64,000 nucleotides of DNA, taken from the NCBI GenBank assembly GCA_041640715.1, contig JBEPZU010000004.1, positions 1,542-65,541 on the forward strand, read 5' to 3'. Under the pieces are notes generated by a model. The model ran no database searches, had not been told where the DNA came from, and worked only from the letters and a program-made list of their open reading frames with translations. This document shows, in pieces, positions 1 through 64,000 of this stretch (position 1 is the stretch's first letter; every line of letters begins with the position of its first letter). Source of the DNA: Thermoproteota archaeon (lineage in GTDB: Archaea; Thermoproteota; Thermoprotei; Gearchaeales; Gearchaeaceae). The position numbers were made by a program, and so were the translations under genes.

Positions 1-225
1 CTTGTATATGAAGACATGCAACCAAAGCTAATAACCAGCTTAGAAGAAATTCATGAAGATTTTTTCAAGTTTGAGAAATTCTATGAACTCGACACAAGAC
101 TTTTAGGTAAAGGAAGACATACAATACAAGCCGAAGTTAGGGCAAAGTGGAGTAATTACACGTTCATAAAGGCGTCACAAGTCAAGGCTTCAAGTAACAT
201 AGTTGAGATAGAGTGCATAGAATGA
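1..225 (+). CDS. hypothetical protein; frame is open to the window edge, so possibly a 3' part of a longer gene
   Basis: Track ORF 16..225. No in-frame stop between position 1 and 16. No recognisable motif. Confidence 0.3.
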   Translation, partial: LVYEDMQPKLITSLEEIHEDFFKFEKFYELDTRLLGKGRHTIQAEVRAKWSNYTFIKASQVKASSNIVEIECIE

Positions 226-497
226 TTTTCAAGAAAAAGTTAGAAGCCACATTCGGAAGCGATTTCGCTATGGAAAAAGCTGAAGAAAGACTTTTAAAAA
301 TGGGGCTTAAGTCCGAGAGAAAACCTCCTATAAAATTAATAATATACGTGAAAAAGAAAGAAGAAATAGAAAAGGTCAGGAGGATAGTCTCTGAAAGTTT
401 AGGATACTTGGAACCGATAGAAACTTTCAGAGATAAACTAATAGTAAAACTCTCCGCGATCCTTTATTTCGTTTTGCGAAGAAGTAAGAAGAAATGA
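213..497 (+). CDS. hypothetical small basic protein
   Basis: 94-aa ORF overlapping the previous stop. Lys-rich. No family recognised. Confidence 0.3.
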   Translation: MHRMIFKKKLEATFGSDFAMEKAEERLLKMGLKSERKPPIKLIIYVKKKEEIEKVRRIVSESLGYLEPIETFRDKLIVKLSAILYFVLRRSKKK

Positions 498-638
498 TCA
501 AGATTCGTCTTCTACGACTTCTACAATCGAATTACAGTTGGTGCAAAAAGGATATTCGTTGAAGTGCAATACAGGATCCTTAACGAATACTCTGATCTCA
601 GAATTACAGTACTTACATCTTAACATGATTATCTAGTA

Positions 639-1619
639 TTACTTCCAATATTTAAAATGTTCCCAACCTAAGCTGGTTATTTCGAAGTTCCTATTTTCAT
701 CAATATAACGAATACCCCTTCCTTCATAGGTTTTACCTATAACGCTGAAATCACAATTATGACCCTCCAGGATACGCTCTATATCTTTGAGATTTCTCTC
801 TGGAAATGTGAATAAAATTTCATATTCTTCTCCTCCTCGGTATAAAGCAAGCTCTAGAGGATCTAAATTTCTTTCTTTACAAAATTCTAACACTTCTCCA
901 TCTATAGGTATTTCGTTTATAATGAAACTCATACCATTTGCCTCGGCAAGTTGATTTAAAGAAATAGCTAGACCGTCGCTTATATCCATACATGAGGTGA
1001 TGAAGGGCGAAATCGCTATCGCTTCTTTAATCCTGCCTTTTGGTCTGAATATTCTGTCAAGTGCTTTATCTTTTAAGCTGCTATTTAGATCTAAATTCTC
1101 AAAAATAGCTTTGAAACCCAGAGAATTTAAACCGAATTTCCCTGTTACTCCTATCAAGTCTCCTGTTCTAGCTCCTCTTCTTTCAACAATCTTATTGGCC
1201 GTACCAAAAGCAAAGCCTGCTACTGAAAACTCCTTTGAGGATGAAAGGTCGCCGCCCATGTATATTGCTCCATTTTCATTCATAGCATCACAAGCTCCTT
1301 TTATGAGTTGTTTAAGGTCATCTATAGAGAAGTTCTCTGGTAAAGAAATCGCTAGAAGCATGCCTATGGGCTTTGCTCCTTTACAAGCAATATCTGATAG
1401 ATTAGCAATAACTATTTTCCATCCGAAATTGTAATAACCCATCATGTCTATATAGTCCGAATAATAATTGGCCACGTCTGTATGCAGAACTAAATAAAGA
1501 TCCTTGTCAATTTTATAGAAAACGGAATCATCGTAAATCGGCTTGCTCCAATAATTCCCTATAATCTCATGGATCAATTCTATAATACTTCTTTCACCCA
1601 ACTCTTTTACAACGCTCAT
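639..1619 (-). CDS. thiL: thiamine-monophosphate kinase (AIR synthase-related family)
   Basis: 326 aa. N-terminal GERSIIELI-type start, ThiL/PurM-like fold motifs (DDSV..., MDISDG). Length typical for ThiL. Confidence 0.7.
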   Translation of the reverse strand: MSVVKELGERSIIELIHEIIGNYWSKPIYDDSVFYKIDKDLYLVLHTDVANYYSDYIDMMGYYNFGWKIVIANLSDIACKGAKPIGMLLAISLPENFSIDDLKQLIKGACDAMNENGAIYMGGDLSSSKEFSVAGFAFGTANKIVERRGARTGDLIGVTGKFGLNSLGFKAIFENLDLNSSLKDKALDRIFRPKGRIKEAIAISPFITSCMDISDGLAISLNQLAEANGMSFIINEIPIDGEVLEFCKERNLDPLELALYRGGEEYEILFTFPERNLKDIERILEGHNCDFSVIGKTYEGRGIRYIDENRNFEITSLGWEHFKYWK

Positions 1620-1741
1620 TGAGATATAACTCAGACAAGATAAATTAATGGATTATCTAAGAAGAATTAATCCATGTCAAAACACCTATTTCAATTTATA
1701 AAAGCCTTAAGATTAATTTTGAGATAATATAGTTTGATATT

Positions 1742-1815
1742 GCCCCAGTAGCATAGCCAGGTAATGCGCCTGCCTCGTAAGCAGGAGATCGCGGGTTCAA
1801 ATCCCGCCTGGGGCT
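1742..1815 (+). tRNA. tRNA-Thr (anticodon CGU), no intron, CCA not encoded
   Basis: Cloverleaf read by eye: acceptor GCCCCAG/CTGGGGC, D-stem GCAT/ATGC, anticodon stem CCTGC/GCAGG with loop CTCGTAA, T-arm GCGGG-TTCAAAT-CCCGC. Confidence 0.85.
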
Positions 1816-1969
1816 TGTAGAGCTGGAGTAATTCTTCATTAGTATTGACCTTGAAAATCCGGTTTTAATCGACCTAAACGAAATATCCTACATCAGTTAC
1901 AGACCGATTCAAGTTGTTTCATCTTATTTTATGAAAAATTCAATGAATAGATGCTCGTTTTTCGTCCTT

Positions 1970-2797
1970 TTAATGATTCCTCAAATTAAGCGTATTATTT
2001 AGCCAATTCAAGGCTTCTATTATGAAGCTAGGTCCATGATGGGCTAAGAAATCATAAGGACCTGGTGTTACGTAAAGTTTCCCTTCCTTCAAAGCTTTTA
2101 AATTAGACCATCCTCTTTTCTCGAATTTCCTCAAAATATCTTCTTTGCTTTCTTCACTGAACATCTTAGGTTCATATAATATAACATCAGGTTCTCTTTC
2201 TATAACCGCTCTGAAATCAGGTTCTAACCATTCGCTTGCTTCTCCTTGGAAGATGTTAATATGACCCAAGAAATTTATGGCGTCAGTAATATAGCTATAG
2301 GCTCCAAAGGTAACCGGCATACCGAAATCTATTTCAATGTAGACCTTTAGTCTTGAAGAGCTAGGTTTCACTTTGTTTATTTCATTAAGCAATCTATATT
2401 GCAACTTTCTGGCCTCTTCATAATATCCAGCGACAAGCCCTACTTCGTGACATAAGTTTACTATGCCAGATATGCTCGTAGGTAAAGGAGATGCGAATAC
2501 GTTGAATTCCTTTGATAAATTTTTGGCGAATTCTCTTTGATAGCCAGTAGTAGTGAATATTATATCTGGCTTGAGTGACCTAATCTTGTCTAGATTCGCC
2601 TTAGAATAGCTCCCTAGTATTTGTTTTTCTCTAGCTTCTTTAGGACGAACACAAAAAGCACTAACACCTACTATCTTATCTCCAAGACCCATTAAAAACA
2701 AAGCCTCTGTAATAGCAGGGCTAAAACTTATTATCCTTTCACATCTATCTGGCAAATTAAGCTCTGTTTCGAGTGATTCGCAATACACTCGACGCAT
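1970..2797 (-). CDS. ABC-transporter periplasmic-type substrate-binding protein, FecB/BtuF (iron-siderophore/cobalamin) family
   Basis: 275 aa. Class III binding-protein pattern (GVSAFCV...KPDIIF...). No clear signal peptide seen. Confidence 0.55.
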   Translation of the reverse strand: MRRVYCESLETELNLPDRCERIISFSPAITEALFLMGLGDKIVGVSAFCVRPKEAREKQILGSYSKANLDKIRSLKPDIIFTTTGYQREFAKNLSKEFNVFASPLPTSISGIVNLCHEVGLVAGYYEEARKLQYRLLNEINKVKPSSSRLKVYIEIDFGMPVTFGAYSYITDAINFLGHINIFQGEASEWLEPDFRAVIEREPDVILYEPKMFSEESKEDILRKFEKRGWSNLKALKEGKLYVTPGPYDFLAHHGPSFIIEALNWLNNTLNLRNH

Positions 2798-2809
2798 ATT
2801 ATAACAATG

Positions 2810-2825
2810 TTATATTTATATTTAG
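2810..2825. promoter_or_regulatory. AT-rich TATA-like element in the divergent intergenic region upstream of sufC
   Basis: ttatatttatattta lies 26-40 nt upstream of the sufC ATG. An adjacent short inverted repeat ATAACA-N-TGTTAT could be an operator. Confidence 0.25.
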
Positions 2826-2850
2826 GTTGATTTAAGAGTAAACATCGGAA

Positions 2851-3615
2851 ATGGTAGATGTACTAACCATAGAGAATTTACATGTTGAAGTCGAAGGCAA
2901 AGAGATACTTAGGGACATAAACTTAGAAGTGAAAAGCAACGAAATTCATGCAATAATGGGTCCTAACGGTGCAGGAAAGAGCTCATTAGCTTTAGCTATA
3001 ATGGGCCATCCGAGGTATAAGATAACTAAAGGAGATGTTAAAATAAATGGAGAAAGCATCCTAGGTCTAACCACGGATAAAAGAGCGCAAAAGGGGCTGT
3101 TTATATCTTTACAATATCCAATCGGTTTGCAAGGAATAAGCTTATTCACTTTGATGAAAGCATCTTTAACGGCTCTTAGATACAAACCTGTTGAAGGACA
3201 AAAGGTCAATCTGCCTTTACTTCAGATAAAAAAAGAACTTGAAGAAAATCTCAAAAAATTAGGCTTAGATGAAAGCTTTGTGAATAGATATGTCAATGAA
3301 GGCTTCTCTGGAGGAGAAAAGAAGAAAAGCGAAATAGTTCAAATGGCCTTAATAAAACCAAAATTTGCTATATTAGATGAAACTGATTCAGGTCTAGACA
3401 TAGACGGAATAAAAATTGTTTCTAACGCTATCCTGGAAATAAGCAAACGTGAAATTGGTCTTGTCCTAATAACCCATTATAACAGAATATTGCAGTTCAT
3501 AAGACCAGATTATGTTCACGTACTTATAGACGGAAGAATTGTTGAAAGCGGAAGTGCTGAGTTAGCTGACATCTTGGAACAAAAAGGTTACTATTGGTTA
3601 AAGCAGGAACTATAA
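2851..3615 (+). CDS. sufC: Fe-S cluster assembly ATPase SufC
   Basis: Walker A GPNGAGKSS, ABC signature FSGGEKKK, Walker B ILDETDSGLD, H-loop ITHY. 254 aa. Confidence 0.9.
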   Translation: MVDVLTIENLHVEVEGKEILRDINLEVKSNEIHAIMGPNGAGKSSLALAIMGHPRYKITKGDVKINGESILGLTTDKRAQKGLFISLQYPIGLQGISLFTLMKASLTALRYKPVEGQKVNLPLLQIKKELEENLKKLGLDESFVNRYVNEGFSGGEKKKSEIVQMALIKPKFAILDETDSGLDIDGIKIVSNAILEISKREIGLVLITHYNRILQFIRPDYVHVLIDGRIVESGSAELADILEQKGYYWLKQEL

Positions 3616-3656
3616 CAGTGTTATGTTTATATACTCGATGAATGAGGTTTTTATAG

Positions 3657-5054
3657 ATGACTAAGGTCGAATTAAGTTTTGACTATAGTAAATACAACTT
3701 TAGGGATATCGTAGATTATGAAGTCAAGTTCCCCAAAGGTTTGTCTGAAGAGATCGTGAGGGAAATATCAAGAATAAAGAATGAACCTTCATGGATGGAA
3801 GAGTTCAGAGTTAAGGCTTATAGAATCTTCTTAGAAAAACCAATGCCTACTTGGGGAGTAGACTTATCCAGTTTAAATTTCGATGAATTTTATTACTTTG
3901 CAAGGCCTACTAGTAAGAAAGGAAGAAGTTGGGAAGAAGTACCAGAATATATAAAGAGGACGTTTGAAGCCTTAGGTATTCCTGAAGCAGAAAGGAAATT
4001 CTTAGCAGGGGTTGGAGCACAATACGAATCTGAAGTGGTATATCACAATGTAAGGAAAGAATTGGAGAAAAAAGGTGTTATATTCGTAGATACAGATACT
4101 GCGGTTAAAGAATATCCTGAAATTGTTAAGAAATACTTCGGAACTGTAGTACCACCCAACGATAATAAACTTGCAGCTCTAAACTCAGCAGTATGGAGCG
4201 GAGGTTCTTTCATATATGTACCTGAAGGAGTCAAAGTAGAATTACCCTTGCAAGCATATTTCAGAATAAACGCACAAAACATCGGTCAGTTCGAGAGGAC
4301 ATTAATAATAGCTGAACCATACAGCGAGGTTCATTACATAGAAGGATGTACAGCGCCTATTTACGCTTCAAGCTCATTACATGCTGCCGTAGTCGAAATC
4401 ATTGCTAAGAAAGGAGCAAAAGTTCGCTACACTACTATTCAAAACTGGTCTGTAGATGTTTATAACTTAGTAACTAAGAGAGCCCATGCCTATGAAGAAG
4501 CTACAGTTGAATGGGTAGATGCGAATATAGGGAGCAAAGCCACGATGAAATATCCTTCTATCTACTTGCTAGGGAAATACGCAAGAGGAGAAGTATTGTC
4601 GGTTGCCTTTGCAGGTAAAGGTCAACACCAAGATACAGGTGCAAAGGCTATACATCTTGCACCTTATACTTCATCTAGGATAACTGCTAAGTCTGTTTCT
4701 AAAGATGGAGGGAGAACTACTTATAGAGGATTAGTGCATGTAGCAAAAGGAGCACGAGGAGTAAAGTCTAGCGTGAGATGCGATGCTCTTTTGTTGGATG
4801 AAAAATCTAAGACTGATACCTATCCTTATAATGAAATAATGGAAGACGATGCTACTGTTACCCATGAAGCTACAGTAGGAAAGATAAGCGATGACCAGCT
4901 CTTCTATTTAATGTCAAGAGGAATTTCAGAAACCGAAGCTTTAAATATGATCGTCCTAGGGTTCTTCGAACCTTTCATAAAAGAATTACCCATGGAATAT
5001 GCAGTGGAGATGAACAGGCTATTAAGACTTGAAATGACAGGTTCTGTAGGTTAA
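3657..5054 (+). CDS. sufB: Fe-S cluster assembly scaffold SufB
   Basis: 465 aa. Conserved SufB C-terminal block ([26 protein letters not shown]). Directly follows sufC. Confidence 0.9.
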
Positions 5055-5072
5055 GAAACTCTTATAATATCC

Positions 5073-6473
5073 ATGAATTTTTTAAATTTAGATTCTAGAA
5101 TTATAAAGGAAATAAGCTATCACACAAAAGAAATTCCTTGGTTAAGCGAAATTAGGTACAAAGCATGGAATATCTTTGAAAAGCTACCCATAGAAACTTC
5201 TCCTCTCTACATAAAGCATTATGATTTTTCTAGGATAAATCTATTAGATGCCAAACTGAATCTGAAGGAAGAAAGACGTTCCTTTGAAGAGATCGATTCG
5301 ATTCTTAAAGAAATAGAATTGCTACCCTACGTTTGTACCATAGATGGTAAAGTGTATAGAACAAACGTACCAAAGCCTTTGAAAGAGAAAGGATTAATCA
5401 TCAGAGAAATAGATGAAATGCTTAGAGATGAAGAGGATTTGAAGAAACTTATCAATTTAAAGGTATTAAACCACGAAGAAGATAAGTTCATAGCATTGAA
5501 TGATGCACTCTTCAACTCTGGATTCTACATTAGAATCCCGAGCGGGGTGATACTCAAGCTACCTATTAGGATAATCAATTTCCAAACAGAAGAAGGAAAC
5601 TTGAATTTCATAAAAAACTTCATAGAAATAGGCCAAGATGCTAGGTTAACTATAATAGAAGAGAATTATTCCCTGAAAAAAGATAATAAGCAAACTCTAA
5701 TTAGCGTTAATTTAAACTTAGTTCTTAGAGAAGCAGCTGAAGTTGAATATATTTCCATAAATGATCTCAACAACGAAGTCAATTTCTTCGTTAATAGGAG
5801 AGCTTCATGTTACAAGGATTCTAAAGTAACATGGGTTGTATTGAACTTCGGAGGTTTGGTTACTAGAATTAAGACCGATAATGCGATGAATGGAGAAGGA
5901 GTTATAGCAAACATGAATGAAATAGTGGTTGGTGATTCAAAGCAAGTATTCGATTTAACAACCTATTTATCCCACAATGCTCCTTTCACGAAAGGAGTTT
6001 CGATGACAAAAGGAGTGTTGAAAGATGAAGCAAGGGCTTTATTTAAAGGAATGATAAAGATATTGGAAAATGCCAAGAATGCTGATGCGTATTTGGCTGA
6101 GCACGCAATGATATTGAACAGGGGAGCTAGGGCTGATTCTATACCTGGATTGGAAATAAAAAACAACGAAGTTAGAGCAACACATTCTGCTTCCGTGGCC
6201 CAAATAGATGAGGAGCAAATATTCTATCTCATGAGTCGAGGTATGAGTGAAGAAGAAGCTAAGAAATTATTGACACTTGCTTTCTTCCAACCTTTGATCG
6301 ATCAAATACCTGCAGAACAAATAAAAGAAGAAATCATCTCCTTGATAGAATATAAACTCGAGAAAAAAGAAAGAAGTTTAAAGGAGAAGTTCATAGTGAC
6401 TGAGGAATTAAAAGAAATAAAAACGATCTCTCCTGAGAAATTATTCGAGACCCACTATAAATATAGGAAATGA
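5073..6473 (+). CDS. sufD: Fe-S cluster assembly protein SufD
   Basis: 466 aa. Paralogous to SufB with the same C-terminal block (HSASVAQIDEEQIFYLMSRGMSEEEA). Third gene of sufCBD. Confidence 0.8.
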   Translation: MNFLNLDSRIIKEISYHTKEIPWLSEIRYKAWNIFEKLPIETSPLYIKHYDFSRINLLDAKLNLKEERRSFEEIDSILKEIELLPYVCTIDGKVYRTNVPKPLKEKGLIIREIDEMLRDEEDLKKLINLKVLNHEEDKFIALNDALFNSGFYIRIPSGVILKLPIRIINFQTEEGNLNFIKNFIEIGQDARLTIIEENYSLKKDNKQTLISVNLNLVLREAAEVEYISINDLNNEVNFFVNRRASCYKDSKVTWVVLNFGGLVTRIKTDNAMNGEGVIANMNEIVVGDSKQVFDLTTYLSHNAPFTKGVSMTKGVLKDEARALFKGMIKILENAKNADAYLAEHAMILNRGARADSIPGLEIKNNEVRATHSASVAQIDEEQIFYLMSRGMSEEEAKKLLTLAFFQPLIDQIPAEQIKEEIISLIEYKLEKKERSLKEKFIVTEELKEIKTISPEKLFETHYKYRK

Positions 6474-6781
6474 AATCAAAGCTAGTGAAGCTTTGCAACT
6501 TAAAAGATCTTAATAATGAAGAAATAAAGGGATTTGATATAGGATCTGAACATTTAATAGCTATCAAGAAAGGATCCCAGGTTTTCGTTCTTGAAGGAAT
6601 ATGCACACACGAATACGCAGATCTAGCCAATGGCTTCTTGATAGAAGATAGGGTGATATGCCCATTGCACCTTTCACAATTCGATATTAAAACCGGAGAG
6701 GTACTTAATCCCCCTGCTGAAAGACGGCTTAAGGTTTATAAAACTAGGATAATAGGAGAGGAAGTATATATTGAAGTTTAA
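6470..6781 (+). CDS. Rieske-type [2Fe-2S] ferredoxin-like protein
   Basis: 103 aa. CTHEY...(17 aa)...CPLH, i.e. CxH...CxxH Rieske ligands. Start overlaps the sufD stop. Confidence 0.7.
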   Translation: MKSKLVKLCNLKDLNNEEIKGFDIGSEHLIAIKKGSQVFVLEGICTHEYADLANGFLIEDRVICPLHLSQFDIKTGEVLNPPAERRLKVYKTRIIGEEVYIEV

Positions 6782-6798
6782 TAATATTTAGCTAGTTA

Positions 6799-7203
6799 AT
6801 GGAAGATTACTATTACGAGCTAATACTTGATCATTACAGAAACCCTAGAAATAAGGGAAGGATCGAGAATCCTGACGCTATTGCTTTTGATTCCAATCCT
6901 CTTTGTGGGGATGAAATAGAATATACCATAAAGCTCGATGAGGAGAAAAAGGTAATAAAAGATATAAAATTCCTAGGAAAAGGTTGTGCCCTTAGTCAAG
7001 CTTCTGCTTCTATTCTAAGTGAGCTCGTTAAGAACAAGCCATTAGAAGCCGTTAAAAACATGACTAAAGAAGAATTGTTAAAAGAATTAGGGAATCCAAA
7101 ACTAGGACCTACAAGAATAAAGTGCGCCTTGTTATCCTATAAAACACTGAAGCTTGCTATTTATTCTTACTTGGGCAAAAAGCTTCTCGAGGAAATATAT
7201 TAA
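6799..7203 (+). CDS. SufU/IscU-like (NifU N-terminal domain) Fe-S scaffold / sulfur acceptor
   Basis: 134 aa. YRNPRN...CGD...GCA(L)...C pattern of the SufE-like/SufU family. Last gene of the suf cluster. Confidence 0.65.
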   Translation: MEDYYYELILDHYRNPRNKGRIENPDAIAFDSNPLCGDEIEYTIKLDEEKKVIKDIKFLGKGCALSQASASILSELVKNKPLEAVKNMTKEELLKELGNPKLGPTRIKCALLSYKTLKLAIYSYLGKKLLEEIY

Positions 7204-7240
7204 AATTTAAAATAAAAACAGCCTTCTTATGATAATAGAA

Positions 7241-7342
7241 GCAGGGGTTCCCTAGCCTGGTTAAAGGGGCAGGGCTTAGGATGTTAAAGCATAAGAGACC
7301 CTGTGGCGTAGGCCTTCGTGGGTTCAAATCCCACCCCCTGCA
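7241..7342 (+). tRNA. tRNA-Leu (anticodon UAG) with about 17-nt intron between positions 37/38
   Basis: Acceptor GCAGGGG/CCCCTGC, anticodon stem CAGGG/CCCTG, loop CTTAGG^[ATGTTAAAGCATAAGAG]A, long variable arm GGCGTAGGCC, T-arm GTGGG-TTCAAAT-CCCAC, discriminator A. Confidence 0.8.
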
Positions 7343-7382
7343 TTGATATATTAAGTACGAATTCTTTAAGTAGAAGCAAAGT

Positions 7383-7389
7383 TTTAAAC
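7383..7389 (+). promoter_or_regulatory. TATA-box-like element upstream of glmS
   Basis: ttttaaa lies 22-28 nt upstream of the glmS ATG, consistent with a leaderless archaeal promoter. Confidence 0.25.
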
Positions 7390-7410
7390 TAATAAAACGA
7401 AGTTTAGTGT

Positions 7411-9231
7411 ATGTGTAGAATATTTGCAGCAGTTTTCAAAGAAGGGAATGTGTCTCCTATTCTTCGAATAGGCCTTAAAAGATTAGAATATGGAGGTTAT
7501 GATTCCGCAGGAGTTGCCACCTTATATCTAGGTAAAATTTACGTTAAAAAAGACAAGGGCAAAATCGATGAAATACACCAAAATCTTAATCTTGATGATT
7601 TGCCCGGCAATGTTGGCATAGCTCATACCAGATGGGCTACCCATGGAGCTCCTTCTAAGATAAATGCTCATCCTCATCTAGATTGTCTAGGAGAAATAGC
7701 TGTGGTTCATAATGGAATAATAGAGAATTTCCTAGAGCTCAAACAAGAACTGGAGAATTTAAAACATGTCTTCTTGTCTAGAACAGATACCGAAGTAGTA
7801 GCTCACTTGATAGAAGAATATTATAAAAGGACTGGAAATTTCAGAGAAGCATGCTTCCTAGCTCTAAAAAGGCTTGAAGGTACTTATGCTTTAGCAATAC
7901 TTTCTAAGCATTACAAAGATGGCATAATAATAGCAAAGAAAGGATCCCCGTTGCTCATAGGAGTAGGTAAAGAAAGTAACTTCGCTAGCTCTGATACGAT
8001 AGCTTTCTTGGATAAAACGAAGACTGCAATAGCATTAGAAGACGGAGATATGGCTTTCATAACCAACGATTCCTTAGAGATATATAGAATAGAAGATGGT
8101 TCTCCTGTTAAAAGGAGGATGTTTACGATAGAATGGAATTTAGAACAAGCAAGCAAGGAAGGTTACGAACACTTCATGCTCAAGGAAATCATGGAACAGC
8201 CTTTATCAATGAGATATTCGCTGGGAACGCAGAAACAATACGTCGAGCTCGTCGCTGAATTCATGGATAAATCTTCTAAGAATTTCTTAGTAGCGGCAGG
8301 AACTTCCTATCATTCATGCGTAGCAGGATCTTACATATATTCAAAATTAGCCAGCCTAGCCACGATACCAACGATAGCTTCAGAATTCGTTGAAAACTAT
8401 GGTAATTCAATAGATTTAAACACAACCATACTTTTCGTTTCCCAATCTGGAGAAACCGCAGATGTAATAAATGCACTTGAGTATGCAAGAAAGAAGGCTT
8501 GCACAACATTAGCTATATGTAACGTGGTAGGATCTACTTTGACTAGATTAGTTAGAGCATATATACTTCAACAATCTGGCCCAGAAATAGGGGTAGCAGC
8601 TACTAAGACTTATACTTCTCAATTGATAATCCATTTACTTTTATCTATAATGTTAGCTAAGAAAAGAGGTAAGATCTCGCAAAGCGAAATGGATGATTTG
8701 AAAGAAACTCTAATAGATATACCTAACATCGCAAGACAGATTTTATTTGAAAAACAAAGAGAAGTAAGAGATTTAGCTAAAATAATAGCCAAAGCTTCTC
8801 ATGTGTTTTTTTTGGCCAGAGGAGTAAATTATGCCACAGCGTTGGAAGGAAGGCTTAAGCTATTGGAAATATCTTATATACCTTCTACTGCATATCCTGC
8901 AGGAGAATCAAAGCACGGTCCTATAAGCCTTATAGAAGAGGGAGTACCGGTGATCTTCATAGCCCCTAATGATGAAACGAGGAAGCTTATAATAGGTAAT
9001 ATAATGGAAATGAAAGCCAGAAATGCTACGATCATTACTTTAGGCGAAGAGGAAGATAAGGAATTAATCTCTCTAAGCGATTACTACATATCAATGCCTA
9101 AAATGCTACCAATAATAACCCCTATACTTTACATACTCCCCTTACAACTTTTGGCTTACTATACAGCATTGGAAAAAAACATCGATCCAGATAAACCTAG
9201 AAATTTAGCTAAATCTGTGACAGTCCTTTAG
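7411..9231 (+). CDS. glmS: glutamine--fructose-6-phosphate aminotransferase (glucosamine-6-P synthase)
   Basis: 606 aa. N-terminal MC(RI)F Ntn-amidotransferase nucleophile, two SIS domains, C-terminal ...KPRNLAKSVTVL. Confidence 0.9.
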   Translation: MCRIFAAVFKEGNVSPILRIGLKRLEYGGYDSAGVATLYLGKIYVKKDKGKIDEIHQNLNLDDLPGNVGIAHTRWATHGAPSKINAHPHLDCLGEIAVVHNGIIENFLELKQELENLKHVFLSRTDTEVVAHLIEEYYKRTGNFREACFLALKRLEGTYALAILSKHYKDGIIIAKKGSPLLIGVGKESNFASSDTIAFLDKTKTAIALEDGDMAFITNDSLEIYRIEDGSPVKRRMFTIEWNLEQASKEGYEHFMLKEIMEQPLSMRYSLGTQKQYVELVAEFMDKSSKNFLVAAGTSYHSCVAGSYIYSKLASLATIPTIASEFVENYGNSIDLNTTILFVSQSGETADVINALEYARKKACTTLAICNVVGSTLTRLVRAYILQQSGPEIGVAATKTYTSQLIIHLLLSIMLAKKRGKISQSEMDDLKETLIDIPNIARQILFEKQREVRDLAKIIAKASHVFFLARGVNYATALEGRLKLLEISYIPSTAYPAGESKHGPISLIEEGVPVIFIAPNDETRKLIIGNIMEMKARNATIITLGEEEDKELISLSDYYISMPKMLPIITPILYILPLQLLAYYTALEKNIDPDKPRNLAKSVTVL

Positions 9232-9492
9232 TTCAATTTATAGCAAAACACTAACGCTATATTTTAGAAAAGGTTAGTCAGGAAGAATATTTTTGTTAAA
9301 CCGCTCGGGCGGCGTAGACCTTCTTGCGATGACCTAAAAGCACCCAAAATTATGCTGATCTACGAAGTAATTGAGAGAACTTCCTAAATTCATGTGTAGA
9401 CCAAAGAAGAATTAATCTTAGTAAAGGGTAGCTGATTATGATTTAATAAAGCTATAAAGGTATCTTTATTTTATTAAATGCAGTAATATTCG

Positions 9493-10674
9493 ATGGAAGA
9501 AATCAAATTATCATGCATAGAATGCGGAACAGATTTTAAAGCTGATCCATGGTTATTCAAGTGTCCTATATGCAGTGGCTTATTAGAAGTAAGATTCTCA
9601 AAACTCGAAATATCATGGAAAAATATTAGCAATAGACCCTTAAGCGTATGGAGATATAAAGAACTATTACCTAGAGTAAAAGAATACGTTTCTTTATCAG
9701 AAGGAGGTACACCATTGATACCTTCTAGGATATTCGATAATACTTACGTAAAATTTGAAGGAGCAAATCCTACAGGTAGCTTTAAAGATAGAGGCATGAC
9801 AGTATCTATTAGCTTAGCTAAAGAAGCAGGCGCGTATTCTGTGATCGTAGCCTCTACTGGCAATACAGCTGCTTCAGCATCAGCATATGCTGCTAGAGCT
9901 GGAATGAAATGTTATGTATTCCTTCCACGAGGGGCAGTAGCAGAAGGAAAATTAGCCCAAGTTTCTTTGCATGGAGCTAGCATCATAGAAATAGAGGGTA
10001 ACTTCGATGAAGCGTTGAGGAAAGCGATGGAAATCGTTGAGACAAGAAGGATCTACCCACTCAATTCCTTCAATCCATGGAGGCTTGAAGGTCAGAAAAC
10101 GATAGCTTTCGAGATATATGACCAAATCGGCTGTCCTGACTGGGTAATAGTTCCGGTTGGAAATGCGGGAAATATCTCAGCTATATGGAAAGGATTCAAA
10201 GAAATGAAAGTTTTAGGCGTATGCGAAAAACTTCCTAGAATGGTGGGTGTTCAGGCTGAAGGAGCTTCACCTTTAGCTAGTGCATGGAACAAAAAGCTTA
10301 AAGTACCTGAATTTGTAGAAAGACCTCAGACCATAGCTAGTGCTATAAGGATAGGCAAGCCTGTGAATTGGCCAAAGGCATGGAGAGCCGTAGAAGAGTC
10401 AAACGGAATGTTCATATCAGTAAGCGATGAAGAAATCTTGAAAGCTCAAAGAGACTTGGCTAGAATTGATGGAATAGGATCAGAGCCTGCAGGAGCTTCT
10501 AGCATAGCTGGTTTGAGGAAGCTTATAGAAGAGAAGATAATAGATAAAGGAGAAAAAGTTGTAGCTGTTGTCACTGGCACTGCTTTGAAAGACCCAGATT
10601 CTGCTCTAAGCGATATTAGCACTTTAAAGATTAGTTACGAAGAACTACCAAAATATCTAAGTCTTTGCGGATGA
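9493..10674 (+). CDS. thrC: threonine synthase
   Basis: 393 aa. PLP-lysine motif SFKDRGM. N-terminal Cys-rich zinc-ribbon-like segment (CIECG...CPICSG), as in archaeal ThrC. Confidence 0.85.
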   Translation: MEEIKLSCIECGTDFKADPWLFKCPICSGLLEVRFSKLEISWKNISNRPLSVWRYKELLPRVKEYVSLSEGGTPLIPSRIFDNTYVKFEGANPTGSFKDRGMTVSISLAKEAGAYSVIVASTGNTAASASAYAARAGMKCYVFLPRGAVAEGKLAQVSLHGASIIEIEGNFDEALRKAMEIVETRRIYPLNSFNPWRLEGQKTIAFEIYDQIGCPDWVIVPVGNAGNISAIWKGFKEMKVLGVCEKLPRMVGVQAEGASPLASAWNKKLKVPEFVERPQTIASAIRIGKPVNWPKAWRAVEESNGMFISVSDEEILKAQRDLARIDGIGSEPAGASSIAGLRKLIEEKIIDKGEKVVAVVTGTALKDPDSALSDISTLKISYEELPKYLSLCG

Positions 10675-11585
10675 AGGTAAGAGCATATTGTAGTTCAGCT
10701 AATCTTGGAGCTGGTTTCGATGTAGCAGCAATAGCTTTAGATGCTTTTTATGACGAAGTAGAAGTTTCAGTGGAACAAGGAAAAGGAGAAATACACACAG
10801 AATTCCATGGTCCTTATTCAGAGAACATACCCCCAAAGGATAACACTGCTTATCTAAGCGCTAGGTTATTGTTGGCGATGACAGGTTCCAATCTAAACGT
10901 TAATATAAAAGTTTGGAAGGGAATCCCTTTAGGCATAGGTCTAGGAGGAAGCGGTGCAACTGCTGTAGCTACGTTGAAGGCTCTAAAGTTGGAATTGGGA
11001 TTAAGAATAGATGAAATGAAGTTAGCATCAATAGCAGGACTTGCTGAAAAAGCAGCAGCAGGATCACCACATTACGATAACGTGACAGCAAGCATGTTAG
11101 GGGGACTTGTAGTTATATATAGCTTAGATCCTTTAAGAGCACTTAGATTTGAACCTAAAGGCCATTTCGTCATAGGAATACCTAAAATAAAAACACCACA
11201 ACATAAGACTGAGCTCATGAGGTCAATACTCCCTAGAAGCTTTCAAATAGAAATGTTGCCTAGAAGCCTAGCTAGAATGGCAGCTTTCATTTCAGCACTT
11301 TATGAAGGTTCGTTAGAGCTTTTAGGATATAGCATGACAGATGAACTCATAGAACCTGTAAGAGCTACAATAGTACCTGCATATGAAAAATTGAAGAAAT
11401 ATGCTAAAGAAGCAGGCGCTTTAGGTTTTACCATAAGCGGAGCAGGTCCTAGCGTAATAGCTCTAACAGATGAAGAGCATTCAAGAGAAGTAAGAGCTAT
11501 GATGATCAGAGCATATGAAGAAGAAAATGTAAAAGCTGATGTGATAATAGCCAAGCTTGCCCCACCTGCTTCCTCCATCTCTTAG
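10665..11585 (+). CDS. thrB: homoserine kinase (GHMP kinase family)
   Basis: 306 aa. GHMP ATP motif PLGIGLGGSGA. Overlaps the thrC stop by 10 nt. Confidence 0.8.
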   Translation: MRMKVRAYCSSANLGAGFDVAAIALDAFYDEVEVSVEQGKGEIHTEFHGPYSENIPPKDNTAYLSARLLLAMTGSNLNVNIKVWKGIPLGIGLGGSGATAVATLKALKLELGLRIDEMKLASIAGLAEKAAAGSPHYDNVTASMLGGLVVIYSLDPLRALRFEPKGHFVIGIPKIKTPQHKTELMRSILPRSFQIEMLPRSLARMAAFISALYEGSLELLGYSMTDELIEPVRATIVPAYEKLKKYAKEAGALGFTISGAGPSVIALTDEEHSREVRAMMIRAYEEENVKADVIIAKLAPPASSIS

Positions 11586-11644
11586 TTGCAATATAAGCGT
11601 TTTAGAAATTCTTAAATACTCAACAAAGAGAAATCAGTAAAATT

Positions 11645-12307
11645 ATGGAAATAAAAGTATTAAGGAGAACAGGGATTCCTTTCCAGCTAAAGAAATCAAT
11701 GAGTAAATGGATAGTCTTTGACATAGAAAGCGTCTTGGTAGATGGAGAGTATCTTGTAGAGATTGCTAAGACTGTAGGTTTAGGAGAAGAAATAAATGAA
11801 ATTACTAGGAAAGGATTGGAAGGAAAGATAACCTGGGAAGAAGGATTGATAAGACGTTTAACCATTTTAAAAGATAAGATAAGAAAGAAAGAGCTCGAGG
11901 AAATAGCCTATGAGTTACCCTTGATGAAGGGAGCAGTAGAGACTTGCGATGAAATCAAAGAACTAGGATTCAGAATCGCTGCTGTAACAGGAGGTTTTCA
12001 ATTCTTAGCTGAAAGGATCAAGAAAGAACTAAACATAGATTTGGTCATAAGCAATGAATTGATTTTCGAGGATGAAAGGATAAGCGGCATATTGCTTGAA
12101 GTGACATCGGATAAAGCTAAAGCTTTAATGCGCTACATTGGAAAGCGTACCATAGATATAGCTGTAATAGATGGCGCTAACGATTTGACCTTGTTCAATA
12201 TTTCTAGGTTGAAAATAGCCTTCAATGCTACTCAGATTGTTAAAATAAGAGCGGATATTTCTATAAAAGAGAAAGACTTAAGGAATTTACTGAAGTATAT
12301 CGCATAA
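11645..12307 (+). CDS. HAD-superfamily hydrolase, phosphoserine phosphatase (SerB)-like
   Basis: 220 aa. HAD motif I-like VFDIESVLV, motif ...AAVTGGF..., C-terminal GANDL(T). The true start may be the internal Met (MSKWIVFD). Confidence 0.5.
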   Translation: MEIKVLRRTGIPFQLKKSMSKWIVFDIESVLVDGEYLVEIAKTVGLGEEINEITRKGLEGKITWEEGLIRRLTILKDKIRKKELEEIAYELPLMKGAVETCDEIKELGFRIAAVTGGFQFLAERIKKELNIDLVISNELIFEDERISGILLEVTSDKAKALMRYIGKRTIDIAVIDGANDLTLFNISRLKIAFNATQIVKIRADISIKEKDLRNLLKYIA

Positions 12308-12356
12308 TTTCTTAAGAGAACACTTAAGAAAACTGTTAATTAAGCAGATTTTAAAA

Positions 12357-13103
12357 TTATCGACTCAAAATTAAGCTTGAATAGAAATCATTAGCTTTCT
12401 TATAGCTCTCATAAGTACCTATATCGAACCAGTGACCTTTAAGAACATAACCATAGACTTTCTCTCTAGCTATCAACCATTTCGTGAAATGACCGAAAGC
12501 ATCTCGAGGATTCCCTTCTTTTAAATAATCGTGAACCTTCTCTAAGACATTCCTAGGAAATAAATAAATCATCGTGCCTACTAAACTCGATCTAGGATTC
12601 TTAGGCTTTTCTTCAAAGCTTATGACCCTCCCATCCTTATCTAATTCTAAACACGATGCTTCCTTTGTAAGCATAGGATCTCCTACGTCATAAACAGCCA
12701 GGACTGTGGATTTCTTATCGAAATAATAATCAACGAACTCTCTAAGCTCTGAAGTAAAGAGATTGTCGCCTGCTAAAATCATTACATGTTCTCCCTTTAC
12801 TCTAGGAAGAAGTTCAGCTATAGCTTTGATGGCTCCTAACTTTTCTTCCTCTCTCCTAGCAGGTTCAACATTCAATGAAACATTCCTGTATGGTTTTGAA
12901 GAAAGCCAAGCTTCAAATTGATCCTTGAACTTAGCGTTAGTAGATATGATTATCTCACTTATCTCTGGTATCCTTTCCAATTTTTCCATCAAGTATTCTA
13001 TAATCGGCTTATCAGCTATTTTCAATAAAGCCTTGGCTACATTACTAGCTATTGAACCTAAACGAGTAGCAAAACCTCCTGCTAAAATTACAGCAGAGAT
13101 CAT
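12357..13103 (-). CDS. sugar-phosphate nucleotidyltransferase (NTP-transferase family)
   Basis: 248 aa. N-terminal LAGGFATRL (G-x-G-T-R-L) nucleotidyltransferase signature. Confidence 0.7.
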   Translation of the reverse strand: MISAVILAGGFATRLGSIASNVAKALLKIADKPIIEYLMEKLERIPEISEIIISTNAKFKDQFEAWLSSKPYRNVSLNVEPARREEEKLGAIKAIAELLPRVKGEHVMILAGDNLFTSELREFVDYYFDKKSTVLAVYDVGDPMLTKEASCLELDKDGRVISFEEKPKNPRSSLVGTMIYLFPRNVLEKVHDYLKEGNPRDAFGHFTKWLIAREKVYGYVLKGHWFDIGTYESYKKANDFYSSLILSR

Positions 13104-13172
13104 TACTATTTCATAGCTGAAATCCTTTAAAATTTTACTAAACTACAAATTCTTTAATCATAACTAAAGGAT

Positions 13173-14207
13173 TTATTCTTCGAGAGAGAATTTTTCTATT
13201 TCAGCTCTATATCTTAGCTCGACGGCCTGAGCCTTTATTAAAATCAAAGGAAGGTATAATGGCACTATACGCAATATAGGAGCTTTATAAATATCTATAC
13301 GTTCTTTAATCAACGATGCAAAATAGAAACCGTCCTTAATTCCTTTAAATAAAATCTCATAATTCCGTATCGGAGTTCTCATCGAATACCTACACAAAGC
13401 TAAGGTTTTTATTAACTTCCTATATCTACTGTTTGAAATCTCATTTAAAACTAACCAGCCTTTAACCTTATGATACATCGCTAAAGGTTTGAGCTTAGTA
13501 AAGGAAGCGCTTAGTAAGTGATATCCTGCTAACAAAGGTAAAGCTACACATTTATGTCTTGAATTCCAAAGTTTAAGTCCAATGTAATTGTCATCAAAAT
13601 AAAATGTCATGAAATCATGAAAGAGCTTATCTTTAAGACCTGTTTTATGAAGGGCCTCTATGTTATAAATAGAATAAGCCCCAGAAGTATAGCTTACTTT
13701 TAATGTTTTCTTAGCGATCCCTAAGTTCTCGCCCCTATATATAGCATAAGATGCAAGGAATTCATCGACGATAAAACCAAAGTTCTCAATCACGTTCTTA
13801 TCACGATACATGGATAATATTCCTTGAAAAGCCCCTATTTTGTTAAGCACAGATACATGTTCTACTAAAAGCTTTAAGCTCTCCTTAGTAGGAACCATAT
13901 CGTTGTTCATTAAAACAATGTATTTACTTTCAGGATCTCTAGCTCTATATCCTATGTTATTTCCTCCCGTGAAACCCAAGTTTTTGTTTAATCTAATCAA
14001 TTTCTTCCTAATTCTGCCTTTCCTGGATAAGAAATCTTCGATCTTCTCAAAACTTCCGTCATTAGATGCGTTATCTACGACGATTAACTCATAATTGTTT
14101 TCAGGATAATCCAGATCGGTTATGCTTTCTAAAGATTCTAAAGCTACGTCTATAAATTTAGTGCTATTGTAGTTAAGCCATATTATGGATAGCTTGGGCC
14201 AGGTCAT
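13173..14207 (-). CDS. glycosyltransferase family 2
   Basis: 344 aa. LSIIWLNYN...ELIVVDNASNDGS GT2 N-terminal signature. DxD region MNND. Confidence 0.7.
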   Translation of the reverse strand: MTWPKLSIIWLNYNSTKFIDVALESLESITDLDYPENNYELIVVDNASNDGSFEKIEDFLSRKGRIRKKLIRLNKNLGFTGGNNIGYRARDPESKYIVLMNNDMVPTKESLKLLVEHVSVLNKIGAFQGILSMYRDKNVIENFGFIVDEFLASYAIYRGENLGIAKKTLKVSYTSGAYSIYNIEALHKTGLKDKLFHDFMTFYFDDNYIGLKLWNSRHKCVALPLLAGYHLLSASFTKLKPLAMYHKVKGWLVLNEISNSRYRKLIKTLALCRYSMRTPIRNYEILFKGIKDGFYFASLIKERIDIYKAPILRIVPLYLPLILIKAQAVELRYRAEIEKFSLEE

Positions 14208-14226
14208 GAAAACAAAGAAAATGGGT

Positions 14227-15342
14227 TCAAGCTGTGAATTCGAGTTGTTTCTTGGTGTATTTCATCAACCTCTCTTCGATCACCTCGACTCCTATTCCTG
14301 GCTTTTCATTTAAAGGAATCGTTCCATCTTTCCTCAAAACCCAAGGAGGTTCAATTATGTCTTCTTCCCAGTATCTACTGCTTTGACCTATGTCGTTTGG
14401 GTATTTCACGTTGGGAAGAGTAGCAGAAGCTATCAAATGAGATCTACCTATTCCTGTTTCTAGCATCCCTCCTATCCAGACAGGAATTCCTTTGGTCATT
14501 GCATAATCATGAATTAACTTAGTCTCATTCAAACCTCCTACTCTTGAAGGCTTTATGTTTATTATTTTACAACTACCGAGTTTCAAGGCAACTTTGGCAT
14601 CATAAATGCTCTTTATGCTCTCATCTAAGCATATGGGAGTCCTTATCTTTGATTGAAGCTCTGCGTGATCGTGTAAATCTTCATAGCTTAGGGGCTGTTC
14701 TATCATTAGGAGATTATAATCATCCATTTGCTTGAATAAGTGTAGGTCTTCTAAAGAATAAGCTGCATTGGCATCTACTTGAAGGGGTATTTCTCCGAAT
14801 TCCTCCCTTATTAATTTAATCGGCTTTAAATCCCAGCCTTGCTTTATTTTTATTTTCACTCTCTTATACCCTTCTTCTAAGAAGCTTCCAACCGCTTTCA
14901 ATAAAGCTTCCTCATCGCCTATAATGCCTATGCTTATTCCGCTCTCTATGTAATTTCTAATCCCTCCTAGGATTTTATAAAGAGGCTTCCCTTCAAGCTT
15001 TGCTTTTAAGTCCCATAAAGCCATTTCAATTCCTGCTTTGGCCATTCTATAACCTCTAACACCTTTTGTCATCTCTACGAAATCTTTAGGATCGTTGATT
15101 TTCTTTGTTTTAAGTAGAGTTGGTATCAGGAAATCCTTTGCAACGTAAAGCGTAGTTTCAACAGTCTCATAACTATACCAAGGACCTTCATCGACAGGAG
15201 ATTCTCCCCATCCTATCAATCCTGAGCTGTCTTCTACCCCAAAGATCACGCAGTTTCTATTTATCGTTTTGCCAAAGCTTGTTTCAAAGGAGGATTTAAG
15301 TTTCATCACCAAATTATAAACGCGAATTCTCTTTATCTCCAT
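14227..15342 (-). CDS. enolase-superfamily enzyme, muconate-lactonizing subgroup (N-acylamino-acid racemase / o-succinylbenzoate synthase / dipeptide epimerase-like)
   Basis: 371 aa. KxK (VKIKIK), metal ligands in QVDANAAY, MIEQP, CLDESI, and catalytic K in NIKPSRVGG are all present. Confidence 0.75.
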   Translation of the reverse strand: MEIKRIRVYNLVMKLKSSFETSFGKTINRNCVIFGVEDSSGLIGWGESPVDEGPWYSYETVETTLYVAKDFLIPTLLKTKKINDPKDFVEMTKGVRGYRMAKAGIEMALWDLKAKLEGKPLYKILGGIRNYIESGISIGIIGDEEALLKAVGSFLEEGYKRVKIKIKQGWDLKPIKLIREEFGEIPLQVDANAAYSLEDLHLFKQMDDYNLLMIEQPLSYEDLHDHAELQSKIRTPICLDESIKSIYDAKVALKLGSCKIINIKPSRVGGLNETKLIHDYAMTKGIPVWIGGMLETGIGRSHLIASATLPNVKYPNDIGQSSRYWEEDIIEPPWVLRKDGTIPLNEKPGIGVEVIEERLMKYTKKQLEFTA

Positions 15343-16241
15343 GGGAATTCACCTTCTAATATATGTTCTAAGTCTTTCCTCCATAGCACATAAAAATATC
15401 TAACCTTTTTTTGCTCAGCCTCCTTGATGAATTCTACGACAACGTAGTTCTCCTTGTTTATATAATGATCAAAGACGTTCCTCAAAGAAAGTCTCCACTT
15501 GAGCATCATGTCTCTGAAATCTCTGAGCCTGTTTAGATTACTGGGCACTTCAACCAATACCACATTCGCATTTTCCTTCAAACTATAATCGCTTAAAATC
15601 ATAAAATCATCAGAAACTTCAGTCTTAGTTACAAGCTTAGCCCCTAAATTAAGTAATTCGTTCAAGCTAGGTTCCCTAATCTTTTCCTTTATCCTAAGCT
15701 CGACCCGCTTGCTCTTTATCCACCATTCAGCTTCAAAACGATCTGTAGGCATGCCTATGTTTATCGAATCGGTTAGTTCTCCATAATAATCGACGTAAAA
15801 CTTCCTTACTATCACACCTAGTTTACCTATGTTGAATCTTGCATTCGAAGATTGCAAAGGATCATAGGTCCAAGCAATAAAGTCTAAACCTTGTTCTAAA
15901 ACTAGCTCTCTTTGTTTTAGCTTCAAGAAATAACCTAAACCTTTGTATCTTTGTTCAGGGATGACGCCCGTCATGTGGCTATAATGATATAATTTTCCTT
16001 CAGGAGACTTAGCTAAGATGCCAAAGGCAAAGCCTACTACTTTTCCAGTATCCTTCTCGAACGCACCTATTACAATCCCGCCTCTTCTATCACAGGCTAT
16101 GAGCATATGATGGGCTACTGCTCCGCTATAATCCTTCATTCCCCATACTTCTAGTTGAGCATCAGTTATCTTGCGATACTCATCAGGATCCCTAGGCTTC
16201 CTTATTTCTATGATCTTGTCACCTAGAATTATTTCATTCAT
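15333..16241 (-). CDS. GNAT-fold acyltransferase-like protein (two-domain)
   Basis: 302 aa. R-x-x-G-x-G/A acyl-CoA motif (EQRYKGLGYF). 10-nt overlap with the downstream enolase-superfamily gene implies co-translation. Confidence 0.45.
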   Translation of the reverse strand: MNEIILGDKIIEIRKPRDPDEYRKITDAQLEVWGMKDYSGAVAHHMLIACDRRGGIVIGAFEKDTGKVVGFAFGILAKSPEGKLYHYSHMTGVIPEQRYKGLGYFLKLKQRELVLEQGLDFIAWTYDPLQSSNARFNIGKLGVIVRKFYVDYYGELTDSINIGMPTDRFEAEWWIKSKRVELRIKEKIREPSLNELLNLGAKLVTKTEVSDDFMILSDYSLKENANVVLVEVPSNLNRLRDFRDMMLKWRLSLRNVFDHYINKENYVVVEFIKEAEQKKVRYFYVLWRKDLEHILEGEFPWR

Positions 16242-16396
16242 GAACTATTAACAAATAGAGATTCGGGTTAAAAATTTAGCAAAAACCGATAAATGCTTTC
16301 CTTGATTTTCCAATGCTATTCAGTCAATCCTAAAGAACTTTGATAATTTTTGGAATTTAAGCTAAGTTTTATTACTCCACCCAACTTATTAAGCTA

Positions 16397-17461
16397 ATGA
16401 AAGGCGTAATACTTCATGGAGGAGCTGGTACTAGATTAAGGCCTTTAACATTCAGCGGTCCTAAGCAATTAATTCCAGTAGCAAATAAACCTGTGTCACA
16501 GTATGCTTTAGAAGATTTAGTAAACTGCGGCATCAATGAAATAGCGATAATTTTAGGGGAAACATTTCCAGAGTTGGTAGAGAAATACTACGGAGATGGT
16601 TCAAGATTCGGTGCAAAAATAACTTACATCCATCAAGGTAAGCCTTTAGGAATAGCTCATGCTGTAGGACTTTGCAGGGATTTCATTAAAGATGATAATT
16701 TCGTAGTTTATTTAGGGGATAATCTCCTACAATTCGGCATAAAAAAATATTTGGAGGAATTCTTGAGGAAAGATGCTGATTCAATGGTTCTTTTGAAAGA
16801 GGTCGAAGATCCTACCAAATTTGGCGTTGCAGAGTTCGATGAAAAAGGAAAACTTAGCAGAGTAATCGAGAAACCTAAGAAGCCTCCAAGCAAGTATGCC
16901 TTGGTAGGAGTTTATTTCTTCAAATCTATTATTTTCAAAATGATAGATAACCTTAAGCCTAGTTGGAGAGGCGAATATGAAATAACTGATGCTATTCAAA
17001 TGATGATCGATGAAAACTATAAAGTTGAATATTCGATCGTTGAAGGTTGGTGGCTTGACACAGGGAAAAAGGATGATATACTTTATGCAAACGCTTTGAT
17101 TCTAGATGAAAGGATAAAAAAGGAGATAAAGGGAGAAATAGAGGATTCGAAAATCAATGGAAGAGTAGTCGTAGAAGAAAGGACCAAAATAATAAAGAGC
17201 GAAGTAAGAGGTCCTTCTATAATAGGCAAAAATTGTATCATTGAGAATTCTTTCATTGGACCATATACGAGCATAGGAGATAACACAAAAATAGTCAACA
17301 GCTCGATTGAACATAGCATAATCTTAGAAAATTCGATAATAGAAAATATAGAAAGATTGGACTCAAGCTTGGTAGGTAAAAACTCAAAAATTATAAAAAA
17401 TAAGGATAGAAGAACTTTAAGGCTTAACGTGGGTGATCATTCTGAAGTCGAAGTTTTTTAA
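16397..17461 (+). CDS. rfbA: glucose-1-phosphate thymidylyltransferase (archaeal long form with C-terminal left-handed beta-helix)
   Basis: 354 aa. MKGVILHGGAGTRLRPLT signature. C-terminal hexapeptide-repeat region. Confidence 0.8.
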   Translation: MKGVILHGGAGTRLRPLTFSGPKQLIPVANKPVSQYALEDLVNCGINEIAIILGETFPELVEKYYGDGSRFGAKITYIHQGKPLGIAHAVGLCRDFIKDDNFVVYLGDNLLQFGIKKYLEEFLRKDADSMVLLKEVEDPTKFGVAEFDEKGKLSRVIEKPKKPPSKYALVGVYFFKSIIFKMIDNLKPSWRGEYEITDAIQMMIDENYKVEYSIVEGWWLDTGKKDDILYANALILDERIKKEIKGEIEDSKINGRVVVEERTKIIKSEVRGPSIIGKNCIIENSFIGPYTSIGDNTKIVNSSIEHSIILENSIIENIERLDSSLVGKNSKIIKNKDRRTLRLNVGDHSEVEVF

Positions 17462-17528
17462 AGAAAGTATGATTTATTCTTAAAGACTTTCTTCAGTTAA
17501 CGATTTCTAAAAGGTTATAATCCAAATA

Positions 17529-18068
17529 ATGCTAAGTATTGTCATGACAGAAGCAAAGAGATATCCTTTGGAGGGTGTTAAGGTTTACGAACTTAAAGTA
17601 TTGCCGGATGAAAGAGGATTTTTCTCAGAAGCGCTCAGAGAAGATTGGAAGGAGTTACTAGAAGGAGAATGGATTGTACAAGCAAATATAAGCTATAGTT
17701 ATCCGGGAATCGTAAGAGCCTGGCATAGACATGAAAGAGGCCAAATAGACTATTTTCTAGTATTGAAAGGAGCGATGAAAATTTGCGCCTATGATGAAGA
17801 AACTGGAAAAATGGTCGAGATCATTGCAAGCGAAGATAAATTAAACATTGTTAGAATACCTGGCAAGTACTGGCATGGAACTAAAACTATTAGCAATGAG
17901 CCTTCTTTAACGGTTTATTTCGTCAATAGGCTTTATGATTACAAGAATCCTGATGAACTAAGAAGACCTTGGAATGACCCTTCTATAGTGCCTAAAGAAA
18001 TAAACGGAAGAACCGATGACCCTAGAGTAGGTAAACCTTGGGACTGGTTTTATCCGCCCCATAAGTAA
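17529..18068 (+). CDS. rfbC: dTDP-4-dehydrorhamnose 3,5-epimerase
   Basis: 179 aa cupin. RmlC-like motifs (RGFFSE..., WHRHERGQIDYFLVLKG, YWHG). Confidence 0.8.
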   Translation: MLSIVMTEAKRYPLEGVKVYELKVLPDERGFFSEALREDWKELLEGEWIVQANISYSYPGIVRAWHRHERGQIDYFLVLKGAMKICAYDEETGKMVEIIASEDKLNIVRIPGKYWHGTKTISNEPSLTVYFVNRLYDYKNPDELRRPWNDPSIVPKEINGRTDDPRVGKPWDWFYPPHK

Positions 18069-18395
18069 AAGCCTAAATCCCCGATTGATGGATAACATGA
18101 ATACATAACCTAACAGTTTAACAGTATGTGGGCAAGAAAATAGAGAAAAATGGAAGATAAATTTTTCTTTATCTCTTAATAGTTCATAGAAAATCAAAAT
18201 TCATAACTAAAAAATGAATTATAATTCCGGTCGAATGAGTAAAAAGGTGAATAATAGAAAGTCCTTTGCATAATTAATGAGTAACCCTCTAAGAAGCAAA
18301 AGGTTTAAAAGAATTGATTAAAACTCCAGAAGAAAAACCGTCCGAAACACTTAAATATAGATAGATTTATATAGCCCCAAGAGATTCTTGGTAAG

Positions 18396-18728
18396 ATGGA
18401 TTCAATTTCATATTTTGATTTGTATCAGATTTATAAATTATTCAAAAAGAAAAGAATTTGGAATAAATTAGAAATATTAGATAAAGCATTTATTAAATCA
18501 TGTTTAATTCTTTCAAAAATTAAAAAGATTAAAAATAAAGAAATAATTAATATATTAAACAGAATAATGAATAAAATAAATAACTTCAAGAAAGAAAAGA
18601 TAGAAATGGCTATCAGCGTAGCAATAGAAGCAATGAAAGGAAATGCTGTGAAAACGTTTAAAAAATTGGCTGAATGGTACAAAGATGAAGCTTACCTGTT
18701 CTGGCTAGGCTTGGCTCTAAGCAGGTAA
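18396..18728 (+). CDS. hypothetical Lys/Ile-rich small protein (may be a non-coding AT-rich artefact)
   Basis: 110-aa ORF of low complexity. Only ORF in this gap. Confidence 0.2.
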   Translation: MDSISYFDLYQIYKLFKKKRIWNKLEILDKAFIKSCLILSKIKKIKNKEIINILNRIMNKINNFKKEKIEMAISVAIEAMKGNAVKTFKKLAEWYKDEAYLFWLGLALSR

Positions 18729-18761
18729 TTGAGTTAGCTAGAGGAATAAAAGAAAACTAAT

Positions 18762-20261
18762 ATGGCAGAAGTTCTACTTCATTTTGCTCTCCCATTTGCG
18801 TTTACTGCTCCATTGCTTGGATTTAAAAGAGGACTTTTGATAGGTTTGATAGCATTATTGCCAGATCTAGATGTGCTTTTCCAAATTCACAGATCGATCA
18901 CACATTCTATGATTTTTCTACTCGCTTTAGTTTTGCCGATTGTGATATTAGTGGCTTATAAATCACCTAAGCTCAAAGTTACTGCAATAGCAGCTATTCT
19001 AAGCCTTCTAAGTCATCCAGTACTGGATATGTTGCAGACATATACACCGATATTCTATCCTGTTTTGAAGGATTCACTATTCATTGAAGTGAATGCTGGA
19101 ATTTTAATAAACAGTTCAAACCCACATCCAATCTTAAATCCATATCTAAACGTCGAAGTTAAGTGGATGGCTACCGAGTTTAAGCCTTTTAAAAGCCTTG
19201 ATGGACCTTTATTTACAAGCCAAAATCTACCCATCTCAATAGCTTTGATCTTAATGCCTATCGTTTACAGATTTGCCTCGATGAAACATATCAAAAAGAA
19301 CCAATTGAGCAAACCAAAGGATTTGTTGGATCAAACTATACTGCTTGTGCAAGATCCTATTCCACAAAACCCAGCCATTTCAAAGGAGGAAATCACCGTA
19401 GTGATACCAGTTTTAAATGAAGCTGAAGGTATAGGTAAAGTCATCGACGAGATAAAGCAAGAGGGTTACAATAACATATTGGTGATAGACGGTTATTCGA
19501 GCGATAATACTGCTGAAGTTGCGATGAGCAAAAACGTTAAGGTAATACGTCAACATGGAATAGGTAAAGGAGGCGCCATCAAAACAGCACTTGAGCATGT
19601 TAATACTCCATACATTCTCTTAATGGATGGCGATTATACATATGATCCAAAGGATATCAAGCATATGCTAGTTTATGCTAAAAAATATGATGAAGTGATA
19701 GGTTCAAGAGTACGTTCCAAAGCCATGAGTTTATTACATAGAATAGGCAATAGGATCATTAACTTGACATTCAACCTTTTAATGGGTACTAGCCTTAGCG
19801 ATGTATGTAGTGGAATGTATCTAGTAAGGACTGAAGCCTTGAAGGATCTCGAAATAAAAAGCAGAGATTTCAGTGTGGAAGTTGAAATAGCAGCTCATAT
19901 AAGTCATTCAGGTAAGATCACTGAAGTTCCTATAAATTATAGGAAAAGGATTGGGAAAAAGAAGCTCCAAAGCTTTCGAGATGGGCTCGTAATACTTCGC
20001 ACTATAATATGGTTGGCGATGAATTATAATCCTGTAATGCTCTTTGCTTCTTTAGCTTCCATCTTAGCTATTCCTGGCTTAATTATTACTCTAAGAGAAC
20101 TTTATTTAAGATATCTTTACGGAGCTGAAGCTTGGTCTTTTGGCATGGCATGGTTAGGGTTATTTCTACTCGTAATAGGATTGCAAGGAATTACAATCGC
20201 AATAATATCCTTGATGTTAAGGAGGATGGAAATTAGGATACTACGGAACCTTAAAAAATAA
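18762..20261 (+). CDS. fusion protein: N-terminal YdjM/DUF457-like membrane-bound metal-dependent hydrolase domain + dolichyl-phosphate-sugar-synthase-type GT2 domain + C-terminal TM helices
   Basis: 499 aa. His-rich membrane N-terminus (HFALPF, HRSITHSM, SHPVLD). GT2 core ITVVIPVLNE...VIDGYSSDNTAEVA...LMDGDYTYDP. Two C-terminal TM helices. Confidence 0.6.
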   Translation: MAEVLLHFALPFAFTAPLLGFKRGLLIGLIALLPDLDVLFQIHRSITHSMIFLLALVLPIVILVAYKSPKLKVTAIAAILSLLSHPVLDMLQTYTPIFYPVLKDSLFIEVNAGILINSSNPHPILNPYLNVEVKWMATEFKPFKSLDGPLFTSQNLPISIALILMPIVYRFASMKHIKKNQLSKPKDLLDQTILLVQDPIPQNPAISKEEITVVIPVLNEAEGIGKVIDEIKQEGYNNILVIDGYSSDNTAEVAMSKNVKVIRQHGIGKGGAIKTALEHVNTPYILLMDGDYTYDPKDIKHMLVYAKKYDEVIGSRVRSKAMSLLHRIGNRIINLTFNLLMGTSLSDVCSGMYLVRTEALKDLEIKSRDFSVEVEIAAHISHSGKITEVPINYRKRIGKKKLQSFRDGLVILRTIIWLAMNYNPVMLFASLASILAIPGLIITLRELYLRYLYGAEAWSFGMAWLGLFLLVIGLQGITIAIISLMLRRMEIRILRNLKK

Positions 20262-20264
20262 AAG

Positions 20265-21734
20265 TTGAGCTGGATTTTAAACGAAGAAGTTTTAGCAGTA
20301 ATATTAGTCATAGTGATAATTTCAGGCATAATTGCAACCATTCAAGTTTTCAACCCACAAAACAACATAGAAAGTTTCTCCGAGCTTGGACTATTAGGTA
20401 AAAGAGGTATGATAGGAGATTATCCTAGGCAAGTAGTAGCTGGTCAACCTTTTCTCTTATACATTTACATAGGTAACCATGAAGGTAAAACAGTCTATTA
20501 CAAAATCCTCGTCAAAACAGGAGATAAATCTTCCGTAATAAATGAAACCACTCCTTTAAACGCTGAACCAATAATGGAGTTTAGAGTTGTTCTTACTCAT
20601 AACTCATCCATAAAAATCCCAGTTAACATAACACTAGAGCAGCCAGCAACCAACTTAAGGCTCGTCTTCGAGATGTGGATCTATAACGAAACATCTGGGA
20701 ATTTCATATACTACAATCGATGGAATCAGCTCTGGCTCAATGTCACAGGTGGGTTGATGAGCACTGGTGAAAGTCAAAAGACAAAACAAACCTTAAGCGA
20801 AGATCTTGAAAAAAGAATAATTGAGGGTTATTTGTCTATAAGGAGAGCAGAAAGAGATGGAGGAAACGTCTCTGAGATGGTTAATCTGATTAACCAAGCT
20901 ATACAGCTCGCTTTCAAAGGAGATGAAGCCAATGCGAATGAACTTATAGATGAGATAATAGCCATGGAACCAATTGTTTCAAGGCTTGGATTGGAGACAT
21001 CAAGGATGAAACTTTACACCAACATAGCAATGTTAACAGCGATCTCATCTATAGGCATAACTAGCTTCATTTTCTTAAGACAAAGAATATGGATTTACTG
21101 GGCTAGAATTCATAAAGATTGGAAGATTATTTCGAAGAAAAACAACATGAAGCTTAGCAATTTAGAAAAAATCATCCTAAATGAAATCAAGAATAAAGAA
21201 ACTCGATTAGGAGAAATCGTATTCTCTCCTACAATGAAATACAAAGCGCATGAAATCGCAAAAACTATTTACAAATTAGCTAGAAAGGATGAAATTAAGC
21301 TAATCGATCCTAAACCACCATTGAATTTCTTAAGGTATATTCTATCGAGATATAACCTAGGTTTTGCGATAATTACTTCATTAGTAGCATTGGCTATACT
21401 TTCAGTTTACGGCTCAGATTCCTTTTCAGCTTTAACATCTTTGAGGATCATCTTAGGTTCGCTTTTAGTGCTTTTCATGCCAGGTTATTCTCTCATAGAA
21501 GCCCTATATCCCAAAGAAGAAGATCTTACACCCCTTGAGAGATTAGCTTTATCTATAGGTCTTAGCTTAGCGATCGTGCCCCTTATAGGCTTGGTGCTCA
21601 ATTATACTCCTTGGGGTATAAGGCTTGATCCCATTCTGGTTGCACTTTCAACGCTCACGTTGATTTTAATGTTCCTATCAAGTTATAGGAAATTTGAGGT
21701 TCTAAGGTTGAAGGTAAGCACTACAAATGTTTGA
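20265..21734 (+). CDS. membrane protein: N-terminal TM helix + sequon-rich extracellular domain + wHTH-like segment + C-terminal polytopic domain (DUF1616-like); paralogous to 62899..63501
   Basis: 489 aa. C-terminal block FMPGYSLIEALYPKEEDLTPLERLALSIGLSLAIVPLIGLVLNYTPWG aligns with the 62899 ORF. Confidence 0.5.
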   Translation: MSWILNEEVLAVILVIVIISGIIATIQVFNPQNNIESFSELGLLGKRGMIGDYPRQVVAGQPFLLYIYIGNHEGKTVYYKILVKTGDKSSVINETTPLNAEPIMEFRVVLTHNSSIKIPVNITLEQPATNLRLVFEMWIYNETSGNFIYYNRWNQLWLNVTGGLMSTGESQKTKQTLSEDLEKRIIEGYLSIRRAERDGGNVSEMVNLINQAIQLAFKGDEANANELIDEIIAMEPIVSRLGLETSRMKLYTNIAMLTAISSIGITSFIFLRQRIWIYWARIHKDWKIISKKNNMKLSNLEKIILNEIKNKETRLGEIVFSPTMKYKAHEIAKTIYKLARKDEIKLIDPKPPLNFLRYILSRYNLGFAIITSLVALAILSVYGSDSFSALTSLRIILGSLLVLFMPGYSLIEALYPKEEDLTPLERLALSIGLSLAIVPLIGLVLNYTPWGIRLDPILVALSTLTLILMFLSSYRKFEVLRLKVSTTNV

Positions 21735-22455
21735 TCGAAATTTAGTGTATGGTTTAAGTCTAGTCTCTTTCGGATCGATCTTAAGCATAGCTTCGTATTT
21801 TATCTTAGAAAACATACCCTTAACAGCTTTGGGAATAGGCTTGATTGTATTAGGCTCAGCGTGGGCAATGATACCACCATATCCTTTGCCTAAGGATACG
21901 ATCATAGAATTGATCAAATCATCATGCAGTAATATAGAAGCCTTGTTAGAAGCATTAGGGATATTCGAAAAGGCCATCTACATACCATCTAAAGAAGGAA
22001 GGGTCTTGGCCTACGTACCTATTAAGAAATCAGGAAATGTTAGTATTGATGAGATAAGCAATAACTTAAACAAAATGATTTTCAAAAGCAAAGAAAGTCT
22101 TGGAATAATTTTAGCCCCGCCTAAAGCTGGAATAGGAAATCCGCATCCAGTAGGAGAAATCGGTTCTGATCTAACCACATTACTTGAACATGCCCTCGTA
22201 GATTCTGAGATTGCTTCTTCAGTCAGCGCAGTACAGAGCGAAGAAATCGTAGTAGTGGAGATAAATAAGCCTAAAGGCGATGTAGATTACCGTAGATTTA
22301 GAATTGTCATGGGTTCATTGCCTTCATGCATAGCAGCCCAAGCTGTAGCGGCATTCTTCTCTAAACCTGTTCAAATAATCGAAGAAAGGAAAGAAGGGAA
22401 TAGCTTAATAGTCAACTTAAAGGTCTTGGATTGGAAAGACAGTACTTATATTTAA
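21727..22455 (+). CDS. hypothetical membrane-anchored protein
   Basis: 242 aa. Two N-terminal TM helices then a soluble domain. Start overlaps the upstream stop. Confidence 0.4.
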   Translation: MFDRNLVYGLSLVSFGSILSIASYFILENIPLTALGIGLIVLGSAWAMIPPYPLPKDTIIELIKSSCSNIEALLEALGIFEKAIYIPSKEGRVLAYVPIKKSGNVSIDEISNNLNKMIFKSKESLGIILAPPKAGIGNPHPVGEIGSDLTTLLEHALVDSEIASSVSAVQSEEIVVVEINKPKGDVDYRRFRIVMGSLPSCIAAQAVAAFFSKPVQIIEERKEGNSLIVNLKVLDWKDSTYI

Positions 22456-22676
22456 TTAGTCTAGCACTTCTCATGATGATCACCGTTTCAGCATTGGCAG
22501 CTCTGAACGAGAATAGATTGGATTTTTACCTGAGTATTTTCACGCTCATATATCTAGTTACCAACTTGACCTTCAGACCTAGAAAAAGGACGTTTGATTT
22601 CATTGCTTTGTTTTTATTACTTATATTCGTGTACATAACGATCACTAAGATCTTAGAAATCCTCATTTTAACTTGA
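22431..22676 (+). CDS. small hydrophobic protein
   Basis: 81 aa, three predicted TM segments. Overlaps both neighbours, compatible with operon coupling. Confidence 0.3.
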   Translation: MERQYLYLISLALLMMITVSALAALNENRLDFYLSIFTLIYLVTNLTFRPRKRTFDFIALFLLLIFVYITITKILEILILT

Positions 22677-24556
22677 AAAGAAAAACTTTAGTAAAGTCGT
22701 TTACAATAGTAGCCGCAATATCGATAGTGATACTCCTGCTTTTTTCATCGCTAATACAGCCGCCGATTCCATTTAGGGCTATACTTAGGCATGTTGACCC
22801 AAGCTCTGAAAACAAGCAGTTTCCGTTCTCACTTTTCTTGGTTTTTCAGATCAGTGAATTACTAAAAAGCTTGATAAATGGTAATTTTAGAGATGCATCT
22901 GAAAAATTGAAAAATTTGAAAAACATTAGCATACCAGAAGAATATCGTTTCATATTCAACAGGTTCAATGAGCTCTTAGAGGAAATTTCAAACCAGCTTA
23001 ACGCGACTAAGTACTTACTAGATCAAGCAGAAGAACTAATAATAAATGGTAAAAGCGAAGATGCTAGATCTTTACTGAACGAAGCGTCGCTTAAGCTAGC
23101 TTCTGCAAATATAACTTATATCGAACTCAGAGTAGCTTTTAATGAATTCGCTAAGACGTTTGGGCTACCTATTGATCGGCTTCAAAAACTCATAGATAGA
23201 TTAGGCGAGGTGATCAATGAGTATTATGATAGACTTCTCAGGTTGTTTAAAATGATCCAGGATCAAAGACTTCTTGAGGATACGTTCTTAAGCATCAACG
23301 TAACTCCCAAAACAATCTGGACTGGAGGAAATTTAGAAATTAGCGGTACGCTTTATACAAACAATACCTTTTTAGCGAATAAGACATTAGAAATACTCCT
23401 TGACGAAAGCCCGCTTACTAAAGTTTTAACTAATGAAAGAGGTGAGTTCAAAATTAAGGTTAAGATACCATATATTTACAAACCAAGCATTATTCTCAAA
23501 GCTAGGTACATTCCTACAGGATTTGACAGCGAGATTTACAAACCAACAGTTTCAAACAACGTGACGGTTAAACTCCTTTACATTCAACCAATCATAAAAG
23601 TTGAAACAATAGGCAAAGCGCTACCAGGTAAAACCTTCGTTTTGAATGGCTACGTAGAAACCAATAGGTCTTTACCATACACTAGCTTGCTAATCTCATG
23701 GACTGGAACCTCTTTGAATGCGACTCTTAATGAAGGAAAGTTCAGTATTGAGTTATATACACCTGCAAATATACCTGATGGAGAATACGAATTGAGGATC
23801 AAAGCACCTCCATTCGAAATCTTTGCGCCTGCTGAGATAACCCTTCTAGTTAGAGTAGAGAGAATACCTCTTAATTTTGAAATACAGCAGCCAGGCGTGA
23901 TCATTGCAGGTTTAGCTTCACAAATACAAATTAAACTCGTTGACGAAGAAAACGTAAACTTCACGGCTAGATTGAGCTTCATGGATCAAATCTATACTGT
24001 CAATGCAAGCACGCAAGCAAGCTTTAATTTAGTTGCTCCATTAACAGTTTTGAGCGGATATCATCACTATAAAATAACTATATTTCCAAGTTTACCTTGG
24101 TACAAAAGCTCAGAATTTGAAGGAAGCATACTAGTGATAAATCCGCTGACGATCTTGGTTCCTATTATAATATCCTCAGTCATGACCTTTGAGCTCCTCA
24201 AGAGAAAAAGAAAGAAGATCATTGAAGAACCTTACCAAGAACAAAAGGTATCAGAACAAGCGATTACAAGAGTGTATTCAGAAACCTCGAAGTTCAAGGA
24301 GTTAATCGATTTATATTGGCAAGCAGTAGCGATAGTAAGCGAGATTACCAGCATTGAAATGAAACCAAGTATGACCCTGAGAGAATATCTCGAATTTACG
24401 GGGCCTAAATTAAAAGAATTAAAAAAAGCCTTCGAAATTATTACGATAGCTACTGAGAAAGCTATTTATGCTCCTTTAGTTTTGAATGAAGAAATAGAAG
24501 CTACAATGAAAGCGTTTGAAGAGTTAAAAGTAATGTATGTCAAAGTTCAACTTTAA
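22673..24556 (+). CDS. surface-exposed membrane protein: N-terminal TM, coiled coil, Ig-like beta-rich repeats with many N-glycosylation sequons, TM, cytoplasmic DUF4129-like C-terminal domain
   Basis: 627 aa with no cysteine. At least 11 N-x-S/T sequons. TM helix then KRKRKK then a C-terminal domain containing MTLREYLEF (DUF4129-like). Confidence 0.5.
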   Translation: MKRKTLVKSFTIVAAISIVILLLFSSLIQPPIPFRAILRHVDPSSENKQFPFSLFLVFQISELLKSLINGNFRDASEKLKNLKNISIPEEYRFIFNRFNELLEEISNQLNATKYLLDQAEELIINGKSEDARSLLNEASLKLASANITYIELRVAFNEFAKTFGLPIDRLQKLIDRLGEVINEYYDRLLRLFKMIQDQRLLEDTFLSINVTPKTIWTGGNLEISGTLYTNNTFLANKTLEILLDESPLTKVLTNERGEFKIKVKIPYIYKPSIILKARYIPTGFDSEIYKPTVSNNVTVKLLYIQPIIKVETIGKALPGKTFVLNGYVETNRSLPYTSLLISWTGTSLNATLNEGKFSIELYTPANIPDGEYELRIKAPPFEIFAPAEITLLVRVERIPLNFEIQQPGVIIAGLASQIQIKLVDEENVNFTARLSFMDQIYTVNASTQASFNLVAPLTVLSGYHHYKITIFPSLPWYKSSEFEGSILVINPLTILVPIIISSVMTFELLKRKRKKIIEEPYQEQKVSEQAITRVYSETSKFKELIDLYWQAVAIVSEITSIEMKPSMTLREYLEFTGPKLKELKKAFEIITIATEKAIYAPLVLNEEIEATMKAFEELKVMYVKVQL

Positions 24557-25526
24557 TCCCATCCTATTCAGCGTTGCCCTAGCGATACTCTTCATTTTAA
24601 TAGCTATAGCTTTGCTGCCTGCCCATGAGGACTTCCTAATAGCAAATCCATATTGGAATGGCTTACAAACTTTTTCTAAGACAGTTGATCTCAATGTCAT
24701 AAACATAGAGCATGAAATGATCATTCCAGAAAAAACGGTTCTCTTCTTGATAGGCCCTTCCTTAAATCTAACGCAAAATCAAATCGAAATGTTGAGAGAA
24801 TATGTAATGAATGGGGGAGAACTCGTCCTAATGGATGAGACTGGTATTATAAATGCGCTCCTTTCAAATTTAGGGCTTGGTATTAGCGTCGACGGAAATT
24901 TAATGCTAGATGCTTTATTTTATCATAGGAGCTGGAAGTTGCCTAGGATAATCAACATAAAGGAAGATGAGCTTACAGCAGGGGTTGAAAACATCGTACT
25001 CGACCTCCCTTCTGTACTTAGAGTTAAGGATCCAAACGTTAAAATCATAGCTTATTCTTCAAGCTTTAGTTTCCTCGATATAAACAAGGACTTTAAACCT
25101 TCAGATGATGAACCGCTTGGACCTTTTCCTGTAGCGGCTAAAATAAGCTATGGTAAAGGAGTCATATTGATCTTCTCAGATTCCAGCATTTTTTTGAACA
25201 GCATAATTAATCTAGGAGATAATCCCAGATTATTGCAAAACTTAGTTAAAGATAGATCTGTCTATTTAGATATTAGCACTTGGAAATTAACACCTAGAGA
25301 GAGCTATAGAAATGCTTTACTGAGCTTCTATGCGATCCTATCAGCACCAGAATTTAAGTATAGCTTGGCTTTAGCAATACTAGCAATCATCTATGCGACG
25401 AAACCGAGAAGAAAAACAAAGATTGAAATAGATGAGATTGAAGAAACCCTTAAAAAGCATCCTGACTGGGATGGGCGTATACTTAAATTACTTAAAGAGC
25501 TAAGAGATAGATATACAGCAAAATGA
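24537..25526 (+). CDS. DUF4350-like membrane protein (GldG-like domain flanked by TM helices)
   Basis: 329 aa. N- and C-terminal TM helices. Central VLFLIGP...GGELVLMDE pattern typical of DUF4350. Confidence 0.5.
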   Translation: MSKFNFNPILFSVALAILFILIAIALLPAHEDFLIANPYWNGLQTFSKTVDLNVINIEHEMIIPEKTVLFLIGPSLNLTQNQIEMLREYVMNGGELVLMDETGIINALLSNLGLGISVDGNLMLDALFYHRSWKLPRIINIKEDELTAGVENIVLDLPSVLRVKDPNVKIIAYSSSFSFLDINKDFKPSDDEPLGPFPVAAKISYGKGVILIFSDSSIFLNSIINLGDNPRLLQNLVKDRSVYLDISTWKLTPRESYRNALLSFYAILSAPEFKYSLALAILAIIYATKPRRKTKIEIDEIEETLKKHPDWDGRILKLLKELRDRYTAK

Positions 25527-26437
25527 TAGAAGAAATAATTTCAGAAATAGAACGCTTCGTAGTAGGCAAAAAGGATGTTATAAAAATGATTCTTGTAGCC
25601 CTTCTAAGCGAAGGACATATACTACTCGAAGGTCCTCCTGGGGTAGCTAAAACGCTGATAGCAAAGACCTCCGCTAAAACACTAGGATTAAGCTTTTCGA
25701 GAATCCAAATGACCCCAGATACTTTGCCAGCAGATATACTAGGAGCTGCGATCTACGATGTAAAGACAGGAGAATTCAAAGTTAAAAAAGGCCCGATCTT
25801 TGCTAATGTTTTATTGGTAGATGAGCTTAACAGAGCTCCTCCAAAGACACAATCAGCCTTCCTTGAGGCAATGCAAGAAAGACAAGTAACAATAGAAGGC
25901 ACGAGTTATCCTCTTGAAAGGCCATTTTTGGTGATTGCCACGCAAATACCTTATGGCTCTCCTGGAACATATCCTCTCACAGAAGTTCAAATAGATAGAT
26001 TTGCCTACAAAATCAAGGTTAGGTTTGCTTCTCCTGAAGAGGAGATGAAGATATTAGAGAAAATAGACTCCATCGAGAGCGGAGAAGTAAGACAAGTTGC
26101 TGATAGAAATAAAATACTACAAGCGATGGAAGAGGTTAGAAAGATATACGTCTCAGAAGCCGTTAGAAAATATATCGTAGATATGATCTTTAAGCTAAGG
26201 AATAATCACGCTTTAATCGAAGGACCTAGCGCAAGAGGAACCATATGGCTAATGAAAGCTAGCAGAGCATATGCGTTCCTAAACAAGAGGAACTATGTAA
26301 TACCAGATGATGTAAAAGCGGTTGCACCCCATGTACTTAGACATAGAATACAATTAAGGAAAGAAATGCTCGAAGAAATCAACGAGGAACAAATAATCGA
26401 AGAACTACTATTAGCTACGCCTGTACCTAAAGGATAA
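25523..26437 (+). CDS. MoxR-family AAA+ ATPase
   Basis: 304 aa. Walker A GPPGVAKT, Walker B LLVDELNRA, sensor and VWA-interacting regions typical of MoxR (AAA_3). Confidence 0.85.
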   Translation: MIEEIISEIERFVVGKKDVIKMILVALLSEGHILLEGPPGVAKTLIAKTSAKTLGLSFSRIQMTPDTLPADILGAAIYDVKTGEFKVKKGPIFANVLLVDELNRAPPKTQSAFLEAMQERQVTIEGTSYPLERPFLVIATQIPYGSPGTYPLTEVQIDRFAYKIKVRFASPEEEMKILEKIDSIESGEVRQVADRNKILQAMEEVRKIYVSEAVRKYIVDMIFKLRNNHALIEGPSARGTIWLMKASRAYAFLNKRNYVIPDDVKAVAPHVLRHRIQLRKEMLEEINEEQIIEELLLATPVPKG

Positions 26438-26439
26438 TC

Positions 26440-27723
26440 TTGAAACTAGAAGTTACAGAAAAAGGGAGGAAATTAGCGTTATCGATAATTGCACTTACAT
26501 TACTTTACGTACTTTTCCTCGACATTTTACTGCTTTTGGCAGCTTCAATCATAGCATCCATAATGTTCTATTCTTTTTCCGTAGCATTATTGAGGAATAG
26601 AAATCTTAAAAAACACTCAAAAATTGAACCAGGATGCATCGAGCTAAAGCTCGTCGCCGGTACGACTCAAAGCATGAAAATGAAAATCGAAAATAAAAAG
26701 CCTTTATCGATTCGAGTTAAGCCTACTTTGAATTTCTGCAAGATCATTCCTGAGCTTTATAAGACCAATGAAGAGCTGAAGATAGAGATTTCACCAATGC
26801 TTGCAGGAAATTACGATTCTAAATGGCTTGAAGTCGAAATCCTTTCTCCTTTAAATATCTTTGTATTGAAATCAACACTTCCATTTAACATAAAGCTTAC
26901 TGTTTTACCTAGGGTTGTCCCTGTAGCAATCAAAGCTTTAGAGCTTTTAGCAACATCAGGCACACGAATCTACGAAATACCGGTTCAAACTGTAGGGATT
27001 GGGACTGAATATTTCGAAACAAGGGAATACATTCCAGGAGATGATCCAAAAAGGGTTGATTGGAAAGCAACAGCTAGGTTACAAAAGCTAATGATAAAGA
27101 AATTTCATAAAGAAATAGGCTGGTTAATAAACTTAATATACGATGAAAAAGTAGCAGGACCTTTATCTAGAGACGAAGCCGCAACGTTGTTCTTGAAAAT
27201 AGCTCTATCACTTACTTCGATGGAAATACCATATGATCTGAGCTTTATTGGAGTTAATAACGAAATTAGATCAATCAAGTTCAAAGATCAAAGAACTGCC
27301 CTTTTAGCAGCTATAAAGCATGCACTCGATGCAGTAAATGTAGATTACGGAGTGCTATATGAATTGGTCGAAGCCCAGTCAACAAAAGAAGCTTTAAAAT
27401 TATTGAAAATGATAGATAAAGAAATCATCGTAAAGAAAACACAAAAGTTCGACGAAGAAAGCAATGCTATCGTTATTACTTGTTTGATAGGAGACATTAG
27501 CTGGTTAATGGACCTTCATGAAACTCTTAAATTAAACGGGAGAACATTAATGATAAACGTTCCTTCAAAAACATGGTTGGATAGTCCAAATTTGGAGGAA
27601 ACTTATATAAATTACGAAAAACAACTCAAAATCCTAGCAATGCTGAAAAGAAGAGGGATTGAGGTTAGGATCGGCAAAGATTTAGATTCAAATATCCAGG
27701 AGCTCAAGGCTTATATCGCTTAG
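26440..27723 (+). CDS. DUF58 protein (vWA-like, MoxR partner)
   Basis: 427 aa. N-terminal TM helices. DUF58 signature EYIPGDDPKRVDWKATAR. Confidence 0.7.
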   Translation: MKLEVTEKGRKLALSIIALTLLYVLFLDILLLLAASIIASIMFYSFSVALLRNRNLKKHSKIEPGCIELKLVAGTTQSMKMKIENKKPLSIRVKPTLNFCKIIPELYKTNEELKIEISPMLAGNYDSKWLEVEILSPLNIFVLKSTLPFNIKLTVLPRVVPVAIKALELLATSGTRIYEIPVQTVGIGTEYFETREYIPGDDPKRVDWKATARLQKLMIKKFHKEIGWLINLIYDEKVAGPLSRDEAATLFLKIALSLTSMEIPYDLSFIGVNNEIRSIKFKDQRTALLAAIKHALDAVNVDYGVLYELVEAQSTKEALKLLKMIDKEIIVKKTQKFDEESNAIVITCLIGDISWLMDLHETLKLNGRTLMINVPSKTWLDSPNLEETYINYEKQLKILAMLKRRGIEVRIGKDLDSNIQELKAYIA

Positions 27724-27846
27724 TCTTTCAAAGATTTGGCATAATATTATGCTCGATGAAACTGTTTTTTCATGGTGTCTAGTAGGAACTTGCGGATGAA
27801 GTTGAAGTAGCTTAATGACTTTAGGAACTAGTTAATAGAGCGAAAA

Positions 27847-28950
27847 TTGCTTTTAGAAACGCTTGCATTGGCATTAGGCATTATTCACTTTGGAGTTCCA
27901 CTTGGCTATTATATTTACATGAAGAGATATTTGAGTAAACCTTGGAATGTGGAAATAGATGAAAGTTATAAGGCGTATGTAACGGTGATCCTTCCAACAT
28001 ATAATGAGGCTGGAATAATTTGGAAAAAGCTTGACAACCTGTATCAGCAAGACTATCCTAAGGAGCTTTTTGAAGTAATAGTTATAGATGGAGCGAGCAG
28101 TGACGGTACGGCTGAAATTGTTAAGAAGTGGTCTTCTGAACATGAGGATATCAGTCTTAAATTAATCGAAGAGTCTGAAAGAAAGGGAAAAGCTCATGCA
28201 CTAAATCATGCATTAAAGCACTCTAAAGGTGAAGTCATAGTTATTGCGGATGCTGATGCATTTTGGCCTAAGAACGCATTACTAGAAGCCATTAAGTGGT
28301 TTTCAGACCCGAAGGTTGGTGCAGTATCATGCCTAAAGAATCCTACAAGCGCTGGCCCTGTAAGTATTGAGGAAGGATATAGGCAGTACTATAATGCCTT
28401 GAGAGTGGCTGAGAGCAAGGTTTATGCAACTCCGATATTCCATGGGGAATTGGCCGCATTTAGAAAAAGTCTCTTAGAAAAGTTAAACGGCTTTCCTGTA
28501 GATATCGGTGCAGACGACAGTCATACTGCTACAAGAATAGCCTTAATGGGCTATAGAGCAATAACTCCTGAAAATCTAGTAGTTGAAGAAATAGTCCCAA
28601 GCAGAGATTATTCTTGGTGGAGAGTAAGGCGGGCTCAGCATCTGATACAGCACTTCGTTAAGGCACTTAAAATAAAAGGTCAGAAGCCTAAAGAGTTCAA
28701 GAAAATCCTCGCCGTGGAATCGTTTTTGCACATAATAAATCCATTCTTGTTGCTAGCATCCACGATTGCATTAACAACAAGTATAGTAGTTACTCATTCA
28801 TTTCTCGCCTTAGGCATCTTAGCATTAGGAGCAGCATTGTTGTATATGAAGCGATATAGAACGTGGATTGTTCAACAATTCTACCTCCTTACAGCGACTT
28901 TAAGAAACCTGAGGAGTAGGGAAATAGTTTGGAGTAAACAGATTAAATGA
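27847..28950 (+). CDS. membrane-anchored glycosyltransferase family 2
   Basis: 367 aa. VTVILPTYNE...VIVIDGASSDGT...ADADA. C-terminal TM helices. Confidence 0.75.
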   Translation: MLLETLALALGIIHFGVPLGYYIYMKRYLSKPWNVEIDESYKAYVTVILPTYNEAGIIWKKLDNLYQQDYPKELFEVIVIDGASSDGTAEIVKKWSSEHEDISLKLIEESERKGKAHALNHALKHSKGEVIVIADADAFWPKNALLEAIKWFSDPKVGAVSCLKNPTSAGPVSIEEGYRQYYNALRVAESKVYATPIFHGELAAFRKSLLEKLNGFPVDIGADDSHTATRIALMGYRAITPENLVVEEIVPSRDYSWWRVRRAQHLIQHFVKALKIKGQKPKEFKKILAVESFLHIINPFLLLASTIALTTSIVVTHSFLALGILALGAALLYMKRYRTWIVQQFYLLTATLRNLRSREIVWSKQIK

Positions 28951-29123
28951 AGCAGTTTATAGCTAAAGCAAACGATATATCTTAGTTAAGATACCTTACT
29001 TGCAATAACGTGCTTAAACTGTTGTAGCTGACAAGAAGCTTAGTCTGAGTAAAGTGATTTTGAAAGTAATTAAGGCTACATAATTAAGGGCTATCTACAA
29101 GGTTTTAACTTCGAAGCAAGTAG

Positions 29124-30242
29124 ATGAAAATAGTCCAGGTATGCCCAAGATATTATCCATATATCGGTGGTATAGAGAAACATGTGAAGGAAGTTAGCGA
29201 AAGACTAGTCCAAAAAGGTTTCGATGTTGAAGTTTTTACCACAGATCCATCAGGAAGCCTTCCTCCAGAGGATGTCATAAATGGTGTGCGTGTCAGAAGG
29301 TTCAAGAGCTTTGCTCCTGCAGAGATTGGATATTTCTCGAATTCGTTATATCATACGCTGAGACGAGTTAAGTGCGACATAATTCATGCGCATGGCTACA
29401 GAGCCTTACCAATGCTATTGGCAGCGTTAGCAAAAAACTCAAACAAAGCTAAGTTTGTAGTGACTACTCACTTAGGCTTTTCAAAAGTGGGCAGATCCGT
29501 CTATCCTATTTATAATTCGCTTTTTGGAAGATTCATTCTCTCTAAAGCGGACAAAATCGTCATCGTCTCGCAGGCCGAGCTAGAGGAAATCCCTTTGTTG
29601 CGAAAATATGAGAATAAGGTAGTATTGATACCGATTGGAATAGATACAAGCAAAATTGAGGAATATTTTTATAGGGATAAAACTTCCGATACTTTAAACC
29701 TCCTATACGTTGGAAGGATCGAGAAGAAGAAAGGTCTTGATGAGCTCATTAAAATTATGACCATGTTACAAAATGAGCCTATCCGCTTAACTATAGTTGG
29801 GGAAGGCCCTTATGCGTCAAAAATCCTTCCAATCGTCCACAAAATGCAGAACATAGAGTTTAAAGGTAAAGTATCTGAGCATGAACTTTACGAACTTTAC
29901 GCCAATTCGCATGTATTCATCCTCCTTTCAGAGTTCGAGTCTCATAGCGTCTCGCTGACCGAGGCGATGGCGTTTGGAGTAATTCCAATCGTGACAAATG
30001 TAGGCGGGAATAAGTATATTGTTGATAATGAGACAGGTTTCCTTGTAGATTATCCAATAAAAGTAAGTGAAGTAGTGCGAACAATCAAGATGCTGTACCT
30101 AGATAGATCAATACTGAAGCAGAAAAGCATCGCCTCTAGGAAGAGAGCTTTAACCAACTTTGAGATCAAAAAAACCCTACATCAATTGATGAAGTTATAT
30201 TCGGAAGTTTTCAATGAGAATGGTGGTGTGTGCGACTTTTAA
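29124..30242 (+). CDS. glycosyltransferase family 4 (GT-B)
   Basis: 372 aa. C-terminal E..S....EAMAFGVIPIVTNVGG GT4 motif. Confidence 0.8.
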   Translation: MKIVQVCPRYYPYIGGIEKHVKEVSERLVQKGFDVEVFTTDPSGSLPPEDVINGVRVRRFKSFAPAEIGYFSNSLYHTLRRVKCDIIHAHGYRALPMLLAALAKNSNKAKFVVTTHLGFSKVGRSVYPIYNSLFGRFILSKADKIVIVSQAELEEIPLLRKYENKVVLIPIGIDTSKIEEYFYRDKTSDTLNLLYVGRIEKKKGLDELIKIMTMLQNEPIRLTIVGEGPYASKILPIVHKMQNIEFKGKVSEHELYELYANSHVFILLSEFESHSVSLTEAMAFGVIPIVTNVGGNKYIVDNETGFLVDYPIKVSEVVRTIKMLYLDRSILKQKSIASRKRALTNFEIKKTLHQLMKLYSEVFNENGGVCDF

Positions 30243-30264
30243 TAATAACCATAAGTAACGTCAA

Positions 30265-32073
30265 ATGATAACTTTCTCCACAGCATTGATAGTATTTACA
30301 CCAATTCTCATAATCGTTTATTTATTAATGTTATTGGTAGCCGACAAATATGGAAGGATACATGAGGAGAAAAATACAACAGATTCTAAGGCATTCAAGG
30401 TCTTACAAGTCTTTGCGATAATTTTACCAGCTATAGGACTTTGCCTAACATTACTAACGAACTTTAGGGAAACTATTCCGTATTACGCTATACTCATGTT
30501 TACTTTTATTATAAATATAATATCTATACTTAAGTATCCCTCGAAGACTATTCTATCGTCCTTCATATTATTGCACTTCATGTTGATGTCTGGTAAACTA
30601 CCCGAAACTATGATCTCTATAGGTGAGGGACAACAAATGGATAGAGCTTTAGCTCTAAACAATCGTTGGGAATTTCAGTGGGCTCATAATCCGAGCTATA
30701 ACCCAATTCCCACCATAGCAACAATATCTGTCATACTTTCAGAAATTGTGGCGCTGAAGTGGTACAGCAGTTTGCTACAACTTTTAGTATTTATAGCTTG
30801 GGCTTTAGCATATGATTTAGCCATTTACCTACTAACTTTAAAATTAAGTGGAGATGAAAGAACAGCACTATTAGCCGTACCCCTTATCGCTATAACGCCC
30901 GAGACAGCAATCCATCAACATCCATACCAATGGAGCGGAAATATGCTTGTCTTACTGGCAACAATTATGCTAATATATCTTCTCCACAAACGCTCATCTA
31001 GCTTACCTATTACGATAACGCTACTCTTTATCGGTGCCATTTTAGCACATGCTACAGGCATAATTTATTTAGCGATACTCATAGCGATATATTTAGTCAA
31101 TGTGTTAATCAGAAATCTTAATAAAACGTTAGTTAAAGAGAAGCCACCATTTACATTTCATAAACCTATGAAGATCTTAATCCTATTTTTACTTCTAATA
31201 TTCTTTGTAAGAGCCTTATACACATCCGATTATGCAGATTACGTGTTGCCCAACTTTGCAAATCTTTACCGAGGCTTGATAGATTTATTAAGAGAGGCTT
31301 TTATGCCTGAGACTGTTACCGGCGAAGCTCATCACATTCCGCTCTACGAACGAGCCAGCGTATCTTCTATCCAAGCTTATGTATGGAGCTTCGTGATTTC
31401 CCTATCAACAGCATATATTATACATTCGCTGATTAAAAGAAGCCTAAGAATGCTAACACTAGCATTGTATGTTTGCTCAATTTTACTACTCTCGATATCG
31501 TTCTTAGGATATAGTATTGCCAAAATAACAAGCTTTTACCCATTAAATAGGACCGTTTATACATTCATACCGTTATTGGTCCCTATGGCAGCAATAGTCC
31601 TAGCAAGAACCATCAAAGCTGGTCCTAGAAAGCTTTGGGGAATAGTTGCTTTATCTACGATCTTATTTTTATTGACAGCGCCAATAGCTGCGCAGGATCC
31701 AAACATATCCCCAATAAGCTACGCAGAAATTAGAGAAGCCCCACCTATTACCATCGGACCTACTGAAATGGCAAAAGCATCTATAATTGCGAATTTAGTA
31801 GACAACTCTTATGTAAATTTGGGAAATAAAATCATATACATATATTCATCAGAAACCCATATAGAGAAAATAGTTTATACAGGTAGAGGAGGGGTAATTG
31901 AATACACATTTACAAATCCTTTACTTAAAGCCACAGAAACTTATACGTTTATAAACAGTTTGCCTCAATTAAAGATAACAGCCTTACGAGAGCCAAGTAG
32001 TAATGCGACTTCGCTAATTAAAATCCTAGATTTTGGAAAAGAGTCTATAATGTTAAGTTATGGTCAAGGTTGA
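30265..32073 (+). CDS. polytopic membrane protein with C-terminal extracytoplasmic domain; candidate Wzy-like oligosaccharide polymerase or GT-C enzyme
   Basis: 602 aa. More than 10 predicted TM helices. No WWDYG motif, so not AglB. Confidence 0.4.
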   Translation: MITFSTALIVFTPILIIVYLLMLLVADKYGRIHEEKNTTDSKAFKVLQVFAIILPAIGLCLTLLTNFRETIPYYAILMFTFIINIISILKYPSKTILSSFILLHFMLMSGKLPETMISIGEGQQMDRALALNNRWEFQWAHNPSYNPIPTIATISVILSEIVALKWYSSLLQLLVFIAWALAYDLAIYLLTLKLSGDERTALLAVPLIAITPETAIHQHPYQWSGNMLVLLATIMLIYLLHKRSSSLPITITLLFIGAILAHATGIIYLAILIAIYLVNVLIRNLNKTLVKEKPPFTFHKPMKILILFLLLIFFVRALYTSDYADYVLPNFANLYRGLIDLLREAFMPETVTGEAHHIPLYERASVSSIQAYVWSFVISLSTAYIIHSLIKRSLRMLTLALYVCSILLLSISFLGYSIAKITSFYPLNRTVYTFIPLLVPMAAIVLARTIKAGPRKLWGIVALSTILFLLTAPIAAQDPNISPISYAEIREAPPITIGPTEMAKASIIANLVDNSYVNLGNKIIYIYSSETHIEKIVYTGRGGVIEYTFTNPLLKATETYTFINSLPQLKITALREPSSNATSLIKILDFGKESIMLSYGQG

Positions 32074-32085
32074 TCGCTGAACACT

Positions 32086-33228
32086 ATGGTTAAAGTACTC
32101 GCAATCTCAAATCAAGACTTAAGGCACCCCTTCCATGGCAGCGCAAGACTTCAGCTTAGCTTGCTAGGAGCTTTGGCTTTGACGAATTCAGAAGTATTAT
32201 ACGTTAACGTAGCATCAAATGGGTTTTCACAACAAAACATAAGAGTAACCAGTAGCTTTGGAAGAACATCATTTAAGCAAATAAACATTCCTGGCATGAC
32301 AACATCAAATTATGCAAAATATTTGAAGAGTTTAAACGTCTTGGAAGGTTTGTTAGATATCAAGCCTGAAGTATTGTTCTGCCTAAGTAGGCATACAATC
32401 ATTCTCTGTAAGATACTTTCAAAGAAGTTAGGAGTTCCTTTAATACTTTTACATGACGCACTGAGATACCTATATCTTCATCAACTACTTAGAAGCACTA
32501 AGACTAGAATTAAGGAGGTATTTTATTCCGTTCCGGCCTTAATTTCTTATGCTATAATAACATTGCTCAGTAGTGCATCCCTATCGGTATCTGAGGATTT
32601 TAAGCTATACTTTAATAAACTACTTCTTAAAAACAAGATCTATGAAATTAAACCCACCTTCATGTTACTAAACGATCACGACTGTAATTCTCAAGAGATG
32701 GAAGATCTTAGCACGTTACCTGAGGATCTATTTCTTTATAGTGGCCCTCTATGGATTTTAAAGTATATAGCTTCCAAAACACCTCGCTTAAACTATGTAG
32801 TGACAGGACCTGTCGCTTTTAACGTTAAAAACCAAATGCATAACAGGCTGAAGAATATACATCCACTTCATAATATATGCGATATTCAACTATGTGAACT
32901 TCATAAGAGAATACGAGCCGCAGTAATTCTTAGAGAGAGCATGACAGGTATTAGCATGACAGTGGTACAGGAGCTGTACTTCGGCAAGCCAATAATCGCC
33001 AATTCAATAGCTATATCAGGAATAAGAGGGCTCAAAGATGTTAGAGGAATAAGCGTTGTTGATAATATTCCTAAACTATTAACCCTCCTAAATCATGCAC
33101 CAGAAGAAGATGAGGAACTGTTTAAAGAGAAAAGGCTTAATGCCTTAGAATTTTTTGAGAAAAATTTATCGCCTCCTATCTGTGGCAATCTTATTCGTGA
33201 AATTATAACCCATGTACTGGAAAGTTAA
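32086..33228 (+). CDS. divergent GT-B-fold glycosyltransferase-like protein
   Basis: 380 aa. C-terminal ELYFGKPIIANSIA resembles the GT4 donor-binding motif. Otherwise divergent. Confidence 0.35.
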   Translation: MVKVLAISNQDLRHPFHGSARLQLSLLGALALTNSEVLYVNVASNGFSQQNIRVTSSFGRTSFKQINIPGMTTSNYAKYLKSLNVLEGLLDIKPEVLFCLSRHTIILCKILSKKLGVPLILLHDALRYLYLHQLLRSTKTRIKEVFYSVPALISYAIITLLSSASLSVSEDFKLYFNKLLLKNKIYEIKPTFMLLNDHDCNSQEMEDLSTLPEDLFLYSGPLWILKYIASKTPRLNYVVTGPVAFNVKNQMHNRLKNIHPLHNICDIQLCELHKRIRAAVILRESMTGISMTVVQELYFGKPIIANSIAISGIRGLKDVRGISVVDNIPKLLTLLNHAPEEDEELFKEKRLNALEFFEKNLSPPICGNLIREIITHVLES

Positions 33229-33231
33229 GAG

Positions 33232-33745
33232 ATGAGCACATCACAAATTGCATATTTAAGGGAAAATCAAAGAATAATAGGAAAAGCGGTTAAGGAGCAT
33301 CTAAGCAATCTCTTAATTGAACGTTATTTGGATCTTGGATGCGGTAATTGCTTTTTGACGCAGAATATAGCTTCGATTGTCCGAGCAAACGAAGTAATTT
33401 GTGTTGATACAAATGATGAAGCACTAAGTATAACTAGGAAATTGGGCTATAAGAGTATGAAGGTTGACTTGAATTATGGATTACCAATACCAAACAACTC
33501 GGTTGATCTGGTTACTGTCTTTGAATTAATAGAGCATGTTTAATATACTCTCAACTCTCAATTCCCTTATTCAACACTTGGAATGTGTAGGCTTTAGAAT
33601 TGTTGATTATCGAGGACTCCTTACTCACGCTACATACAAGAATAAGTTACTGAAAATTGTTAGCTTGATTTTAGCTAAGCTAAGGCCATCATTAGCACCT
33701 GATATTTTATGCATAACTGAAAAAACATCGAATAGAAAACCTTGA
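33232..33745 (+). pseudogene. class I SAM-dependent methyltransferase split by a +1 frameshift (33232..33543 and 33536..33745)
   Basis: First ORF carries motif I (LDLGCGNCF) and ends EHV*. Second ORF starts at the overlapping ATG in the +1 frame and continues the MTase C-terminus. Confidence 0.45.
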
Positions 33746-33764
33746 AATACTTCATTTTGTAGAT

Positions 33765-34943
33765 ATGAGACTATTATTACTGGCTTATGCCTTAGATTCT
33801 TTAGGCGGCGTAGGTAGCTTCAACTATGAGTTAATTAAAGGGTTGGCTAAACTGGGCATAGATATCATAATTATTGCAAGAAACGATCCCTTTAATAAAG
33901 AAGATTTAAAAAGCTGCGCTGAAATTATAATCCACAAATTCCCAAACATTAACATTCCTCCTAAGGATGTGATTTTTTACTTCCGTAACTTAAGGGGAAT
34001 ATCAGAGATAGTTAAATCAGCTAAAGCAGATGTCATTCATGATAGTTCTGGAGCCATAGGATACATGCCATGGATCACCAAGATAGCACCAACAGTAGTT
34101 ACGGTTCACGGCTCACCAATGTTAGATCGTCTAAGAATCGCTTATGGCTCTTTTAATGACAAGCTTAGGCTTTTACTCTTCAAAATCACTCATCAATTGC
34201 CAAGTGGGATCTTAGGACTTTTTGGTAAGCCTAGCATAAGTAAGCTGGTATTTGTTTCAAGAAGTTGCTTAGTTGACGCCCTTATTCATCAACCACCCGG
34301 ATTTAGAGAGGAGTTGATGAAGAAGTCTGTAGTAATATACAACGGCATTTCCTTGGACCCCCTTCAAAAATTCAGGGATGTGGAGACTGTCTATGGTAGA
34401 ATAGCATTCCTAGGGAGACTCGTAGAATATAAGGGAGCATATAGACTATTAAAGGTCTTCGCTAGAGTCGTTAAGGAAATTCCTGAAGCTGAATTACACT
34501 ACATAGGTTCAGGCCCTCAACAGAGAAGCCTAATAAGCGCAATTGAAAAATATGATTTAAAAGAGAAAGTTAGATTTCACGGCTGGCTACCTAGACATCA
34601 TACATTGAAAGTCTTGAAAAGCTCCTACATGCTGGTACATCCAAGTCTTTATGAGGGGTTTGGTTATTCAATAGTTGAAGCTTATGCTTTAGGCAAACCA
34701 GTTGTAGCTCACAGAGCACCATATTCAATAGAATTGGTTGAAAATACTAAGGCAGGGATAACTGTAAACAGCTTTGATGAGAGAACCATGGCTGATGTTA
34801 TAATTAAGTTGCTAACAGATTCGACGCTTTACAAAATACTTGCTCAGAATGCAATTAAAGCAGTTAAGGAATACTTCAATATAGAAAAGACTGCAAAAAG
34901 TTACCTCAAAGTTTATGAAGAGGTTATTGAAAAGTCATGCTAA
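33765..34943 (+). CDS. glycosyltransferase family 4
   Basis: 392 aa. EGFGYSIVEAYALGKPVVA GT4 motif. Confidence 0.8.
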   Translation: MRLLLLAYALDSLGGVGSFNYELIKGLAKLGIDIIIIARNDPFNKEDLKSCAEIIIHKFPNINIPPKDVIFYFRNLRGISEIVKSAKADVIHDSSGAIGYMPWITKIAPTVVTVHGSPMLDRLRIAYGSFNDKLRLLLFKITHQLPSGILGLFGKPSISKLVFVSRSCLVDALIHQPPGFREELMKKSVVIYNGISLDPLQKFRDVETVYGRIAFLGRLVEYKGAYRLLKVFARVVKEIPEAELHYIGSGPQQRSLISAIEKYDLKEKVRFHGWLPRHHTLKVLKSSYMLVHPSLYEGFGYSIVEAYALGKPVVAHRAPYSIELVENTKAGITVNSFDERTMADVIIKLLTDSTLYKILAQNAIKAVKEYFNIEKTAKSYLKVYEEVIEKSC

Positions 34944-35566
34944 TATCGCTTACATTTGATGACGGCTATATGAAGCATTATGAGATCGCTAAGATGCTCT
35001 ATAGACGTGGAATAGCGGCTACTTTCTTCATAATAGCAGGTCTCACAGAGTACAATGGAGAGAAGTTATTAGCTTCAAGACCTGAGCTTATAAAAGAGAT
35101 TCATGATATGGGTCACGAAATAGCCTCTCATACGTTTACCCATAAAAACCTAACAATGCTACCGCCTGAAGCCGTTGAATATGAATGCGCTAAGTCTAAG
35201 ACCATCCTAGAGAAAATAGTAGGTAATGAAGTAAGAGGATTCGCATATCCATATGGAGCGTTTAATAAAGATGTCGTGAATATCGTTAAGAATTATTATT
35301 GCTACGCTCGTACAATGGGTAAGTTGAATAGGTGGAACGAATCCATAAATCCCTATGAGATAGGAAGTATGGGCATAAGACATTTATCAAAGCTACCGCT
35401 TAAGCTGATCTCAGGAGACCTAAAGTTAATAGTTCTCACATTTCACCATGAGAACCCCTCTCTTGTAAGAGGGGTAGTTAGTATCTTGGAAACATTTAGT
35501 TTTAAGATAACTACTATCATGGACTCCTTAAGGGGTTTATGTTTGGCTTGCACTACCAAATATTAA
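34937..35566 (+). CDS. polysaccharide deacetylase (NodB homology domain, CE4)
   Basis: 209 aa. LTFDDGY (TFDDG motif) and HTFTH metal-binding His motif. Confidence 0.7.
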   Translation: MLISLTFDDGYMKHYEIAKMLYRRGIAATFFIIAGLTEYNGEKLLASRPELIKEIHDMGHEIASHTFTHKNLTMLPPEAVEYECAKSKTILEKIVGNEVRGFAYPYGAFNKDVVNIVKNYYCYARTMGKLNRWNESINPYEIGSMGIRHLSKLPLKLISGDLKLIVLTFHHENPSLVRGVVSILETFSFKITTIMDSLRGLCLACTTKY

Positions 35567-36762
35567 GCATTTTGCACCACTCGCTTCCCAGCATAGATGG
35601 AAAGATAGCTGAAGAACAAAACATGGGATGGCACTTTAGGTCAGCGAGAGCGTTGAAGAAGATAGCTAAGTTTAATGTTGAATGTGCTAGACCTAGCGGA
35701 AATAAGCAAAGGATCTTAAAGATAATTGACGGAATACCTGTGATCTTGAGCCCAACGATTAAATTCTCTCCTAGCAGAGCACTGTGGAAGTGGGATGAAA
35801 TATCGCCTGAGCTCGTGAAATATGTTATTACGAAAGTAAAACTACAAGGGTATGTACCATATATACATGAATACAGAACTTTGAATTCAGAGCTTATTAT
35901 ACGAAAACTTTTAGAATACTCGATGATCCTTCAACATCATGGCACAAGCCGATCAACCCATTCTCTTGCATCTAGCATAAACCCGTTGAATATGATTAAG
36001 GAAGCTTCTAAAGCTAAAAGAGAAAAACTATTGAAGAAAGTTCGCGGAGCAATATTCGTCTTAAACAAGAACGAGAAAGAATATTTAGAGAAATTAGGTG
36101 TAGAAGCTTCGGTTAAAATTCGAACCATGGCTGTAGACTTCAACGAGATCAAACTAGTTAGTGAAGAAAAGAAGAAAGAATTAAGGGAAAAGCTAGGAAT
36201 CCCTGAAGATGCTGTAGTATTGTGTAGCTATGTGGGTGTATTCAAGGAAGAATTCAGCATGATTAAGGGAACGCATCTGATAGCCAAGATATGGAGTGAG
36301 CTAAGCTCTAAAGTTAAGAGTCGTCTAGAAATGATCGTCACAGGACTCGGCACTCACTGGGTAAAAGAGCTGAGGGGTTTAGGTATTAGGACTTATCCTT
36401 TCTTGCACCCTCACCAATATTTAAGCATGGTTATAGCATCAGATATATACTTCGTACCAGCGACTTCAAGCTATTACTATGGTGGACCAGGAGTAGCAAT
36501 AATGGAAGCTCTAGCATTAGGGAAACCTGTTGTGAGTCCTACGCTCATACACTTCCCAGAAAAAGATAAGGTTAAACATATAGGAGCTATAACCCCCTTT
36601 GTGGATAACGAAAATGCATTGAGAACTTTTGTAGAATGCTTAGTTTACGTAATAGAGAATATAAGCTCATTTAAAGCCGAACAAATAAGGCAAATAGCCT
36701 ATAAATACTACTCTTGGGAATCATTCGTAAAAGATTTCGAAGAAGCTGTTAGAGGGATATAG
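35539..36762 (+). CDS. GT4-like glycosyltransferase
   Basis: 407 aa. C-terminal GGPGVAIMEALALGKPVV motif. Confidence 0.55.
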   Translation: MFGLHYQILSILHHSLPSIDGKIAEEQNMGWHFRSARALKKIAKFNVECARPSGNKQRILKIIDGIPVILSPTIKFSPSRALWKWDEISPELVKYVITKVKLQGYVPYIHEYRTLNSELIIRKLLEYSMILQHHGTSRSTHSLASSINPLNMIKEASKAKREKLLKKVRGAIFVLNKNEKEYLEKLGVEASVKIRTMAVDFNEIKLVSEEKKKELREKLGIPEDAVVLCSYVGVFKEEFSMIKGTHLIAKIWSELSSKVKSRLEMIVTGLGTHWVKELRGLGIRTYPFLHPHQYLSMVIASDIYFVPATSSYYYGGPGVAIMEALALGKPVVSPTLIHFPEKDKVKHIGAITPFVDNENALRTFVECLVYVIENISSFKAEQIRQIAYKYYSWESFVKDFEEAVRGI

Positions 36763-36987
36763 CTATGGGAAGGTTAAAGTTGGGATGATAAGCTTTAGTT
36801 TTGTTGCTAACTAGCACGTTAATGTTTGGAGAAATAACCATGTTGCTGTTATAGTTGTATGCGATACCATAAAAGAGAAGACTAAAACTATGCTTCTAAG
36901 TATGAAAACCATTCTACTTAAATGAAATGTTATACAAGGCGAAATAAATGAAGCAAGTATATAGGTTAACTTAATTTGACATAAGCT

Positions 36988-38046
36988 ATGCACAAACCTA
37001 CTATAATAATTCTAACTACTGGTACAGATGAAAAACTGGAATGTTTAGATAAGTTATTGATGTCTATATCAACGCAAACTGTAAGGCATTTTCAACTCAC
37101 AATAGCTTCTGAAGTATTAAGCTACAAATTGGAGAAACTCCTAAGAAAGTACTTCTACCCGTGCGAAGACCATAAAATCCTAGCTACAGGTTATTGGAAT
37201 AAATGCAGGACGGCTAATAAGGCTATAAAGGATTCTAAGGGAGACATAATATTCCTGCTTGAAGACGACCTAGTTTTGAAGGAAGACTTCATGGAAAAGA
37301 TACTTAAGACCTTTGACTCAGATCCTAGAATAGGTTGCGTTTATTCCCGGTGCATATGGGTCTATCCTGAGGGACTGAGGAGCAAAGAAGGTTTTAAGAG
37401 CTTCATTGCTAAACTGGTCACTAAGTTATCAGTTCACGGATCAGCCTTACATAAATACGTTAAGAAGGTCGATGAAGGGTTATATGAAGTTCCAACGTTC
37501 ACCATGAGCGTTGCGTGTAGAAAGGAGGCCTTGTACAAGGCTGGGCTCTTTGACGAGTATGTTGAGGAACCTATACTAGGTGAGGACTACGACCTGGCCT
37601 TGAGAGTTAAGAAGGCTGGGTATAGGATCGTGCAGAACTTAGATGCTGTGTCCTACCATTACACTAAGCAGGTCTCAAAGAGTTTGGACATTGGCAAGAA
37701 AGATCCTAAAAAATTCGCCAAACGCTATGAGAGCGAGGTCTACTTCATGGCTAAGAACAGGGATGTGCTAGGCATACTACACGTGCTCATGCATGCGGTA
37801 TACCGGATCATAGAGGGCATAGCATGGTCCATCAAAATGAGTGACTTAAAGGTGCTGGTGTATGGATTATGCTATCCGATCAAGGGGTTGGTCAAGGGAT
37901 TATGCATAAAGAGTTATAGCATGGAATATTATGGACGTTCGCAAAGAAAATCTGGCAGAAGCCATGGCCCTGCTCAAAAACTAGGTTATCGCTGTAGAAG
38001 AATTCCCGCGTACAAATCTGGATTATACTATTTTGATCCGGAATGA
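36988..38046 (+). CDS. glycosyltransferase family 2
   Basis: 352 aa. IIILTTG..., LEDD (DxD). GT2-like fold inferred. Confidence 0.6.
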   Translation: MHKPTIIILTTGTDEKLECLDKLLMSISTQTVRHFQLTIASEVLSYKLEKLLRKYFYPCEDHKILATGYWNKCRTANKAIKDSKGDIIFLLEDDLVLKEDFMEKILKTFDSDPRIGCVYSRCIWVYPEGLRSKEGFKSFIAKLVTKLSVHGSALHKYVKKVDEGLYEVPTFTMSVACRKEALYKAGLFDEYVEEPILGEDYDLALRVKKAGYRIVQNLDAVSYHYTKQVSKSLDIGKKDPKKFAKRYESEVYFMAKNRDVLGILHVLMHAVYRIIEGIAWSIKMSDLKVLVYGLCYPIKGLVKGLCIKSYSMEYYGRSQRKSGRSHGPAQKLGYRCRRIPAYKSGLYYFDPE

Positions 38047-39026
38047 GCGAACTAGTCTCTATAGTGATTCCTGTGAAAAATGAGGCGAATAGAATTAGTG
38101 CGCTAGTTGAGGGTCTTTGGAAACAGAACTATCGTCCTTTAGAGGTTATATTCGTCGATGGAAGTTCCACTGATGGAACCCCAGAACTAATAGAGAGATG
38201 CTCCAAAAGGTTCTTGACAGAGGGCTTCACAGTAAGGCTGTTTAGGGAGGATGATTTTGGGCCTCTAAGATCTCCCGCCAACGCTAGGAACATAGGAGTC
38301 ACGAATGCTAAAGGCAAGTATATAGCCCTTTTTGACGCAGACTTTGAGTTCTTTGGCGATCTTGAAGCTGTAAGCGAAGTAGTAAAAGAGTTGAAAAGAT
38401 CAGAGCACGTTGCAATAACCTATATGCCCAATATGCACACGTTCGTTGAAGAGAACTTAGCCTTAGACGATATGATATATTATTTTAACGGAGGGAAACC
38501 ATTACACATAATTTGCGCGTTTAGGAAGGAGGTTTTCAGCAGAGCCCTCTTTGATTCCGCCCTTGGCTTTCGAGAAGACTTCGATTTTCTAGAAAGAATA
38601 GGAACGAAGTATGCTATAGTGGAAACTAGGATAAGGAGATGTTATCCACATACATTGAAAGAATTTGCGAAGCAACAACTATGGTATGGCAGAACAGCTT
38701 TAACATACTTTAGAAAGAGAATGCCAAGAAAATGGATAGTGAATCTTATAAAATCCAATGCAGTGTTAGGATTGTTGCTCCTCTCCATAATTGTACTGAG
38801 TTTCGCTCCGGTTTTATCGCTAGCACCTTCGTCCTTCATGCTAACGCTGATAGTCTATAGATGGCTTAGAAAGGACATCAAAGTCTTGGGAATGAAGAAT
38901 ATGAAAACGTTGCTGAAAAGATTTTTGTGGTTAGTAGTTAGAGAAGTTTATGGGAGACTTTTCTTCGATATAGGCTTACTTAAAGCACTTACTAAGGAAG
39001 TCTTTCATCTTAGAGTTGGAGCATAG
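38043..39026 (+). CDS. glycosyltransferase family 2 with C-terminal TM helices
   Basis: 327 aa. VSIVIPVKNE...VIFVDGSSTDGT...FDADF. Confidence 0.7.
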   Translation: MSELVSIVIPVKNEANRISALVEGLWKQNYRPLEVIFVDGSSTDGTPELIERCSKRFLTEGFTVRLFREDDFGPLRSPANARNIGVTNAKGKYIALFDADFEFFGDLEAVSEVVKELKRSEHVAITYMPNMHTFVEENLALDDMIYYFNGGKPLHIICAFRKEVFSRALFDSALGFREDFDFLERIGTKYAIVETRIRRCYPHTLKEFAKQQLWYGRTALTYFRKRMPRKWIVNLIKSNAVLGLLLLSIIVLSFAPVLSLAPSSFMLTLIVYRWLRKDIKVLGMKNMKTLLKRFLWLVVREVYGRLFFDIGLLKALTKEVFHLRVGA

Positions 39027-39041
39027 ACTTGAAGGCTAAGA

Positions 39042-39503
39042 CAGGTACTTGTGGCATAGTCTTGCTCTTATATAATAGCGTATCTCTAAATTAGGCAAAA
39101 GCTTTGATTTAGTGCTAGAGGGGTTGAGGCGTTCAGACTATGATAAAATTCACATAGTATTAATAGATAATCACTTGAGCGACAACACATATGAGTATGT
39201 AAGGTCAAGGGTTAATAAATGACATATTCCAACCTCGGTTATTAGACTAGACAAGAATTACGGCATAGCTGGAGGATACAATAGAGGTGCATTATCACTA
39301 AGACATACAGACTATATACTATTCCTTAACGATGACGTCATACTTAATCCAGATATGGTGAAGACGTTAGCGAATGTGCTAGATTCGGAGAGCTCCATCG
39401 GCGCTATAGCATCACTAATAAAGCATCCAGAGGATTGCTATGAAATATGGCATTTACTGGGTTTAGGAACATATAGCATACCAGTAGAGGATTTCTGTAA
39501 CTG
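39042..39503 (+). pseudogene. decayed GT2 glycosyltransferase (paralog of the downstream 39733 gene), at least two frameshifts, 3'-truncated
   Basis: Three frames give ...VLLLYNSVSLN*, ...HIVLIDNHLSDNTYEYV..., ...LDKNYGIAGGYNRGA...ILFLNDDVILNPDMVKTL.... These are GT2 signature blocks in the correct order. Confidence 0.5.
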
Positions 39504-39732
39504 AAACTATGAAAATATTACTGTGACTTTGAAAAAAGAAGTAGGTTCGACACTTAGTGTATACTATTAGGAGGGAGGAGGGCTGTTAGACGCTATTAAG
39601 CTTTCGCTATTATTCATCAAAAAGAGGAGTTTTCATTGAAAGATAGAGTTTGTGCTTGATCCTCGCATACACAATTAGAAAACAATAATCGGTATGTAAG
39701 AAAACGGTTATTAAAAATAGACGCAACGTAAA

Positions 39733-40719
39733 ATGACTCCTAAGGTTTGTATCATAATTCTCAACTATAATGGAAGACAATATTTGGGTAGGCTTCTAGA
39801 TAAAGCTATCGAATCTGCACTCAATCAAACTCACAGTAATGTGGAGGTGTTTTTTGTTGATAACGGATCTGTCGATGACAGCGTAGAGTATGTTAAAAGG
39901 AAGTACGGCACAAAAGTGAAGGTTATAGCGTTAGAGAAAAATTACGGCTTTTGTCTCGGAAACAACTTAGCATCAAAACACGTATCCCCGGATGCCAAAT
40001 ACATTCTTTTTATGAACCCCGATGTCGTATTATCCAGCAATTATGTTGAGAAGCTCCTATCTATCATGGAGACTAACAATTCAGTAGGCATTGCCCAAGG
40101 ATTACAAGTATCATCTGATGGTTCCATTCATAGTATAGGTGGCTTCGTCGATACTTATGGGAGAAGCATCGAAATAGACATCAGAATGCTCATGCCTCTT
40201 TATTCTAATAAAGGACCGCTAACAGTACTTTGGGCCTCAGGGAGTGCAATGATGATCAAGAGTGAACTATTTGATAAGCTTGGAGGCTTTTCGCCAGAAC
40301 TGTTCATGTATCACGATGAAATAGATCTATGTTCAAGGGCTCTATTTTTAGGATATAGAACTGTATGCATCCCTGAAGTGATGTATTATCATAAAAGGGG
40401 CATTGTCGAAACACCTAATAGGATAAACTGGTTCTCTTGGTACTTTTCCAATCGCAATAGATGGCTTACAACGATTAGATACTTTCCAACTAGGCTACTC
40501 ATACTTATTGTTATCTCTCTACCTATGGAGTTCCTAATACATGTTTACAAATCAATACATGAAAAAGAAAGACAAAGAATAAGACTTTATATTCATATCA
40601 TTAAATATCTGTTTAAACACTTTAAGAGAGAAATATCAATAAGGAAAAAATATAGTAAGTATCATAAGCTTCTGTTAAATTATATAATTTCAACTCCTCT
40701 ACTGCGTGTGCGGGTCTAA
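39733..40719 (+). CDS. glycosyltransferase family 2
   Basis: 328 aa. CIIILNYNG...FFVDNGSVDDS...FMNPDV. Confidence 0.75.
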   Translation: MTPKVCIIILNYNGRQYLGRLLDKAIESALNQTHSNVEVFFVDNGSVDDSVEYVKRKYGTKVKVIALEKNYGFCLGNNLASKHVSPDAKYILFMNPDVVLSSNYVEKLLSIMETNNSVGIAQGLQVSSDGSIHSIGGFVDTYGRSIEIDIRMLMPLYSNKGPLTVLWASGSAMMIKSELFDKLGGFSPELFMYHDEIDLCSRALFLGYRTVCIPEVMYYHKRGIVETPNRINWFSWYFSNRNRWLTTIRYFPTRLLILIVISLPMEFLIHVYKSIHEKERQRIRLYIHIIKYLFKHFKREISIRKKYSKYHKLLLNYIISTPLLRVRV

Positions 40720-40871
40720 TATAATGATGATAGGGAGTCCAGGTAAAGGTATTTCTTAAACATTGAAAAAGCTTTGTTAAGTAACATAATTATCTAATTA
40801 TTTCATGCTATTCGTTACTTTTTATAAGTATTTAGTCCTTAGCAGTAACAATCCCTTCCCAGTACAAGTAC

Positions 40872-41213
40872 ATGTTATACTCACTTAATAACGTACTAGA
40901 AAATGATCATCGATTACAAATGAATACTGCAATAATATCTGAACAAGTTTGGCCCGAAGGTACAGGTGGAATCTTAGCATCTTACTTAATAACTCGTATC
41001 CTTAGCGATGCTGGGTATGAAATAACAGTTTTTCATGGTACTAAAGGAGCCAAGTCTATTGAAGGAATTCACTTCATTTATTCTAACTTCTTAAGCGTTA
41101 GGAATAAGTATGGTCTATGGCTACGTTGCTCTGTTTTGGCCAACCAAAGTTGGTTTCTTGAGCTCTTAAGCAAAAGTGATATTATTTACATTCCAAGGTA
41201 TACCAGCAGGTGA
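40872..41213 (+). pseudogene. truncated duplicate of the 5' third of the GT4 gene at 42555..43745
   Basis: Residues WPEGTGGILASYLITRIL...VRNKYGLWL...SWFLELL...IYIPRY match the N-terminus of the 42555 protein at about 75-80% nt identity, then terminate. Confidence 0.55.
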
Positions 41214-41298
41214 AGATTGCGATACGAAACTTTTTCCTTGAGAAATAGAAGATGCTTCGAAGAATTCTCTCTTTATATTCTGTAGTAAGATGAAGTAG

Positions 41299-42291
41299 AT
41301 GTCTGAGGTTAACACCCCGTTAGTAACAATAGGCATTCTCACCAAAAATAGATTCTGGTGTATCAGGAAGGTGTTGGAGGCTATTGAGTCTTTAGAATAC
41401 CCAAAGGACAAGATCAACTTAGTATTCGTTGACAATCATTCTACTGATGGGACTTTTGAAATCCTTGCAGAGTGGAAGAGCGAAATGGAGGGGCGATATT
41501 ATAATATTATTCTAATTCAGGAACATACAAATATACCGCAGGCGAGAAACCTATGCATTGAAAAGATGGTGGGGAAATATCTGCTTTTTTGGGACAGCGA
41601 CGTGGTACCTCCAAGGGACCTCTTGAAGGAAATGGTTTTCATTATGGAAAACAATCTATCGTTGGGCATAATTGGGGCTGACTACATATATGAGGCCGCT
41701 TTAAAGATAAAGCGTAAGCTTATCCTCAATAAGAAAAGCCACGCCACATATATGGGTTTCACGCTGATCAGGAGAGACGTGTTCGAAAAAGTGGGAGGAT
41801 TTAATGAGAATCTTAGCGGTAGCGAGGACACTGAATTTTGCATTAGAGTTGTGGAAAAGACAAATTACAAAATTATGTGGTCACCTAAGCCCGTTTTGCA
41901 TCTTAAAAGACTGGAAGACGTGAAAAGAAAAGGCCTTGTAAAGTCATGGGTGAAGTATAACTTTGTTGTTAGGGCTGAAGAATACTATAGAATATTTGGA
42001 AGTTTACCAAAATTCCTTAAAGCAAGGATATTTTACTACTTAGGATTACCTTGGGCAGTAGTCGCAAGCTTCATTGGAGCTATCATAAATGGACAGTTTT
42101 TAGCGATCGTGTTGTTAATATACTTAGCACCTAGCATATATTTAGTTATTAAGCAGAATGGTCTTAAAGATGGCATGGTAACGTGGCTTAGGTTTAACTT
42201 TCCTATAGGCTTAGCCCTCTCATACGGGGTGCTTAAAGTTGCAATCAAAAGGCATGTTTTAACCCATAAGAAAACATTCATGAGATTATAA
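41299..42291 (+). CDS. glycosyltransferase family 2
   Basis: 330 aa. VTIGILTKN...VFVDNHSTDGT...WDSDV. C-terminal TM helices. Confidence 0.75.
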   Translation: MSEVNTPLVTIGILTKNRFWCIRKVLEAIESLEYPKDKINLVFVDNHSTDGTFEILAEWKSEMEGRYYNIILIQEHTNIPQARNLCIEKMVGKYLLFWDSDVVPPRDLLKEMVFIMENNLSLGIIGADYIYEAALKIKRKLILNKKSHATYMGFTLIRRDVFEKVGGFNENLSGSEDTEFCIRVVEKTNYKIMWSPKPVLHLKRLEDVKRKGLVKSWVKYNFVVRAEEYYRIFGSLPKFLKARIFYYLGLPWAVVASFIGAIINGQFLAIVLLIYLAPSIYLVIKQNGLKDGMVTWLRFNFPIGLALSYGVLKVAIKRHVLTHKKTFMRL

Positions 42292-42554
42292 TGCAGATGT
42301 CTCTTACGATATCTGTTGTAAACATCACAAAGGGCGAGCCTAGAATCGATATATTTTAGAATCGCTATTGCATCAGACTGTTAAGTCTTGTGAGGTTCTG
42401 ATAGTTGATGAGACCGATCTCGGAATATGCATACAATGCTACGGCTACAGGGCTACTGGAACTACGGCAACTTGCTACACGCATTATGTATCAAGCATAA
42501 CATCCAAGATTGGTGGATTAGCGTACTATTTCATGAATTTCATGAATAGTAAAA

Positions 42555-43745
42555 ATGAGAGTCTTGGTGGTGTCTGAGCATTGGTGGCCTGAGGGCACAG
42601 GAGGGATTCTAGCATCCTATCTTATAACCCGTATTCTCAGAGATGCTGGATTTAAGTTAACTGTTGTTCACGGCACTAAATTGGCGAAGCCTATTGAAGG
42701 CGTTCGCTTCGTTTATTCTAACTTCTTAAATGTGAGAAATAAGTATGGTCTATGGCTCAGTTGCTCAGCTTTATCTAGGCAAAGCTGGTTTCTTGAGATC
42801 TTAAGAAAAAGCGATGTCGTTTACATTCCAAGGTATTGTTATCCACTTATACCCTTTGCTAAAAAGCTGGGAAAGAAGGTTATAGTCCACTTGCATGACT
42901 ATCAGCCAATATCATACAGCGCCACTGTTCTCAACAACTCAATAGACTATGAAAGCGTTAGAGAATCTGTGAAATTTGAGATTCTTGAACATCAAAACAT
43001 CTCAAGAGCCATTTTGGGAGGATTTGTTGCGCATATGAATAAATTGGGTAGGCTTTGGCTTAGAAGAGCTGACACAATAATATGCGTATCTAATAGGCAA
43101 GCAGAAATCATCTCTACATACTCTCATGAGCTTGCCAATAAGATTAGAGTCATTTACAATCCGCTTCCTAATACACAACCTATAGAAAAAGAGCTTGAAG
43201 ATTTCACTTTTCTCTACTTGGGCGGTGACAGCTATGTTAAAGGCTTCCACGTATTCTTAAAGGCATCCTACGAAGTGGCCAAAAGACATAGAGATGTTAA
43301 GTTCGTTTTAACAAGAAGCTTAAGTAGGAAGAATGAGATTAGACTTAAAGCGTTAAATAATAAACTCAGCAGGAATGCCTATCACATGCTTGGGCATATT
43401 AGGCATGAAGATGTAATGCGGTTGTACTCTAAAGCATGTGCTCTGCTCTTTCCCTCTATCTGGGAAGAGCCAATGCCATATGCAGTTATGGAGTCCATGC
43501 TTGCTGGTACAATTCCAATAGCCTCTAGAGTTGGAGGAGTTCCCGAGATGATTCAAGGATCTTATGCTGAAAAAATACTATTTGCACCTGGAGATGCAGA
43601 CGAGCTCATTGATAGAATGGAGAAAGTTATGTCGCTATCCAAAGGGGAGCTTATGGAAATCGGAATTAGTTTAAGAGAAAGTGCTTTCAAGAGGTTTAAT
43701 GTCGATGTTATCAAGGATCAAATACTCAATGTTTTTCAATGTTAG
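42555..43745 (+). CDS. glycosyltransferase family 4
   Basis: 396 aa. EEPMPYAVMESMLAGTIPIASRVGG motif. Confidence 0.8.
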   Translation: MRVLVVSEHWWPEGTGGILASYLITRILRDAGFKLTVVHGTKLAKPIEGVRFVYSNFLNVRNKYGLWLSCSALSRQSWFLEILRKSDVVYIPRYCYPLIPFAKKLGKKVIVHLHDYQPISYSATVLNNSIDYESVRESVKFEILEHQNISRAILGGFVAHMNKLGRLWLRRADTIICVSNRQAEIISTYSHELANKIRVIYNPLPNTQPIEKELEDFTFLYLGGDSYVKGFHVFLKASYEVAKRHRDVKFVLTRSLSRKNEIRLKALNNKLSRNAYHMLGHIRHEDVMRLYSKACALLFPSIWEEPMPYAVMESMLAGTIPIASRVGGVPEMIQGSYAEKILFAPGDADELIDRMEKVMSLSKGELMEIGISLRESAFKRFNVDVIKDQILNVFQC

Positions 43746-44462
43746 CTGGTAAAAGTGGGTGAAATTAAGCGAAGTGAGCAGATAGCAGTGAAAAGTGAGG
43801 AATAGTGAAAGAATAAATCTTCGAACTTAAAGCGAACATAAGTAGTAAGGAGAAGATAGGCGAACTTCGCAGACTTCTAAAGGAAAGCTATTCGATAAGT
43901 AAGGCTACTAAAACGGTAAGAAATGGTTGAAAGAATTTTACAATATTCACCAATAAATGCGATAATTCGGAGATTCTCATACCATTACCGAAAAGCTTTC
44001 TTAAACATTATAAAGAGCGATACTTCAAAGCTGTTAGCTTGCTTCTAGATGAAGTTGCAAAGCAAATACCAATAAGGCGCATCATACGAAGTCTTGCTTC
44101 AAAAGCCAGCTGACTTCTATGTTAAGCTTCCCGAGAAATTGGGCAAAGAATGAATAAAGTTAGCCCAAGATTTTATAAAAGCATGGATGAAGTTTGGAAG
44201 TCTTTGCTTAAATATAAATATCTGCCTTAGGAAATGTAGATATCGTTTTATCGTGCGATGATCGAGAGAAATGATATCTCTCGCAAGTCATGAAAATTGC
44301 AGAAGGTTTAGTAACTCTATGTTTACTGCACTAAATCCATGCGATATATACAGCTTTTAATACGTAATGTTGGTTAGGTTAATTCTTTGGAGAATTATCA
44401 AGACTCAGACATGGACGCACTCTTGAGTACTGTAAAAGCTACAGGCGTTGGTTTAACCTAAT

Positions 44463-45319
44463 ATGAACCAAAAGAAAAGTCGCATCAAGGAATGGATAAG
44501 AAAGCATCCTAAAATCCTGGCCTATGCGCTCGTGCTCAGAAAACATTATCGGCATCTAAAACTCCTCAATAGGAAATTTATTGCGCTCGTGAAATTTAAT
44601 ATAATCTGGCCAATTCTAATAAGAGATAAAGAAATTGAAAACATCAATCTTTTCGAACATAAAGTATATTCCCAAAATGGCGAAGATGGCATCATTATGA
44701 TGATATTCCGCAAAATAGGAACTACTAACAAGTTTTGTGTCGAACTTGGAGTTGGTGACGGTAGTGAATGTAATACGCGCTACCTGATTGAAAAGAAAGG
44801 ATTTAAGTATTTGCACATCGATGCTGGCAATTATCCTAAAAAATATACTGATATTAAGAAAGAGTTCATCACAGCAGAAAACATCAATGACTTATTTAAG
44901 AAATATAATGTTCCAGAGGAATTCGACTTATTGTCAATAGATATCGATTACAACACCTATTGGGTTTGGAAGGCACTTGAAGGATACAAACCTCGTGTAG
45001 TCGTTATAGAATACAACTCAAGCATTCCTCCAACCGAAAGCAAGGCAGTTAATACGGCCCGAACAGAATGTGGGATGGAACTAACTATTTTGGAGCAAGT
45101 TTGTTAGCACTAGTAAAATTGGGAAAACTAAAAGGCTATACATTGATTGGTTGCGAAAAGAGAGGGATGAATGCTTTTTTCATAAGAGATGATTTAGTAA
45201 AAGGCAATTTCGCGGTAAAAGATATTAAAGAACTTTATAAACCGCCTCGTTATGGGATAAAAATGAATAAAAGGTATATTGGGCATCCACCAAGCAATGA
45301 GCAGTTTATTCCTGTATAA
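44463..45319 (+). pseudogene. putative SAM-dependent methyltransferase split by a -1 frameshift (44463..45107 and 45068..45319)
   Basis: ORF1 carries SQNGEDGII and ELGVGDG (MTase motif I-like). ORF2 overlaps by 40 nt in another frame and continues to a natural C-terminus. Confidence 0.4.
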
Positions 45320-45408
45320 CCTCCATTAAAAACCGTGGAAAAGAAGTACTTCTCTAGCGCATGAACATGAAACTTGACATACCATGGAAAGAGTTGGGCA
45401 AAGGATTA

Positions 45409-45435
45409 CACCACATAGCGCGCCGCTATGTGGTG
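45409..45435. repeat. GC-rich perfect 12-bp inverted repeat (CACCACATAGCG-CGC-CGCTATGTGGTG)
   Basis: Read directly from the sequence. Unusually GC-rich for this window. Lies in the gap between the split MTase and the next GT4 gene. Confidence 0.6.
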
Positions 45436-45552
45436 CACGTTACTATGTATTGCATTTTGACCTTTATTCGCAAGTAAACAGTGCGTGCTAAGTATGATAT
45501 GTATGAATAAATTAAAAGCTGATGAAACAGGAAAAGTAATATATAAATTGAT

Positions 45553-46668
45553 TTGAGGATCTGTTTTATCACTAGCGAATTGTTCATAGGCAAGAGACGA
45601 GGCGGCTATGGCAAGTTAGTTAGGATTGTGGGAAGAGAGCTTGTAAAACGAGGTTTCAATGTTTCCGTAATCTGTTGGAGCGAGCCTGGAAGCAAGCTTA
45701 TTACTGAATTAGATGGAATGGAGATACTCAGCTATCCTTATACTCTTACTACACGTTCCCCACTCAAGCACATAATTGATTATACTAAAATCATTCCATT
45801 AATCAAAAGTGTAAATGCTGATGTATACATCTCGATTGACTGCATGGTTGAAACTTATATTGCACAGAAGATCATGCCGAATAGAAAGCATGTGATATGG
45901 GTTCAAGATCCCTTTGACTGGAGGGATTATGAACTTCTAGGCTCCATAGACCCGAATTATAAAATTAGTCGATTGAGATTCTGGGTTAACACTAAGCTTT
46001 ATAGCATAACATACAAGAAAACAGACCTGATTCTGACTCAAGCAAAACACTATATACCAAAGATAGCCAAACTTTATGGTGTAAATCCAGATAGAGTAAT
46101 ATACTTGCCTAATCCTGTCGAGTATATACCTGATGAAGACTCACTAGCCAAGTCTAGAGAGCCTATTGTGTGCTTTTTAGGACGCATGGATCCCCAGAAG
46201 AGGTACTGGCTATTCTTTAAGTTGGCAAGGGAGTTTCCAAGCATCAAGTTCATAGCCATTGGCAGACCGAGCCTACTTTACGAAGAATTGTACAAGCAGG
46301 TCGTGAGAAAACATCAAGGGCTTGAAAACCTCAAGATCCTCGGCTTCGTCGATGAAAGAAAAAAGTCTGAAATATTAGCTAAAAGTTGGATCCTATGTTT
46401 GCCGAGCATACGAGAAGGACTCCCATTAGCTTTCCTAGAGGCTTTAGCACATAAGTGTGCACTATTAAGTACAGTAAATCCAGATAATTTAACTAGAAGA
46501 TTCGGATATTATGTAAAAGATAGCAGTCTTAACGAAGGACTAAATAAACTATTAGACAATGATACATGGAGAGGAAAAGGAGAGGATGGCTATGCATATG
46601 TTCTCAAGATGCATCCATTAAATAAAATCATGGGCGAGCTTATCAAGGAATTAGAGCTACTGCATTAA
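45553..46668 (+). CDS. glycosyltransferase family 4 (TTG start on the track)
   Basis: 371 aa. REGLPLAFLEALAHKCALLST motif. Confidence 0.7.
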   Translation: MRICFITSELFIGKRRGGYGKLVRIVGRELVKRGFNVSVICWSEPGSKLITELDGMEILSYPYTLTTRSPLKHIIDYTKIIPLIKSVNADVYISIDCMVETYIAQKIMPNRKHVIWVQDPFDWRDYELLGSIDPNYKISRLRFWVNTKLYSITYKKTDLILTQAKHYIPKIAKLYGVNPDRVIYLPNPVEYIPDEDSLAKSREPIVCFLGRMDPQKRYWLFFKLAREFPSIKFIAIGRPSLLYEELYKQVVRKHQGLENLKILGFVDERKKSEILAKSWILCLPSIREGLPLAFLEALAHKCALLSTVNPDNLTRRFGYYVKDSSLNEGLNKLLDNDTWRGKGEDGYAYVLKMHPLNKIMGELIKELELLH

Positions 46669-46671
46669 TTT

Positions 46672-47760
46672 ATGAAGAAACTCCTTTTATATTCTATGGC
46701 ATATCTGAGGTCAAAGATTTTGTCGCTTAGAGCTATAGTTTCAATGTTTTCAGGCTGGTATAACATTCTTCAAGTATTTTTCTTTGGTGGAAGAAGTAGC
46801 GTGATCCTGCATGACCGTCTAGGAAAAGAAATAAGGATAACTGTAGATAGACATAATGTAAATGCAGTCATTCAATTGGCAAGAAATCTCTATAGGTGTA
46901 GAAATTGGAACTGGTGGCTTACGGATGATAGCATTAATCTAGCTTTAGCTAACAAATATATAAAGCCTTTTCAAATTAAAGCGCTATTAAATGATCCGAC
47001 AGAGTTGCTACGTTTTCATAATTTATGCGTGTTATCAAATTACCCTTTTAGTATCGAAAAGCAAGATGAAGAACACTACTTAATAAACGTAAATGGTCTA
47101 AAATGGTCTATAAGGGAGAAAGTAGGTGAAGATATAACTGAAGGACCTTTACTTCCCTATGTTCATGAGTCATATGAATATCGACGTTGGTTCTCTAATA
47201 TCATCAAACCCGGTGATATTTTCGTAGATGTCGGAGCATTTATTGGGGGCTATAGTGTTAGAGCATGTAAATTAGGAGCTATGACAATTGCAATAGAGCC
47301 TGATAAAGAAAACTTCATGATTTTAAGTAAGAATTTGGAGATGAACAATTGCATAAATGTTCATCTATTAAATGTAGCTTTAGGCAGCGAGCCTGGTATT
47401 CTTCCCCTTTATGCACCTGATGATGAATACATGTCTCAAAACTTCAGCTTAGCTAAAAAAGGAAAATTGAGGAGTTACGTCAAAGTCGTACGGCTAGATG
47501 ATGTATTAATGTCTATGTTGAGTACCAATGAGAATGTGAAGCTTATAAAGATCGACGTAGAAGGATTTGAACTTGAAGTATTAAAGGGCATGGAAAATAC
47601 ATTGAAGAAAACTTCCTATGTCATGATCGAGGTTACTCCTATCACCAAGCGTAAGGTTTGCACTATGCTACTAAGCAAAGGTTTTAAACTTATCGATTCA
47701 TGTAAACATTCTAGATATCCTATCACTTGGCAAAATTTGCTTTTTAAGGCTACATTGTAA
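46672..47760 (+). CDS. FkbM-family methyltransferase
   Basis: 362 aa. FVDVGAFIGGYS...IAIEPDKENF...KIDVEGFELEVLKG FkbM signature. Confidence 0.75.
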   Translation: MKKLLLYSMAYLRSKILSLRAIVSMFSGWYNILQVFFFGGRSSVILHDRLGKEIRITVDRHNVNAVIQLARNLYRCRNWNWWLTDDSINLALANKYIKPFQIKALLNDPTELLRFHNLCVLSNYPFSIEKQDEEHYLINVNGLKWSIREKVGEDITEGPLLPYVHESYEYRRWFSNIIKPGDIFVDVGAFIGGYSVRACKLGAMTIAIEPDKENFMILSKNLEMNNCINVHLLNVALGSEPGILPLYAPDDEYMSQNFSLAKKGKLRSYVKVVRLDDVLMSMLSTNENVKLIKIDVEGFELEVLKGMENTLKKTSYVMIEVTPITKRKVCTMLLSKGFKLIDSCKHSRYPITWQNLLFKATL

Positions 47761-47886
47761 CATAGAAGTTTCAATGATGAAGAACTGGCTTATAGACAAA
47801 AGTTGAACTTTATGGCCGCACCGTTAAGACGCCTTTCAGAGATATTAAGATTTTATCTTAGCGCTAAGACAAGAAATTAAAGCCGA

Positions 47887-48200
47887 TTGCTCTTTTTCTA
47901 TATAACATATGAATGCAACCTAAGATGCAAGCATTGCAATTTGTGGTTAGATCACGACCATGAAAGTGAGATGGATCATGAACAGATTAGGAAACCCTTT
48001 ATTGAACTTGTAAAGACTGGAGTCAAAGAAATCACCACACGTATATATCCATGTGGCATGTGGTTGAATCGGTAGAGCACATTGATGATACTGTACTAAT
48101 GAATGGTATTTCTGAAAGGTTAAGAGGGAGGGAAAATAGCGAGCTACTGGGATGTTTTGGATGTTATGGACAGACAATATAACCATGGAAACCATGTACC
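47887..48200 (+). pseudogene. remnant of a radical SAM (SPASM-type?) enzyme gene
   Basis: 62-aa ORF with CNLRCKHCNLW (CxxxCxxC radical SAM cluster motif), then stops. Downstream frames retain a Cys-rich fragment (GCFGCYGQ). Confidence 0.4.
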
Positions 48201-48269
48201 AGAATCAATAACTCTCTGTTAAGAATACCAGGAAATAAAAGAATAGTTAAATTAAAGCGTAAAGCGTGC

Positions 48270-49013
48270 ATGTCCAAAAATTCCATATCCTCTGAGGAAG
48301 AATTCTTAGAGAAATTGAAAGGAAAGCTAATTATTTTCTTAGGTCCTGTTGGTGTAGGTAAGTCTACCGTAATTGACGTTTTAACTTCCTACATGCTGAG
48401 ATCTGTTAATGCTAGAATTCATAGAACCTTTATTAAGTCTTTCCATGGATTAAGCTATGCGTTGTGGGTTTTTATAGCTAAGTTGCTTGGATTACCTAGG
48501 GATTATGCTCCTTGGTACTCCGTGCCGATGCGAGGTTATGTCGACGTTGCAAGGATTTTATCTCTCCTTTCAGCTAGCATAGATGCCCTTGTAAACATGC
48601 CACTTAAAATACTCATTATTAAAATGCTTAAATTAATGGGCTATACTGTCATTTCAGAGGAGTATCTACATTCAACGATTATTGACTACTTATATACCTA
48701 TGCACACTTAAATATTAAGTCTAGACTATACACGATTCTTCCTCTCATCATACTCTATTCCTTAGCCCTTAAGCATAAGCCAGACATCGCTATAATCTTA
48801 GATTCCAGTATGGATGAGGTCATGAAGAGGTGGACTGTTAGAGGTTATGGTGATCCCCAATTAAAGTATATTAAGATGCAGAACCTGTTGATTAGAAGGT
48901 TGCTTAAAGGGAGCTTTCCAACCCTTAATGCGTATGTGATTGATACGAGTAACATGAGTGTTAGGGAAACTGTCTCAAAAGTCATTAAGATTCTTCAGTT
49001 AGAGGTGGATTAG
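48270..49013 (+). CDS. P-loop NTPase, thymidylate-kinase-like fold
   Basis: 247 aa. Walker A FLGPVGVGKST. Confidence 0.4.
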   Translation: MSKNSISSEEEFLEKLKGKLIIFLGPVGVGKSTVIDVLTSYMLRSVNARIHRTFIKSFHGLSYALWVFIAKLLGLPRDYAPWYSVPMRGYVDVARILSLLSASIDALVNMPLKILIIKMLKLMGYTVISEEYLHSTIIDYLYTYAHLNIKSRLYTILPLIILYSLALKHKPDIAIILDSSMDEVMKRWTVRGYGDPQLKYIKMQNLLIRRLLKGSFPTLNAYVIDTSNMSVRETVSKVIKILQLEVD

Positions 49014-49016
49014 TCC

Positions 49017-49892
49017 TTGGCATCTCTCTTAAGAAAGCCCGATGTGAAAGGATTCGCTATCTCCCTTAGAAGACATGTTAGTGGAACAATATATGATGTT
49101 ATCATCAGGTATTTCATGACCTCCTTCCTGATGACATATTGGGCTAAGGGTTTATCTAAATGGCTTATCCTCTTTAGGGATCTTCTTCAAGCGAAGAGCT
49201 TCTTACTTATAGTTCTTGATGATGCCCGTTACGATGTATTTAAGGCACTTTTCTCAAGGTATTTGAGCGGTACATTACGTAAAGTAGTTGTACCTCCACC
49301 TCACACTTACGGTTGGATACCCAAGGCCTTCTCCTTACCCGAGTTTAAGCATATAAGAATATTCTATGGTAGCTTAGGTATCAGAACTCATGACATCAAG
49401 ATCAAGGATTTCGTACCTGATGGTAAAGATGTTGAGGTACATGTTGTAAAGCCTAAGATGTTTAGTAATTTAAAGACAGTCTTGCCTAGCGAGATTAACG
49501 ATGTAATTAGAAGAGTTGGTTTAAGAGGAAGAGATATTATATGGTACACTCAGCCACACTTCCCTTGGGTTTGCGATCCAGAACTATCGCTAATGCTAAT
49601 GCATGAAGCCCTCATCCATGATTATCTACCTCCAGACATCATTAGGCACACTTTGAAGAAACGTAGCATTAGCAGAGAACGTATCCTGAAAGCTTATTTC
49701 TGCAATATGGAGTTAGCCTTAAAGGGTGTTAAGGAATTACTTGAATATGTTTGCATATTAGGGTTAAAGTACGAGAGGATTGTAGTTACATCAGATCATG
49801 GAGAGATGCTTGGTGAGTTCGGTTTATACTTACACCAAGAGTACAACTTACCACAATTAACCATAGTTCCGTGGCTTGAGGTTAGAATATAG
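49017..49892 (+). CDS. alkaline-phosphatase-superfamily protein (type I phosphodiesterase/NPP- or sulfatase-like)
   Basis: 291 aa. N-terminal LIVLDDARYDVF and C-terminal VVTSDHGEMLGE, the two metal-site motifs of the AP superfamily. Confidence 0.45.
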   Translation: MASLLRKPDVKGFAISLRRHVSGTIYDVIIRYFMTSFLMTYWAKGLSKWLILFRDLLQAKSFLLIVLDDARYDVFKALFSRYLSGTLRKVVVPPPHTYGWIPKAFSLPEFKHIRIFYGSLGIRTHDIKIKDFVPDGKDVEVHVVKPKMFSNLKTVLPSEINDVIRRVGLRGRDIIWYTQPHFPWVCDPELSLMLMHEALIHDYLPPDIIRHTLKKRSISRERILKAYFCNMELALKGVKELLEYVCILGLKYERIVVTSDHGEMLGEFGLYLHQEYNLPQLTIVPWLEVRI

Positions 49893-50961
49893 AAAGATGA
49901 ATGCATTAATACATGGCTACTTTGGCATGGGTAATGTTGGTGACGAAGCTATTCTAAGTGCATTAATCGAGGAGTTAAGGTCTAGGGATATTGAGCCCAT
50001 TGTTCTTTCAGCAGATCCTGGCCGAACAGCTAGATTGCATGGGGTCCAATCTTGTCGTGAAAAAATTCTTTCTCTAAGATTTTGGAGATATTTCCTCAAA
50101 TCTTCCACGCTTATATTCGCTGGCGGAGGAAGGTATGGCAAGAGTACTCTAAGGAGGATGTGCATACTAGCCCTGCTAGCTAAAGTAATGGGTAAAAAGG
50201 CTGAATTCAGAGCACAAGGCATATATCCCTATGAGTGGAGCGGCTTACCAATAATTACTGATACGCCAAAGCCATTCGACAGCCTCACTAGGTTATTTAT
50301 TAAATTAACGTTCACGATCGCTGATAAGGTAACAGTAAGAGATGAGTTCTCAAGGCAGGTGCTATCACTATGCGGAGTATTAAGAAATGTTGAAATAGAG
50401 GACGATCTTGCGTTCACATTAAAGCCTATCTACGAGAAATCATTGCACATTCTTTCTAAGCATGGCGTAAGCTTAGATCATAAACCATTGATAGGTGTGA
50501 ATCTCCGCACTTTACATCCAAAAATCAGACATAAACTTGTTGACGTGATGTCTGAATTTCTCAATTGGTTAGCATCATCGGGTGCAGAATTGGTCTTCGT
50601 GCCATTTGGCTACGGGAGCAGACCGGAGAGGTTCTTTGATGATGATCTAATCATAGCCAAAGAACTTAAGAAGCGTATGAGGAATGCAGAAAGACTGAAG
50701 GTCATCGATAATGAATATAAGCCTCAAGAAATCATGGGTTTTTTTAGGTTCTTTAACCTATTTGTAGGTATGAGATTCCATTCAATAATCTTCTCAATAA
50801 TGATGGAAGTCCCCACAATAGCGATGATTTATGACACAAAGACAATGGAGCTTTTAAAGAGTAAAGAAGTTAATCGCTGTATTCCAGTCAAAATAGATGA
50901 GCTAAATATAGATGTGTTAAAGAATGCTACTAGAATTCTCTTAAGTTCAAAGCATGAATGA
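49876..50961 (+). CDS. polysaccharide pyruvyl transferase (CsaB/WcaK family)
   Basis: 361 aa. N-terminal HGYFGMGNVGDEAIL signature. Confidence 0.7.
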   Translation: MRLEYRKMNALIHGYFGMGNVGDEAILSALIEELRSRDIEPIVLSADPGRTARLHGVQSCREKILSLRFWRYFLKSSTLIFAGGGRYGKSTLRRMCILALLAKVMGKKAEFRAQGIYPYEWSGLPIITDTPKPFDSLTRLFIKLTFTIADKVTVRDEFSRQVLSLCGVLRNVEIEDDLAFTLKPIYEKSLHILSKHGVSLDHKPLIGVNLRTLHPKIRHKLVDVMSEFLNWLASSGAELVFVPFGYGSRPERFFDDDLIIAKELKKRMRNAERLKVIDNEYKPQEIMGFFRFFNLFVGMRFHSIIFSIMMEVPTIAMIYDTKTMELLKSKEVNRCIPVKIDELNIDVLKNATRILLSSKHE

Positions 50962-51039
50962 TGGACGCACATGAAGCTAGTACGTTAAACCCAACAAGAG
51001 AATGACATCCACCCAATAAGTGCTTTACTCGAGGAGAAG

Positions 51040-51480
51040 GTGCAAGTTCTCAGAAAGATTTTCAAGCTGTGGCTAAGCTTAGACATAATTAGTATCCTCA
51101 TAAAATTTCTGACCAGCGTTTACATCCCTTTAAGGCTAGGTTACCTTATAATAGGCAATACATCTGGCCGCCACTCGATAAAGAAAGAAATGCAAGATAT
51201 CCTTTCTCCACATAGATACGTAGAGGTAGAGGTTAAGACCCTAGATCAGTTAATGGATGAGCTTAAGCTAAGCAGGGTAAGCTTCATAAAGATAGATGCA
51301 GAAGGCGCTGAGTTATACTCAAAGGTGACAAGAGGCTACTGAGAGAGAACAACGTATTCCTAGCAATAACCACCTACCATATTCCAACAGAGATTTATTA
51401 GCTCTCTAGATACTTACTAAGAAATGGTTTTAGGGTATTCACATTAGCACGTAAGTACGTATACGTTTTTAAACCGAGCA
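51040..51480 (+). pseudogene. 5'-truncated, frameshifted FkbM-family methyltransferase remnant
   Basis: Track ORF 51040..51342 carries the FkbM C-terminal motif FIKIDAEGAELYS. The next frame continues with FLAITTYHIPTEIY..., parallel to the 46672 paralog's C-terminus. Confidence 0.45.
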
Positions 51481-51576
51481 TATCGTCACCATTTTCTATT
51501 TTCGAACAATTTTGGAATTCTTAGATTCATAGGAAATTATGTTTGAAGCTTAATAATTAACAAAACTTTATATGGT

Positions 51577-52335
51577 ATGCTTAACCTGCATTCGATGAAA
51601 CCCTTATATAATATTTACCGGTATCTTGTTATTTCTAGACTTGCTGAGCGAAGGCTTAGAAGAGCTATCGCTAATAGTATTGAGGATATTGTTAATGTTG
51701 CCTTTAGCTTTAAGTATAGGGACCCAATTGCTAGTTCGATCATTAGACGAGAAGTAGCTATTGACATTAAGCCCATGCAAATATATGATGAGATCTTTGG
51801 GCTCGCAAGAATAGTGGCCTCTCTGAAGCCAAGAACTATCCTTGAAATTGGCACCTCAAAAGGTGGTACTCTTTTCATTTGGTGCAGATTGGCTAGCGAT
51901 GATGCAACCATAATCAGCGTTGATCTACCTGGAGGAGAGTTTGGCGGCGGTTATCCTAGGTGGAGGATTCCTCTCTTTAATTCATTCATAAAGAGAGAGC
52001 AAAAGCTTCACTTGATAAGAAAGGATTCTCACAAGCTCAGTACACTTAAAATGGTCAAGGAGATTTTGGGCGAGAAAAAGCTCGATTTTCTCTTCATTGA
52101 TGGCGATCATACCTATGAAGGTGTTAAGAAGGATTTTGAAATGTACTCTCCGCTAGTTAGAAAAGAGGGAATTATTGCATTTCATGATATAGTTCCTCAC
52201 GACAAAGATCATGATCCAAAAAGGATTGTAGGCGTCCCTGAATTTTGGAGTTGGATTAAAAGGCATTATAGATACATAGAAATAGTAAAAGATAGATATC
52301 AGGGTTGGGCGGGGATAGGAGTTCTTTATGTGTAA
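51577..52335 (+). CDS. class I SAM-dependent O-methyltransferase (TylF/CmcI, macrocin-O-MTase-like)
   Basis: 252 aa. ILEIGTSKGGTLFIW...FIDGDHTYEGV...FHD pattern. Confidence 0.7.
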   Translation: MLNLHSMKPLYNIYRYLVISRLAERRLRRAIANSIEDIVNVAFSFKYRDPIASSIIRREVAIDIKPMQIYDEIFGLARIVASLKPRTILEIGTSKGGTLFIWCRLASDDATIISVDLPGGEFGGGYPRWRIPLFNSFIKREQKLHLIRKDSHKLSTLKMVKEILGEKKLDFLFIDGDHTYEGVKKDFEMYSPLVRKEGIIAFHDIVPHDKDHDPKRIVGVPEFWSWIKRHYRYIEIVKDRYQGWAGIGVLYV

Positions 52336-52862
52336 TACAAGCTTAATTGAATTTTTCATAGAATATAGTGGTCTAGGTCTTGTTCCTGCTCCGCCTTGTC
52401 GAATAATCCCTTTCATGAAGGAGTACAGTAATAGCGCTACGACAGTCATCTTAACAATAGGCGTATGATAGAAGGAGGAATGGTCCACTTAATCTTTGAG
52501 GTTAAGATCTTTAGCGAAATCTTTCTAATAAGAGGCATACCAGACAGTTCAGAGATAGCTTTCGTTCTTCTTCGCAAGATAATCGAGTATACTACTACCT
52601 AAATCAGTTTCTTAATCTACAGAATGTTATCTTAAATAAGGCAAGAAATCTAATCACAATACCCTTCACATGCGAAAGCTTGTCGCTGGGTTTGAAAAGT
52701 CAAAGAAAATTGTTTAAGAAAACACTAAACAGATCGATAGAGGCGATTTTATTTATCATTATCCATTATACATGCTCATGTTCAATAACCTCCAAGAAAT
52801 TAACTAAAGATAGGAATATCTAAGATGCAATAGGTTTTTAATTGGCTCCACTTCTTACATCT

Positions 52863-52973
52863 ATGATACTCTTAGTCACAAGTGGCTTAGGCTTCATAGG
52901 TAGCAACTCCACCAGAGACGTGTTCTCGACTCACGGAAATACCAAAGTTATCAATACAGATCAATATCCATGA
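52863..52973 (+). pseudogene. 36-codon relic of dTDP-glucose 4,6-dehydratase (rfbB) N-terminus, stop overlapping the rfbD start (ATGA)
   Basis: MILLVTSGLGFIGSNSTRDVFSTHGNTKVINTDQYP* matches the Rossmann start of RmlB (MxILVTGGAGFIGSN...VxNxDKLTY) with GG changed to SG. Preceded by 520 bp of non-coding DNA. Confidence 0.5.
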
Positions 52974-53875
52974 GAATTCTAATTACAGGTGCCAGTAGTC
53001 TTCCAGGATATAGAACCATGCTGGCCATGTTGAAGCAGGGGCATGAGGTAATCGCTACTTATTATACCCATGAGATACCTCTTACTGAAGATTCATCTTT
53101 GATTAAGATAAGAGCTGACATCAAAGATTTTGAAGGACTTTCAAGCATTTTTGAAAAACATAAGCCAGAAGTTGTAATACATACAGCTGCATATGGTGAT
53201 GTAGACGGATGCGAGAAGAACCCTATCGCTGCGTATAAAATTAACGTAGAAGGGACTGTTAATGTAGTGAAATTGGCCAACAAGTACTCTAAATACATTC
53301 TATACCTATCTACTGATTATGTATTTGATGGACTACGAGGGGAATATGAGGAATCAGAACCGCCAAAACCCTTGAATTACTATGGACTAACCAAGCTTTG
53401 TGGTGAAATAGCGATCTTATCTTCTTCAATTGAACATGCTATTGTAAGAGCCAGTTCGATTTATGGGATTGGTCCAGGAAGGGAGAATTTTGCTAAATTC
53501 CTTATAAAGAAATTGAGTGCTAAAGAAAGAATCAAAGCATTAATAGACCAATATACCACACCAACACAAGCTTCACTTTTAGCAGAAGCCATCTCTGAAA
53601 TAATAAAGAATAAATATACCGGAATATTCCATGTAGTGGGTGAAAAAATGAGTAGATATGAGTTTGCACTACGTATTGCTGAAACTTTCGGTTTTGATAA
53701 AAATCTTATCGATACTTCCAGAATAGAAGAGATGAAATGGTTCGCACCTAGACCGAGAGATTCAAGTCTTAAATGCGAACATACTAAAAGTATCCTTAAG
53801 TTAGACTTCCATTCAACTGAAAAAGCCTTCAATACTCTTAAAAAAGAATACGAAGAATCAAGGGGGATTATATGA
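52970..53875 (+). CDS. rfbD: dTDP-4-dehydrorhamnose reductase
   Basis: 301 aa. MRILITGASS...YxxxK (YGLTKL). RmlD-like length and motifs. Confidence 0.75.
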   Translation: MRILITGASSLPGYRTMLAMLKQGHEVIATYYTHEIPLTEDSSLIKIRADIKDFEGLSSIFEKHKPEVVIHTAAYGDVDGCEKNPIAAYKINVEGTVNVVKLANKYSKYILYLSTDYVFDGLRGEYEESEPPKPLNYYGLTKLCGEIAILSSSIEHAIVRASSIYGIGPGRENFAKFLIKKLSAKERIKALIDQYTTPTQASLLAEAISEIIKNKYTGIFHVVGEKMSRYEFALRIAETFGFDKNLIDTSRIEEMKWFAPRPRDSSLKCEHTKSILKLDFHSTEKAFNTLKKEYEESRGII

Positions 53876-54888
53876 AGGTTTTGGTTACAGGTGGCGCTGG
53901 ATACATAGGCTCGATTCTTGTTAGACTCCTTCTTGAACGGGGCTATGATGTTGTGGTTTTAGATAGGTTATTCTTCGGCAAAGATTCGCTAAAAAATGTA
54001 GAAGATCAAATCAAAATTATCAAGAATGATATAAGGTGGTTCGAACCAGATGTTCTTAAAGGCATAGAGACCGTACTAGATCTTGCGGCATTATCCAATG
54101 ATCCTGCTGGTGAAATCGACCCGCAAAAAACAATCGAAATAAACTACGAGGGAAGAGTTCGTGTTGCAAAACTTGCCAAGAAGAAAGGTGTCAGAAGATA
54201 TATACTAGCAAGTAGTTGCAGCGTGTACGGGTTTCAAGAAGGAATCTTAGATGAGAAATCTGCTGTAAAACCTCTAACTACATATGCTAAAGCTAATTAT
54301 ATGGCAGAAAATGACACGCGCCCTCTATCAGATAGGAATTTTGTAGTTACTGTTCTTAGGCAGGCTACGGTTTATGGTTTTAGTTACAGAATGCGTTTTG
54401 ACCTTGCTATAAACGGCATGGTAAGAAGCCTATTTAAAAATGGTAAGATTAGGATAATGAGGGATGGTACCCAATGGAGACCTTTTGTTCACGTTAAGGA
54501 TGCCGCGATGGCTTTCATCCATGTAATGGAGGCCGATCCTGAATTAATCAATAATGAAATATTTAATGTAGGTAGCGATGACCAAAACGTTCAGATTTTT
54601 AAGCTAGCAGAAACTGTAGCAGAAAGTTGCGGCCAGGAGTTTAAGTATGAATGGTACGGATATCCAGATTATAGAAGTTATATAGTAAGTTTCAAAAAAA
54701 TAAGAGAAATCCTCGGATACAAAACGAAATATACCATAACTGAAGGTATAAGGGAGGTCTGGCAATCCTTGTTAAACGGTACATTAAATCCAGATGATCC
54801 AAGAGCAATAACTGTTGAATGGTATAAACACCTTCTTGAAATGCAGAAGTTTCTAAAAGATATAGAAATAAACGGCAAGTTGCTTTAG
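53872..54888 (+). CDS. NAD-dependent sugar epimerase/dehydratase (extended SDR)
   Basis: 338 aa. VTGGAGYIGS, SSCSVYG, YAKAN (YxxxK). Overlaps the rfbD stop. Confidence 0.75.
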   Translation: MKVLVTGGAGYIGSILVRLLLERGYDVVVLDRLFFGKDSLKNVEDQIKIIKNDIRWFEPDVLKGIETVLDLAALSNDPAGEIDPQKTIEINYEGRVRVAKLAKKKGVRRYILASSCSVYGFQEGILDEKSAVKPLTTYAKANYMAENDTRPLSDRNFVVTVLRQATVYGFSYRMRFDLAINGMVRSLFKNGKIRIMRDGTQWRPFVHVKDAAMAFIHVMEADPELINNEIFNVGSDDQNVQIFKLAETVAESCGQEFKYEWYGYPDYRSYIVSFKKIREILGYKTKYTITEGIREVWQSLLNGTLNPDDPRAITVEWYKHLLEMQKFLKDIEINGKLL

Positions 54889-55563
54889 AATCACATATTC
54901 AATTCGCTTTTATTTGAGCGCTTAAACATTTTGTAATTTTATTTAATTGTCATTTTAGAATTAGATTGTTCTTTAGGTGTTTTGGATTAAAACGTTCTTT
55001 AGAATATATAACTTAAGATTGGGTGTTAAACATGTAGAGACTAGAAAATTTAACAATATTTCATAAATACAAAAGTATCTAAAAAAGAAATAGTCTTTTG
55101 AGAAAAAATTATTTGAGCGAATTAAAACCAAATAGTTATAAAGAAAATTAGAATCCTATAAGCAAAAATCCTGGTAGGTCTAAGAAAAAATGGAAGGCTT
55201 TCACCTAACAAATCTTCCGAGAAGAATTTTACATATTTGATTTTTAAACGTGCAACATTCAAAGCACTCTTCAAAGCTATCTCTGAAATAACATCGGTCA
55301 TAAAGGATACTTTGAAGCAAAATTTCAAATTTTTAGGTTCAAAGATTAGATGATAGGAAAGGTTGCGAGGAGGCTAATTGAGCACATTTTTCAGCGTTTT
55401 TTAAACAGGTCGCTAGAAATTACTGTAGAGAAAGTAACTTATTACATATAAAAGAAACGACTAATTTTATTAAAACTTTAGTAAAAATTTTAAAAAAGAG
55501 GAAAATATAAGTTGGAGACTAATAAAGAATTATTTTTAAGAGATGAACATAGCTGAGTTGTAG

Positions 55564-56418
55564 ATGAACGTAACTAAGGCTCTGATAGAGATCGTTGAAA
55601 AAAACAAGTTTCCAGAAATCGATCTTAAGTTAATATTAGACAACGCATCTAGAAACAAGATACTTCTTCATATTTTGAGAGTTTTGGGGATTGAAGGTAC
55701 TATTAGGGAAGAGCAGGAGTCGATGTTTAAGAAGAGGTTAAGCGTGATTGAAACGATCTCTAAACTCATGAAAAACTATGAATACGCTTTTTTTAAATTA
55801 CTTAAGCCCGTGAGTTACGTTCCTGCTGATATCGACGTTCTTGTGAATCCAAGCCAAATCAGGGATATCATGATCAATATGAAAAGCATAGGTTATAATT
55901 TAGCTGTTAAAGACCCCTATTGCATAACGATGGTAAAGGGCGATTCGATCGTGGACTTCTATGTTCATCCGAGCGTTGGAGGTATGATATTCCTCAACGG
56001 TAAAATATTGATCGAACATGCCTCAATCGAAGATTTCAACGGTCTTGAAGTTAGAAGTTTAGAAAAGCATGTAGAAGCTCTTGTAGATGCAGCCCATGCT
56101 ATCTACAAAGAGAAGCTATATACCTTGAACGATTTCTTCGTTACCAAAAGATGGGTTTCTAAGAAAAGCTTTAAAATAGCAGAAGAACTTGCATGTGAAA
56201 AAGCCCTTAGATTTGCTTTAAGTCTAAATGAGTTGATAAGTTCAGGTTTTCCTGAAACGCCCATTAAGCTCTCTACTGTCCAATGGATAAACATGTTAAT
56301 GCGAAAGATCAAAGAAGACAGGCTTGCCAGGATGACTTCTTACAATATAATTAAGTCTTTAACTCATGAAAGAAGTATAAGCATATTGGTATCAAAAATG
56401 AGGAGAGAAACTTATTGA
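55564..56418 (+). CDS. hypothetical protein (possibly minimal nucleotidyltransferase-like)
   Basis: 284 aa. ADIDVLV resembles an NTase DxD strand but the upstream Gly-Ser is missing. First gene after a 675-bp AT-rich spacer. Confidence 0.3.
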   Translation: MNVTKALIEIVEKNKFPEIDLKLILDNASRNKILLHILRVLGIEGTIREEQESMFKKRLSVIETISKLMKNYEYAFFKLLKPVSYVPADIDVLVNPSQIRDIMINMKSIGYNLAVKDPYCITMVKGDSIVDFYVHPSVGGMIFLNGKILIEHASIEDFNGLEVRSLEKHVEALVDAAHAIYKEKLYTLNDFFVTKRWVSKKSFKIAEELACEKALRFALSLNELISSGFPETPIKLSTVQWINMLMRKIKEDRLARMTSYNIIKSLTHERSISILVSKMRRETY

Positions 56419-56458
56419 TGCCCATTTTGGTAAAATATGCTTTGCTCACTAGATTGAG

Positions 56459-57085
56459 ATGTTGATCGTACTTTTCGGGCCCGATCGTTCTGGAAAGTCT
56501 ACTTTAGCTAAAGCTTTAGCTAATAAGCTTTCCAAGGAGGGCTATAAAATAGAGGTAAGATGGATGCGGGGTACGCATACACTAGCATCGTTATTGGCCA
56601 CTTTTTTGTCGAGATTTGAAAGCTTCAAGGGATCAGGAAATCCATATTATCAAATCAGCATACCGAAGAATTTCCTAAGAACGTGGCAGCTCATTGAATT
56701 CATTTCAGTTTTACCTGTTTTGATTTTCAGGTTCATTTTGCCTAGTTCATTGAAAATCGTTGTTGCAGAGAGATATACCCCAGACTTCATAGCTTGGGTT
56801 TCCATCACAACCAATGATGATTATATTAATAGATTTGAAGCGAAGTTCTTGCTGGCCCTAGTACATAAAGCTGCAATTAAGGTTTACGTTACTGCAGAGA
56901 TCGATAAACTCCAAGAAAGGGGTGAAAAAGACACTAACTTCCTAAAAAAACAGATCACAGTTTACGAGAAGATAGCCAAAAGCATAAATGCCTTCAAGCT
57001 CGATACTACTGATAGAAATGTAGACGAATCTTCGAACGCAATTATCAATCTTCTAAGAGCAAAAAGTAGCTCTCAGTTAAAATAA
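56459..57085 (+). CDS. P-loop kinase, thymidylate/nucleoside-kinase-like
   Basis: 208 aa. Walker A LFGPDRSGKSTLAKAL and a DRY-like VVAERYTPD motif. Confidence 0.45.
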   Translation: MLIVLFGPDRSGKSTLAKALANKLSKEGYKIEVRWMRGTHTLASLLATFLSRFESFKGSGNPYYQISIPKNFLRTWQLIEFISVLPVLIFRFILPSSLKIVVAERYTPDFIAWVSITTNDDYINRFEAKFLLALVHKAAIKVYVTAEIDKLQERGEKDTNFLKKQITVYEKIAKSINAFKLDTTDRNVDESSNAIINLLRAKSSSQLK

Positions 57086-57110
57086 ATTAATCAGAAATCC
57101 AATAGACAGG

Positions 57111-58142
57111 TTGTCATCACAAATCATGAAAGAAAAAGGCGAAAAACAGCAAATAGCTCTTATAGCATGGGCTAGGCTTAGCAGGAGAACAAGGGATTTA
57201 GCTCAGGTACTAGGAGCTAAACTTATCTTCATACCAGATATGCCTCCTTATCTTAGAGCGTGGATCGAAACAAAACATATTCTGGAAAAATTAAGACCGA
57301 AGCTCGTAATCGCTCAACTCCCTCAAGGTCCTTTATTATGGAGAGTATTAAATCTTTCTAAACGCTTAAAATATCGCGTAGTAGCTGACGTTCACACCAG
57401 TTTCGTAGTGCATGATTCCCTGAAAGGTTTATTCCTTAATAGACCTTTTCAGCATTTATTAGGGGAAGCAGATCTTTTAATGGCACATAATGAACCACAA
57501 GCGAAATTAATAGAAACTATGGCTGGAATATCAAGAGAGAAAATATTGATAGTTTATGATCCTTTGCCAATACCCCCAAAAACTGAGGAACCACCAATAG
57601 AAATTCTGAGGAGAAAAGAGTATATCTTACTACCCGCATCATGGGCAAGCGACGAACCTATCTACGAAATAGTCAAAATATACATCGAATTGGGATTGAA
57701 TTATATTTTAGTTTTAACCAATAACCCCCACCGCAACAAAAGATTTTACAAGAAATTACAAAAAATAATTAAAAACAAACCTATCATCTTAACGGGTTAT
57801 CTACCAATTCGGCAGTACGCATGGGTATTTCAAAATGCTAAAGCGATAATAGCGGCGACCAAAAGAGAATATACCATGTTATCGTCGATATGGGAAGCGG
57901 TAGCGTATAAGAAACCTTTCTTAGTATTACAGACAAAAACACTCAAAGAGATATTAGGTAATAACTATCCGTGCTTCTTCAGTTTGTCGTCAAACAGCAT
58001 GAAAGCTGCTATTGAAAAATGTTTAGAAGAATCTATTAGGAGAGAAATAAAAAAAGTGATCGAAAAACTATCACTAAATTCCAGCTTAAGCTTAGAAAGA
58101 TTAAGTAAAACACTTAATAAGCTCTGCGAAGAATATTCTTAG
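57111..58142 (+). CDS. GT-B-fold glycosyltransferase-like protein (divergent)
   Basis: 343 aa. C-terminal half shows a Rossmann-like pattern with WEAVAYKKPFLVLQT, reminiscent of the GT4 donor domain. Confidence 0.35.
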   Translation: MSSQIMKEKGEKQQIALIAWARLSRRTRDLAQVLGAKLIFIPDMPPYLRAWIETKHILEKLRPKLVIAQLPQGPLLWRVLNLSKRLKYRVVADVHTSFVVHDSLKGLFLNRPFQHLLGEADLLMAHNEPQAKLIETMAGISREKILIVYDPLPIPPKTEEPPIEILRRKEYILLPASWASDEPIYEIVKIYIELGLNYILVLTNNPHRNKRFYKKLQKIIKNKPIILTGYLPIRQYAWVFQNAKAIIAATKREYTMLSSIWEAVAYKKPFLVLQTKTLKEILGNNYPCFFSLSSNSMKAAIEKCLEESIRREIKKVIEKLSLNSSLSLERLSKTLNKLCEEYS

Positions 58143-58190
58143 CTACTCAGCTTCCTTAAGATTATAAAGGCTTAAGAGAATTATTTCTCC

Positions 58191-59534
58191 ATGCTTCATC
58201 TTATCACAGTAACTCAAACTCCTCTCGTCAGATTCAAGTTGAGCTTGGATCAGCTAAAGAAAAAATACAAAACATTAGAGCCAAACTTGAACATGTTAAA
58301 AGAAGGAGAAGAATATGTCATTAGCCCAGGAGGCGTTACAAGAACGGTATATCCTTTTCTCCTACGCCTTTCTAATGAAAAGCCTCATTGGGTTTCTTTG
58401 AATCCAAACGCGCCTCCTAAAATCTTCGTTAATAACATAACCATACACCATGTATCAATTCCTGCAGAGGTCGTTAAAGGATACGGAAAAGCTAAAGAGA
58501 TAATATGGCAAGTCTTCCATAGAATAAAGGAAGGAATCTGTCAAGCTCAAGATTTGATGTGGAGTGATGAATTCGCTGATTATATATACTATAATAGAAG
58601 GGTATCGAAGAAGGTTATGGAATTAGATAAAGAAGAAGACTTCGATCTCATATACATACATGATTTCCAGCAAATACCTTTAGGAAGCATGCTCACAACT
58701 GTGAAGCCTAAAATTTTCAGATGGCACATACCTATGGAGCAAATACCCAATGCTTGGCTTAGCTCTATAGAGACTTACCTAAATAGCTATGATTTAATAA
58801 TCATCAGCAGCGAGAGATATTCTAAGGTACTTGAGAAATTGAAATACAAAGGAAAGATAGCAAAAGTATACCCTTTCATCGACCCAAGTCAATATAAATA
58901 TCCTTCACAAAGAGAAGTAGAGGAATTCTCTGCTCGTTATGGCATTTCAAACGAAGATAAAGTAGCCTTAGTAGTAGCTAGAATGGATCCTATGAAAGGG
59001 CAAGATAGAGCGATAAAAGCCTTAAAGATGGTTAAAAAAAGAATAAAAAAAATCAAACTAATGCTAGTAGGAAACGGTAGCTTCTCCAAGACAGGAATAG
59101 GTCTTGACAAAGCTGAGAGATGGTCTAGTCATCTTAAGAGCTTAGTTAAAGAGCTAGAGCTGGAGAAAGAGGTCATATTCACAGGTTATTTAAATCAAAG
59201 AGATTTGGAGAAAGCTTATAGCAGAGCGGATTTGGTCATTTTGCCTTCTGTTATTGAAGGATTTGGACTGGTAATAATAGAAGGATGGCTCTACAAGAAG
59301 CCTGCGTTGGTAAGCAATAAAGCTGGAGTAGCAGACTTAATCAACAACTATGAAAATGGAGTCTTGATAGATCCCGATGACATAGAAGGAATAGCTGAGG
59401 AAATCGTGAAAATCCTCTCAGATGAGAAGTTATCAGAAGAATTAGGCAAATCTGGCTTCGAGACTTCTAAGAAATGTCACGTCGAGGAGGGGATAAAAAA
59501 TGAATTAGAAATACTTCAGAGCATTTCAAAATGA
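58191..59534 (+). CDS. glycosyltransferase family 4 (TreT/sucrose-synthase-like size)
   Basis: 447 aa. EGFGLVIIEGWLYKKPALVSNKAG motif. Confidence 0.7.
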   Translation: MLHLITVTQTPLVRFKLSLDQLKKKYKTLEPNLNMLKEGEEYVISPGGVTRTVYPFLLRLSNEKPHWVSLNPNAPPKIFVNNITIHHVSIPAEVVKGYGKAKEIIWQVFHRIKEGICQAQDLMWSDEFADYIYYNRRVSKKVMELDKEEDFDLIYIHDFQQIPLGSMLTTVKPKIFRWHIPMEQIPNAWLSSIETYLNSYDLIIISSERYSKVLEKLKYKGKIAKVYPFIDPSQYKYPSQREVEEFSARYGISNEDKVALVVARMDPMKGQDRAIKALKMVKKRIKKIKLMLVGNGSFSKTGIGLDKAERWSSHLKSLVKELELEKEVIFTGYLNQRDLEKAYSRADLVILPSVIEGFGLVIIEGWLYKKPALVSNKAGVADLINNYENGVLIDPDDIEGIAEEIVKILSDEKLSEELGKSGFETSKKCHVEEGIKNELEILQSISK

Positions 59535-60313
59535 TCTACATAACTCTACAAGATATAGGCAACCTCTTATCGATGATGACCCCTTTATTTTATTTCTTAG
59601 CCATAATTTTGGCTACATGGATATTCTTGAAGGTTTTTTTAGTTATAATTAAAAGGGCTCTATCCTTCTTGCCCCCTTTAATGTTGGCACACATAGAAAA
59701 AGCATTGACTATATTAATCTGGTTTATAGGGTTGTCGATTGCGATCGCTCAATTAGGGTTGAGAATAGAACTGTTATTAGCACTCCTTGTTTTAGGAGGA
59801 ATAGCCGCTATAATAGCTTTCAGGAATGTATTAACCAATATCGCAGATAAGTACTTCTCGGATGTTTACGTTCCTTATAAGATAGGTGATAAGATAAGCA
59901 TAGGTGGCTATACTGGCATAGTTACAGAAATAAATCCTATCGTGACCGTACTTATGACAGAAGAAGGTAAGATAATCTCAGTACCCAATTCTCATTTTGT
60001 CACAAACATTCTAGTCAACGAATCTGAAGCAGCATGGAGTGAAATCATAATACCAATACAGATAGATAAATCCTTAGATGTGGCTGAAGCAGAAGCTGAA
60101 ATACTCAAAAGGGTGAATAAGCTGAGAGCTAAGCTGGACGAGAGATTTCCTCCCATGATACACACGAAGAAGATCTCAGGAAATGTCTCAGAATTATCTT
60201 TGATAGTTAGAATCAAGAATCCCCTCGAAAAGAACATTCTCGCTAATGAAGTAAATAAGAGAGTTCATGAAGCTCTTGAATATTTGCGCTCAAAAACGAA
60301 GAGTAAAACTTAA
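59531..60313 (+). CDS. small-conductance mechanosensitive channel (MscS family)
   Basis: 260 aa. Three N-terminal TM helices plus the MscS beta-domain signature GDKISIGGYTGIVTEINPIVTVLMTEEGKIISVPNS. Confidence 0.7.
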   Translation: MIYITLQDIGNLLSMMTPLFYFLAIILATWIFLKVFLVIIKRALSFLPPLMLAHIEKALTILIWFIGLSIAIAQLGLRIELLLALLVLGGIAAIIAFRNVLTNIADKYFSDVYVPYKIGDKISIGGYTGIVTEINPIVTVLMTEEGKIISVPNSHFVTNILVNESEAAWSEIIIPIQIDKSLDVAEAEAEILKRVNKLRAKLDERFPPMIHTKKISGNVSELSLIVRIKNPLEKNILANEVNKRVHEALEYLRSKTKSKT

Positions 60314-60337
60314 GGGAATGATTTAAGCTGAATACTA

Positions 60338-61906
60338 ATGGAAGCATTAGAAATAGGCAGGTCGTTTGCAAAAGGAGCAACATACATATTCGGCGGAAAA
60401 GTAATATCGCACGGCATAGGCCTGATAGGAAATGTTTTAATAGCGAGACTTTTAGCGATCGAGTATGGTAGTTCTGAACCATTAGGATGGCTTTTAGTAT
60501 TAACTTTCATACCTGCACTAACCACTTTACTAGGAGATTTTGGAGTTAGCTACGGGGTGACGAATCGATGCGCAAAGTTAGTTAAAGAAGGAAATTACGA
60601 AGAAGCTTCTAAGTACGTTTGGTCAATGACTTTCTATACTTTGATTCTCTGGTCTTTCTATGCTACTATAACGCTTTTCATAGGTGAATGGTTAGCTTTA
60701 AACCTTTATTCTAAGCCAGAAATAATACCCTTTATTCATCTTGTAGCGATAGGAATAGTAAGTAGTGCGCTTTATTATAACATAGCTCAAACAGTTTCTT
60801 TGATTTTAGATAAGACTTGGATATTCAGTCTAATGATAATTATATACTCAACAACGCAGGCCTCATTGATTCCTTTAGCTCTTATAACGGGCTTTAAATT
60901 TTACGGAGTAGCCTTTGTTTATTTCATTTTAATGCCCCTTTTATCTTCTATACCGGGCTTGATTATTTTATTCAGATACTTTAAGATCAAGAAGCTAGAT
61001 TTGCCCAAATTAAAAGAGACGATTAAATTCGGTTTTCCCATGGCTGCTTCGAGCTATGTAGCTATGCCAGTCACAAGAGTTTATGAAGTATTGATTTCAA
61101 GATTTGCTAGAACAATGGAGCTCGGGAATTTCTTTGTGGCACAAAAGCTAGAAGCACTAGTAGGTGTCTTCCTTTATCCAATAAATACTTTGATGTTCGT
61201 CAATTATTCTAAGCTCAATAAAAGTGAGGATTTAAACATTGCTTTAAACTTCACCATTAAAATAATAGCATATTTCATAGCTCCCATATCCATCTTCACT
61301 TTCTTCTTCTCAAAGCAACTCATAGTAGCTCTGTTCGGTCGTTATTACAGCGAAGGTTGGATATACCTAAGTTTAATCGCAATATATTGGTTAGGATACT
61401 GCGCAGGAGGAACAGCGATATATCATTTGCTAGCCTCGCAAGGCAATACGAAAGAGGTATTTAAATTCTCAACGATAAGCGTTTTCATAGGACTTGCCTT
61501 ATATTTAGTACTCATACCTATGTTCTCTATAGTAGGCGCACTTATTTCCTCGATAATAGCTGGATGGCCTTCTTATTTTTTAGCTTTAAGGTATATTAAA
61601 AATAAGTTAAACGTGAAAATTAAATTCACCGAAATCCTCAAGATCCTTTTGGCCAGCATTTTGTCTGTAATGCCTTCATTTCTGCTATGGCTCTCATTAA
61701 GCAGTATTTTAAGTATAGGTGTATTCCAATATTACACATTACTATTTTCTTGCATTTTAATTTCGTTATCGATCTATGTGCTGACTACAAAGCGGATGAG
61801 TATAATAAGAGATTCAGAAATGGATTTTATAGAAAGATCTTTGAAGCAAATTCCCTTTGCTGGTAATTTAATAAGCTTAGTTCTAGGCTTTTATAAAAAA
61901 TTATGA
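60338..61906 (+). CDS. Wzx-type oligosaccharide flippase (polysaccharide biosynthesis protein, MOP superfamily)
   Basis: 522 aa. About 14 TM helices. N-terminal pattern typical of PF01943. Confidence 0.7.
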   Translation: MEALEIGRSFAKGATYIFGGKVISHGIGLIGNVLIARLLAIEYGSSEPLGWLLVLTFIPALTTLLGDFGVSYGVTNRCAKLVKEGNYEEASKYVWSMTFYTLILWSFYATITLFIGEWLALNLYSKPEIIPFIHLVAIGIVSSALYYNIAQTVSLILDKTWIFSLMIIIYSTTQASLIPLALITGFKFYGVAFVYFILMPLLSSIPGLIILFRYFKIKKLDLPKLKETIKFGFPMAASSYVAMPVTRVYEVLISRFARTMELGNFFVAQKLEALVGVFLYPINTLMFVNYSKLNKSEDLNIALNFTIKIIAYFIAPISIFTFFFSKQLIVALFGRYYSEGWIYLSLIAIYWLGYCAGGTAIYHLLASQGNTKEVFKFSTISVFIGLALYLVLIPMFSIVGALISSIIAGWPSYFLALRYIKNKLNVKIKFTEILKILLASILSVMPSFLLWLSLSSILSIGVFQYYTLLFSCILISLSIYVLTTKRMSIIRDSEMDFIERSLKQIPFAGNLISLVLGFYKKL

Positions 61907-61915
61907 TAAGTTAGA

Positions 61916-62902
61916 ATGACCTACAGAGCCATGAAAACCAACATCGTAGGCTTCGGGGTAATGGGGAGAAACCATTTCAGGATACTCAGAAAATTCTGTG
62001 AAGTCACAGCTGTGTGTGATATAGATATTAACAATAAAGAAGAGATCGAAAAATATTCAAAATTTTACCTTGATTTTGAGGAGATGTTAGAAAAGGAAAA
62101 GCCAGACATTCTTGTCATAGCGGTACAACCTCAAAATAATTTAAGTTTGCTCAAGAAAGCCTTGGAGAAGAATATCAAGAATATTTTAATAGAAAAACCT
62201 TTGACTACTTTAAAGCAACTTAACGAAGCCTATGAAATATTGGAATTGGCAGAAAAGAAAGAGGCTCTTGTAATGGTAGGCGAGATAACTTGCTATGACC
62301 CCGTTACGATAGCGTTAAAGAAAAACATCGAAACGCTTGGCTATATAAAGGCGATAGCTACTATAAGATCCGGTAAATATCCTTTTAGATTCACGGAGGT
62401 AGGGGTGAATGAAGACTTATTAATCCATGACATTTTCTTCGCTAGGTACATTCTAGATTGGCAAAAACTTTCGATCGAAAATCACATAAAAGCCTCTCTA
62501 TTTAGAGATTCTCAAATAGATTTCATCGCGATCAATGGTGTCTTCGAGAAAGGGACCAGATTAATATCGATAGCCTCTTGGCTGAGTGAAGAGAAGATAA
62601 GATTCGCCACCGTGATTGGAGAAAAAGCAATAGCTCAATTGAATTTCTTAGATGAAAATAAATATGCTCGAATATTGCCACCGGAAGTCGTCAAAGAAAT
62701 AAGATACGGTAGCATAGAAGAATTCAGAAAGATAGAAAGGGAAAAATATAAATATGCTAAAGAATTGGAGTTGGAACGAATTGAACCTTTAGAAAATGAG
62801 CTCAGATACTTCTTAAGATGCGTAGAAAAAAACGAAGAACCGCTTACGAACTTGAGGAGGGAAATAGAGACGCTTGAAATACTCAAAAAGACCTTAGAAT
62901 GA
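61916..62902 (+). CDS. Gfo/Idh/MocA-family NAD(P)-dependent oxidoreductase
   Basis: 328 aa. N-terminal IVGFGVMGRNH Rossmann motif and EKP motif (ILIEKPL). Confidence 0.75.
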   Translation: MTYRAMKTNIVGFGVMGRNHFRILRKFCEVTAVCDIDINNKEEIEKYSKFYLDFEEMLEKEKPDILVIAVQPQNNLSLLKKALEKNIKNILIEKPLTTLKQLNEAYEILELAEKKEALVMVGEITCYDPVTIALKKNIETLGYIKAIATIRSGKYPFRFTEVGVNEDLLIHDIFFARYILDWQKLSIENHIKASLFRDSQIDFIAINGVFEKGTRLISIASWLSEEKIRFATVIGEKAIAQLNFLDENKYARILPPEVVKEIRYGSIEEFRKIEREKYKYAKELELERIEPLENELRYFLRCVEKNEEPLTNLRREIETLEILKKTLE

Positions 62903-63501
62903 ATGATGAAGAGGTCTTGAAAAAGAGGATACTAGAAGAATTAGAGAAAGAGGAAATAGTGAGCGTTTCAGAGCTCGCTAAAAAGTTGAAGTTGGAAGAA
63001 GAGGCATTAGCAGAGCTTCTACTTGAGCTTGAGAGCGAAGAAAAGATAGAATTGATAGAAACTATACCGGCTGATATAAGCTTCTTTGAATACTTAAGAA
63101 AAATAGATAACACTGCTTGGTTTTATCTGATAGTCCTAGGAATAACATTGACCGTAATTTTTACTCTTATATTGCCTAGTAGTTTGATAACCGATACGAT
63201 CAGGTTTATAGTGGGTCTTTTCTTCATAATATTCTTCCCAGGATATGCGATATTAGAAACCCTTTTCCCTAGAAGAAGTGATTTGCAATTCATGGAAAGG
63301 CTAGTATTAAGTGTAGGATTGAGCATAGCGCTAGTACCCGCTATCGGATTTATTTTAAACTATTCTTTTGGGATATTCCCAACAACCACCGTGATAAGTT
63401 TATCTATAGTTACTTTAGCGCTTAGCTTCTTAGCATTGGTTAGGAAATATAAAATAGGAAAAGAAGCTTTAAATGGGCTTAAATCTAAGCCCGCTGATTA
63501 A
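62899..63501 (+). CDS. wHTH + polytopic membrane protein (DUF1616-like), short paralog of 20265..21734
   Basis: 200 aa. Acidic helical N-terminus then the membrane block FFPGYAILETLFPRRSDLQFMERLVLSVGLSIALVPAIGFILNYSFG. Confidence 0.5.
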   Translation: MNDEEVLKKRILEELEKEEIVSVSELAKKLKLEEEALAELLLELESEEKIELIETIPADISFFEYLRKIDNTAWFYLIVLGITLTVIFTLILPSSLITDTIRFIVGLFFIIFFPGYAILETLFPRRSDLQFMERLVLSVGLSIALVPAIGFILNYSFGIFPTTTVISLSIVTLALSFLALVRKYKIGKEALNGLKSKPAD

Positions 63502-64000
63502 GAGAAAAATAATAAGTTTGAATTATTTAGCGGGCAAGATACTAGCAGTAGATGCTAGCATAGAAATACATCAATTCCTAGCCTTAATAAGAAAACCTGA
63601 CGGAACTCCTTTCACCAATGAAAAAGGATTGATAACTTCTCATTTAATAGGCCTAGCCTTCAGAACTACTAGATTGATACATGATTATAATATCGATTTA
63701 ATCTTCGTGTTCGACGGTAAACCTCCCAAGCTGAAGGAAAATACATTGTTGAAAAGAAAAATAGCCAAAGAAAAAGCGATTCAAGAATGGATAGAAGCTC
63801 TGCTAAAGGAAGATTATAGAAAAGCTTTCTCAAAGGCTGTTGTCACAGGAAAGATCACCGAAGATATTTTAGAAAGTTCAAAAAGACTTTTAGACCTTTT
63901 AGGAATCCCATACATTCAAGCACCAAGCGAAGCAGAAGCACAAGCCGCATACATGAGCTCTATAGGTATAGCTTGGGCATGTGCAACAAAAGATTATGAT
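63473..64000 (+). CDS. fen: flap endonuclease 1 (5' part; continues beyond the window)
   Basis: Manual translation from ATG 63473: MGLNLSPLIKRKIISLNYLAGKILAVDASIEIHQFLALIR...LIFVFDGKPPKLK...GIPYIQAPSEAEAQAAYM. Overlaps the upstream gene by 29 nt. Not on the track because there is no stop in the window. Confidence 0.8.
   Translation, partial: MGLNLSPLIKRKIISLNYLAGKILAVDASIEIHQFLALIRKPDGTPFTNEKGLITSHLIGLAFRTTRLIHDYNIDLIFVFDGKPPKLKENTLLKRKIAKEKAIQEWIEALLKEDYRKAFSKAVVTGKITEDILESSKRLLDLLGIPYIQAPSEAEAQAAYMSSIGIAWACATKDYD

Follow-up and report, generated by a model that had tools for sequence, protein, structure and literature searches.

Does the roughly 50-kb stretch of glycan genes on this archaeal contig encode a bacterial-style polysaccharide pathway, or a surface-glycosylation pathway of the archaeal kind? 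A sequence-only reading of the window (the whole 64,000-nucleotide stretch analysed) had proposed about 45 glycan genes resembling bacterial O-antigen/capsule loci, including a Wzy-like protein, and had set them apart from the known Sulfolobales N-glycan (agl) pathway.

Gene content and composition of the island

We scanned every ORF of 100 aa or longer within 12357-62902 (45 in all) against the Pfam and NCBIfam profile databases (Table 1). Glycan-family signatures were found in about 30 of the 45, so the dense glycan region is real but the count of about 45 glycan genes was too high. Glycan-gene density was far above chance expectation, and the family matches support a predicted role in cell-surface glycan biosynthesis. 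The ORFs beyond glycan families included the DUF1616/DUF4350/MoxR/DUF58 module, an OSBS-family enzyme with its GNAT-like partner, MscS, two P-loop proteins, an alkaline-phosphatase-superfamily-like protein and a nucleotidyltransferase-like protein. The flanks were as proposed, with PALP/GHMP/HAD genes upstream and the FEN1 N-terminus from about 63520. GC was 0.37 in island and flanks alike and GC3 was 0.36 in the island vs 0.31 in the flanks, a composition near that of the flanks.

The expected RmlA, RmlC-family cupin, RmlD, NTP-transferase, SDR epimerase, CE4 deacetylase, pyruvyl transferase, Gfo/Idh/MocA oxidoreductase and Wzx flippase were all confirmed by family matches. Instead of nine GT2 genes, the scans showed seven intact ones (Pfam) plus one remnant (tblastn). 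Five of the eight proposed GT4/GT-B genes were clear GT4s, while the other three were weak (two weak and one very weak at E=0.058); a 113-aa duplicated GT4 N-terminal fragment was also present. Direct repeat D1 joins 40938-41201 and 42573-42836 at 78% identity. The methyltransferases comprised one intact FkbM, one frameshifted FkbM-like gene, one FkbM fragment, one frameshifted Methyltransf_11 gene and one Methyltransf_24/CmcI-type gene; the CmcI-type gene, read earlier as TylF-type, did not match the TylF Pfam model.

At least five genes of the island are broken, as fragments or by frameshifts. The FkbM-like gene continues in another frame. The C-terminal part of the Methyltransf_11 gene also runs on in another frame, where it matches the related locus L001, and the intact homologue in L002 has 189 aa; the gene is either a pseudogene or an assembly error.

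Table 1. Features of the island and its borders, in window positions.
Feature	Position	Strand	Basis and remarks
GlmS (glucosamine-6-P synthase)	7411..9231	+	Pfam SIS and GATase domains; conserved left anchor, outside 12357-62902
NDP-sugar pyrophosphorylase	12357-13103	-	Pfam NTP_transferase 125.6 bits; below NCBIfam equivalog cut-offs
GT2	13173-14207	-	Pfam Glycos_transf_2 62.4 bits; below NCBIfam equivalog cut-offs
OSBS/N-succinylamino-acid-racemase-family enolase	14227-15342	-	NCBIfam menC_lowGC_arch 336 bits, cut-off 200
302-aa GNAT-like protein	15333-16241	-	Q/RxxGxG-like motif read directly in sequence
RmlA, long form	16397-17461	+	rmlA_long 516 bits, cut-off 320; PDB RmlA 3hl3, E 2e-55
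RmlC-family cupin	17529-18068	+	Pfam dTDP_sugar_isom 49.9 bits, cut-off 27; NCBIfam rmlC 45 bits, below cut-off 156
YdjM-like membrane domain fused to polyprenyl-phosphate GT (AglJ/ArnC/DPMS type)	18762..20261	+	Pfam YdjM and GT2; C-terminal TM hairpin
arCOG01314-type predicted secretion/surface module, six to seven genes, about 7.5 kb	20265..27723	+	Pfam
Membrane GT2, GT21-like	27847-28950	+	Pfam, TM scan (3 TM); start of conserved core
GT4	29124-30242	+	Pfam; start of conserved core
602-aa polytopic GT-C-fold glycosyltransferase	30265..32073	+	AF2 model, Foldseek; C-terminal alpha/beta domain of about 120 aa
380-aa conserved GT-C partner, possibly GT-B-like	32086..33228	+	Pfam Glycos_transf_1 only at E=0.058
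Methyltransf_11 gene, broken by frameshift or internal loss	33232..33764	+	103-aa ORF matches Methyltransf_11
GT4	33765-34943	+	Pfam; conserved block
CE4 deacetylase	34937-35566	+	Pfam; conserved block
GT-B	35539-36762	+	Pfam; conserved block
GT2	36988-38046	+	Pfam; conserved block
GT2	38043-39026	+	Pfam; conserved block
GT2 remnant	39027-39732	+	tblastn; variable GT stretch (39027..43745)
GT2	39733-40719	+	Pfam; variable stretch
Duplicated GT4 N-terminal fragment, 113 aa	40872-41213	+	Pfam; variable stretch
GT2	41299-42291	+	Pfam; variable stretch
GT4	42555-43745	+	Pfam; variable stretch
FkbM-like methyltransferase, frameshifted near 45070-45100	44463..45319	+	Methyltransf_21 22.4 bits, about at cut-off
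Decoration block: GT4, FkbM, 247-aa P-loop, 291-aa alkaline-phosphatase-superfamily-like, polysaccharide pyruvyl transferase	45553..50961	+	Pfam; PS_pyruv_trans 110 bits
FkbM fragment	51040-51342	+	Pfam
Methyltransf_24/CmcI-type (rhamnosyl-O-methyltransferase family)	51577-52335	+	Pfam
RmlD	52970-53875	+	NCBIfam rmlD 240.6 bits, cut-off 224; overlaps SDR gene
SDR epimerase/dehydratase family	53872-54888	+	Overlaps RmlD
284-aa nucleotidyltransferase-like and 208-aa P-loop kinase-like proteins	from 55564	+	Pfam/NCBIfam, weak
GT-B-like protein	57111-58142	+	Pfam/NCBIfam
GT4	58191-59534	+	Pfam/NCBIfam
MscS-type mechanosensitive channel (non-glycan)	59531..60313	+	Pfam MS_channel_2nd 42.3 bits
Wzx/MOP-family flippase	60338-61906	+	Polysacc_synt_3 61.5 bits, cut-off 23
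Gfo/Idh/MocA oxidoreductase	61916-62902	+	UDP-GlcNAc 3-dehydrogenase-like 142 bits, below cut-off 450
Second DUF1616 protein, 200 aa	62899..63501	+	Pfam DUF1616 82.8 bits; just beyond 62902; acidic helical N-terminus and 4 TM (TM scan)

Fold of the 602-aa membrane protein

The 602-aa protein had been described as polytopic, Wzy-like and distinct from AglB. It is polytopic, and the WWDYG motif was absent from the window in a six-frame search, in agreement with the distinction from AglB. Pfam and PDB sequence searches returned no match. It belongs to a rare family, with 122 representatives among 1.84 billion proteins; PMT_2 weakly matched 2 of 10 distant members, and in UniProt the D. mucosus and V. 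distributa homologues bear the label 'RgtA/B/C/D-like'. The best 17 PDB matches of the AF2 model (pLDDT 81.5, pTM 0.85) in Foldseek were all GT-C enzymes (STT3 8age at E 1e-4, PglB, AftA, ALG12, Pmt4 and Emb), and no Wzy, WaaL or SEDS protein was among these 17. Foldseek probability was 0.69-1.0 for them (14 at 1.00); the values at ranks 18-19 were 0.13 or less, with exceptions lower in the list for more Emb and Pmt4 entries. TM-scores to solved GT-C structures were moderate, at 0.36-0.44. A Wzy polymerase identity was not supported by these GT-C-only matches, and the model points to an extracytoplasmic, lipid-phosphate-sugar-dependent GT-C transferase. Invariant residues of the family include E121, W135, N142, Y145-N146-P147, Y183, T211-P212 and D478-P479.

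The 380-aa partner (pLDDT 35 in a single-sequence AF2 model) also lies directly downstream of the GT-C gene in L001 (30%) and V. distributa (395 aa).

Comparison with bacterial O-antigen loci and archaeal Agl pathways

Wzy_C, Wzz, Bac_transf and Glycos_transf_4 (MraY/WecA) had no Pfam match in any of the 45 ORFs, and Wzy, Wzz and an initiating phosphoglycosyl transferase are all missing from the window. With the 602-aa protein modelled as a GT-C enzyme, neither a bacterial-style Wzx/Wzy polysaccharide locus nor the proposed likeness to O-antigen/capsule loci was supported. The window also contains no AglB and no AglH/WecA- or WbaP-type initiating enzyme, so the tie to N-glycosylation is indirect.

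The supposed contrast with agl pathways did not hold either, since characterised archaeal N-glycosylation clusters share the island's make-up. The Haloferax volcanii low-salt pathway shares with the island Rml homologues (RmlA-D in Haloferax), glycosyltransferases and a Wzx-family flippase (the Wzx-like Agl15; PMC3892788). In the AglD/AglR/AglS trio a Dol-P-sugar is added outside the cell (PMC3892788), and the island includes a putative Dol-P-sugar synthase of the AglJ/ArnC type. AglD/AglR/AglS, GtrA/B/C and ArnC/ArnT share the three-component logic of the proposed GT-C step (three-component GT-C systems, PMC11127046). Sulfolobus has a hexose-charged Dol-P whose role is unknown (PMC11407970). 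By analogy, the proposed pathway is most likely closer to archaeal Agl pathways than to bacterial O-antigen polymerisation.

Residues 209-485 of the YdjM-GT2 fusion aligned to near-full-length ArnC (9bhc, E 5e-18), an alignment that spans the GT2 domain as well as the TM hairpin. It scored 216 bits for NCBIfam AglJ (below the cut-off of 325) and 99.9 bits for DolP-hexose transferase, and is probably a Dol-P-sugar synthase. For the flippase, the stricter threshold gave 9 hydrophobic segments and the looser one 13 overlapping calls.

Precursor and decoration genes

RmlA, the RmlC-like cupin and RmlD support a genetic potential for rhamnose, in a pathway that is locally incomplete: RmlB was not found within the window, which leaves the production of rhamnose uncertain. 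The SDR gene was rejected as RmlB (dTDP-glucose dehydratase 79.5 bits vs a cut-off of 365; no TDE motif), and it reads 'YAKAN' where YxxxK is expected. The minus strand carries a 17-aa N-terminal rmlA remnant at about 52366-52416. The FkbM and CmcI-type genes support a potential for O-methylation, and the PF04230 gene for pyruvylation.

The OSBS-family enolase and GNAT-like genes share the orientation of the neighbouring GT2 and NTP-transferase, and neither belongs to a glycan family; the GNAT-like protein had no Pfam match. Near an 'SDHGE' motif, the 291-aa protein weakly resembles sulfatase/EptA proteins.

A predicted secretion module inside the island

The module at the left of the core consists of DUF1616 (489 aa), a 242-aa membrane protein, a small conserved ORF in 22456-22672, a 627-aa Ig-like/DUF4129-like 2-TM protein, DUF4350, a MoxR AAA+ ATPase and DUF58. 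It is a module of predicted secretion/surface function, not of glycan biosynthesis, and its kind is already known (arCOG01314/MoxR/DUF58/DUF1616; PMC5898192, section 3.2 and Table 2). Its gene order is repeated in L003 and V. distributa L008, and three lineages show its genomic linkage to the locus. The density of N-X-S/T sequons in the module ectodomains is 2.4-2.7 per 100 aa vs an island mean of 0.48, and sequon enrichment in the adjacent ectodomain proteins reached z=3.5 and 1.9 vs shuffles.

Conservation in other archaea

Collinear copies of the gene blocks occur in the cultured relative Vulcanisaeta distributa and on several contigs from hot springs. V. distributa, a Thermoproteaceae MAG and an ENA contig retain the GT2-GT4-GT-C-380aa-GT4-CE4-GT-B-GT2 core in collinear order. 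The 27847-30242 pair has homologues at the matching position in L001 (53%) and L005 (46% and 29%), and the gene order of block 33765-39026 recurs in L001 (42-53%), L002 (39-52%) and V. distributa L007 (39-55%). V. distributa L008 has the GT4-FkbM-P-loop-AP-like-PyrT block in collinear order (54, 40, 45, 56 and 47%), and L005 and L006 have part of it. The 284-aa/208-aa pair is conserved in L001 (34% and 37%), where it adjoins the core GT2. Close pyruvyl-transferase homologues bearing a source name were all archaeal. Judged by gene order and family, the locus most likely represents a composite surface-glycosylation type of the ordinary archaeal kind, shared among thermophilic Thermoproteota.

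Proposed pathway and alternatives

On balance we lean towards an archaeal surface-glycosylation locus with dolichol-linked assembly, flipping and extracellular GT-C finishing, for which we infer the carrier lipid, order of steps, donors and final acceptor. Precursors would be supplied by GlmS just upstream, two NDP-sugar pyrophosphorylases, RmlA, the RmlC-like cupin, RmlD, the SDR epimerase and the Gfo/Idh/MocA oxidoreductase, with RmlB encoded elsewhere. About 15 cytoplasmic GT2 and GT-B enzymes would assemble the oligosaccharide(s), with dolichyl (pyro)phosphate as the carrier. The cytoplasmic CE4 enzyme would de-N-acetylate a HexNAc, FkbM/CmcI-type enzymes would O-methylate and the PF04230 enzyme would add a pyruvate ketal. 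Transmembrane flipping of the lipid-linked glycan would then fall to the MOP/Wzx-family transporter. The 602-aa GT-C would act outside the cell and add a sugar from a Dol-P-monosaccharide supplied by the AglJ/ArnC-type fusion, and AglB encoded beyond the window would transfer the glycan to surface glycoproteins, likely including the sequon-rich ectodomain proteins of the adjacent module.

The locus may instead serve several unrelated products, a reading favoured by modules that occur apart on some contigs and by the interspersed non-glycan genes. With five or more genes broken, the pathway may also be partly inactive; alternatively, the MAG assembly may contain errors.

Host placement

The comparison with Sulfolobales did not fit, given the GlmS identities and the occurrence of island modules in Vulcanisaeta, Thermoproteaceae and Desulfurococcaceae. 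The host is a Thermoproteota-like, uncultured, heat-loving archaeon represented by a MAG, not a member of Sulfolobales. GlmS is 80% identical to that of the uncultured MAG GCA_021324265.1 and only about 60% identical to those of Nezhaarchaeales, Thermoprotei or Nitrososphaerota. Nucleotide collinearity with GCA_021324265.1 stops at window position 9230.

The 602-aa protein has a predicted GT-C fold

The 602-aa polytopic protein of the island showed no Pfam, NCBIfam or PDB sequence match. The protein and 21 aligned homologues gave no Pfam hit at E<=1, and the family profile matched neither PDB sequences nor Pfam. An AF2 model built from 22 sequences (pLDDT 81.5, pTM 0.85) had about 13-15 helices and a C-terminal domain, and was compared by Foldseek with PDB entries to April 2026. 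The 17 best matches were all GT-C enzymes (yeast and human STT3, PglB, AftA, ALG12, Pmt4 and EmbB), with a probability of 0.69-1.0 (14 at 1.00); the best 16 had a probability of 0.98-1.00, E values of 1e-4 to 1.4e-2 and TMq of 0.24-0.44 (0.36-0.44 except EmbB). Ranks 18-19 were unrelated transporters with a probability of at most 0.13, more Emb and Pmt4 entries followed lower, and Wzy, WaaL and SEDS/RodA were absent from the top 50.

The sequence-only reading had called this protein Wzy-like and had separated it from AglB by its missing WWDYG motif. The first label was not borne out, since the model matched GT-C folds without Wzy or WaaL, and no Wzy_C, O-antigen-ligase or PF14296 hit was obtained. 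The second point was confirmed: WWD[YWF]G was absent in all six frames by regular-expression search (the only WW.xG string is antisense), and the protein gave no STT3 Pfam hit. On its modelled structure, the 602-aa protein is a predicted GT-C-fold enzyme, neither AglB nor Wzy.

A word-index search gave 31 homologues, and a set of 1.84 billion proteins contained 122 representative clusters of the family. All named homologues were archaeal (Desulfurococcus mucosus, Vulcanisaeta distributa, Thermoproteaceae and Bathyarchaeia), with none returned from Sulfolobales, and a profile scan of genome contigs with the GT-C alignment found one locus only, in a Thermoproteaceae MAG. UniProt labels two homologues 'RgtA/B/C/D-like'. 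Among ten distant family members scanned, two gave a near-threshold PMT_2 match and one a weak partial EpsG match (27.5 bits vs 30.1). E121 is invariant and E69 and D184 are near-invariant in the family; by the positive-inside rule, E121 would fall in a conserved loop of 40 residues facing the exterior. These residues are candidates for the conserved acidic catalytic residue that GT-C enzymes carry in their first large extracytoplasmic loop. The 380-aa partner encoded directly downstream remains only a candidate GT-B because its single-sequence AF2 model was uninformative (pLDDT 35).

Donor synthase, flippase and proposed pathway

The 499-aa protein carries a YdjM-like membrane domain fused to a GT2 domain and a C-terminal TM hairpin (TM segments 425-443 and 467-485). 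Its residues 209-485 aligned with residues 8-294 of the 327 of ArnC, for which a structure is solved (E 5e-18), and it scored 216 bits with the AglJ model (cut-off 325) and 100 bits with the haloarchaeal Dol-P-hexose transferase model. We predict from these matches, at family level and without assigning a subfamily, that it is a polyprenyl-phosphate sugar synthase. The proposed Wzx-family flippase was supported by its Polysacc_synt family matches (PF13440, 61.5 bits vs 23; PF01943, 38.5 bits vs 28.2) and by a polytopic core (about 12-14 TM are expected for the family), for which crude hydropathy gave nine segments at the stricter threshold and 13 overlapping calls at the looser one; flipping itself is predicted. 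By analogy, the synthase, the MOP flippase and the GT-C would together form a three-part system for extracytoplasmic glycosylation. The synthase gene in the locus is circumstantial evidence that the GT-C may use a lipid-phosphate-linked sugar as donor.

In the pathway that we propose, nucleotide-sugar enzymes would activate the sugars, GT2 and GT-B enzymes would build oligosaccharides on dolichyl (pyro)phosphate, and the glycan would be de-N-acetylated, methylated and pyruvylated in the cytoplasm. The MOP protein would flip the decorated glycan. Outside the cell, the GT-C would add a sugar from the Dol-P-sugar of the AglJ/ArnC-type enzyme, and AglB, encoded elsewhere, would attach the glycan to surface proteins.

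Gene content of the island

All ORFs of at least 100 aa in 12357-63501 were scanned against Pfam, and key ORFs also against NCBIfam. Sugar-nucleotide supply is represented by one NDP-sugar pyrophosphorylase, a long-type RmlA, an RmlC-family cupin, RmlD, an SDR epimerase and a Gfo/Idh/MocA oxidoreductase, and transport by the MOP/Wzx-family protein. The decoration genes encode a CE4 deacetylase, one intact FkbM protein, one Methyltransf_24/CmcI-type methyltransferase and one PF04230 pyruvyl transferase; the CE4, methyl- and pyruvyl-decoration enzymes were all without signal peptide or TM segment. The inventory of the sequence-only reading was largely borne out, except that about 15 of the 45 ORFs had no family evidence for a glycan role. 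Its nine GT2 genes came down to seven intact ones, and its eight GT4/GT-B genes to five clear GT4, two weak GT-B and one very weak.

By family, the non-glycan ORFs comprised the arCOG01314 module (6-7 genes), an OSBS/N-succinylamino-acid-racemase-family enzyme with its GNAT-like partner, and an MscS channel. Two P-loop proteins, an alkaline-phosphatase-superfamily-like protein and a nucleotidyltransferase-like protein were also without a glycan family. The window has a uniform composition with a GC of 36%. Coding density was 86%, and gene remains were found in the large intergenic gaps. The two frameshifts fall at 33540 and about 45080. The broken genes would be explained by true decay, a common state of variable glycan loci, or by errors in the assembly of the MAG.

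Three smaller gene groups were observed. The NDP-sugar pyrophosphorylase gene belongs to the sole minus-strand unit of the region, whose amino-acid-type enzymes might conceivably modify a sugar, for example with an amino-acyl group. A 291-aa soluble protein with weak similarity to sulfatases/phosphoethanolamine transferases (alkaline-phosphatase superfamily) and a 247-aa P-loop protein are encoded directly upstream of the pyruvyl transferase; both are kept at the same place in V. distributa, and the 291-aa protein also in a JGI contig. The pair may be a candidate phospho- or sulfo-decoration step. A further DUF1616 protein, a short one, begins with an acidic helical domain of some 65 aa (possibly wHTH-like), after which come four TM helices; its gene overlaps the Gfo/Idh/MocA stop codon and adjoins fen1.

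Features of the window and their counterparts in other archaeal loci
Feature	Locus	Coordinates	Remarks
tRNA-Leu(UAG)	Window	7241-7342 (+)	17-nt intron in anticodon loop; between NifU-like gene and glmS
thrC-thrB-HAD-NTP-transferase-GT2-OSBS-GNAT-rmlA-rmlC	Window	9232-18395	9-kb block
Block missing from the relative	Window	9493-18395	Corresponding site in GCA_021324265.1
Minus-strand unit	Window	12357-16241 (-)	GNAT-like 302-aa protein and OSBS-family enolase (10-nt overlap), GT2, NDP-sugar pyrophosphorylase
OSBS-family enzyme and GNAT-like partner	Window	14227-16241	
110-aa ORF	Window	18396-18728	
499-aa predicted synthase	Window	18762-20261	
arCOG01314 module	Window	20265-27723	
602-aa predicted GT-C	Window	30265-32073 (+)	
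380-aa partner	Window	32086-33228	
Methyltransf_11 gene	Window	33232-33764	Frameshifted
GT2 N-terminal remnant	Window	39027-39732	
113-aa ORF	Window		78%-identical duplicate of 5' end of GT4 gene at 42555
FkbM-like gene	Window	44463-45319	Frameshifted
FkbM fragment	Window		100 aa
rmlA remnant	Window		17 residues
291-aa protein and 247-aa P-loop protein	Window	48270-49892	
SDR epimerase	Window	53872-54888	
Short DUF1616 protein	Window	62899-63501	
glmS followed by 110-aa ORF homologue	GCA_021324265.1 (L003)	11821-12179	
arCOG01314 module	GCA_021324265.1 (L003)	12989-20045	
arCOG01314 module	V. distributa (L008)	17807-21029	
291-aa and P-loop pair	V. distributa (L008)	8395-9958	56% and 45%
291-aa protein	JGI contig (L005)	9123-10004	
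Both blocks	V. distributa DSM 14429, CP002100	~426-467 kb	
Core block	Thermoproteaceae MAG (L001)		30-53% identity
Core block	ENA contig (L002)		39-52% identity
Core block	V. distributa CP002100 (L007)		30-55% identity
Core block, partial	JGI contig (L005)		27-46% identity
Decoration block	V. distributa (L008)		40-56% identity
Decoration block, partial	L005, L006		

Rhamnose and pyruvyl genes

RmlA and RmlD both exceeded their NCBIfam cut-offs (TIGR01208 rmlA_long, 516 bits vs 320; TIGR01214, 240.6 bits vs 224). The RmlC-family cupin matched Pfam dTDP_sugar_isom with 49.9 bits (cut-off 27), yet scored 45 bits with TIGR01221 against a cut-off of 155.75. No RmlB was found within the window and no remnant of it in the gaps. 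The rhamnose route suggested from the sequence is supported by RmlA and RmlD and, at family level, by the RmlC-like cupin; RmlB is possibly encoded outside the window, and dTDP-rhamnose synthesis would require an RmlB from elsewhere. The SDR epimerase was rejected as RmlB (79.5 bits vs 365, without the TDE motif). This SDR is translationally coupled to rmlD, has 'YAKAN' in place of the catalytic YxxxK, and is an atypical member of the epimerase/dehydratase family.

The pyruvyl transferase is a member of PF04230 (110 bits vs 25.3). Its proposed identity as CsaB or WcaK was not supported at ortholog level, with scores below the equivalog cut-offs (CsaB 138.6 vs 213; WcaK 36-39 vs 399-727). It had no PDB sequence match, and all its close homologues with a source name were archaeal.

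A predicted secretion module adjoins the glycan genes

Pfam placed a DUF4350 protein, a MoxR-type AAA+ ATPase, a DUF58/vWA protein, a pfam07760 (DUF1616) membrane protein and an Ig-like ectodomain protein together in one module. The same components make up the predicted secretion system associated with arCOG01314 (Makarova et al. 2015; described in PMC5898192), and by gene content the module is that predicted system. Its genes run in the order DUF1616, 242-aa protein, 627-aa (DUF4129-like) protein, DUF4350, MoxR and DUF58. This order is the same in MAG GCA_021324265.1, the closest relative, and in V. distributa, and it adjoins glycan genes in all three lineages. The predicted ectodomains of the 627-aa and 489-aa proteins contained 2.4-2.7 N-X-S/T sequons per 100 residues compared to the island mean of 0.48, an excess over shuffles of z = 3.5 and 1.9, respectively. 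This enrichment makes the two proteins plausible N-glycosylation substrates, on circumstantial grounds.

Gene blocks recur in other archaea, and the locus sits at a conserved site

Two gene blocks recur, in collinear order, in other archaea: a core block (GT2-GT4-GT-C-380aa-(MT11)-GT4-CE4-GT-B-GT2-GT2) and a decoration block (GT4-FkbM-P-loop-AP-like-pyruvyl transferase). V. distributa carries both, together with a MOP flippase and a DUF1616/DUF4129 module, within about 40 kb, and its GT4-GT-C-395aa-GT4-CE4-GT-B-GT2-Wzx and GT4-FkbM-P-loop-AP-like-PyrT blocks are collinear with those of the window. Its locus differs in amino-acid identity (25-56%), in block order and in the insertion of PaREP1, ATPase_2 and thermopsin genes, and no rml genes were present in the 40 kb inspected. 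This type of locus is therefore already present, uncharacterised, in a cultured species whose genome is published; no paper dealing with the locus in V. distributa turned up in a literature search.

The genes upstream of the island (AIR synthase-like, Suf, Rieske, NifU and GlmS) were collinear with GCA_021324265.1 at 52-94% identity. Divergence started right after glmS, and the DUF1616/MoxR-module proteins were just 27-50% identical, which indicates a conserved site with a locus evolving much faster than the core genome. In the relative, glmS is followed directly by a homologue of the window's 110-aa ORF, so that the 9-kb block between them in the window is a lineage-specific insertion or rearrangement. 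GC3 was 0.36 in the island vs 0.31 in the flanks, with no strong compositional sign of foreign origin. Recent bacterial import was ruled out, since for both the GT-C and the pyruvyl transferase every named close homologue was archaeal, and the composition was host-like.

Comparison with known glycan systems

By analogy, the closest known systems appear to be the archaeal Agl pathways of Haloferax. The aglB cluster of Hfx. volcanii encodes AglJ and AglD, which are GT2 enzymes for Dol-P-hexose, the Wzx-like flippase AglR, and AglS, a Dol-P-Man transferase that acts outside the cell. Its low-salt cluster, agl5-agl15, encodes the RmlA-D homologues Agl11-14 and the flippase Agl15. Common to Hfx. 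volcanii and the window are nucleotide-sugar genes including those for dTDP-rhamnose, GT2 and GT4 enzymes and a methyltransferase. Each also has a flippase of the Wzx/MOP type alongside a Dol-P-sugar synthase and a polytopic outside-acting transferase (predicted in the window). Variability among relatives is a further shared trait (PMC3892788, PMC11407970). However, the window comes from another phylum, is much larger with about 15 GTs, lacks RmlB, and has in addition a pyruvyl transferase as well as CE4 and FkbM enzymes. No window protein reached an Agl equivalog cut-off (AglJ as for the synthase, 216 vs 325; AglF 178 vs 400), and the likeness to Agl is thus functional analogy, not membership.

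Three-component systems include GtrA/GtrB/GtrC, ArnC/ArnT, Ppm1 with PimE/Emb/Aft, Citrobacter ORF15/ORF14/ORF12 (GT136) and AglD/AglR/AglS (PMC3892788, PMC11127046). With these the window shares a polyprenyl-P-sugar synthase (GT2 with TM hairpin), a flippase candidate and a GT-C with a small C-terminal extracytoplasmic domain (PMC11127046). In contrast to them, the synthase and the GT-C are encoded 10 kb apart and not side by side, the large MOP/Wzx flippase is of a kind that more typically moves oligosaccharides, and the GT-C falls in no Pfam family. The S. acidocaldarius cluster saci_1904-saci_1927, itself uncharacterised and set against the window by description, is also large and GT-rich, in a thermoacidophilic archaeon, with a proposed surface/EPS glycan role (PMC9549778); the homologue search with the 602-aa GT-C gave none from Sulfolobales.

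Bacterial Wzx/Wzy O-antigen and capsule loci are like the window in having a Wzx, genes of the rml group, sets of GT2 and GT4 enzymes, and genes for decoration with pyruvyl and methyl groups. However, the window has no Wzy; no ORF of at least 100 aa gave a family hit for a Wzz/PCP chain-length regulator, and none of the ORFs hit PF02397 or PF00953, the families of initiating phosphoglycosyl transferases (WbaP/PglC Bac_transf and WecA/MraY). The named close homologues of the tested genes were also all archaeal. The resemblance to bacterial O-antigen and capsule loci claimed from the sequence was not upheld, as these components are missing and archaeal protein-glycosylation clusters have the same gene content.

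Alternative explanations

The earlier model was a Wzx/Wzy pathway, in which the 602-aa protein would polymerise flipped repeat units into an EPS- or capsule-like heteropolysaccharide that contains rhamnose and carries methyl and pyruvyl groups. The window does encode many GTs, a flippase of the Wzx family and a pyruvyl transferase of the sort typical of bacterial EPS/CPS loci, S. acidocaldarius EPS contains minor rhamnose and has saci_1904-1927 proposed for it (PMC9549778), and the distant family member with the EpsG (Wzy-type) match points the same way, as does polymer elongation by some GT-C enzymes (Emb, Aft). We nevertheless consider this pathway unlikely: the best fold matches were GT-C_A enzymes only, no O-antigen-polymerase Pfam hit was obtained, and the gene content occurs in archaeal protein-glycosylation clusters. 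The GT-C fold and the missing Wzy, Wzz and initiating transferase make Wzy-type polymerisation the weakest of the mechanistic rivals. Alternatively, the product could be anchored on lipid, as a lipoglycan or complex glycolipid similar to mycobacterial LM/LAM, if a membrane GT2/GT21-like enzyme and the GT4s glycosylated a lipid in the cytoplasm and, after flipping, the GT-C extended it outside from a polyprenyl-P-sugar. The Thermoplasma lipoglycan is a precedent for a lipid-anchored glycan. The core opens with a 3-TM GT2 matching Glyco_transf_21 (ceramide-glucosyltransferase-like), the combination of GT4s, polyprenyl-P-sugar synthase and GT-C mirrors the PimA/Ppm1/PimE-Mpt-Aft logic, and AftA was in the top three fold matches. 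But STT3 and PglB scored equally well or better, nothing in the window identifies a lipid acceptor, and sequon-rich surface proteins are linked to the locus, which makes a lipid anchor quite improbable.

A further possibility is that the island is not one system, but a hotspot downstream of glmS gathering independent, decaying surface operons (nucleotide-sugar genes, at least two glycan pathways, the arCOG01314 module and MscS). Conserved flanks beside diverged module proteins, the 9493-18395 block absent from the relative, modules in a different order in V. distributa and also on separate contigs, the fragments, frameshifts and partial duplication, and a mildly raised GC3 in 36988-52335 would all suit such a hotspot. 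We think it very doubtful as a full account: in V. distributa, too, the flippase and the arCOG01314 module lie close to both main blocks, the genes in 16397-63501 are nearly all co-directional, and a hotspot is compatible with the proposed Agl-like pathway, which already takes the locus as composite. There appears to be only a slim chance that the GT-C performs the last step, as an oligosaccharyl/glycan transferase other than AglB that moves the flipped glycan en bloc to protein. STT3 and PglB were the best fold matches, the GT-C sits with the assembling GTs in a conserved operon-like block, and the rhamnose-containing low-salt glycan of Hfx. volcanii is attached without AglB via an unidentified OST (PMC3892788), with HVO_2052, PMT/STT3-like and of unknown function, in that cluster (PMC5898192). 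On the other side are the absent WWDYG motif, a C-terminal domain of just about 120 aa, the nearly equal matches to the single-sugar enzymes ALG12, Pmt4 and AftA, and the dedicated Dol-P-sugar synthase of the locus, which better fits a GT-C using a monosaccharide donor.

Significance of the locus

Archaeal surface glycans influence S-layer stability, virus attachment and cell-cell recognition. For Thermoproteota outside Sulfolobales, we know of no glycosylation locus that has been worked out. The main text of a 2019 review of glycan pyruvylation is without an archaeal example. The locus belongs to the large, variable archaeal surface-glycosylation loci and is of an expected kind, not a new principle. 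Its unexplored features are an unclassified, rare GT-C family, an archaeal pyruvyl-transferase clade and a conserved genomic link to the arCOG01314 module; these, with the recurrence in cultured V. distributa, provide concrete candidates for experiments.

The importance would be considerably greater only if the GT-C turned out to transfer glycan independently of AglB or to be the archaeal analogue of lumenal ALG enzymes. We give only a small chance to the full proposal that the 602-aa protein founds an archaea-restricted GT-C family without a Pfam model, which performs an AglB-independent extracytoplasmic step in crenarchaeal-type glycosylation with its product on arCOG01314-module proteins. 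This step could be en bloc transfer of the Wzx-flipped glycan to protein, and the GT-C would then be a candidate for the type of OST inferred for the Hfx. volcanii low-salt glycan. It could instead be a step like that of the Dol-P-hexose-using ALG GT-Cs of the eukaryotic lumen, of which the protein would be an archaeal counterpart; this would provide a role for the hexose-charged Dol-P seen in Sulfolobus. In either version, the glycan would sit on the sequon-rich proteins of the linked module.

Host assignment

GlmS was 80% identical to that of GCA_021324265.1 and about 60% to those of Nezhaarchaeales, Thermoprotei or Nitrososphaerota, with no Sulfolobales among the best matches. A Sulfolobales frame for the island was ruled out by these relatives and by the taxa sharing its modules. 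The intron-containing tRNA-Leu and FEN1 confirm an archaeal host. This tRNA-Leu(UAG) gene is the second tRNA gene, missed by default ARAGORN and found by Rfam (43 bits). The relative GCA_021324265.1 (JAJPJK010000009.1) is labelled 'Geobacterales bacterium', yet has archaeal-type content (DUF1616/arCOG01314 module), and this label looks wrong.

What the first reader, a model, noticed from the sequence alone, without database searches (positions are those of the whole stretch)
22673..27723. Archaeal MoxR-DUF58-DUF4350-DUF4129 envelope module whose transglutaminase slot is filled by a cysteine-free, hyper-sequon Ig-like surface protein
Four translationally coupled genes (plus two small membrane ORFs upstream) encode the following. 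First, a 627-aa protein built as TM, coiled coil, beta-rich Ig-like repeats with at least 11 N-x-S/T sequons, TM, KRKRKK, and a cytoplasmic DUF4129-like tail (MTLREYLEF). Second, a DUF4350 membrane protein. Third, a MoxR AAA+ ATPase. Fourth, a DUF58 protein. The same gene set (yeaC/yeaD/yebA-like) is conserved but functionally undefined in bacteria, where the first protein normally carries a transglutaminase core. Here there is no Cys-His-Asp core at all; the protein has zero cysteines. Instead there is an extracellular glycoprotein domain. The module sits inside a 50-kb glycosylation island. This suggests an uncharacterised MoxR-chaperoned system acting on a glycosylated surface component, for example S-layer or pilus anchoring or quality control.
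Basis: partly seen in the sequence, partly recalled or inferred. Interest (0 to 1): 0.7.

Follow-up and report, generated by a model that had tools for sequence, protein, structure and literature searches.

The report
Known archaeal MoxR envelope gene module
The four genes are real, but they are part of a conserved seven-gene membrane module that was predicted from genome comparisons in 2015 and has never been tested experimentally, so this is another copy of a known puzzle and not a new system.

Summary
ORFs 22673-24556, 24537-25526, 25523-26437 and 26440-27723 encode a 627-aa TM/helical-bundle/three-beta-sandwich/TM/DUF4129-tail protein, a DUF4350 protein, a MoxR ATPase and a DUF58 protein. 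The genes are tightly coupled and sit among glycosyltransferase genes.

The window's 627-aa protein misses the Pfam DUF4129 model, but all nine close orthologs hit it.

The unit is larger than reported. DUF1616, DUF7982 and an 81-aa 2-TM protein precede the four genes, in the same order in all 31 related loci wherever the contig reaches, apart from one degraded copy and a few DUF1616 rearrangements. These include relatives only 21-26% identical and a Dehalococcoidales bacterium.

This matches the [quoted passage not shown] of Makarova, Galperin and Koonin (2015), which I found no experimental work on.

The "transglutaminase slot" idea is not supported. None of 71 sampled family members has a transglutaminase core, and YebA/TgpA operons are a different, DUF4350-less type.

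The most likely mechanism is inferred, not shown. Cytoplasmic MoxR, with a membrane-tethered, MIDAS-less DUF58 adaptor, remodels or assembles a glycosylated envelope scaffold linked to surface-polymer synthesis.

Verdict: new member of a known, uncharacterised kind; moderate-low interest.

The parts
18762..20261 (+). YdjM + GT2 glycosyltransferase. It sits 3 nt upstream of the module and may belong to the same transcription unit.
   Evidence: Pfam Glycos_transf_2 79.8 bits and YdjM 46.6 bits. The same fusion sits directly upstream of DUF1616 in L005 and L006.
20265..21734 (+). DUF1616 (COG4743) membrane protein. It has an N-terminal TM, a sequon-rich ectodomain, a TM, a cytoplasmic loop and a C-terminal multi-TM block.
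   Evidence: Pfam DUF1616 178.9 bits. 7 sequons vs 3.8 expected here; 37 vs 13.3 across orthologs. First gene of the conserved block in most loci.
21727..22455 (+). DUF7982 partner. Two N-terminal TM helices plus an alpha/beta domain, tentatively of the V4R/H-NOX/Bet3/BcsD-like fold group.
22431..22676 (+). 81-aa two-TM protein (DUF8044-type in relatives). It was not called as a gene in the source assembly.
   Evidence: ORF. Conserved motif SALAALNE..RLD.Y.S...L.Y....FRPR.R in L002, L006 and L007. Its HMM finds it in 23 of 31 loci at the same position. PF26161 is annotated in L009 and L011. The exact sequence is absent from the protein collection.
22673..24556 (+). 627-aa bitopic stalk protein: the beta-sandwich/DUF4129 family member that is the focus of the finding.
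22688..22747 (+). TM1 or signal anchor (residues 6-25). It is followed by a disordered linker carrying the near-invariant R-H-V-x-P (H40, P43).
   Evidence: Hydropathy, AF2 helix 6-25, H40 and P43 conserved in >=90% of 71 members.
22829..23263 (+). Extracellular helical domain (residues 53-197) containing a long three-helix bundle. It carries conserved sequons at N71, N110 and N146.
   Evidence: AF2 helices 89-124, 128-163 and 167-197 at pLDDT about 90. The N146 sequon is present in 41/71 members, N110 in 28/71 and N71 in 23/71.
23282..24139 (+). Three tandem beta-sandwich domains (residues 204-302, 307-395, 402-489) of CarboxypepD_reg/MG/Ig-like type.
   Evidence: AF2. Foldseek hits only tandem MG, Ig and S-layer arrays. 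CarboxypepD_reg in 39/71 members.
24143..24214 (+). TM2 (residues 491-514), followed by KRKRKK.
   Evidence: A positive cluster after TM2 is seen in nearly all orthologs.
24287..24550 (+). Cytoplasmic three-helix DUF4129 tail (residues 539-626). E571, E595 and Y599 are invariant; T568 and R570 are nearly invariant (motif T-x-R-E-Y ... E...Y).
   Evidence: AF2 helices 539-559, 569-599 and 605-626. Invariants. DUF4129 hits in orthologs map here.
24537..25526 (+). DUF4350 / GldG-like protein (arCOG01314 type). It has an N-terminal TM or signal, an ectodomain, a C-terminal TM and a conserved cytoplasmic 'HPDWD' helix.
   Evidence: Pfam DUF4350 49.5 bits and ABC_transp_aux 39.9 bits. Ortholog alignment. 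Makarova 2015.
25523..26437 (+). MoxR-family AAA+ ATPase. It is soluble, with no TM and no sequons.
   Evidence: AAA_3 188 bits and AAA_lid_2 69 bits. Walker A GPPGVAKT and Walker B LLVDELN are visible in the translation. 1 sequon vs 5.0 expected across orthologs.
26440..27723 (+). DUF58 protein. It has an N-terminal TM hairpin followed by RNRNLKKHSK, a beta-rich region, the DUF58 signature and a vWA-like region without a MIDAS motif.
   Evidence: Pfam DUF58 33.9 bits. Hydropathy 9-52. No D-x-S-x-S in any of 7 orthologs. Sequons not enriched, 6 vs 8.7.

Best explanation
Identity (well supported): the locus is one copy of a conserved seven-gene membrane module. The order is DUF1616, DUF7982, a small 2-TM protein, the beta-sandwich/DUF4129 protein, DUF4350, MoxR, DUF58. 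This corresponds to the archaeal 'arCOG01314/arCOG02884-associated putative secretion or membrane-remodelling system' predicted by Makarova, Galperin and Koonin in 2015.

The 627-aa protein is the module's bitopic stalk subunit. It has an N-glycosylated ectodomain (a three-helix bundle plus three beta-sandwiches) and a cytoplasmic three-helix DUF4129 tail. It has no enzyme domain.

Mechanism (inferred, not shown):
1. A cytoplasmic MoxR hexamer is coupled to the membrane by the DUF58 adaptor. DUF58 is anchored by a TM hairpin, faces the cytoplasm and lacks a MIDAS metal site.
2. The pair uses ATP to assemble or conformationally switch a multi-subunit transmembrane complex. It probably acts on the conserved cytoplasmic elements: the DUF4129 tail, the HPDWD helix of DUF4350 and the DUF7982 domain.
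3. The glycosylated ectodomains of the stalk protein, DUF4350 (GldG-like flavodoxin fold) and DUF1616 form an envelope-side scaffold.
4. That scaffold works with the surface-polymer biosynthesis genes that usually flank the module (glycosyltransferases, Wzx flippase, capsule genes). It most likely assembles, anchors or exports a cell-surface glycopolymer or glycoprotein layer.
For: Domain content.

Synteny: the same order and strand appear in the window and 31 related loci wherever the contig reaches. This includes members 21-26% identical from Methanomethylicia, another Thermoproteota lineage, Korarchaeum and a Dehalococcoidales bacterium.

Family size: 401 clusters at 50% identity with E<=1e-30, nearly all full-length at 600-660 aa.

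Literature match: Table 2 and section 3.2 of PMC5898192 list the DUF4350 protein, the MoxR ATPase, DUF58 (Ig+vWA), DUF1616/COG4743, membrane-anchored Ig-like proteins with 1-2 TMs, and small 2-3-TM proteins.

Topology: sequons are enriched in the stalk ectodomain (68 vs 32.3) and DUF1616 (37 vs 13.3), absent from the tail, depleted in MoxR (1 vs 5.0) and not enriched in DUF58 (6 vs 8.7). The bacterial copy shows no enrichment. Basic clusters follow TM2 of the stalk and the TM hairpin of DUF58.

The principle that a MoxR hexamer plus one vWA adaptor remodels a membrane protein from its cytoplasmic face comes from NorQ/NorD (PMC9976466).

Context: GT-like ORFs flank the module in 19 of 31 loci. 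Other loci have a Wzx flippase (L011, L012), poly-gamma-glutamate capsule genes (L010) or a MacB-like ABC transporter (L007). The window has 10 GTs, GlmS and a deacetylase around it.
Against: - No experiment exists for any member, so every mechanistic step is inference.
- The mapping of the 627-aa family onto arCOG03442/11910/13659 rests on architecture, TM count and co-occurrence, not on an arCOG profile match.
- Makarova et al. predicted the vWA protein to be secreted or extracellular, which conflicts with my cytoplasmic assignment. The sequon argument for DUF58 alone is weak (P=0.24).
- The DUF58 clade lacks a MIDAS motif, so the canonical way a vWA adaptor grips its target does not apply.
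- Linkage to glycan genes has no computed genomic background rate and is absent in some loci (L009).
- TM1 of the stalk may be a cleaved signal peptide rather than an anchor.
Confidence: 0.55

Rival explanations
1. Dedicated protein secretion system (the preferred reading of Makarova et al. 2015). The membrane and extracellular subunits form a conduit that exports large surface proteins, by analogy with the GldG-linked gliding/T9SS apparatus.
For: The authors' argument is that most components are membrane or extracellular, and DUF4350 resembles GldG. The ABC_transp_aux and GldG hits are reproduced here. In L009 a 903-aa CarboxypepD_reg surface protein lies just upstream.
Against: There is no recognisable channel-forming or translocating ATPase component. 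MoxR proteins are remodellers, not translocases. No conserved candidate cargo gene accompanies the module across the 31 loci. The flanking genes are mostly glycan or polymer biosynthesis genes, not secreted-protein genes.
Confidence: 0.15
2. This is a derivative of the bacterial yeaC/yeaD/yebA (MoxR-DUF58-transglutaminase) system in which the transglutaminase was replaced by a glycoprotein domain, acting in S-layer or pilus anchoring or quality control.
For: The two share MoxR, DUF58 and a C-terminal DUF4129 tail. YebA/TgpA operons are real and envelope-related.
Against: 0 of 71 family members have Transglut_core. No Cys column exceeds 17% occupancy. The bacterial Dehalococcoidales module has the same beta-sandwich protein. 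YebA/TgpA operons lack DUF4350, DUF1616 and DUF7982 and place the TGase last. No pilin or S-layer gene is conserved next to the module.
Confidence: 0.1
3. Surface sensor or signalling/conflict system. It would resemble the MoxR-vWA-beta-propeller ternary systems and the actinobacterial Esr pathway, with the Ig-like stalk sensing an external cue and MoxR/vWA relaying it inward.
For: The MoxR also matches Pfam bpMoxR at 45.9 bits. Esr uses an Ig-repeat surface filament together with MoxR and vWA. The stalk is bitopic, with a conserved cytoplasmic tail.
Against: There is no kinase, phosphatase, FHA, effector or beta-propeller gene in the window or in any of the 31 loci. PADLOC gives no hit beyond generic AAA+ similarity. 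The ectodomain is as conserved as the tail (22-30% vs 27% mean pairwise identity), so it is not diversifying.
Confidence: 0.07
4. Membrane-proximal ATP-dependent protein degradation system, as proposed by Zhang and Aravind 2012 for MoxR-vWA-YebA.
For: A MoxR plus vWA pair sits next to a membrane protein bearing the same C-terminal DUF4129 tail.
Against: No peptidase domain is present in any of the seven proteins. There is no conserved Cys. The conserved H40 and D285 lie in different extracellular segments.
Confidence: 0.03

Closest known systems
Putative secretion/membrane-remodelling system associated with arCOG01314 and arCOG02884 (Makarova, Galperin, Koonin 2015, PMC5898192; still listed as dark matter in PMC6393860, 2019)
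   Same: Same parts list: the DUF4350 flavodoxin-like anchored protein, MoxR ATPase, DUF58 (Ig+vWA), DUF1616/COG4743, membrane-anchored Ig-like protein with 1-2 TMs, and small 2-3-TM proteins. All are in one predicted operon. It is catalogued in Desulfurococcales and some S. islandicus strains.
   Different: Nothing essential differs. The paper does not mention the DUF4129 tail, DUF7982 or DUF8044 by name, the Chloroflexota copies, or the link to glycan loci. It places the vWA protein outside the cell, whereas the sequence here argues for a cytoplasmic location.
MoxR-DUF58-transglutaminase operons: B. subtilis yeaC-yeaD-yebA, P. aeruginosa PA2875-PA2874-tgpA
   Same: MoxR plus DUF58 are co-transcribed with an envelope membrane protein that ends in a DUF4129-type tail. 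TgpA is essential and its catalytic domain is periplasmic.
   Different: TgpA/YebA has a polytopic N-terminus and a Cys-His-Asp transglutaminase core. The gene order is MoxR-DUF58-TGase, with no DUF4350, DUF1616 or DUF7982. Here there is no enzyme domain and no conserved Cys.
NorQ/NorD, CbbQ/CbbO and RavA/ViaA-type MoxR-vWA remodelling pairs
   Same: A MoxR hexamer plus one vWA-type adaptor acts on a target complex. For NorQD the target is a membrane protein, approached from the cytoplasmic side.
   Different: Those adaptors use an intact MIDAS (DxSxS-T-D) to grip an acidic residue. The DUF58 clade here has none. It is itself membrane-anchored, and its target is unknown.
Bifidobacterial PFNA cluster (pkb2-fn3-MoxR-duf58-tgm)
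   Same: An Ig-like (FN3) surface or adhesion protein is encoded immediately upstream of MoxR and DUF58.
   Different: PFNA includes a Ser/Thr kinase and a transglutaminase and lacks DUF4350, DUF1616 and DUF7982. I did not test whether the FN3 protein is related to the 627-aa family.
GldG / ABC_transp_aux accessory proteins of gliding-motility ABC transporters
   Same: The DUF4350 protein matches ABC_transp_aux above its cut-off and GldG weakly. The extracytoplasmic flavodoxin-like domain is similar.
   Different: There are no GldA/GldF-type ABC transporter genes in the window. Only L007 has an adjacent ABC transporter, of MacB type.

Membership tests
arCOG01314/arCOG02884-associated putative secretion system (Makarova 2015) | Membrane-anchored DUF4350 (pfam14258) protein with an N-terminal signal or TM and a C-terminal TM | tested here: met
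   DUF4350 49.5 bits vs 30.4 cut-off. Hydrophobic segments at 3-37 and 267-285.
arCOG01314/arCOG02884-associated putative secretion system (Makarova 2015) | Adjacent COG0714 MoxR/GvpN AAA+ ATPase and DUF58/COG1721 vWA-type protein in the same operon | tested here: met
   AAA_3 188 bits and DUF58 33.9 bits. Junctions of -4 and +2 nt.
arCOG01314/arCOG02884-associated putative secretion system (Makarova 2015) | [quoted passage not shown] | tested here: met
   DUF1616 178.9 bits at 20265-21734, first gene of the block.
arCOG01314/arCOG02884-associated putative secretion system (Makarova 2015) | Membrane-anchored Ig-like protein (arCOG03442/11910/13659) and small 2-3-TM proteins (arCOG03875/11497 etc.) | tested here: met
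   AF2 shows three beta-sandwiches between two TMs. The 242-aa and 81-aa TM proteins are present.
arCOG01314/arCOG02884-associated putative secretion system (Makarova 2015) | Assignment of each protein to the named arCOGs by arCOG profiles | not testable with these tools
   No arCOG library is available, and the neighbourhood sheet of Supplementary Table 3 is truncated.
DUF4129 (PF13559) | Match of the window protein itself to the Pfam model above the gathering score | tested here: not met
   No hit at E<=1.
DUF4129 (PF13559) | Full-length orthologs match the model in the region aligned to residues ~548-617 | tested here: met
   9/9 close orthologs (best 2.6e-8), 45/71 distant members (best 6e-10), and the bacterial L011 copy at 33.3 bits vs 24.8 cut-off over residues 560-629. 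The conserved T-x-R-E-Y...E...Y motif is present in the window protein.
YebA/TgpA-type MoxR-DUF58-transglutaminase operon | Transglutaminase core with a catalytic Cys-His-Asp triad | tested here: not met
   No Transglut_core hit in the window protein or in 71 relatives. Zero Cys in the window protein, and no Cys column above 17% occupancy. The fold search finds only beta-sandwich arrays.
YebA/TgpA-type MoxR-DUF58-transglutaminase operon | Three-gene order MoxR-DUF58-TGase with a polytopic (6-8 TM) membrane protein | tested here: not met
   The order here is stalk-DUF4350-MoxR-DUF58, and the stalk has 2 TMs. Compare.
MoxR AAA+ ATPases (AAA_3) | AAA_3 core with Walker A and B motifs, plus AAA_lid_2 | tested here: met
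   188.3 and 69.2 bits. GPPGVAKT and LLVDELN motifs are present.
Canonical MIDAS-bearing vWA adaptors of MoxR (NorD, CbbO, ViaA) | D-x-S-x-S MIDAS motif after the first beta-strand of the vWA domain | tested here: not met
   The window has D-E-K-V-A. Orthologs have D-V-K-A-A, D-L-K-V-A and D-T-R-F-P, and the Asp is lost in L009 and L010.
MoxR-vWA-beta-propeller ternary conflict systems / Esr pathway | Beta-propeller sensor and associated kinase, FHA or effector genes | tested here: not met
   None appear in the window or in related loci. PADLOC is negative.
Polysaccharide co-polymerases (Wzz/Wzc) | Sequence match to the Wzz family. The shared features are only the two-TM topology with a helical ectodomain and a cytoplasmic tail. 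| tested here: not met
   No Wzz-type Pfam or NCBIfam hit at E<=1. The resemblance is topological only.

The most novel reading that the evidence does not exclude
The module is an ATP-powered, inside-out envelope scaffold of monoderm archaea and Chloroflexota, playing the role that polysaccharide co-polymerase/export scaffolds (Wzz/Wzc-like) play in bacteria. Cytoplasmic MoxR/DUF58 would act on the DUF4129 tail and so control the conformation or oligomerisation of the glycosylated stalk, the GldG-like domain and DUF1616. This would govern assembly, length or anchoring of the surface glycopolymer made by the flanking GT, Wzx or capsule genes. DUF7982 would act as a lipid- or ligand-binding (V4R/Bet3/BcsD-like) coupling subunit.
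Probability: 0.15. Interest if true: 0.75.

Novelty: new member of a known kind. Interest (0 to 1): 0.33.

Why it matters
This is one of the more widespread uncharacterised membrane gene modules in archaea. It was flagged in 2015 and again in 2019 as conserved 'dark matter', and its function is still unknown. Showing what it does would fill a gap in how archaea without a cell wall build and maintain their glycosylated envelope. It would also give a first function for the DUF4350, DUF1616, DUF4129, DUF7982 and DUF58 families.

The present locus does not open that question by itself. The analysis does add testable details:
- a fixed seven-gene core;
- a cytoplasmic, MIDAS-less DUF58;
- an invariant T-x-R-E-Y...E...Y tail motif;
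- presence of the module in Chloroflexota bacteria;
- recurrent linkage to surface-polymer loci.

Tried and rejected
1. The hypothesis that a MIDAS metal in DUF58 grips the invariant Glu of the DUF4129 tail. Rejected: no ortholog has a DxSxS motif.
2. Indexed homolog search with the broad alignment A2, meant to reach distant members. It returned only the close family plus giant Ig-repeat proteins.
3. Metagenome scan with A2. Repeated with A1.
4. AFDB fold libraries. Not available.
5. Structure prediction of DUF58 with locus-derived orthologs.
6. Contig look-up for the window protein itself. Not on record. The organism is known only as a Thermoproteota-type MAG, from its closest relative L001 at 84% identity.
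7. Profile search of PDB sequences with the family. Nothing found.
8. The ~600-aa unannotated membrane proteins near the module in the window and in L008. Not related by BLASTP.
9. The local Pfam copy does not report DUF7982 or DUF8044 even for orthologs that carry them in precomputed tables, so those labels rest.
10. The H. volcanii DUF1616 gene HVO_2173 lies next to the cell-shape genes rdfA and sph3. This is suggestive, but I could not show that HVO_2173 sits in a MoxR module, so I did not use it.
11. Defence-system reading. PADLOC is negative.
12. The second and third cluster look-ups gave no further taxonomy.

Full report
1. OBSERVATION

The junctions between them are -20, -4 and +2 nt.

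Pfam assigns the following:
- the 329-aa protein to DUF4350 (49.5 bits, cut-off 30.4) and ABC_transp_aux (39.9 bits);
- the 304-aa protein to AAA_3 (188 bits) with AAA_lid_2, i.e. MoxR;
- the 427-aa protein to DUF58 (33.9 bits, cut-off 23.4, signature region 193-226 only).

The 627-aa protein has no cysteine. It has 11 N-x-S/T sequons against 4.4 expected from its composition (Poisson P=0.006), and all lie between the two hydrophobic segments. It also carries KRKRKK after the second segment and MTLREYLEF in the tail.

The protein does not itself reach the Pfam DUF4129 model, even at E<=1. However, its nine full-length orthologs (42-49% identity, 624-631 aa) all do, with a best E-value of 2.6e-8. 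The 'DUF4129-like tail' is therefore correct at the family level.

AlphaFold2 with the ten-sequence alignment gives a confident model (mean pLDDT 81.9) with these parts:
- TM1 at residues 6-25;
- a disordered linker at 25-50;
- a helical domain whose core is three ~35-residue helices (89-197);
- three beta-sandwiches (204-302, 307-395, 402-489);
- TM2 at 491-514;
- a linker, then a three-helix tail at 539-626.

Foldseek against the PDB finds only generic tandem beta-sandwich arrays: complement and macroglobulin MG domains, Ig-like adhesins and S-layer proteins such as SbsC. It finds no enzyme fold.

The surrounding 7.4-42.3 kb holds GlmS, two sugar nucleotidyltransferases, seven GT2 and three GT4 genes and a polysaccharide deacetylase. 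The 'glycosylation island' context is therefore real over at least 35 kb.

2. THE UNIT IS LARGER THAN REPORTED

Three genes lie directly upstream on the same strand and overlap one another by 8, 25 and 4 nt:
- a DUF1616 protein (20265-21734; 178.9 bits);
- a 242-aa protein (21727-22455);
- an 81-aa two-TM protein (22431-22676).

Contigs encoding orthologs of the 627-aa protein show the same seven genes in the same order: DUF1616, DUF7982, small TM protein, DUF4129 protein, DUF4350, MoxR, DUF58 (L002-L006).

The exhaustive profile search shows that the 627-aa architecture is a large family, not an oddity. It found 1133 clusters (at 50% identity) at E<=1e-3 and 401 at E<=1e-30, nearly all full-length at 600-660 aa.

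Members only 21-26% identical to the window protein sit in the same gene order:
- a Methanomethylicia MAG (L007);
- a second Thermoproteota lineage (L008);
- two unassigned lineages (L009, L010);
- a Korarchaeum MAG (L012);
- a bacterial Dehalococcoidales MAG (L011).

A metagenome scan added 19 loci. I built HMMs from the module's own orthologs and ran them on six-frame ORFs of all 31 loci. They recover the same order wherever the contig reaches. The exceptions are:
- one degraded copy (L029, which lacks DUF4350 and MoxR);
- DUF1616 displaced (L020/L021, L011) or absent (L009);
- L007, where the contig ends.

3. THE SYSTEM IS ALREADY IN THE LITERATURE

Makarova, Galperin and Koonin (Biochimie 2015; PMC5898192, section 3.2, Fig. 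[quoted passage not shown] Its components are:
- the DUF4350 protein (signal peptide, C-terminal TM, GldG-like flavodoxin-fold ectodomain);
- a MoxR/GvpN ATPase;
- a DUF58 protein with Ig-like and vWA domains;
- DUF1616/COG4743 proteins;
- 'membrane anchored proteins with Ig-like domain' (arCOG03442/11910/13659; 1-2 TMs);
- small 2-3-TM membrane proteins.

Their phyletic table places these arCOGs together in Desulfurococcales and in several S. islandicus strains, but not in S. acidocaldarius or S. solfataricus.

In 2019 the DUF1616 arCOG was still listed among widespread uncharacterised archaeal families (PMC6393860). I found no experimental study. The only direct data are that H. volcanii HVO_2173 (DUF1616) is N-glycosylated by AglB (PMC8241124).

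The mapping of the 627-aa family onto the arCOG03442-type slot is my inference from architecture and co-occurrence. No arCOG profiles were available.

4. THE 'TRANSGLUTAMINASE SLOT'

Transglutaminase proteins that end in DUF4129 do exist, and they are co-transcribed with MoxR and DUF58. Zhang and Aravind 2012 describe the YebA operon (PMC3495828) and Milani et al. 2012 describe PA2875-PA2874-tgpA (PMC3507681).

That is a three-gene operon with the TGase last, and it has no DUF4350, DUF1616 or DUF7982.

In the operon type found here the partner is always the beta-sandwich/DUF4129 protein. Among 71 diverse members, 45 hit DUF4129, 39 hit CarboxypepD_reg and none hits Transglut_core. The bacterial L011 copy has the same architecture.

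No Cys column exceeds 17% occupancy. Cysteine-freeness is not a family trait either: 25 of 71 members lack Cys and the median is 2.

The shared DUF4129 tail is a genuine link between the two operon types. 'Replacement of a transglutaminase' is not shown.

5. ANATOMY AND TOPOLOGY

Sequon counts across the archaeal and unassigned modules separate the proteins as follows:

| Protein | Observed | Expected |
|---|---|---|
| Stalk (beta-sandwich/DUF4129) | 68 | 32.3 |
| DUF1616 | 37 | 13.3 |
| DUF4350 | 21 | 19.1 |
| DUF7982 | 8 | 8.4 |
| DUF58 | 6 | 8.7 |
| MoxR | 1 | 5.0 |

Almost all of the stalk's sequons are in the ectodomain; only 3 fall in about 1000 tail residues. The bacterial stalk shows no enrichment (2 vs 2.0).

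Three sequons in the helical bundle are conserved: N146 in 41/71 members, N110 in 28/71 and N71 in 23/71.

The DUF58 protein begins with about 40 hydrophobic residues split by an Asp, which suggests a TM hairpin. This is followed by RNRNLKKHSK. I therefore place its body in the cytoplasm, next to MoxR. This contradicts the 'secreted' assignment in the 2015 paper. The inference is moderately supported.

None of seven DUF58 orthologs has a DxSxS MIDAS motif.

The most conserved features of the stalk family are:
- G218, G225 and G257 in the first beta-sandwich;
- H40 and P43 in the juxtamembrane linker;
- T568, R570, E571, E595 and Y599 in the tail.

Ectodomain and tail are about equally conserved: 22-30% against 27% mean pairwise identity.

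DUF4350 ends in a conserved cytoplasmic helix with an HPDWD motif.

6. MECHANISM

What is shown:
- the gene content, the order and the deep conservation;
- the predicted structures;
- the compartment-specific sequon pattern.

What follows from established knowledge: a MoxR hexamer works through one vWA-type adaptor to remodel a target. For NorQ/NorD the target is a membrane protein, approached from its cytoplasmic face (PMC9976466).

What is inferred: MoxR and the membrane-tethered DUF58 act on the conserved cytoplasmic elements (the DUF4129 tail, the HPDWD helix and DUF7982). This would assemble or switch a transmembrane complex whose glycosylated ectodomains form an envelope-side scaffold.

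The scaffold is plausibly tied to surface-polymer production, given what flanks the module:
- GT-like genes in 19 of 31 loci;
- a Wzx-type flippase in L011 and L012;
- poly-gamma-glutamate capsule genes in L010;
- an ABC transporter in L007.

I did not compute a background rate for this linkage.

7. RIVAL EXPLANATIONS

- A dedicated protein-secretion conduit (Makarova's preference) remains possible. It lacks a channel, a translocating ATPase and a conserved cargo.
- A sensing or conflict system is disfavoured. There are no kinase, FHA, effector or beta-propeller genes, PADLOC is negative and the ectodomain is not diversifying.
- A proteolytic system is disfavoured because no peptidase is present.

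8. VERDICT

The locus is a new member, from an uncultivated Thermoproteota-type genome, of a known but uncharacterised system. Its closest relative in the genome collection is 84% identical. The proteins are unnamed in the source record.

Interest is moderate-low. The system is an acknowledged open question, but this finding does not by itself make it more testable.

What this analysis adds:
- the seven-gene core definition;
- the DUF4129 tail motif;
- the cytoplasmic, MIDAS-less DUF58;
- the Chloroflexota copies;
- the recurrent link to surface-polymer loci.

Noticed in passing
window 22431-22676 (+): The 81-aa two-TM ORF is absent from the protein collection, so it was not called as a gene in the source assembly. 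It is nevertheless conserved at the same position in 23 of 31 related loci and is annotated DUF8044 in L009 and L011. It is probably a missed small gene.
   Followed up: yes
[not shown]
   Followed up: partly
window 22787-22801 (residues 39-43 of the 627-aa protein): The near-invariant R-H-V-x-P motif (H40 and P43 in >=90% of 71 diverse members) lies in a juxtamembrane extracellular linker that AlphaFold predicts as disordered. Its role is unexplained. It could be a partner-binding or processing site.
   Followed up: no
window 7411-9231, 16397-17461, 27847-28950, 34937-35566: GlmS, a GlmU-like nucleotidyltransferase with a left-handed beta-helix, a PgaC/IcaA-like membrane GT2 (TIGR03937 91.9 bits, below its cut-off) and a polysaccharide deacetylase together look like a pathway for a partly de-N-acetylated GlcNAc-type exopolysaccharide.
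   Followed up: no
L011 (Dehalococcoidales MAG GCA_016926695.1) 10001-16353; DUF7982 homologs P0235, P0243, P0250, P0253, P0286, P0290: The same module (DUF7982, DUF8044, DUF4129 protein, DUF4350, MoxR, DUF58-like) occurs in Chloroflexota bacteria, next to a Wzx-type flippase and a DUF1616 gene. This implies inter-domain transfer or great antiquity.
   Followed up: partly
L029 1-2904: This is a degraded copy of the module. DUF1616 is followed by a partial stalk gene fused or abutted to a partial DUF58 gene, and DUF4350 and MoxR are deleted.
   Followed up: no
L002/L003 1-2638: A tyrosine integrase and a Prim-Pol gene lie about 5 kb upstream of the module's first gene (DUF1616 at 7590) in one lineage. 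This may be an integrated element nearby. Nothing comparable was seen next to the module in the window.
   Followed up: no
L009 6552-10703: This is a 1383-aa variant of the stalk protein with extra Ig-like repeats. Other long variants of 752-967 aa also appear in the representative search. The ectodomain length is therefore variable, while the tail and the neighbouring genes stay the same.
   Followed up: partly
window 18366-18728 and 27764-27770: A TTTATATA box lies about 25 nt upstream of a small ~110-aa ORF (18396-18728) that precedes the YdjM-GT2 gene. An oligo-T run follows the DUF58 stop codon. These are plausible limits of the transcription unit.
   Followed up: no
window 30265-32073 and 32086-33228 (+): Two ORFs of 602 and 380 aa have no Pfam match and sit inside the glycosyltransferase cluster; the 602-aa one looks polytopic. 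They may be polymerase- or flippase-like components. The 602-aa protein is not related by BLASTP to the 605-aa protein downstream of the module in L008.
   Followed up: partly
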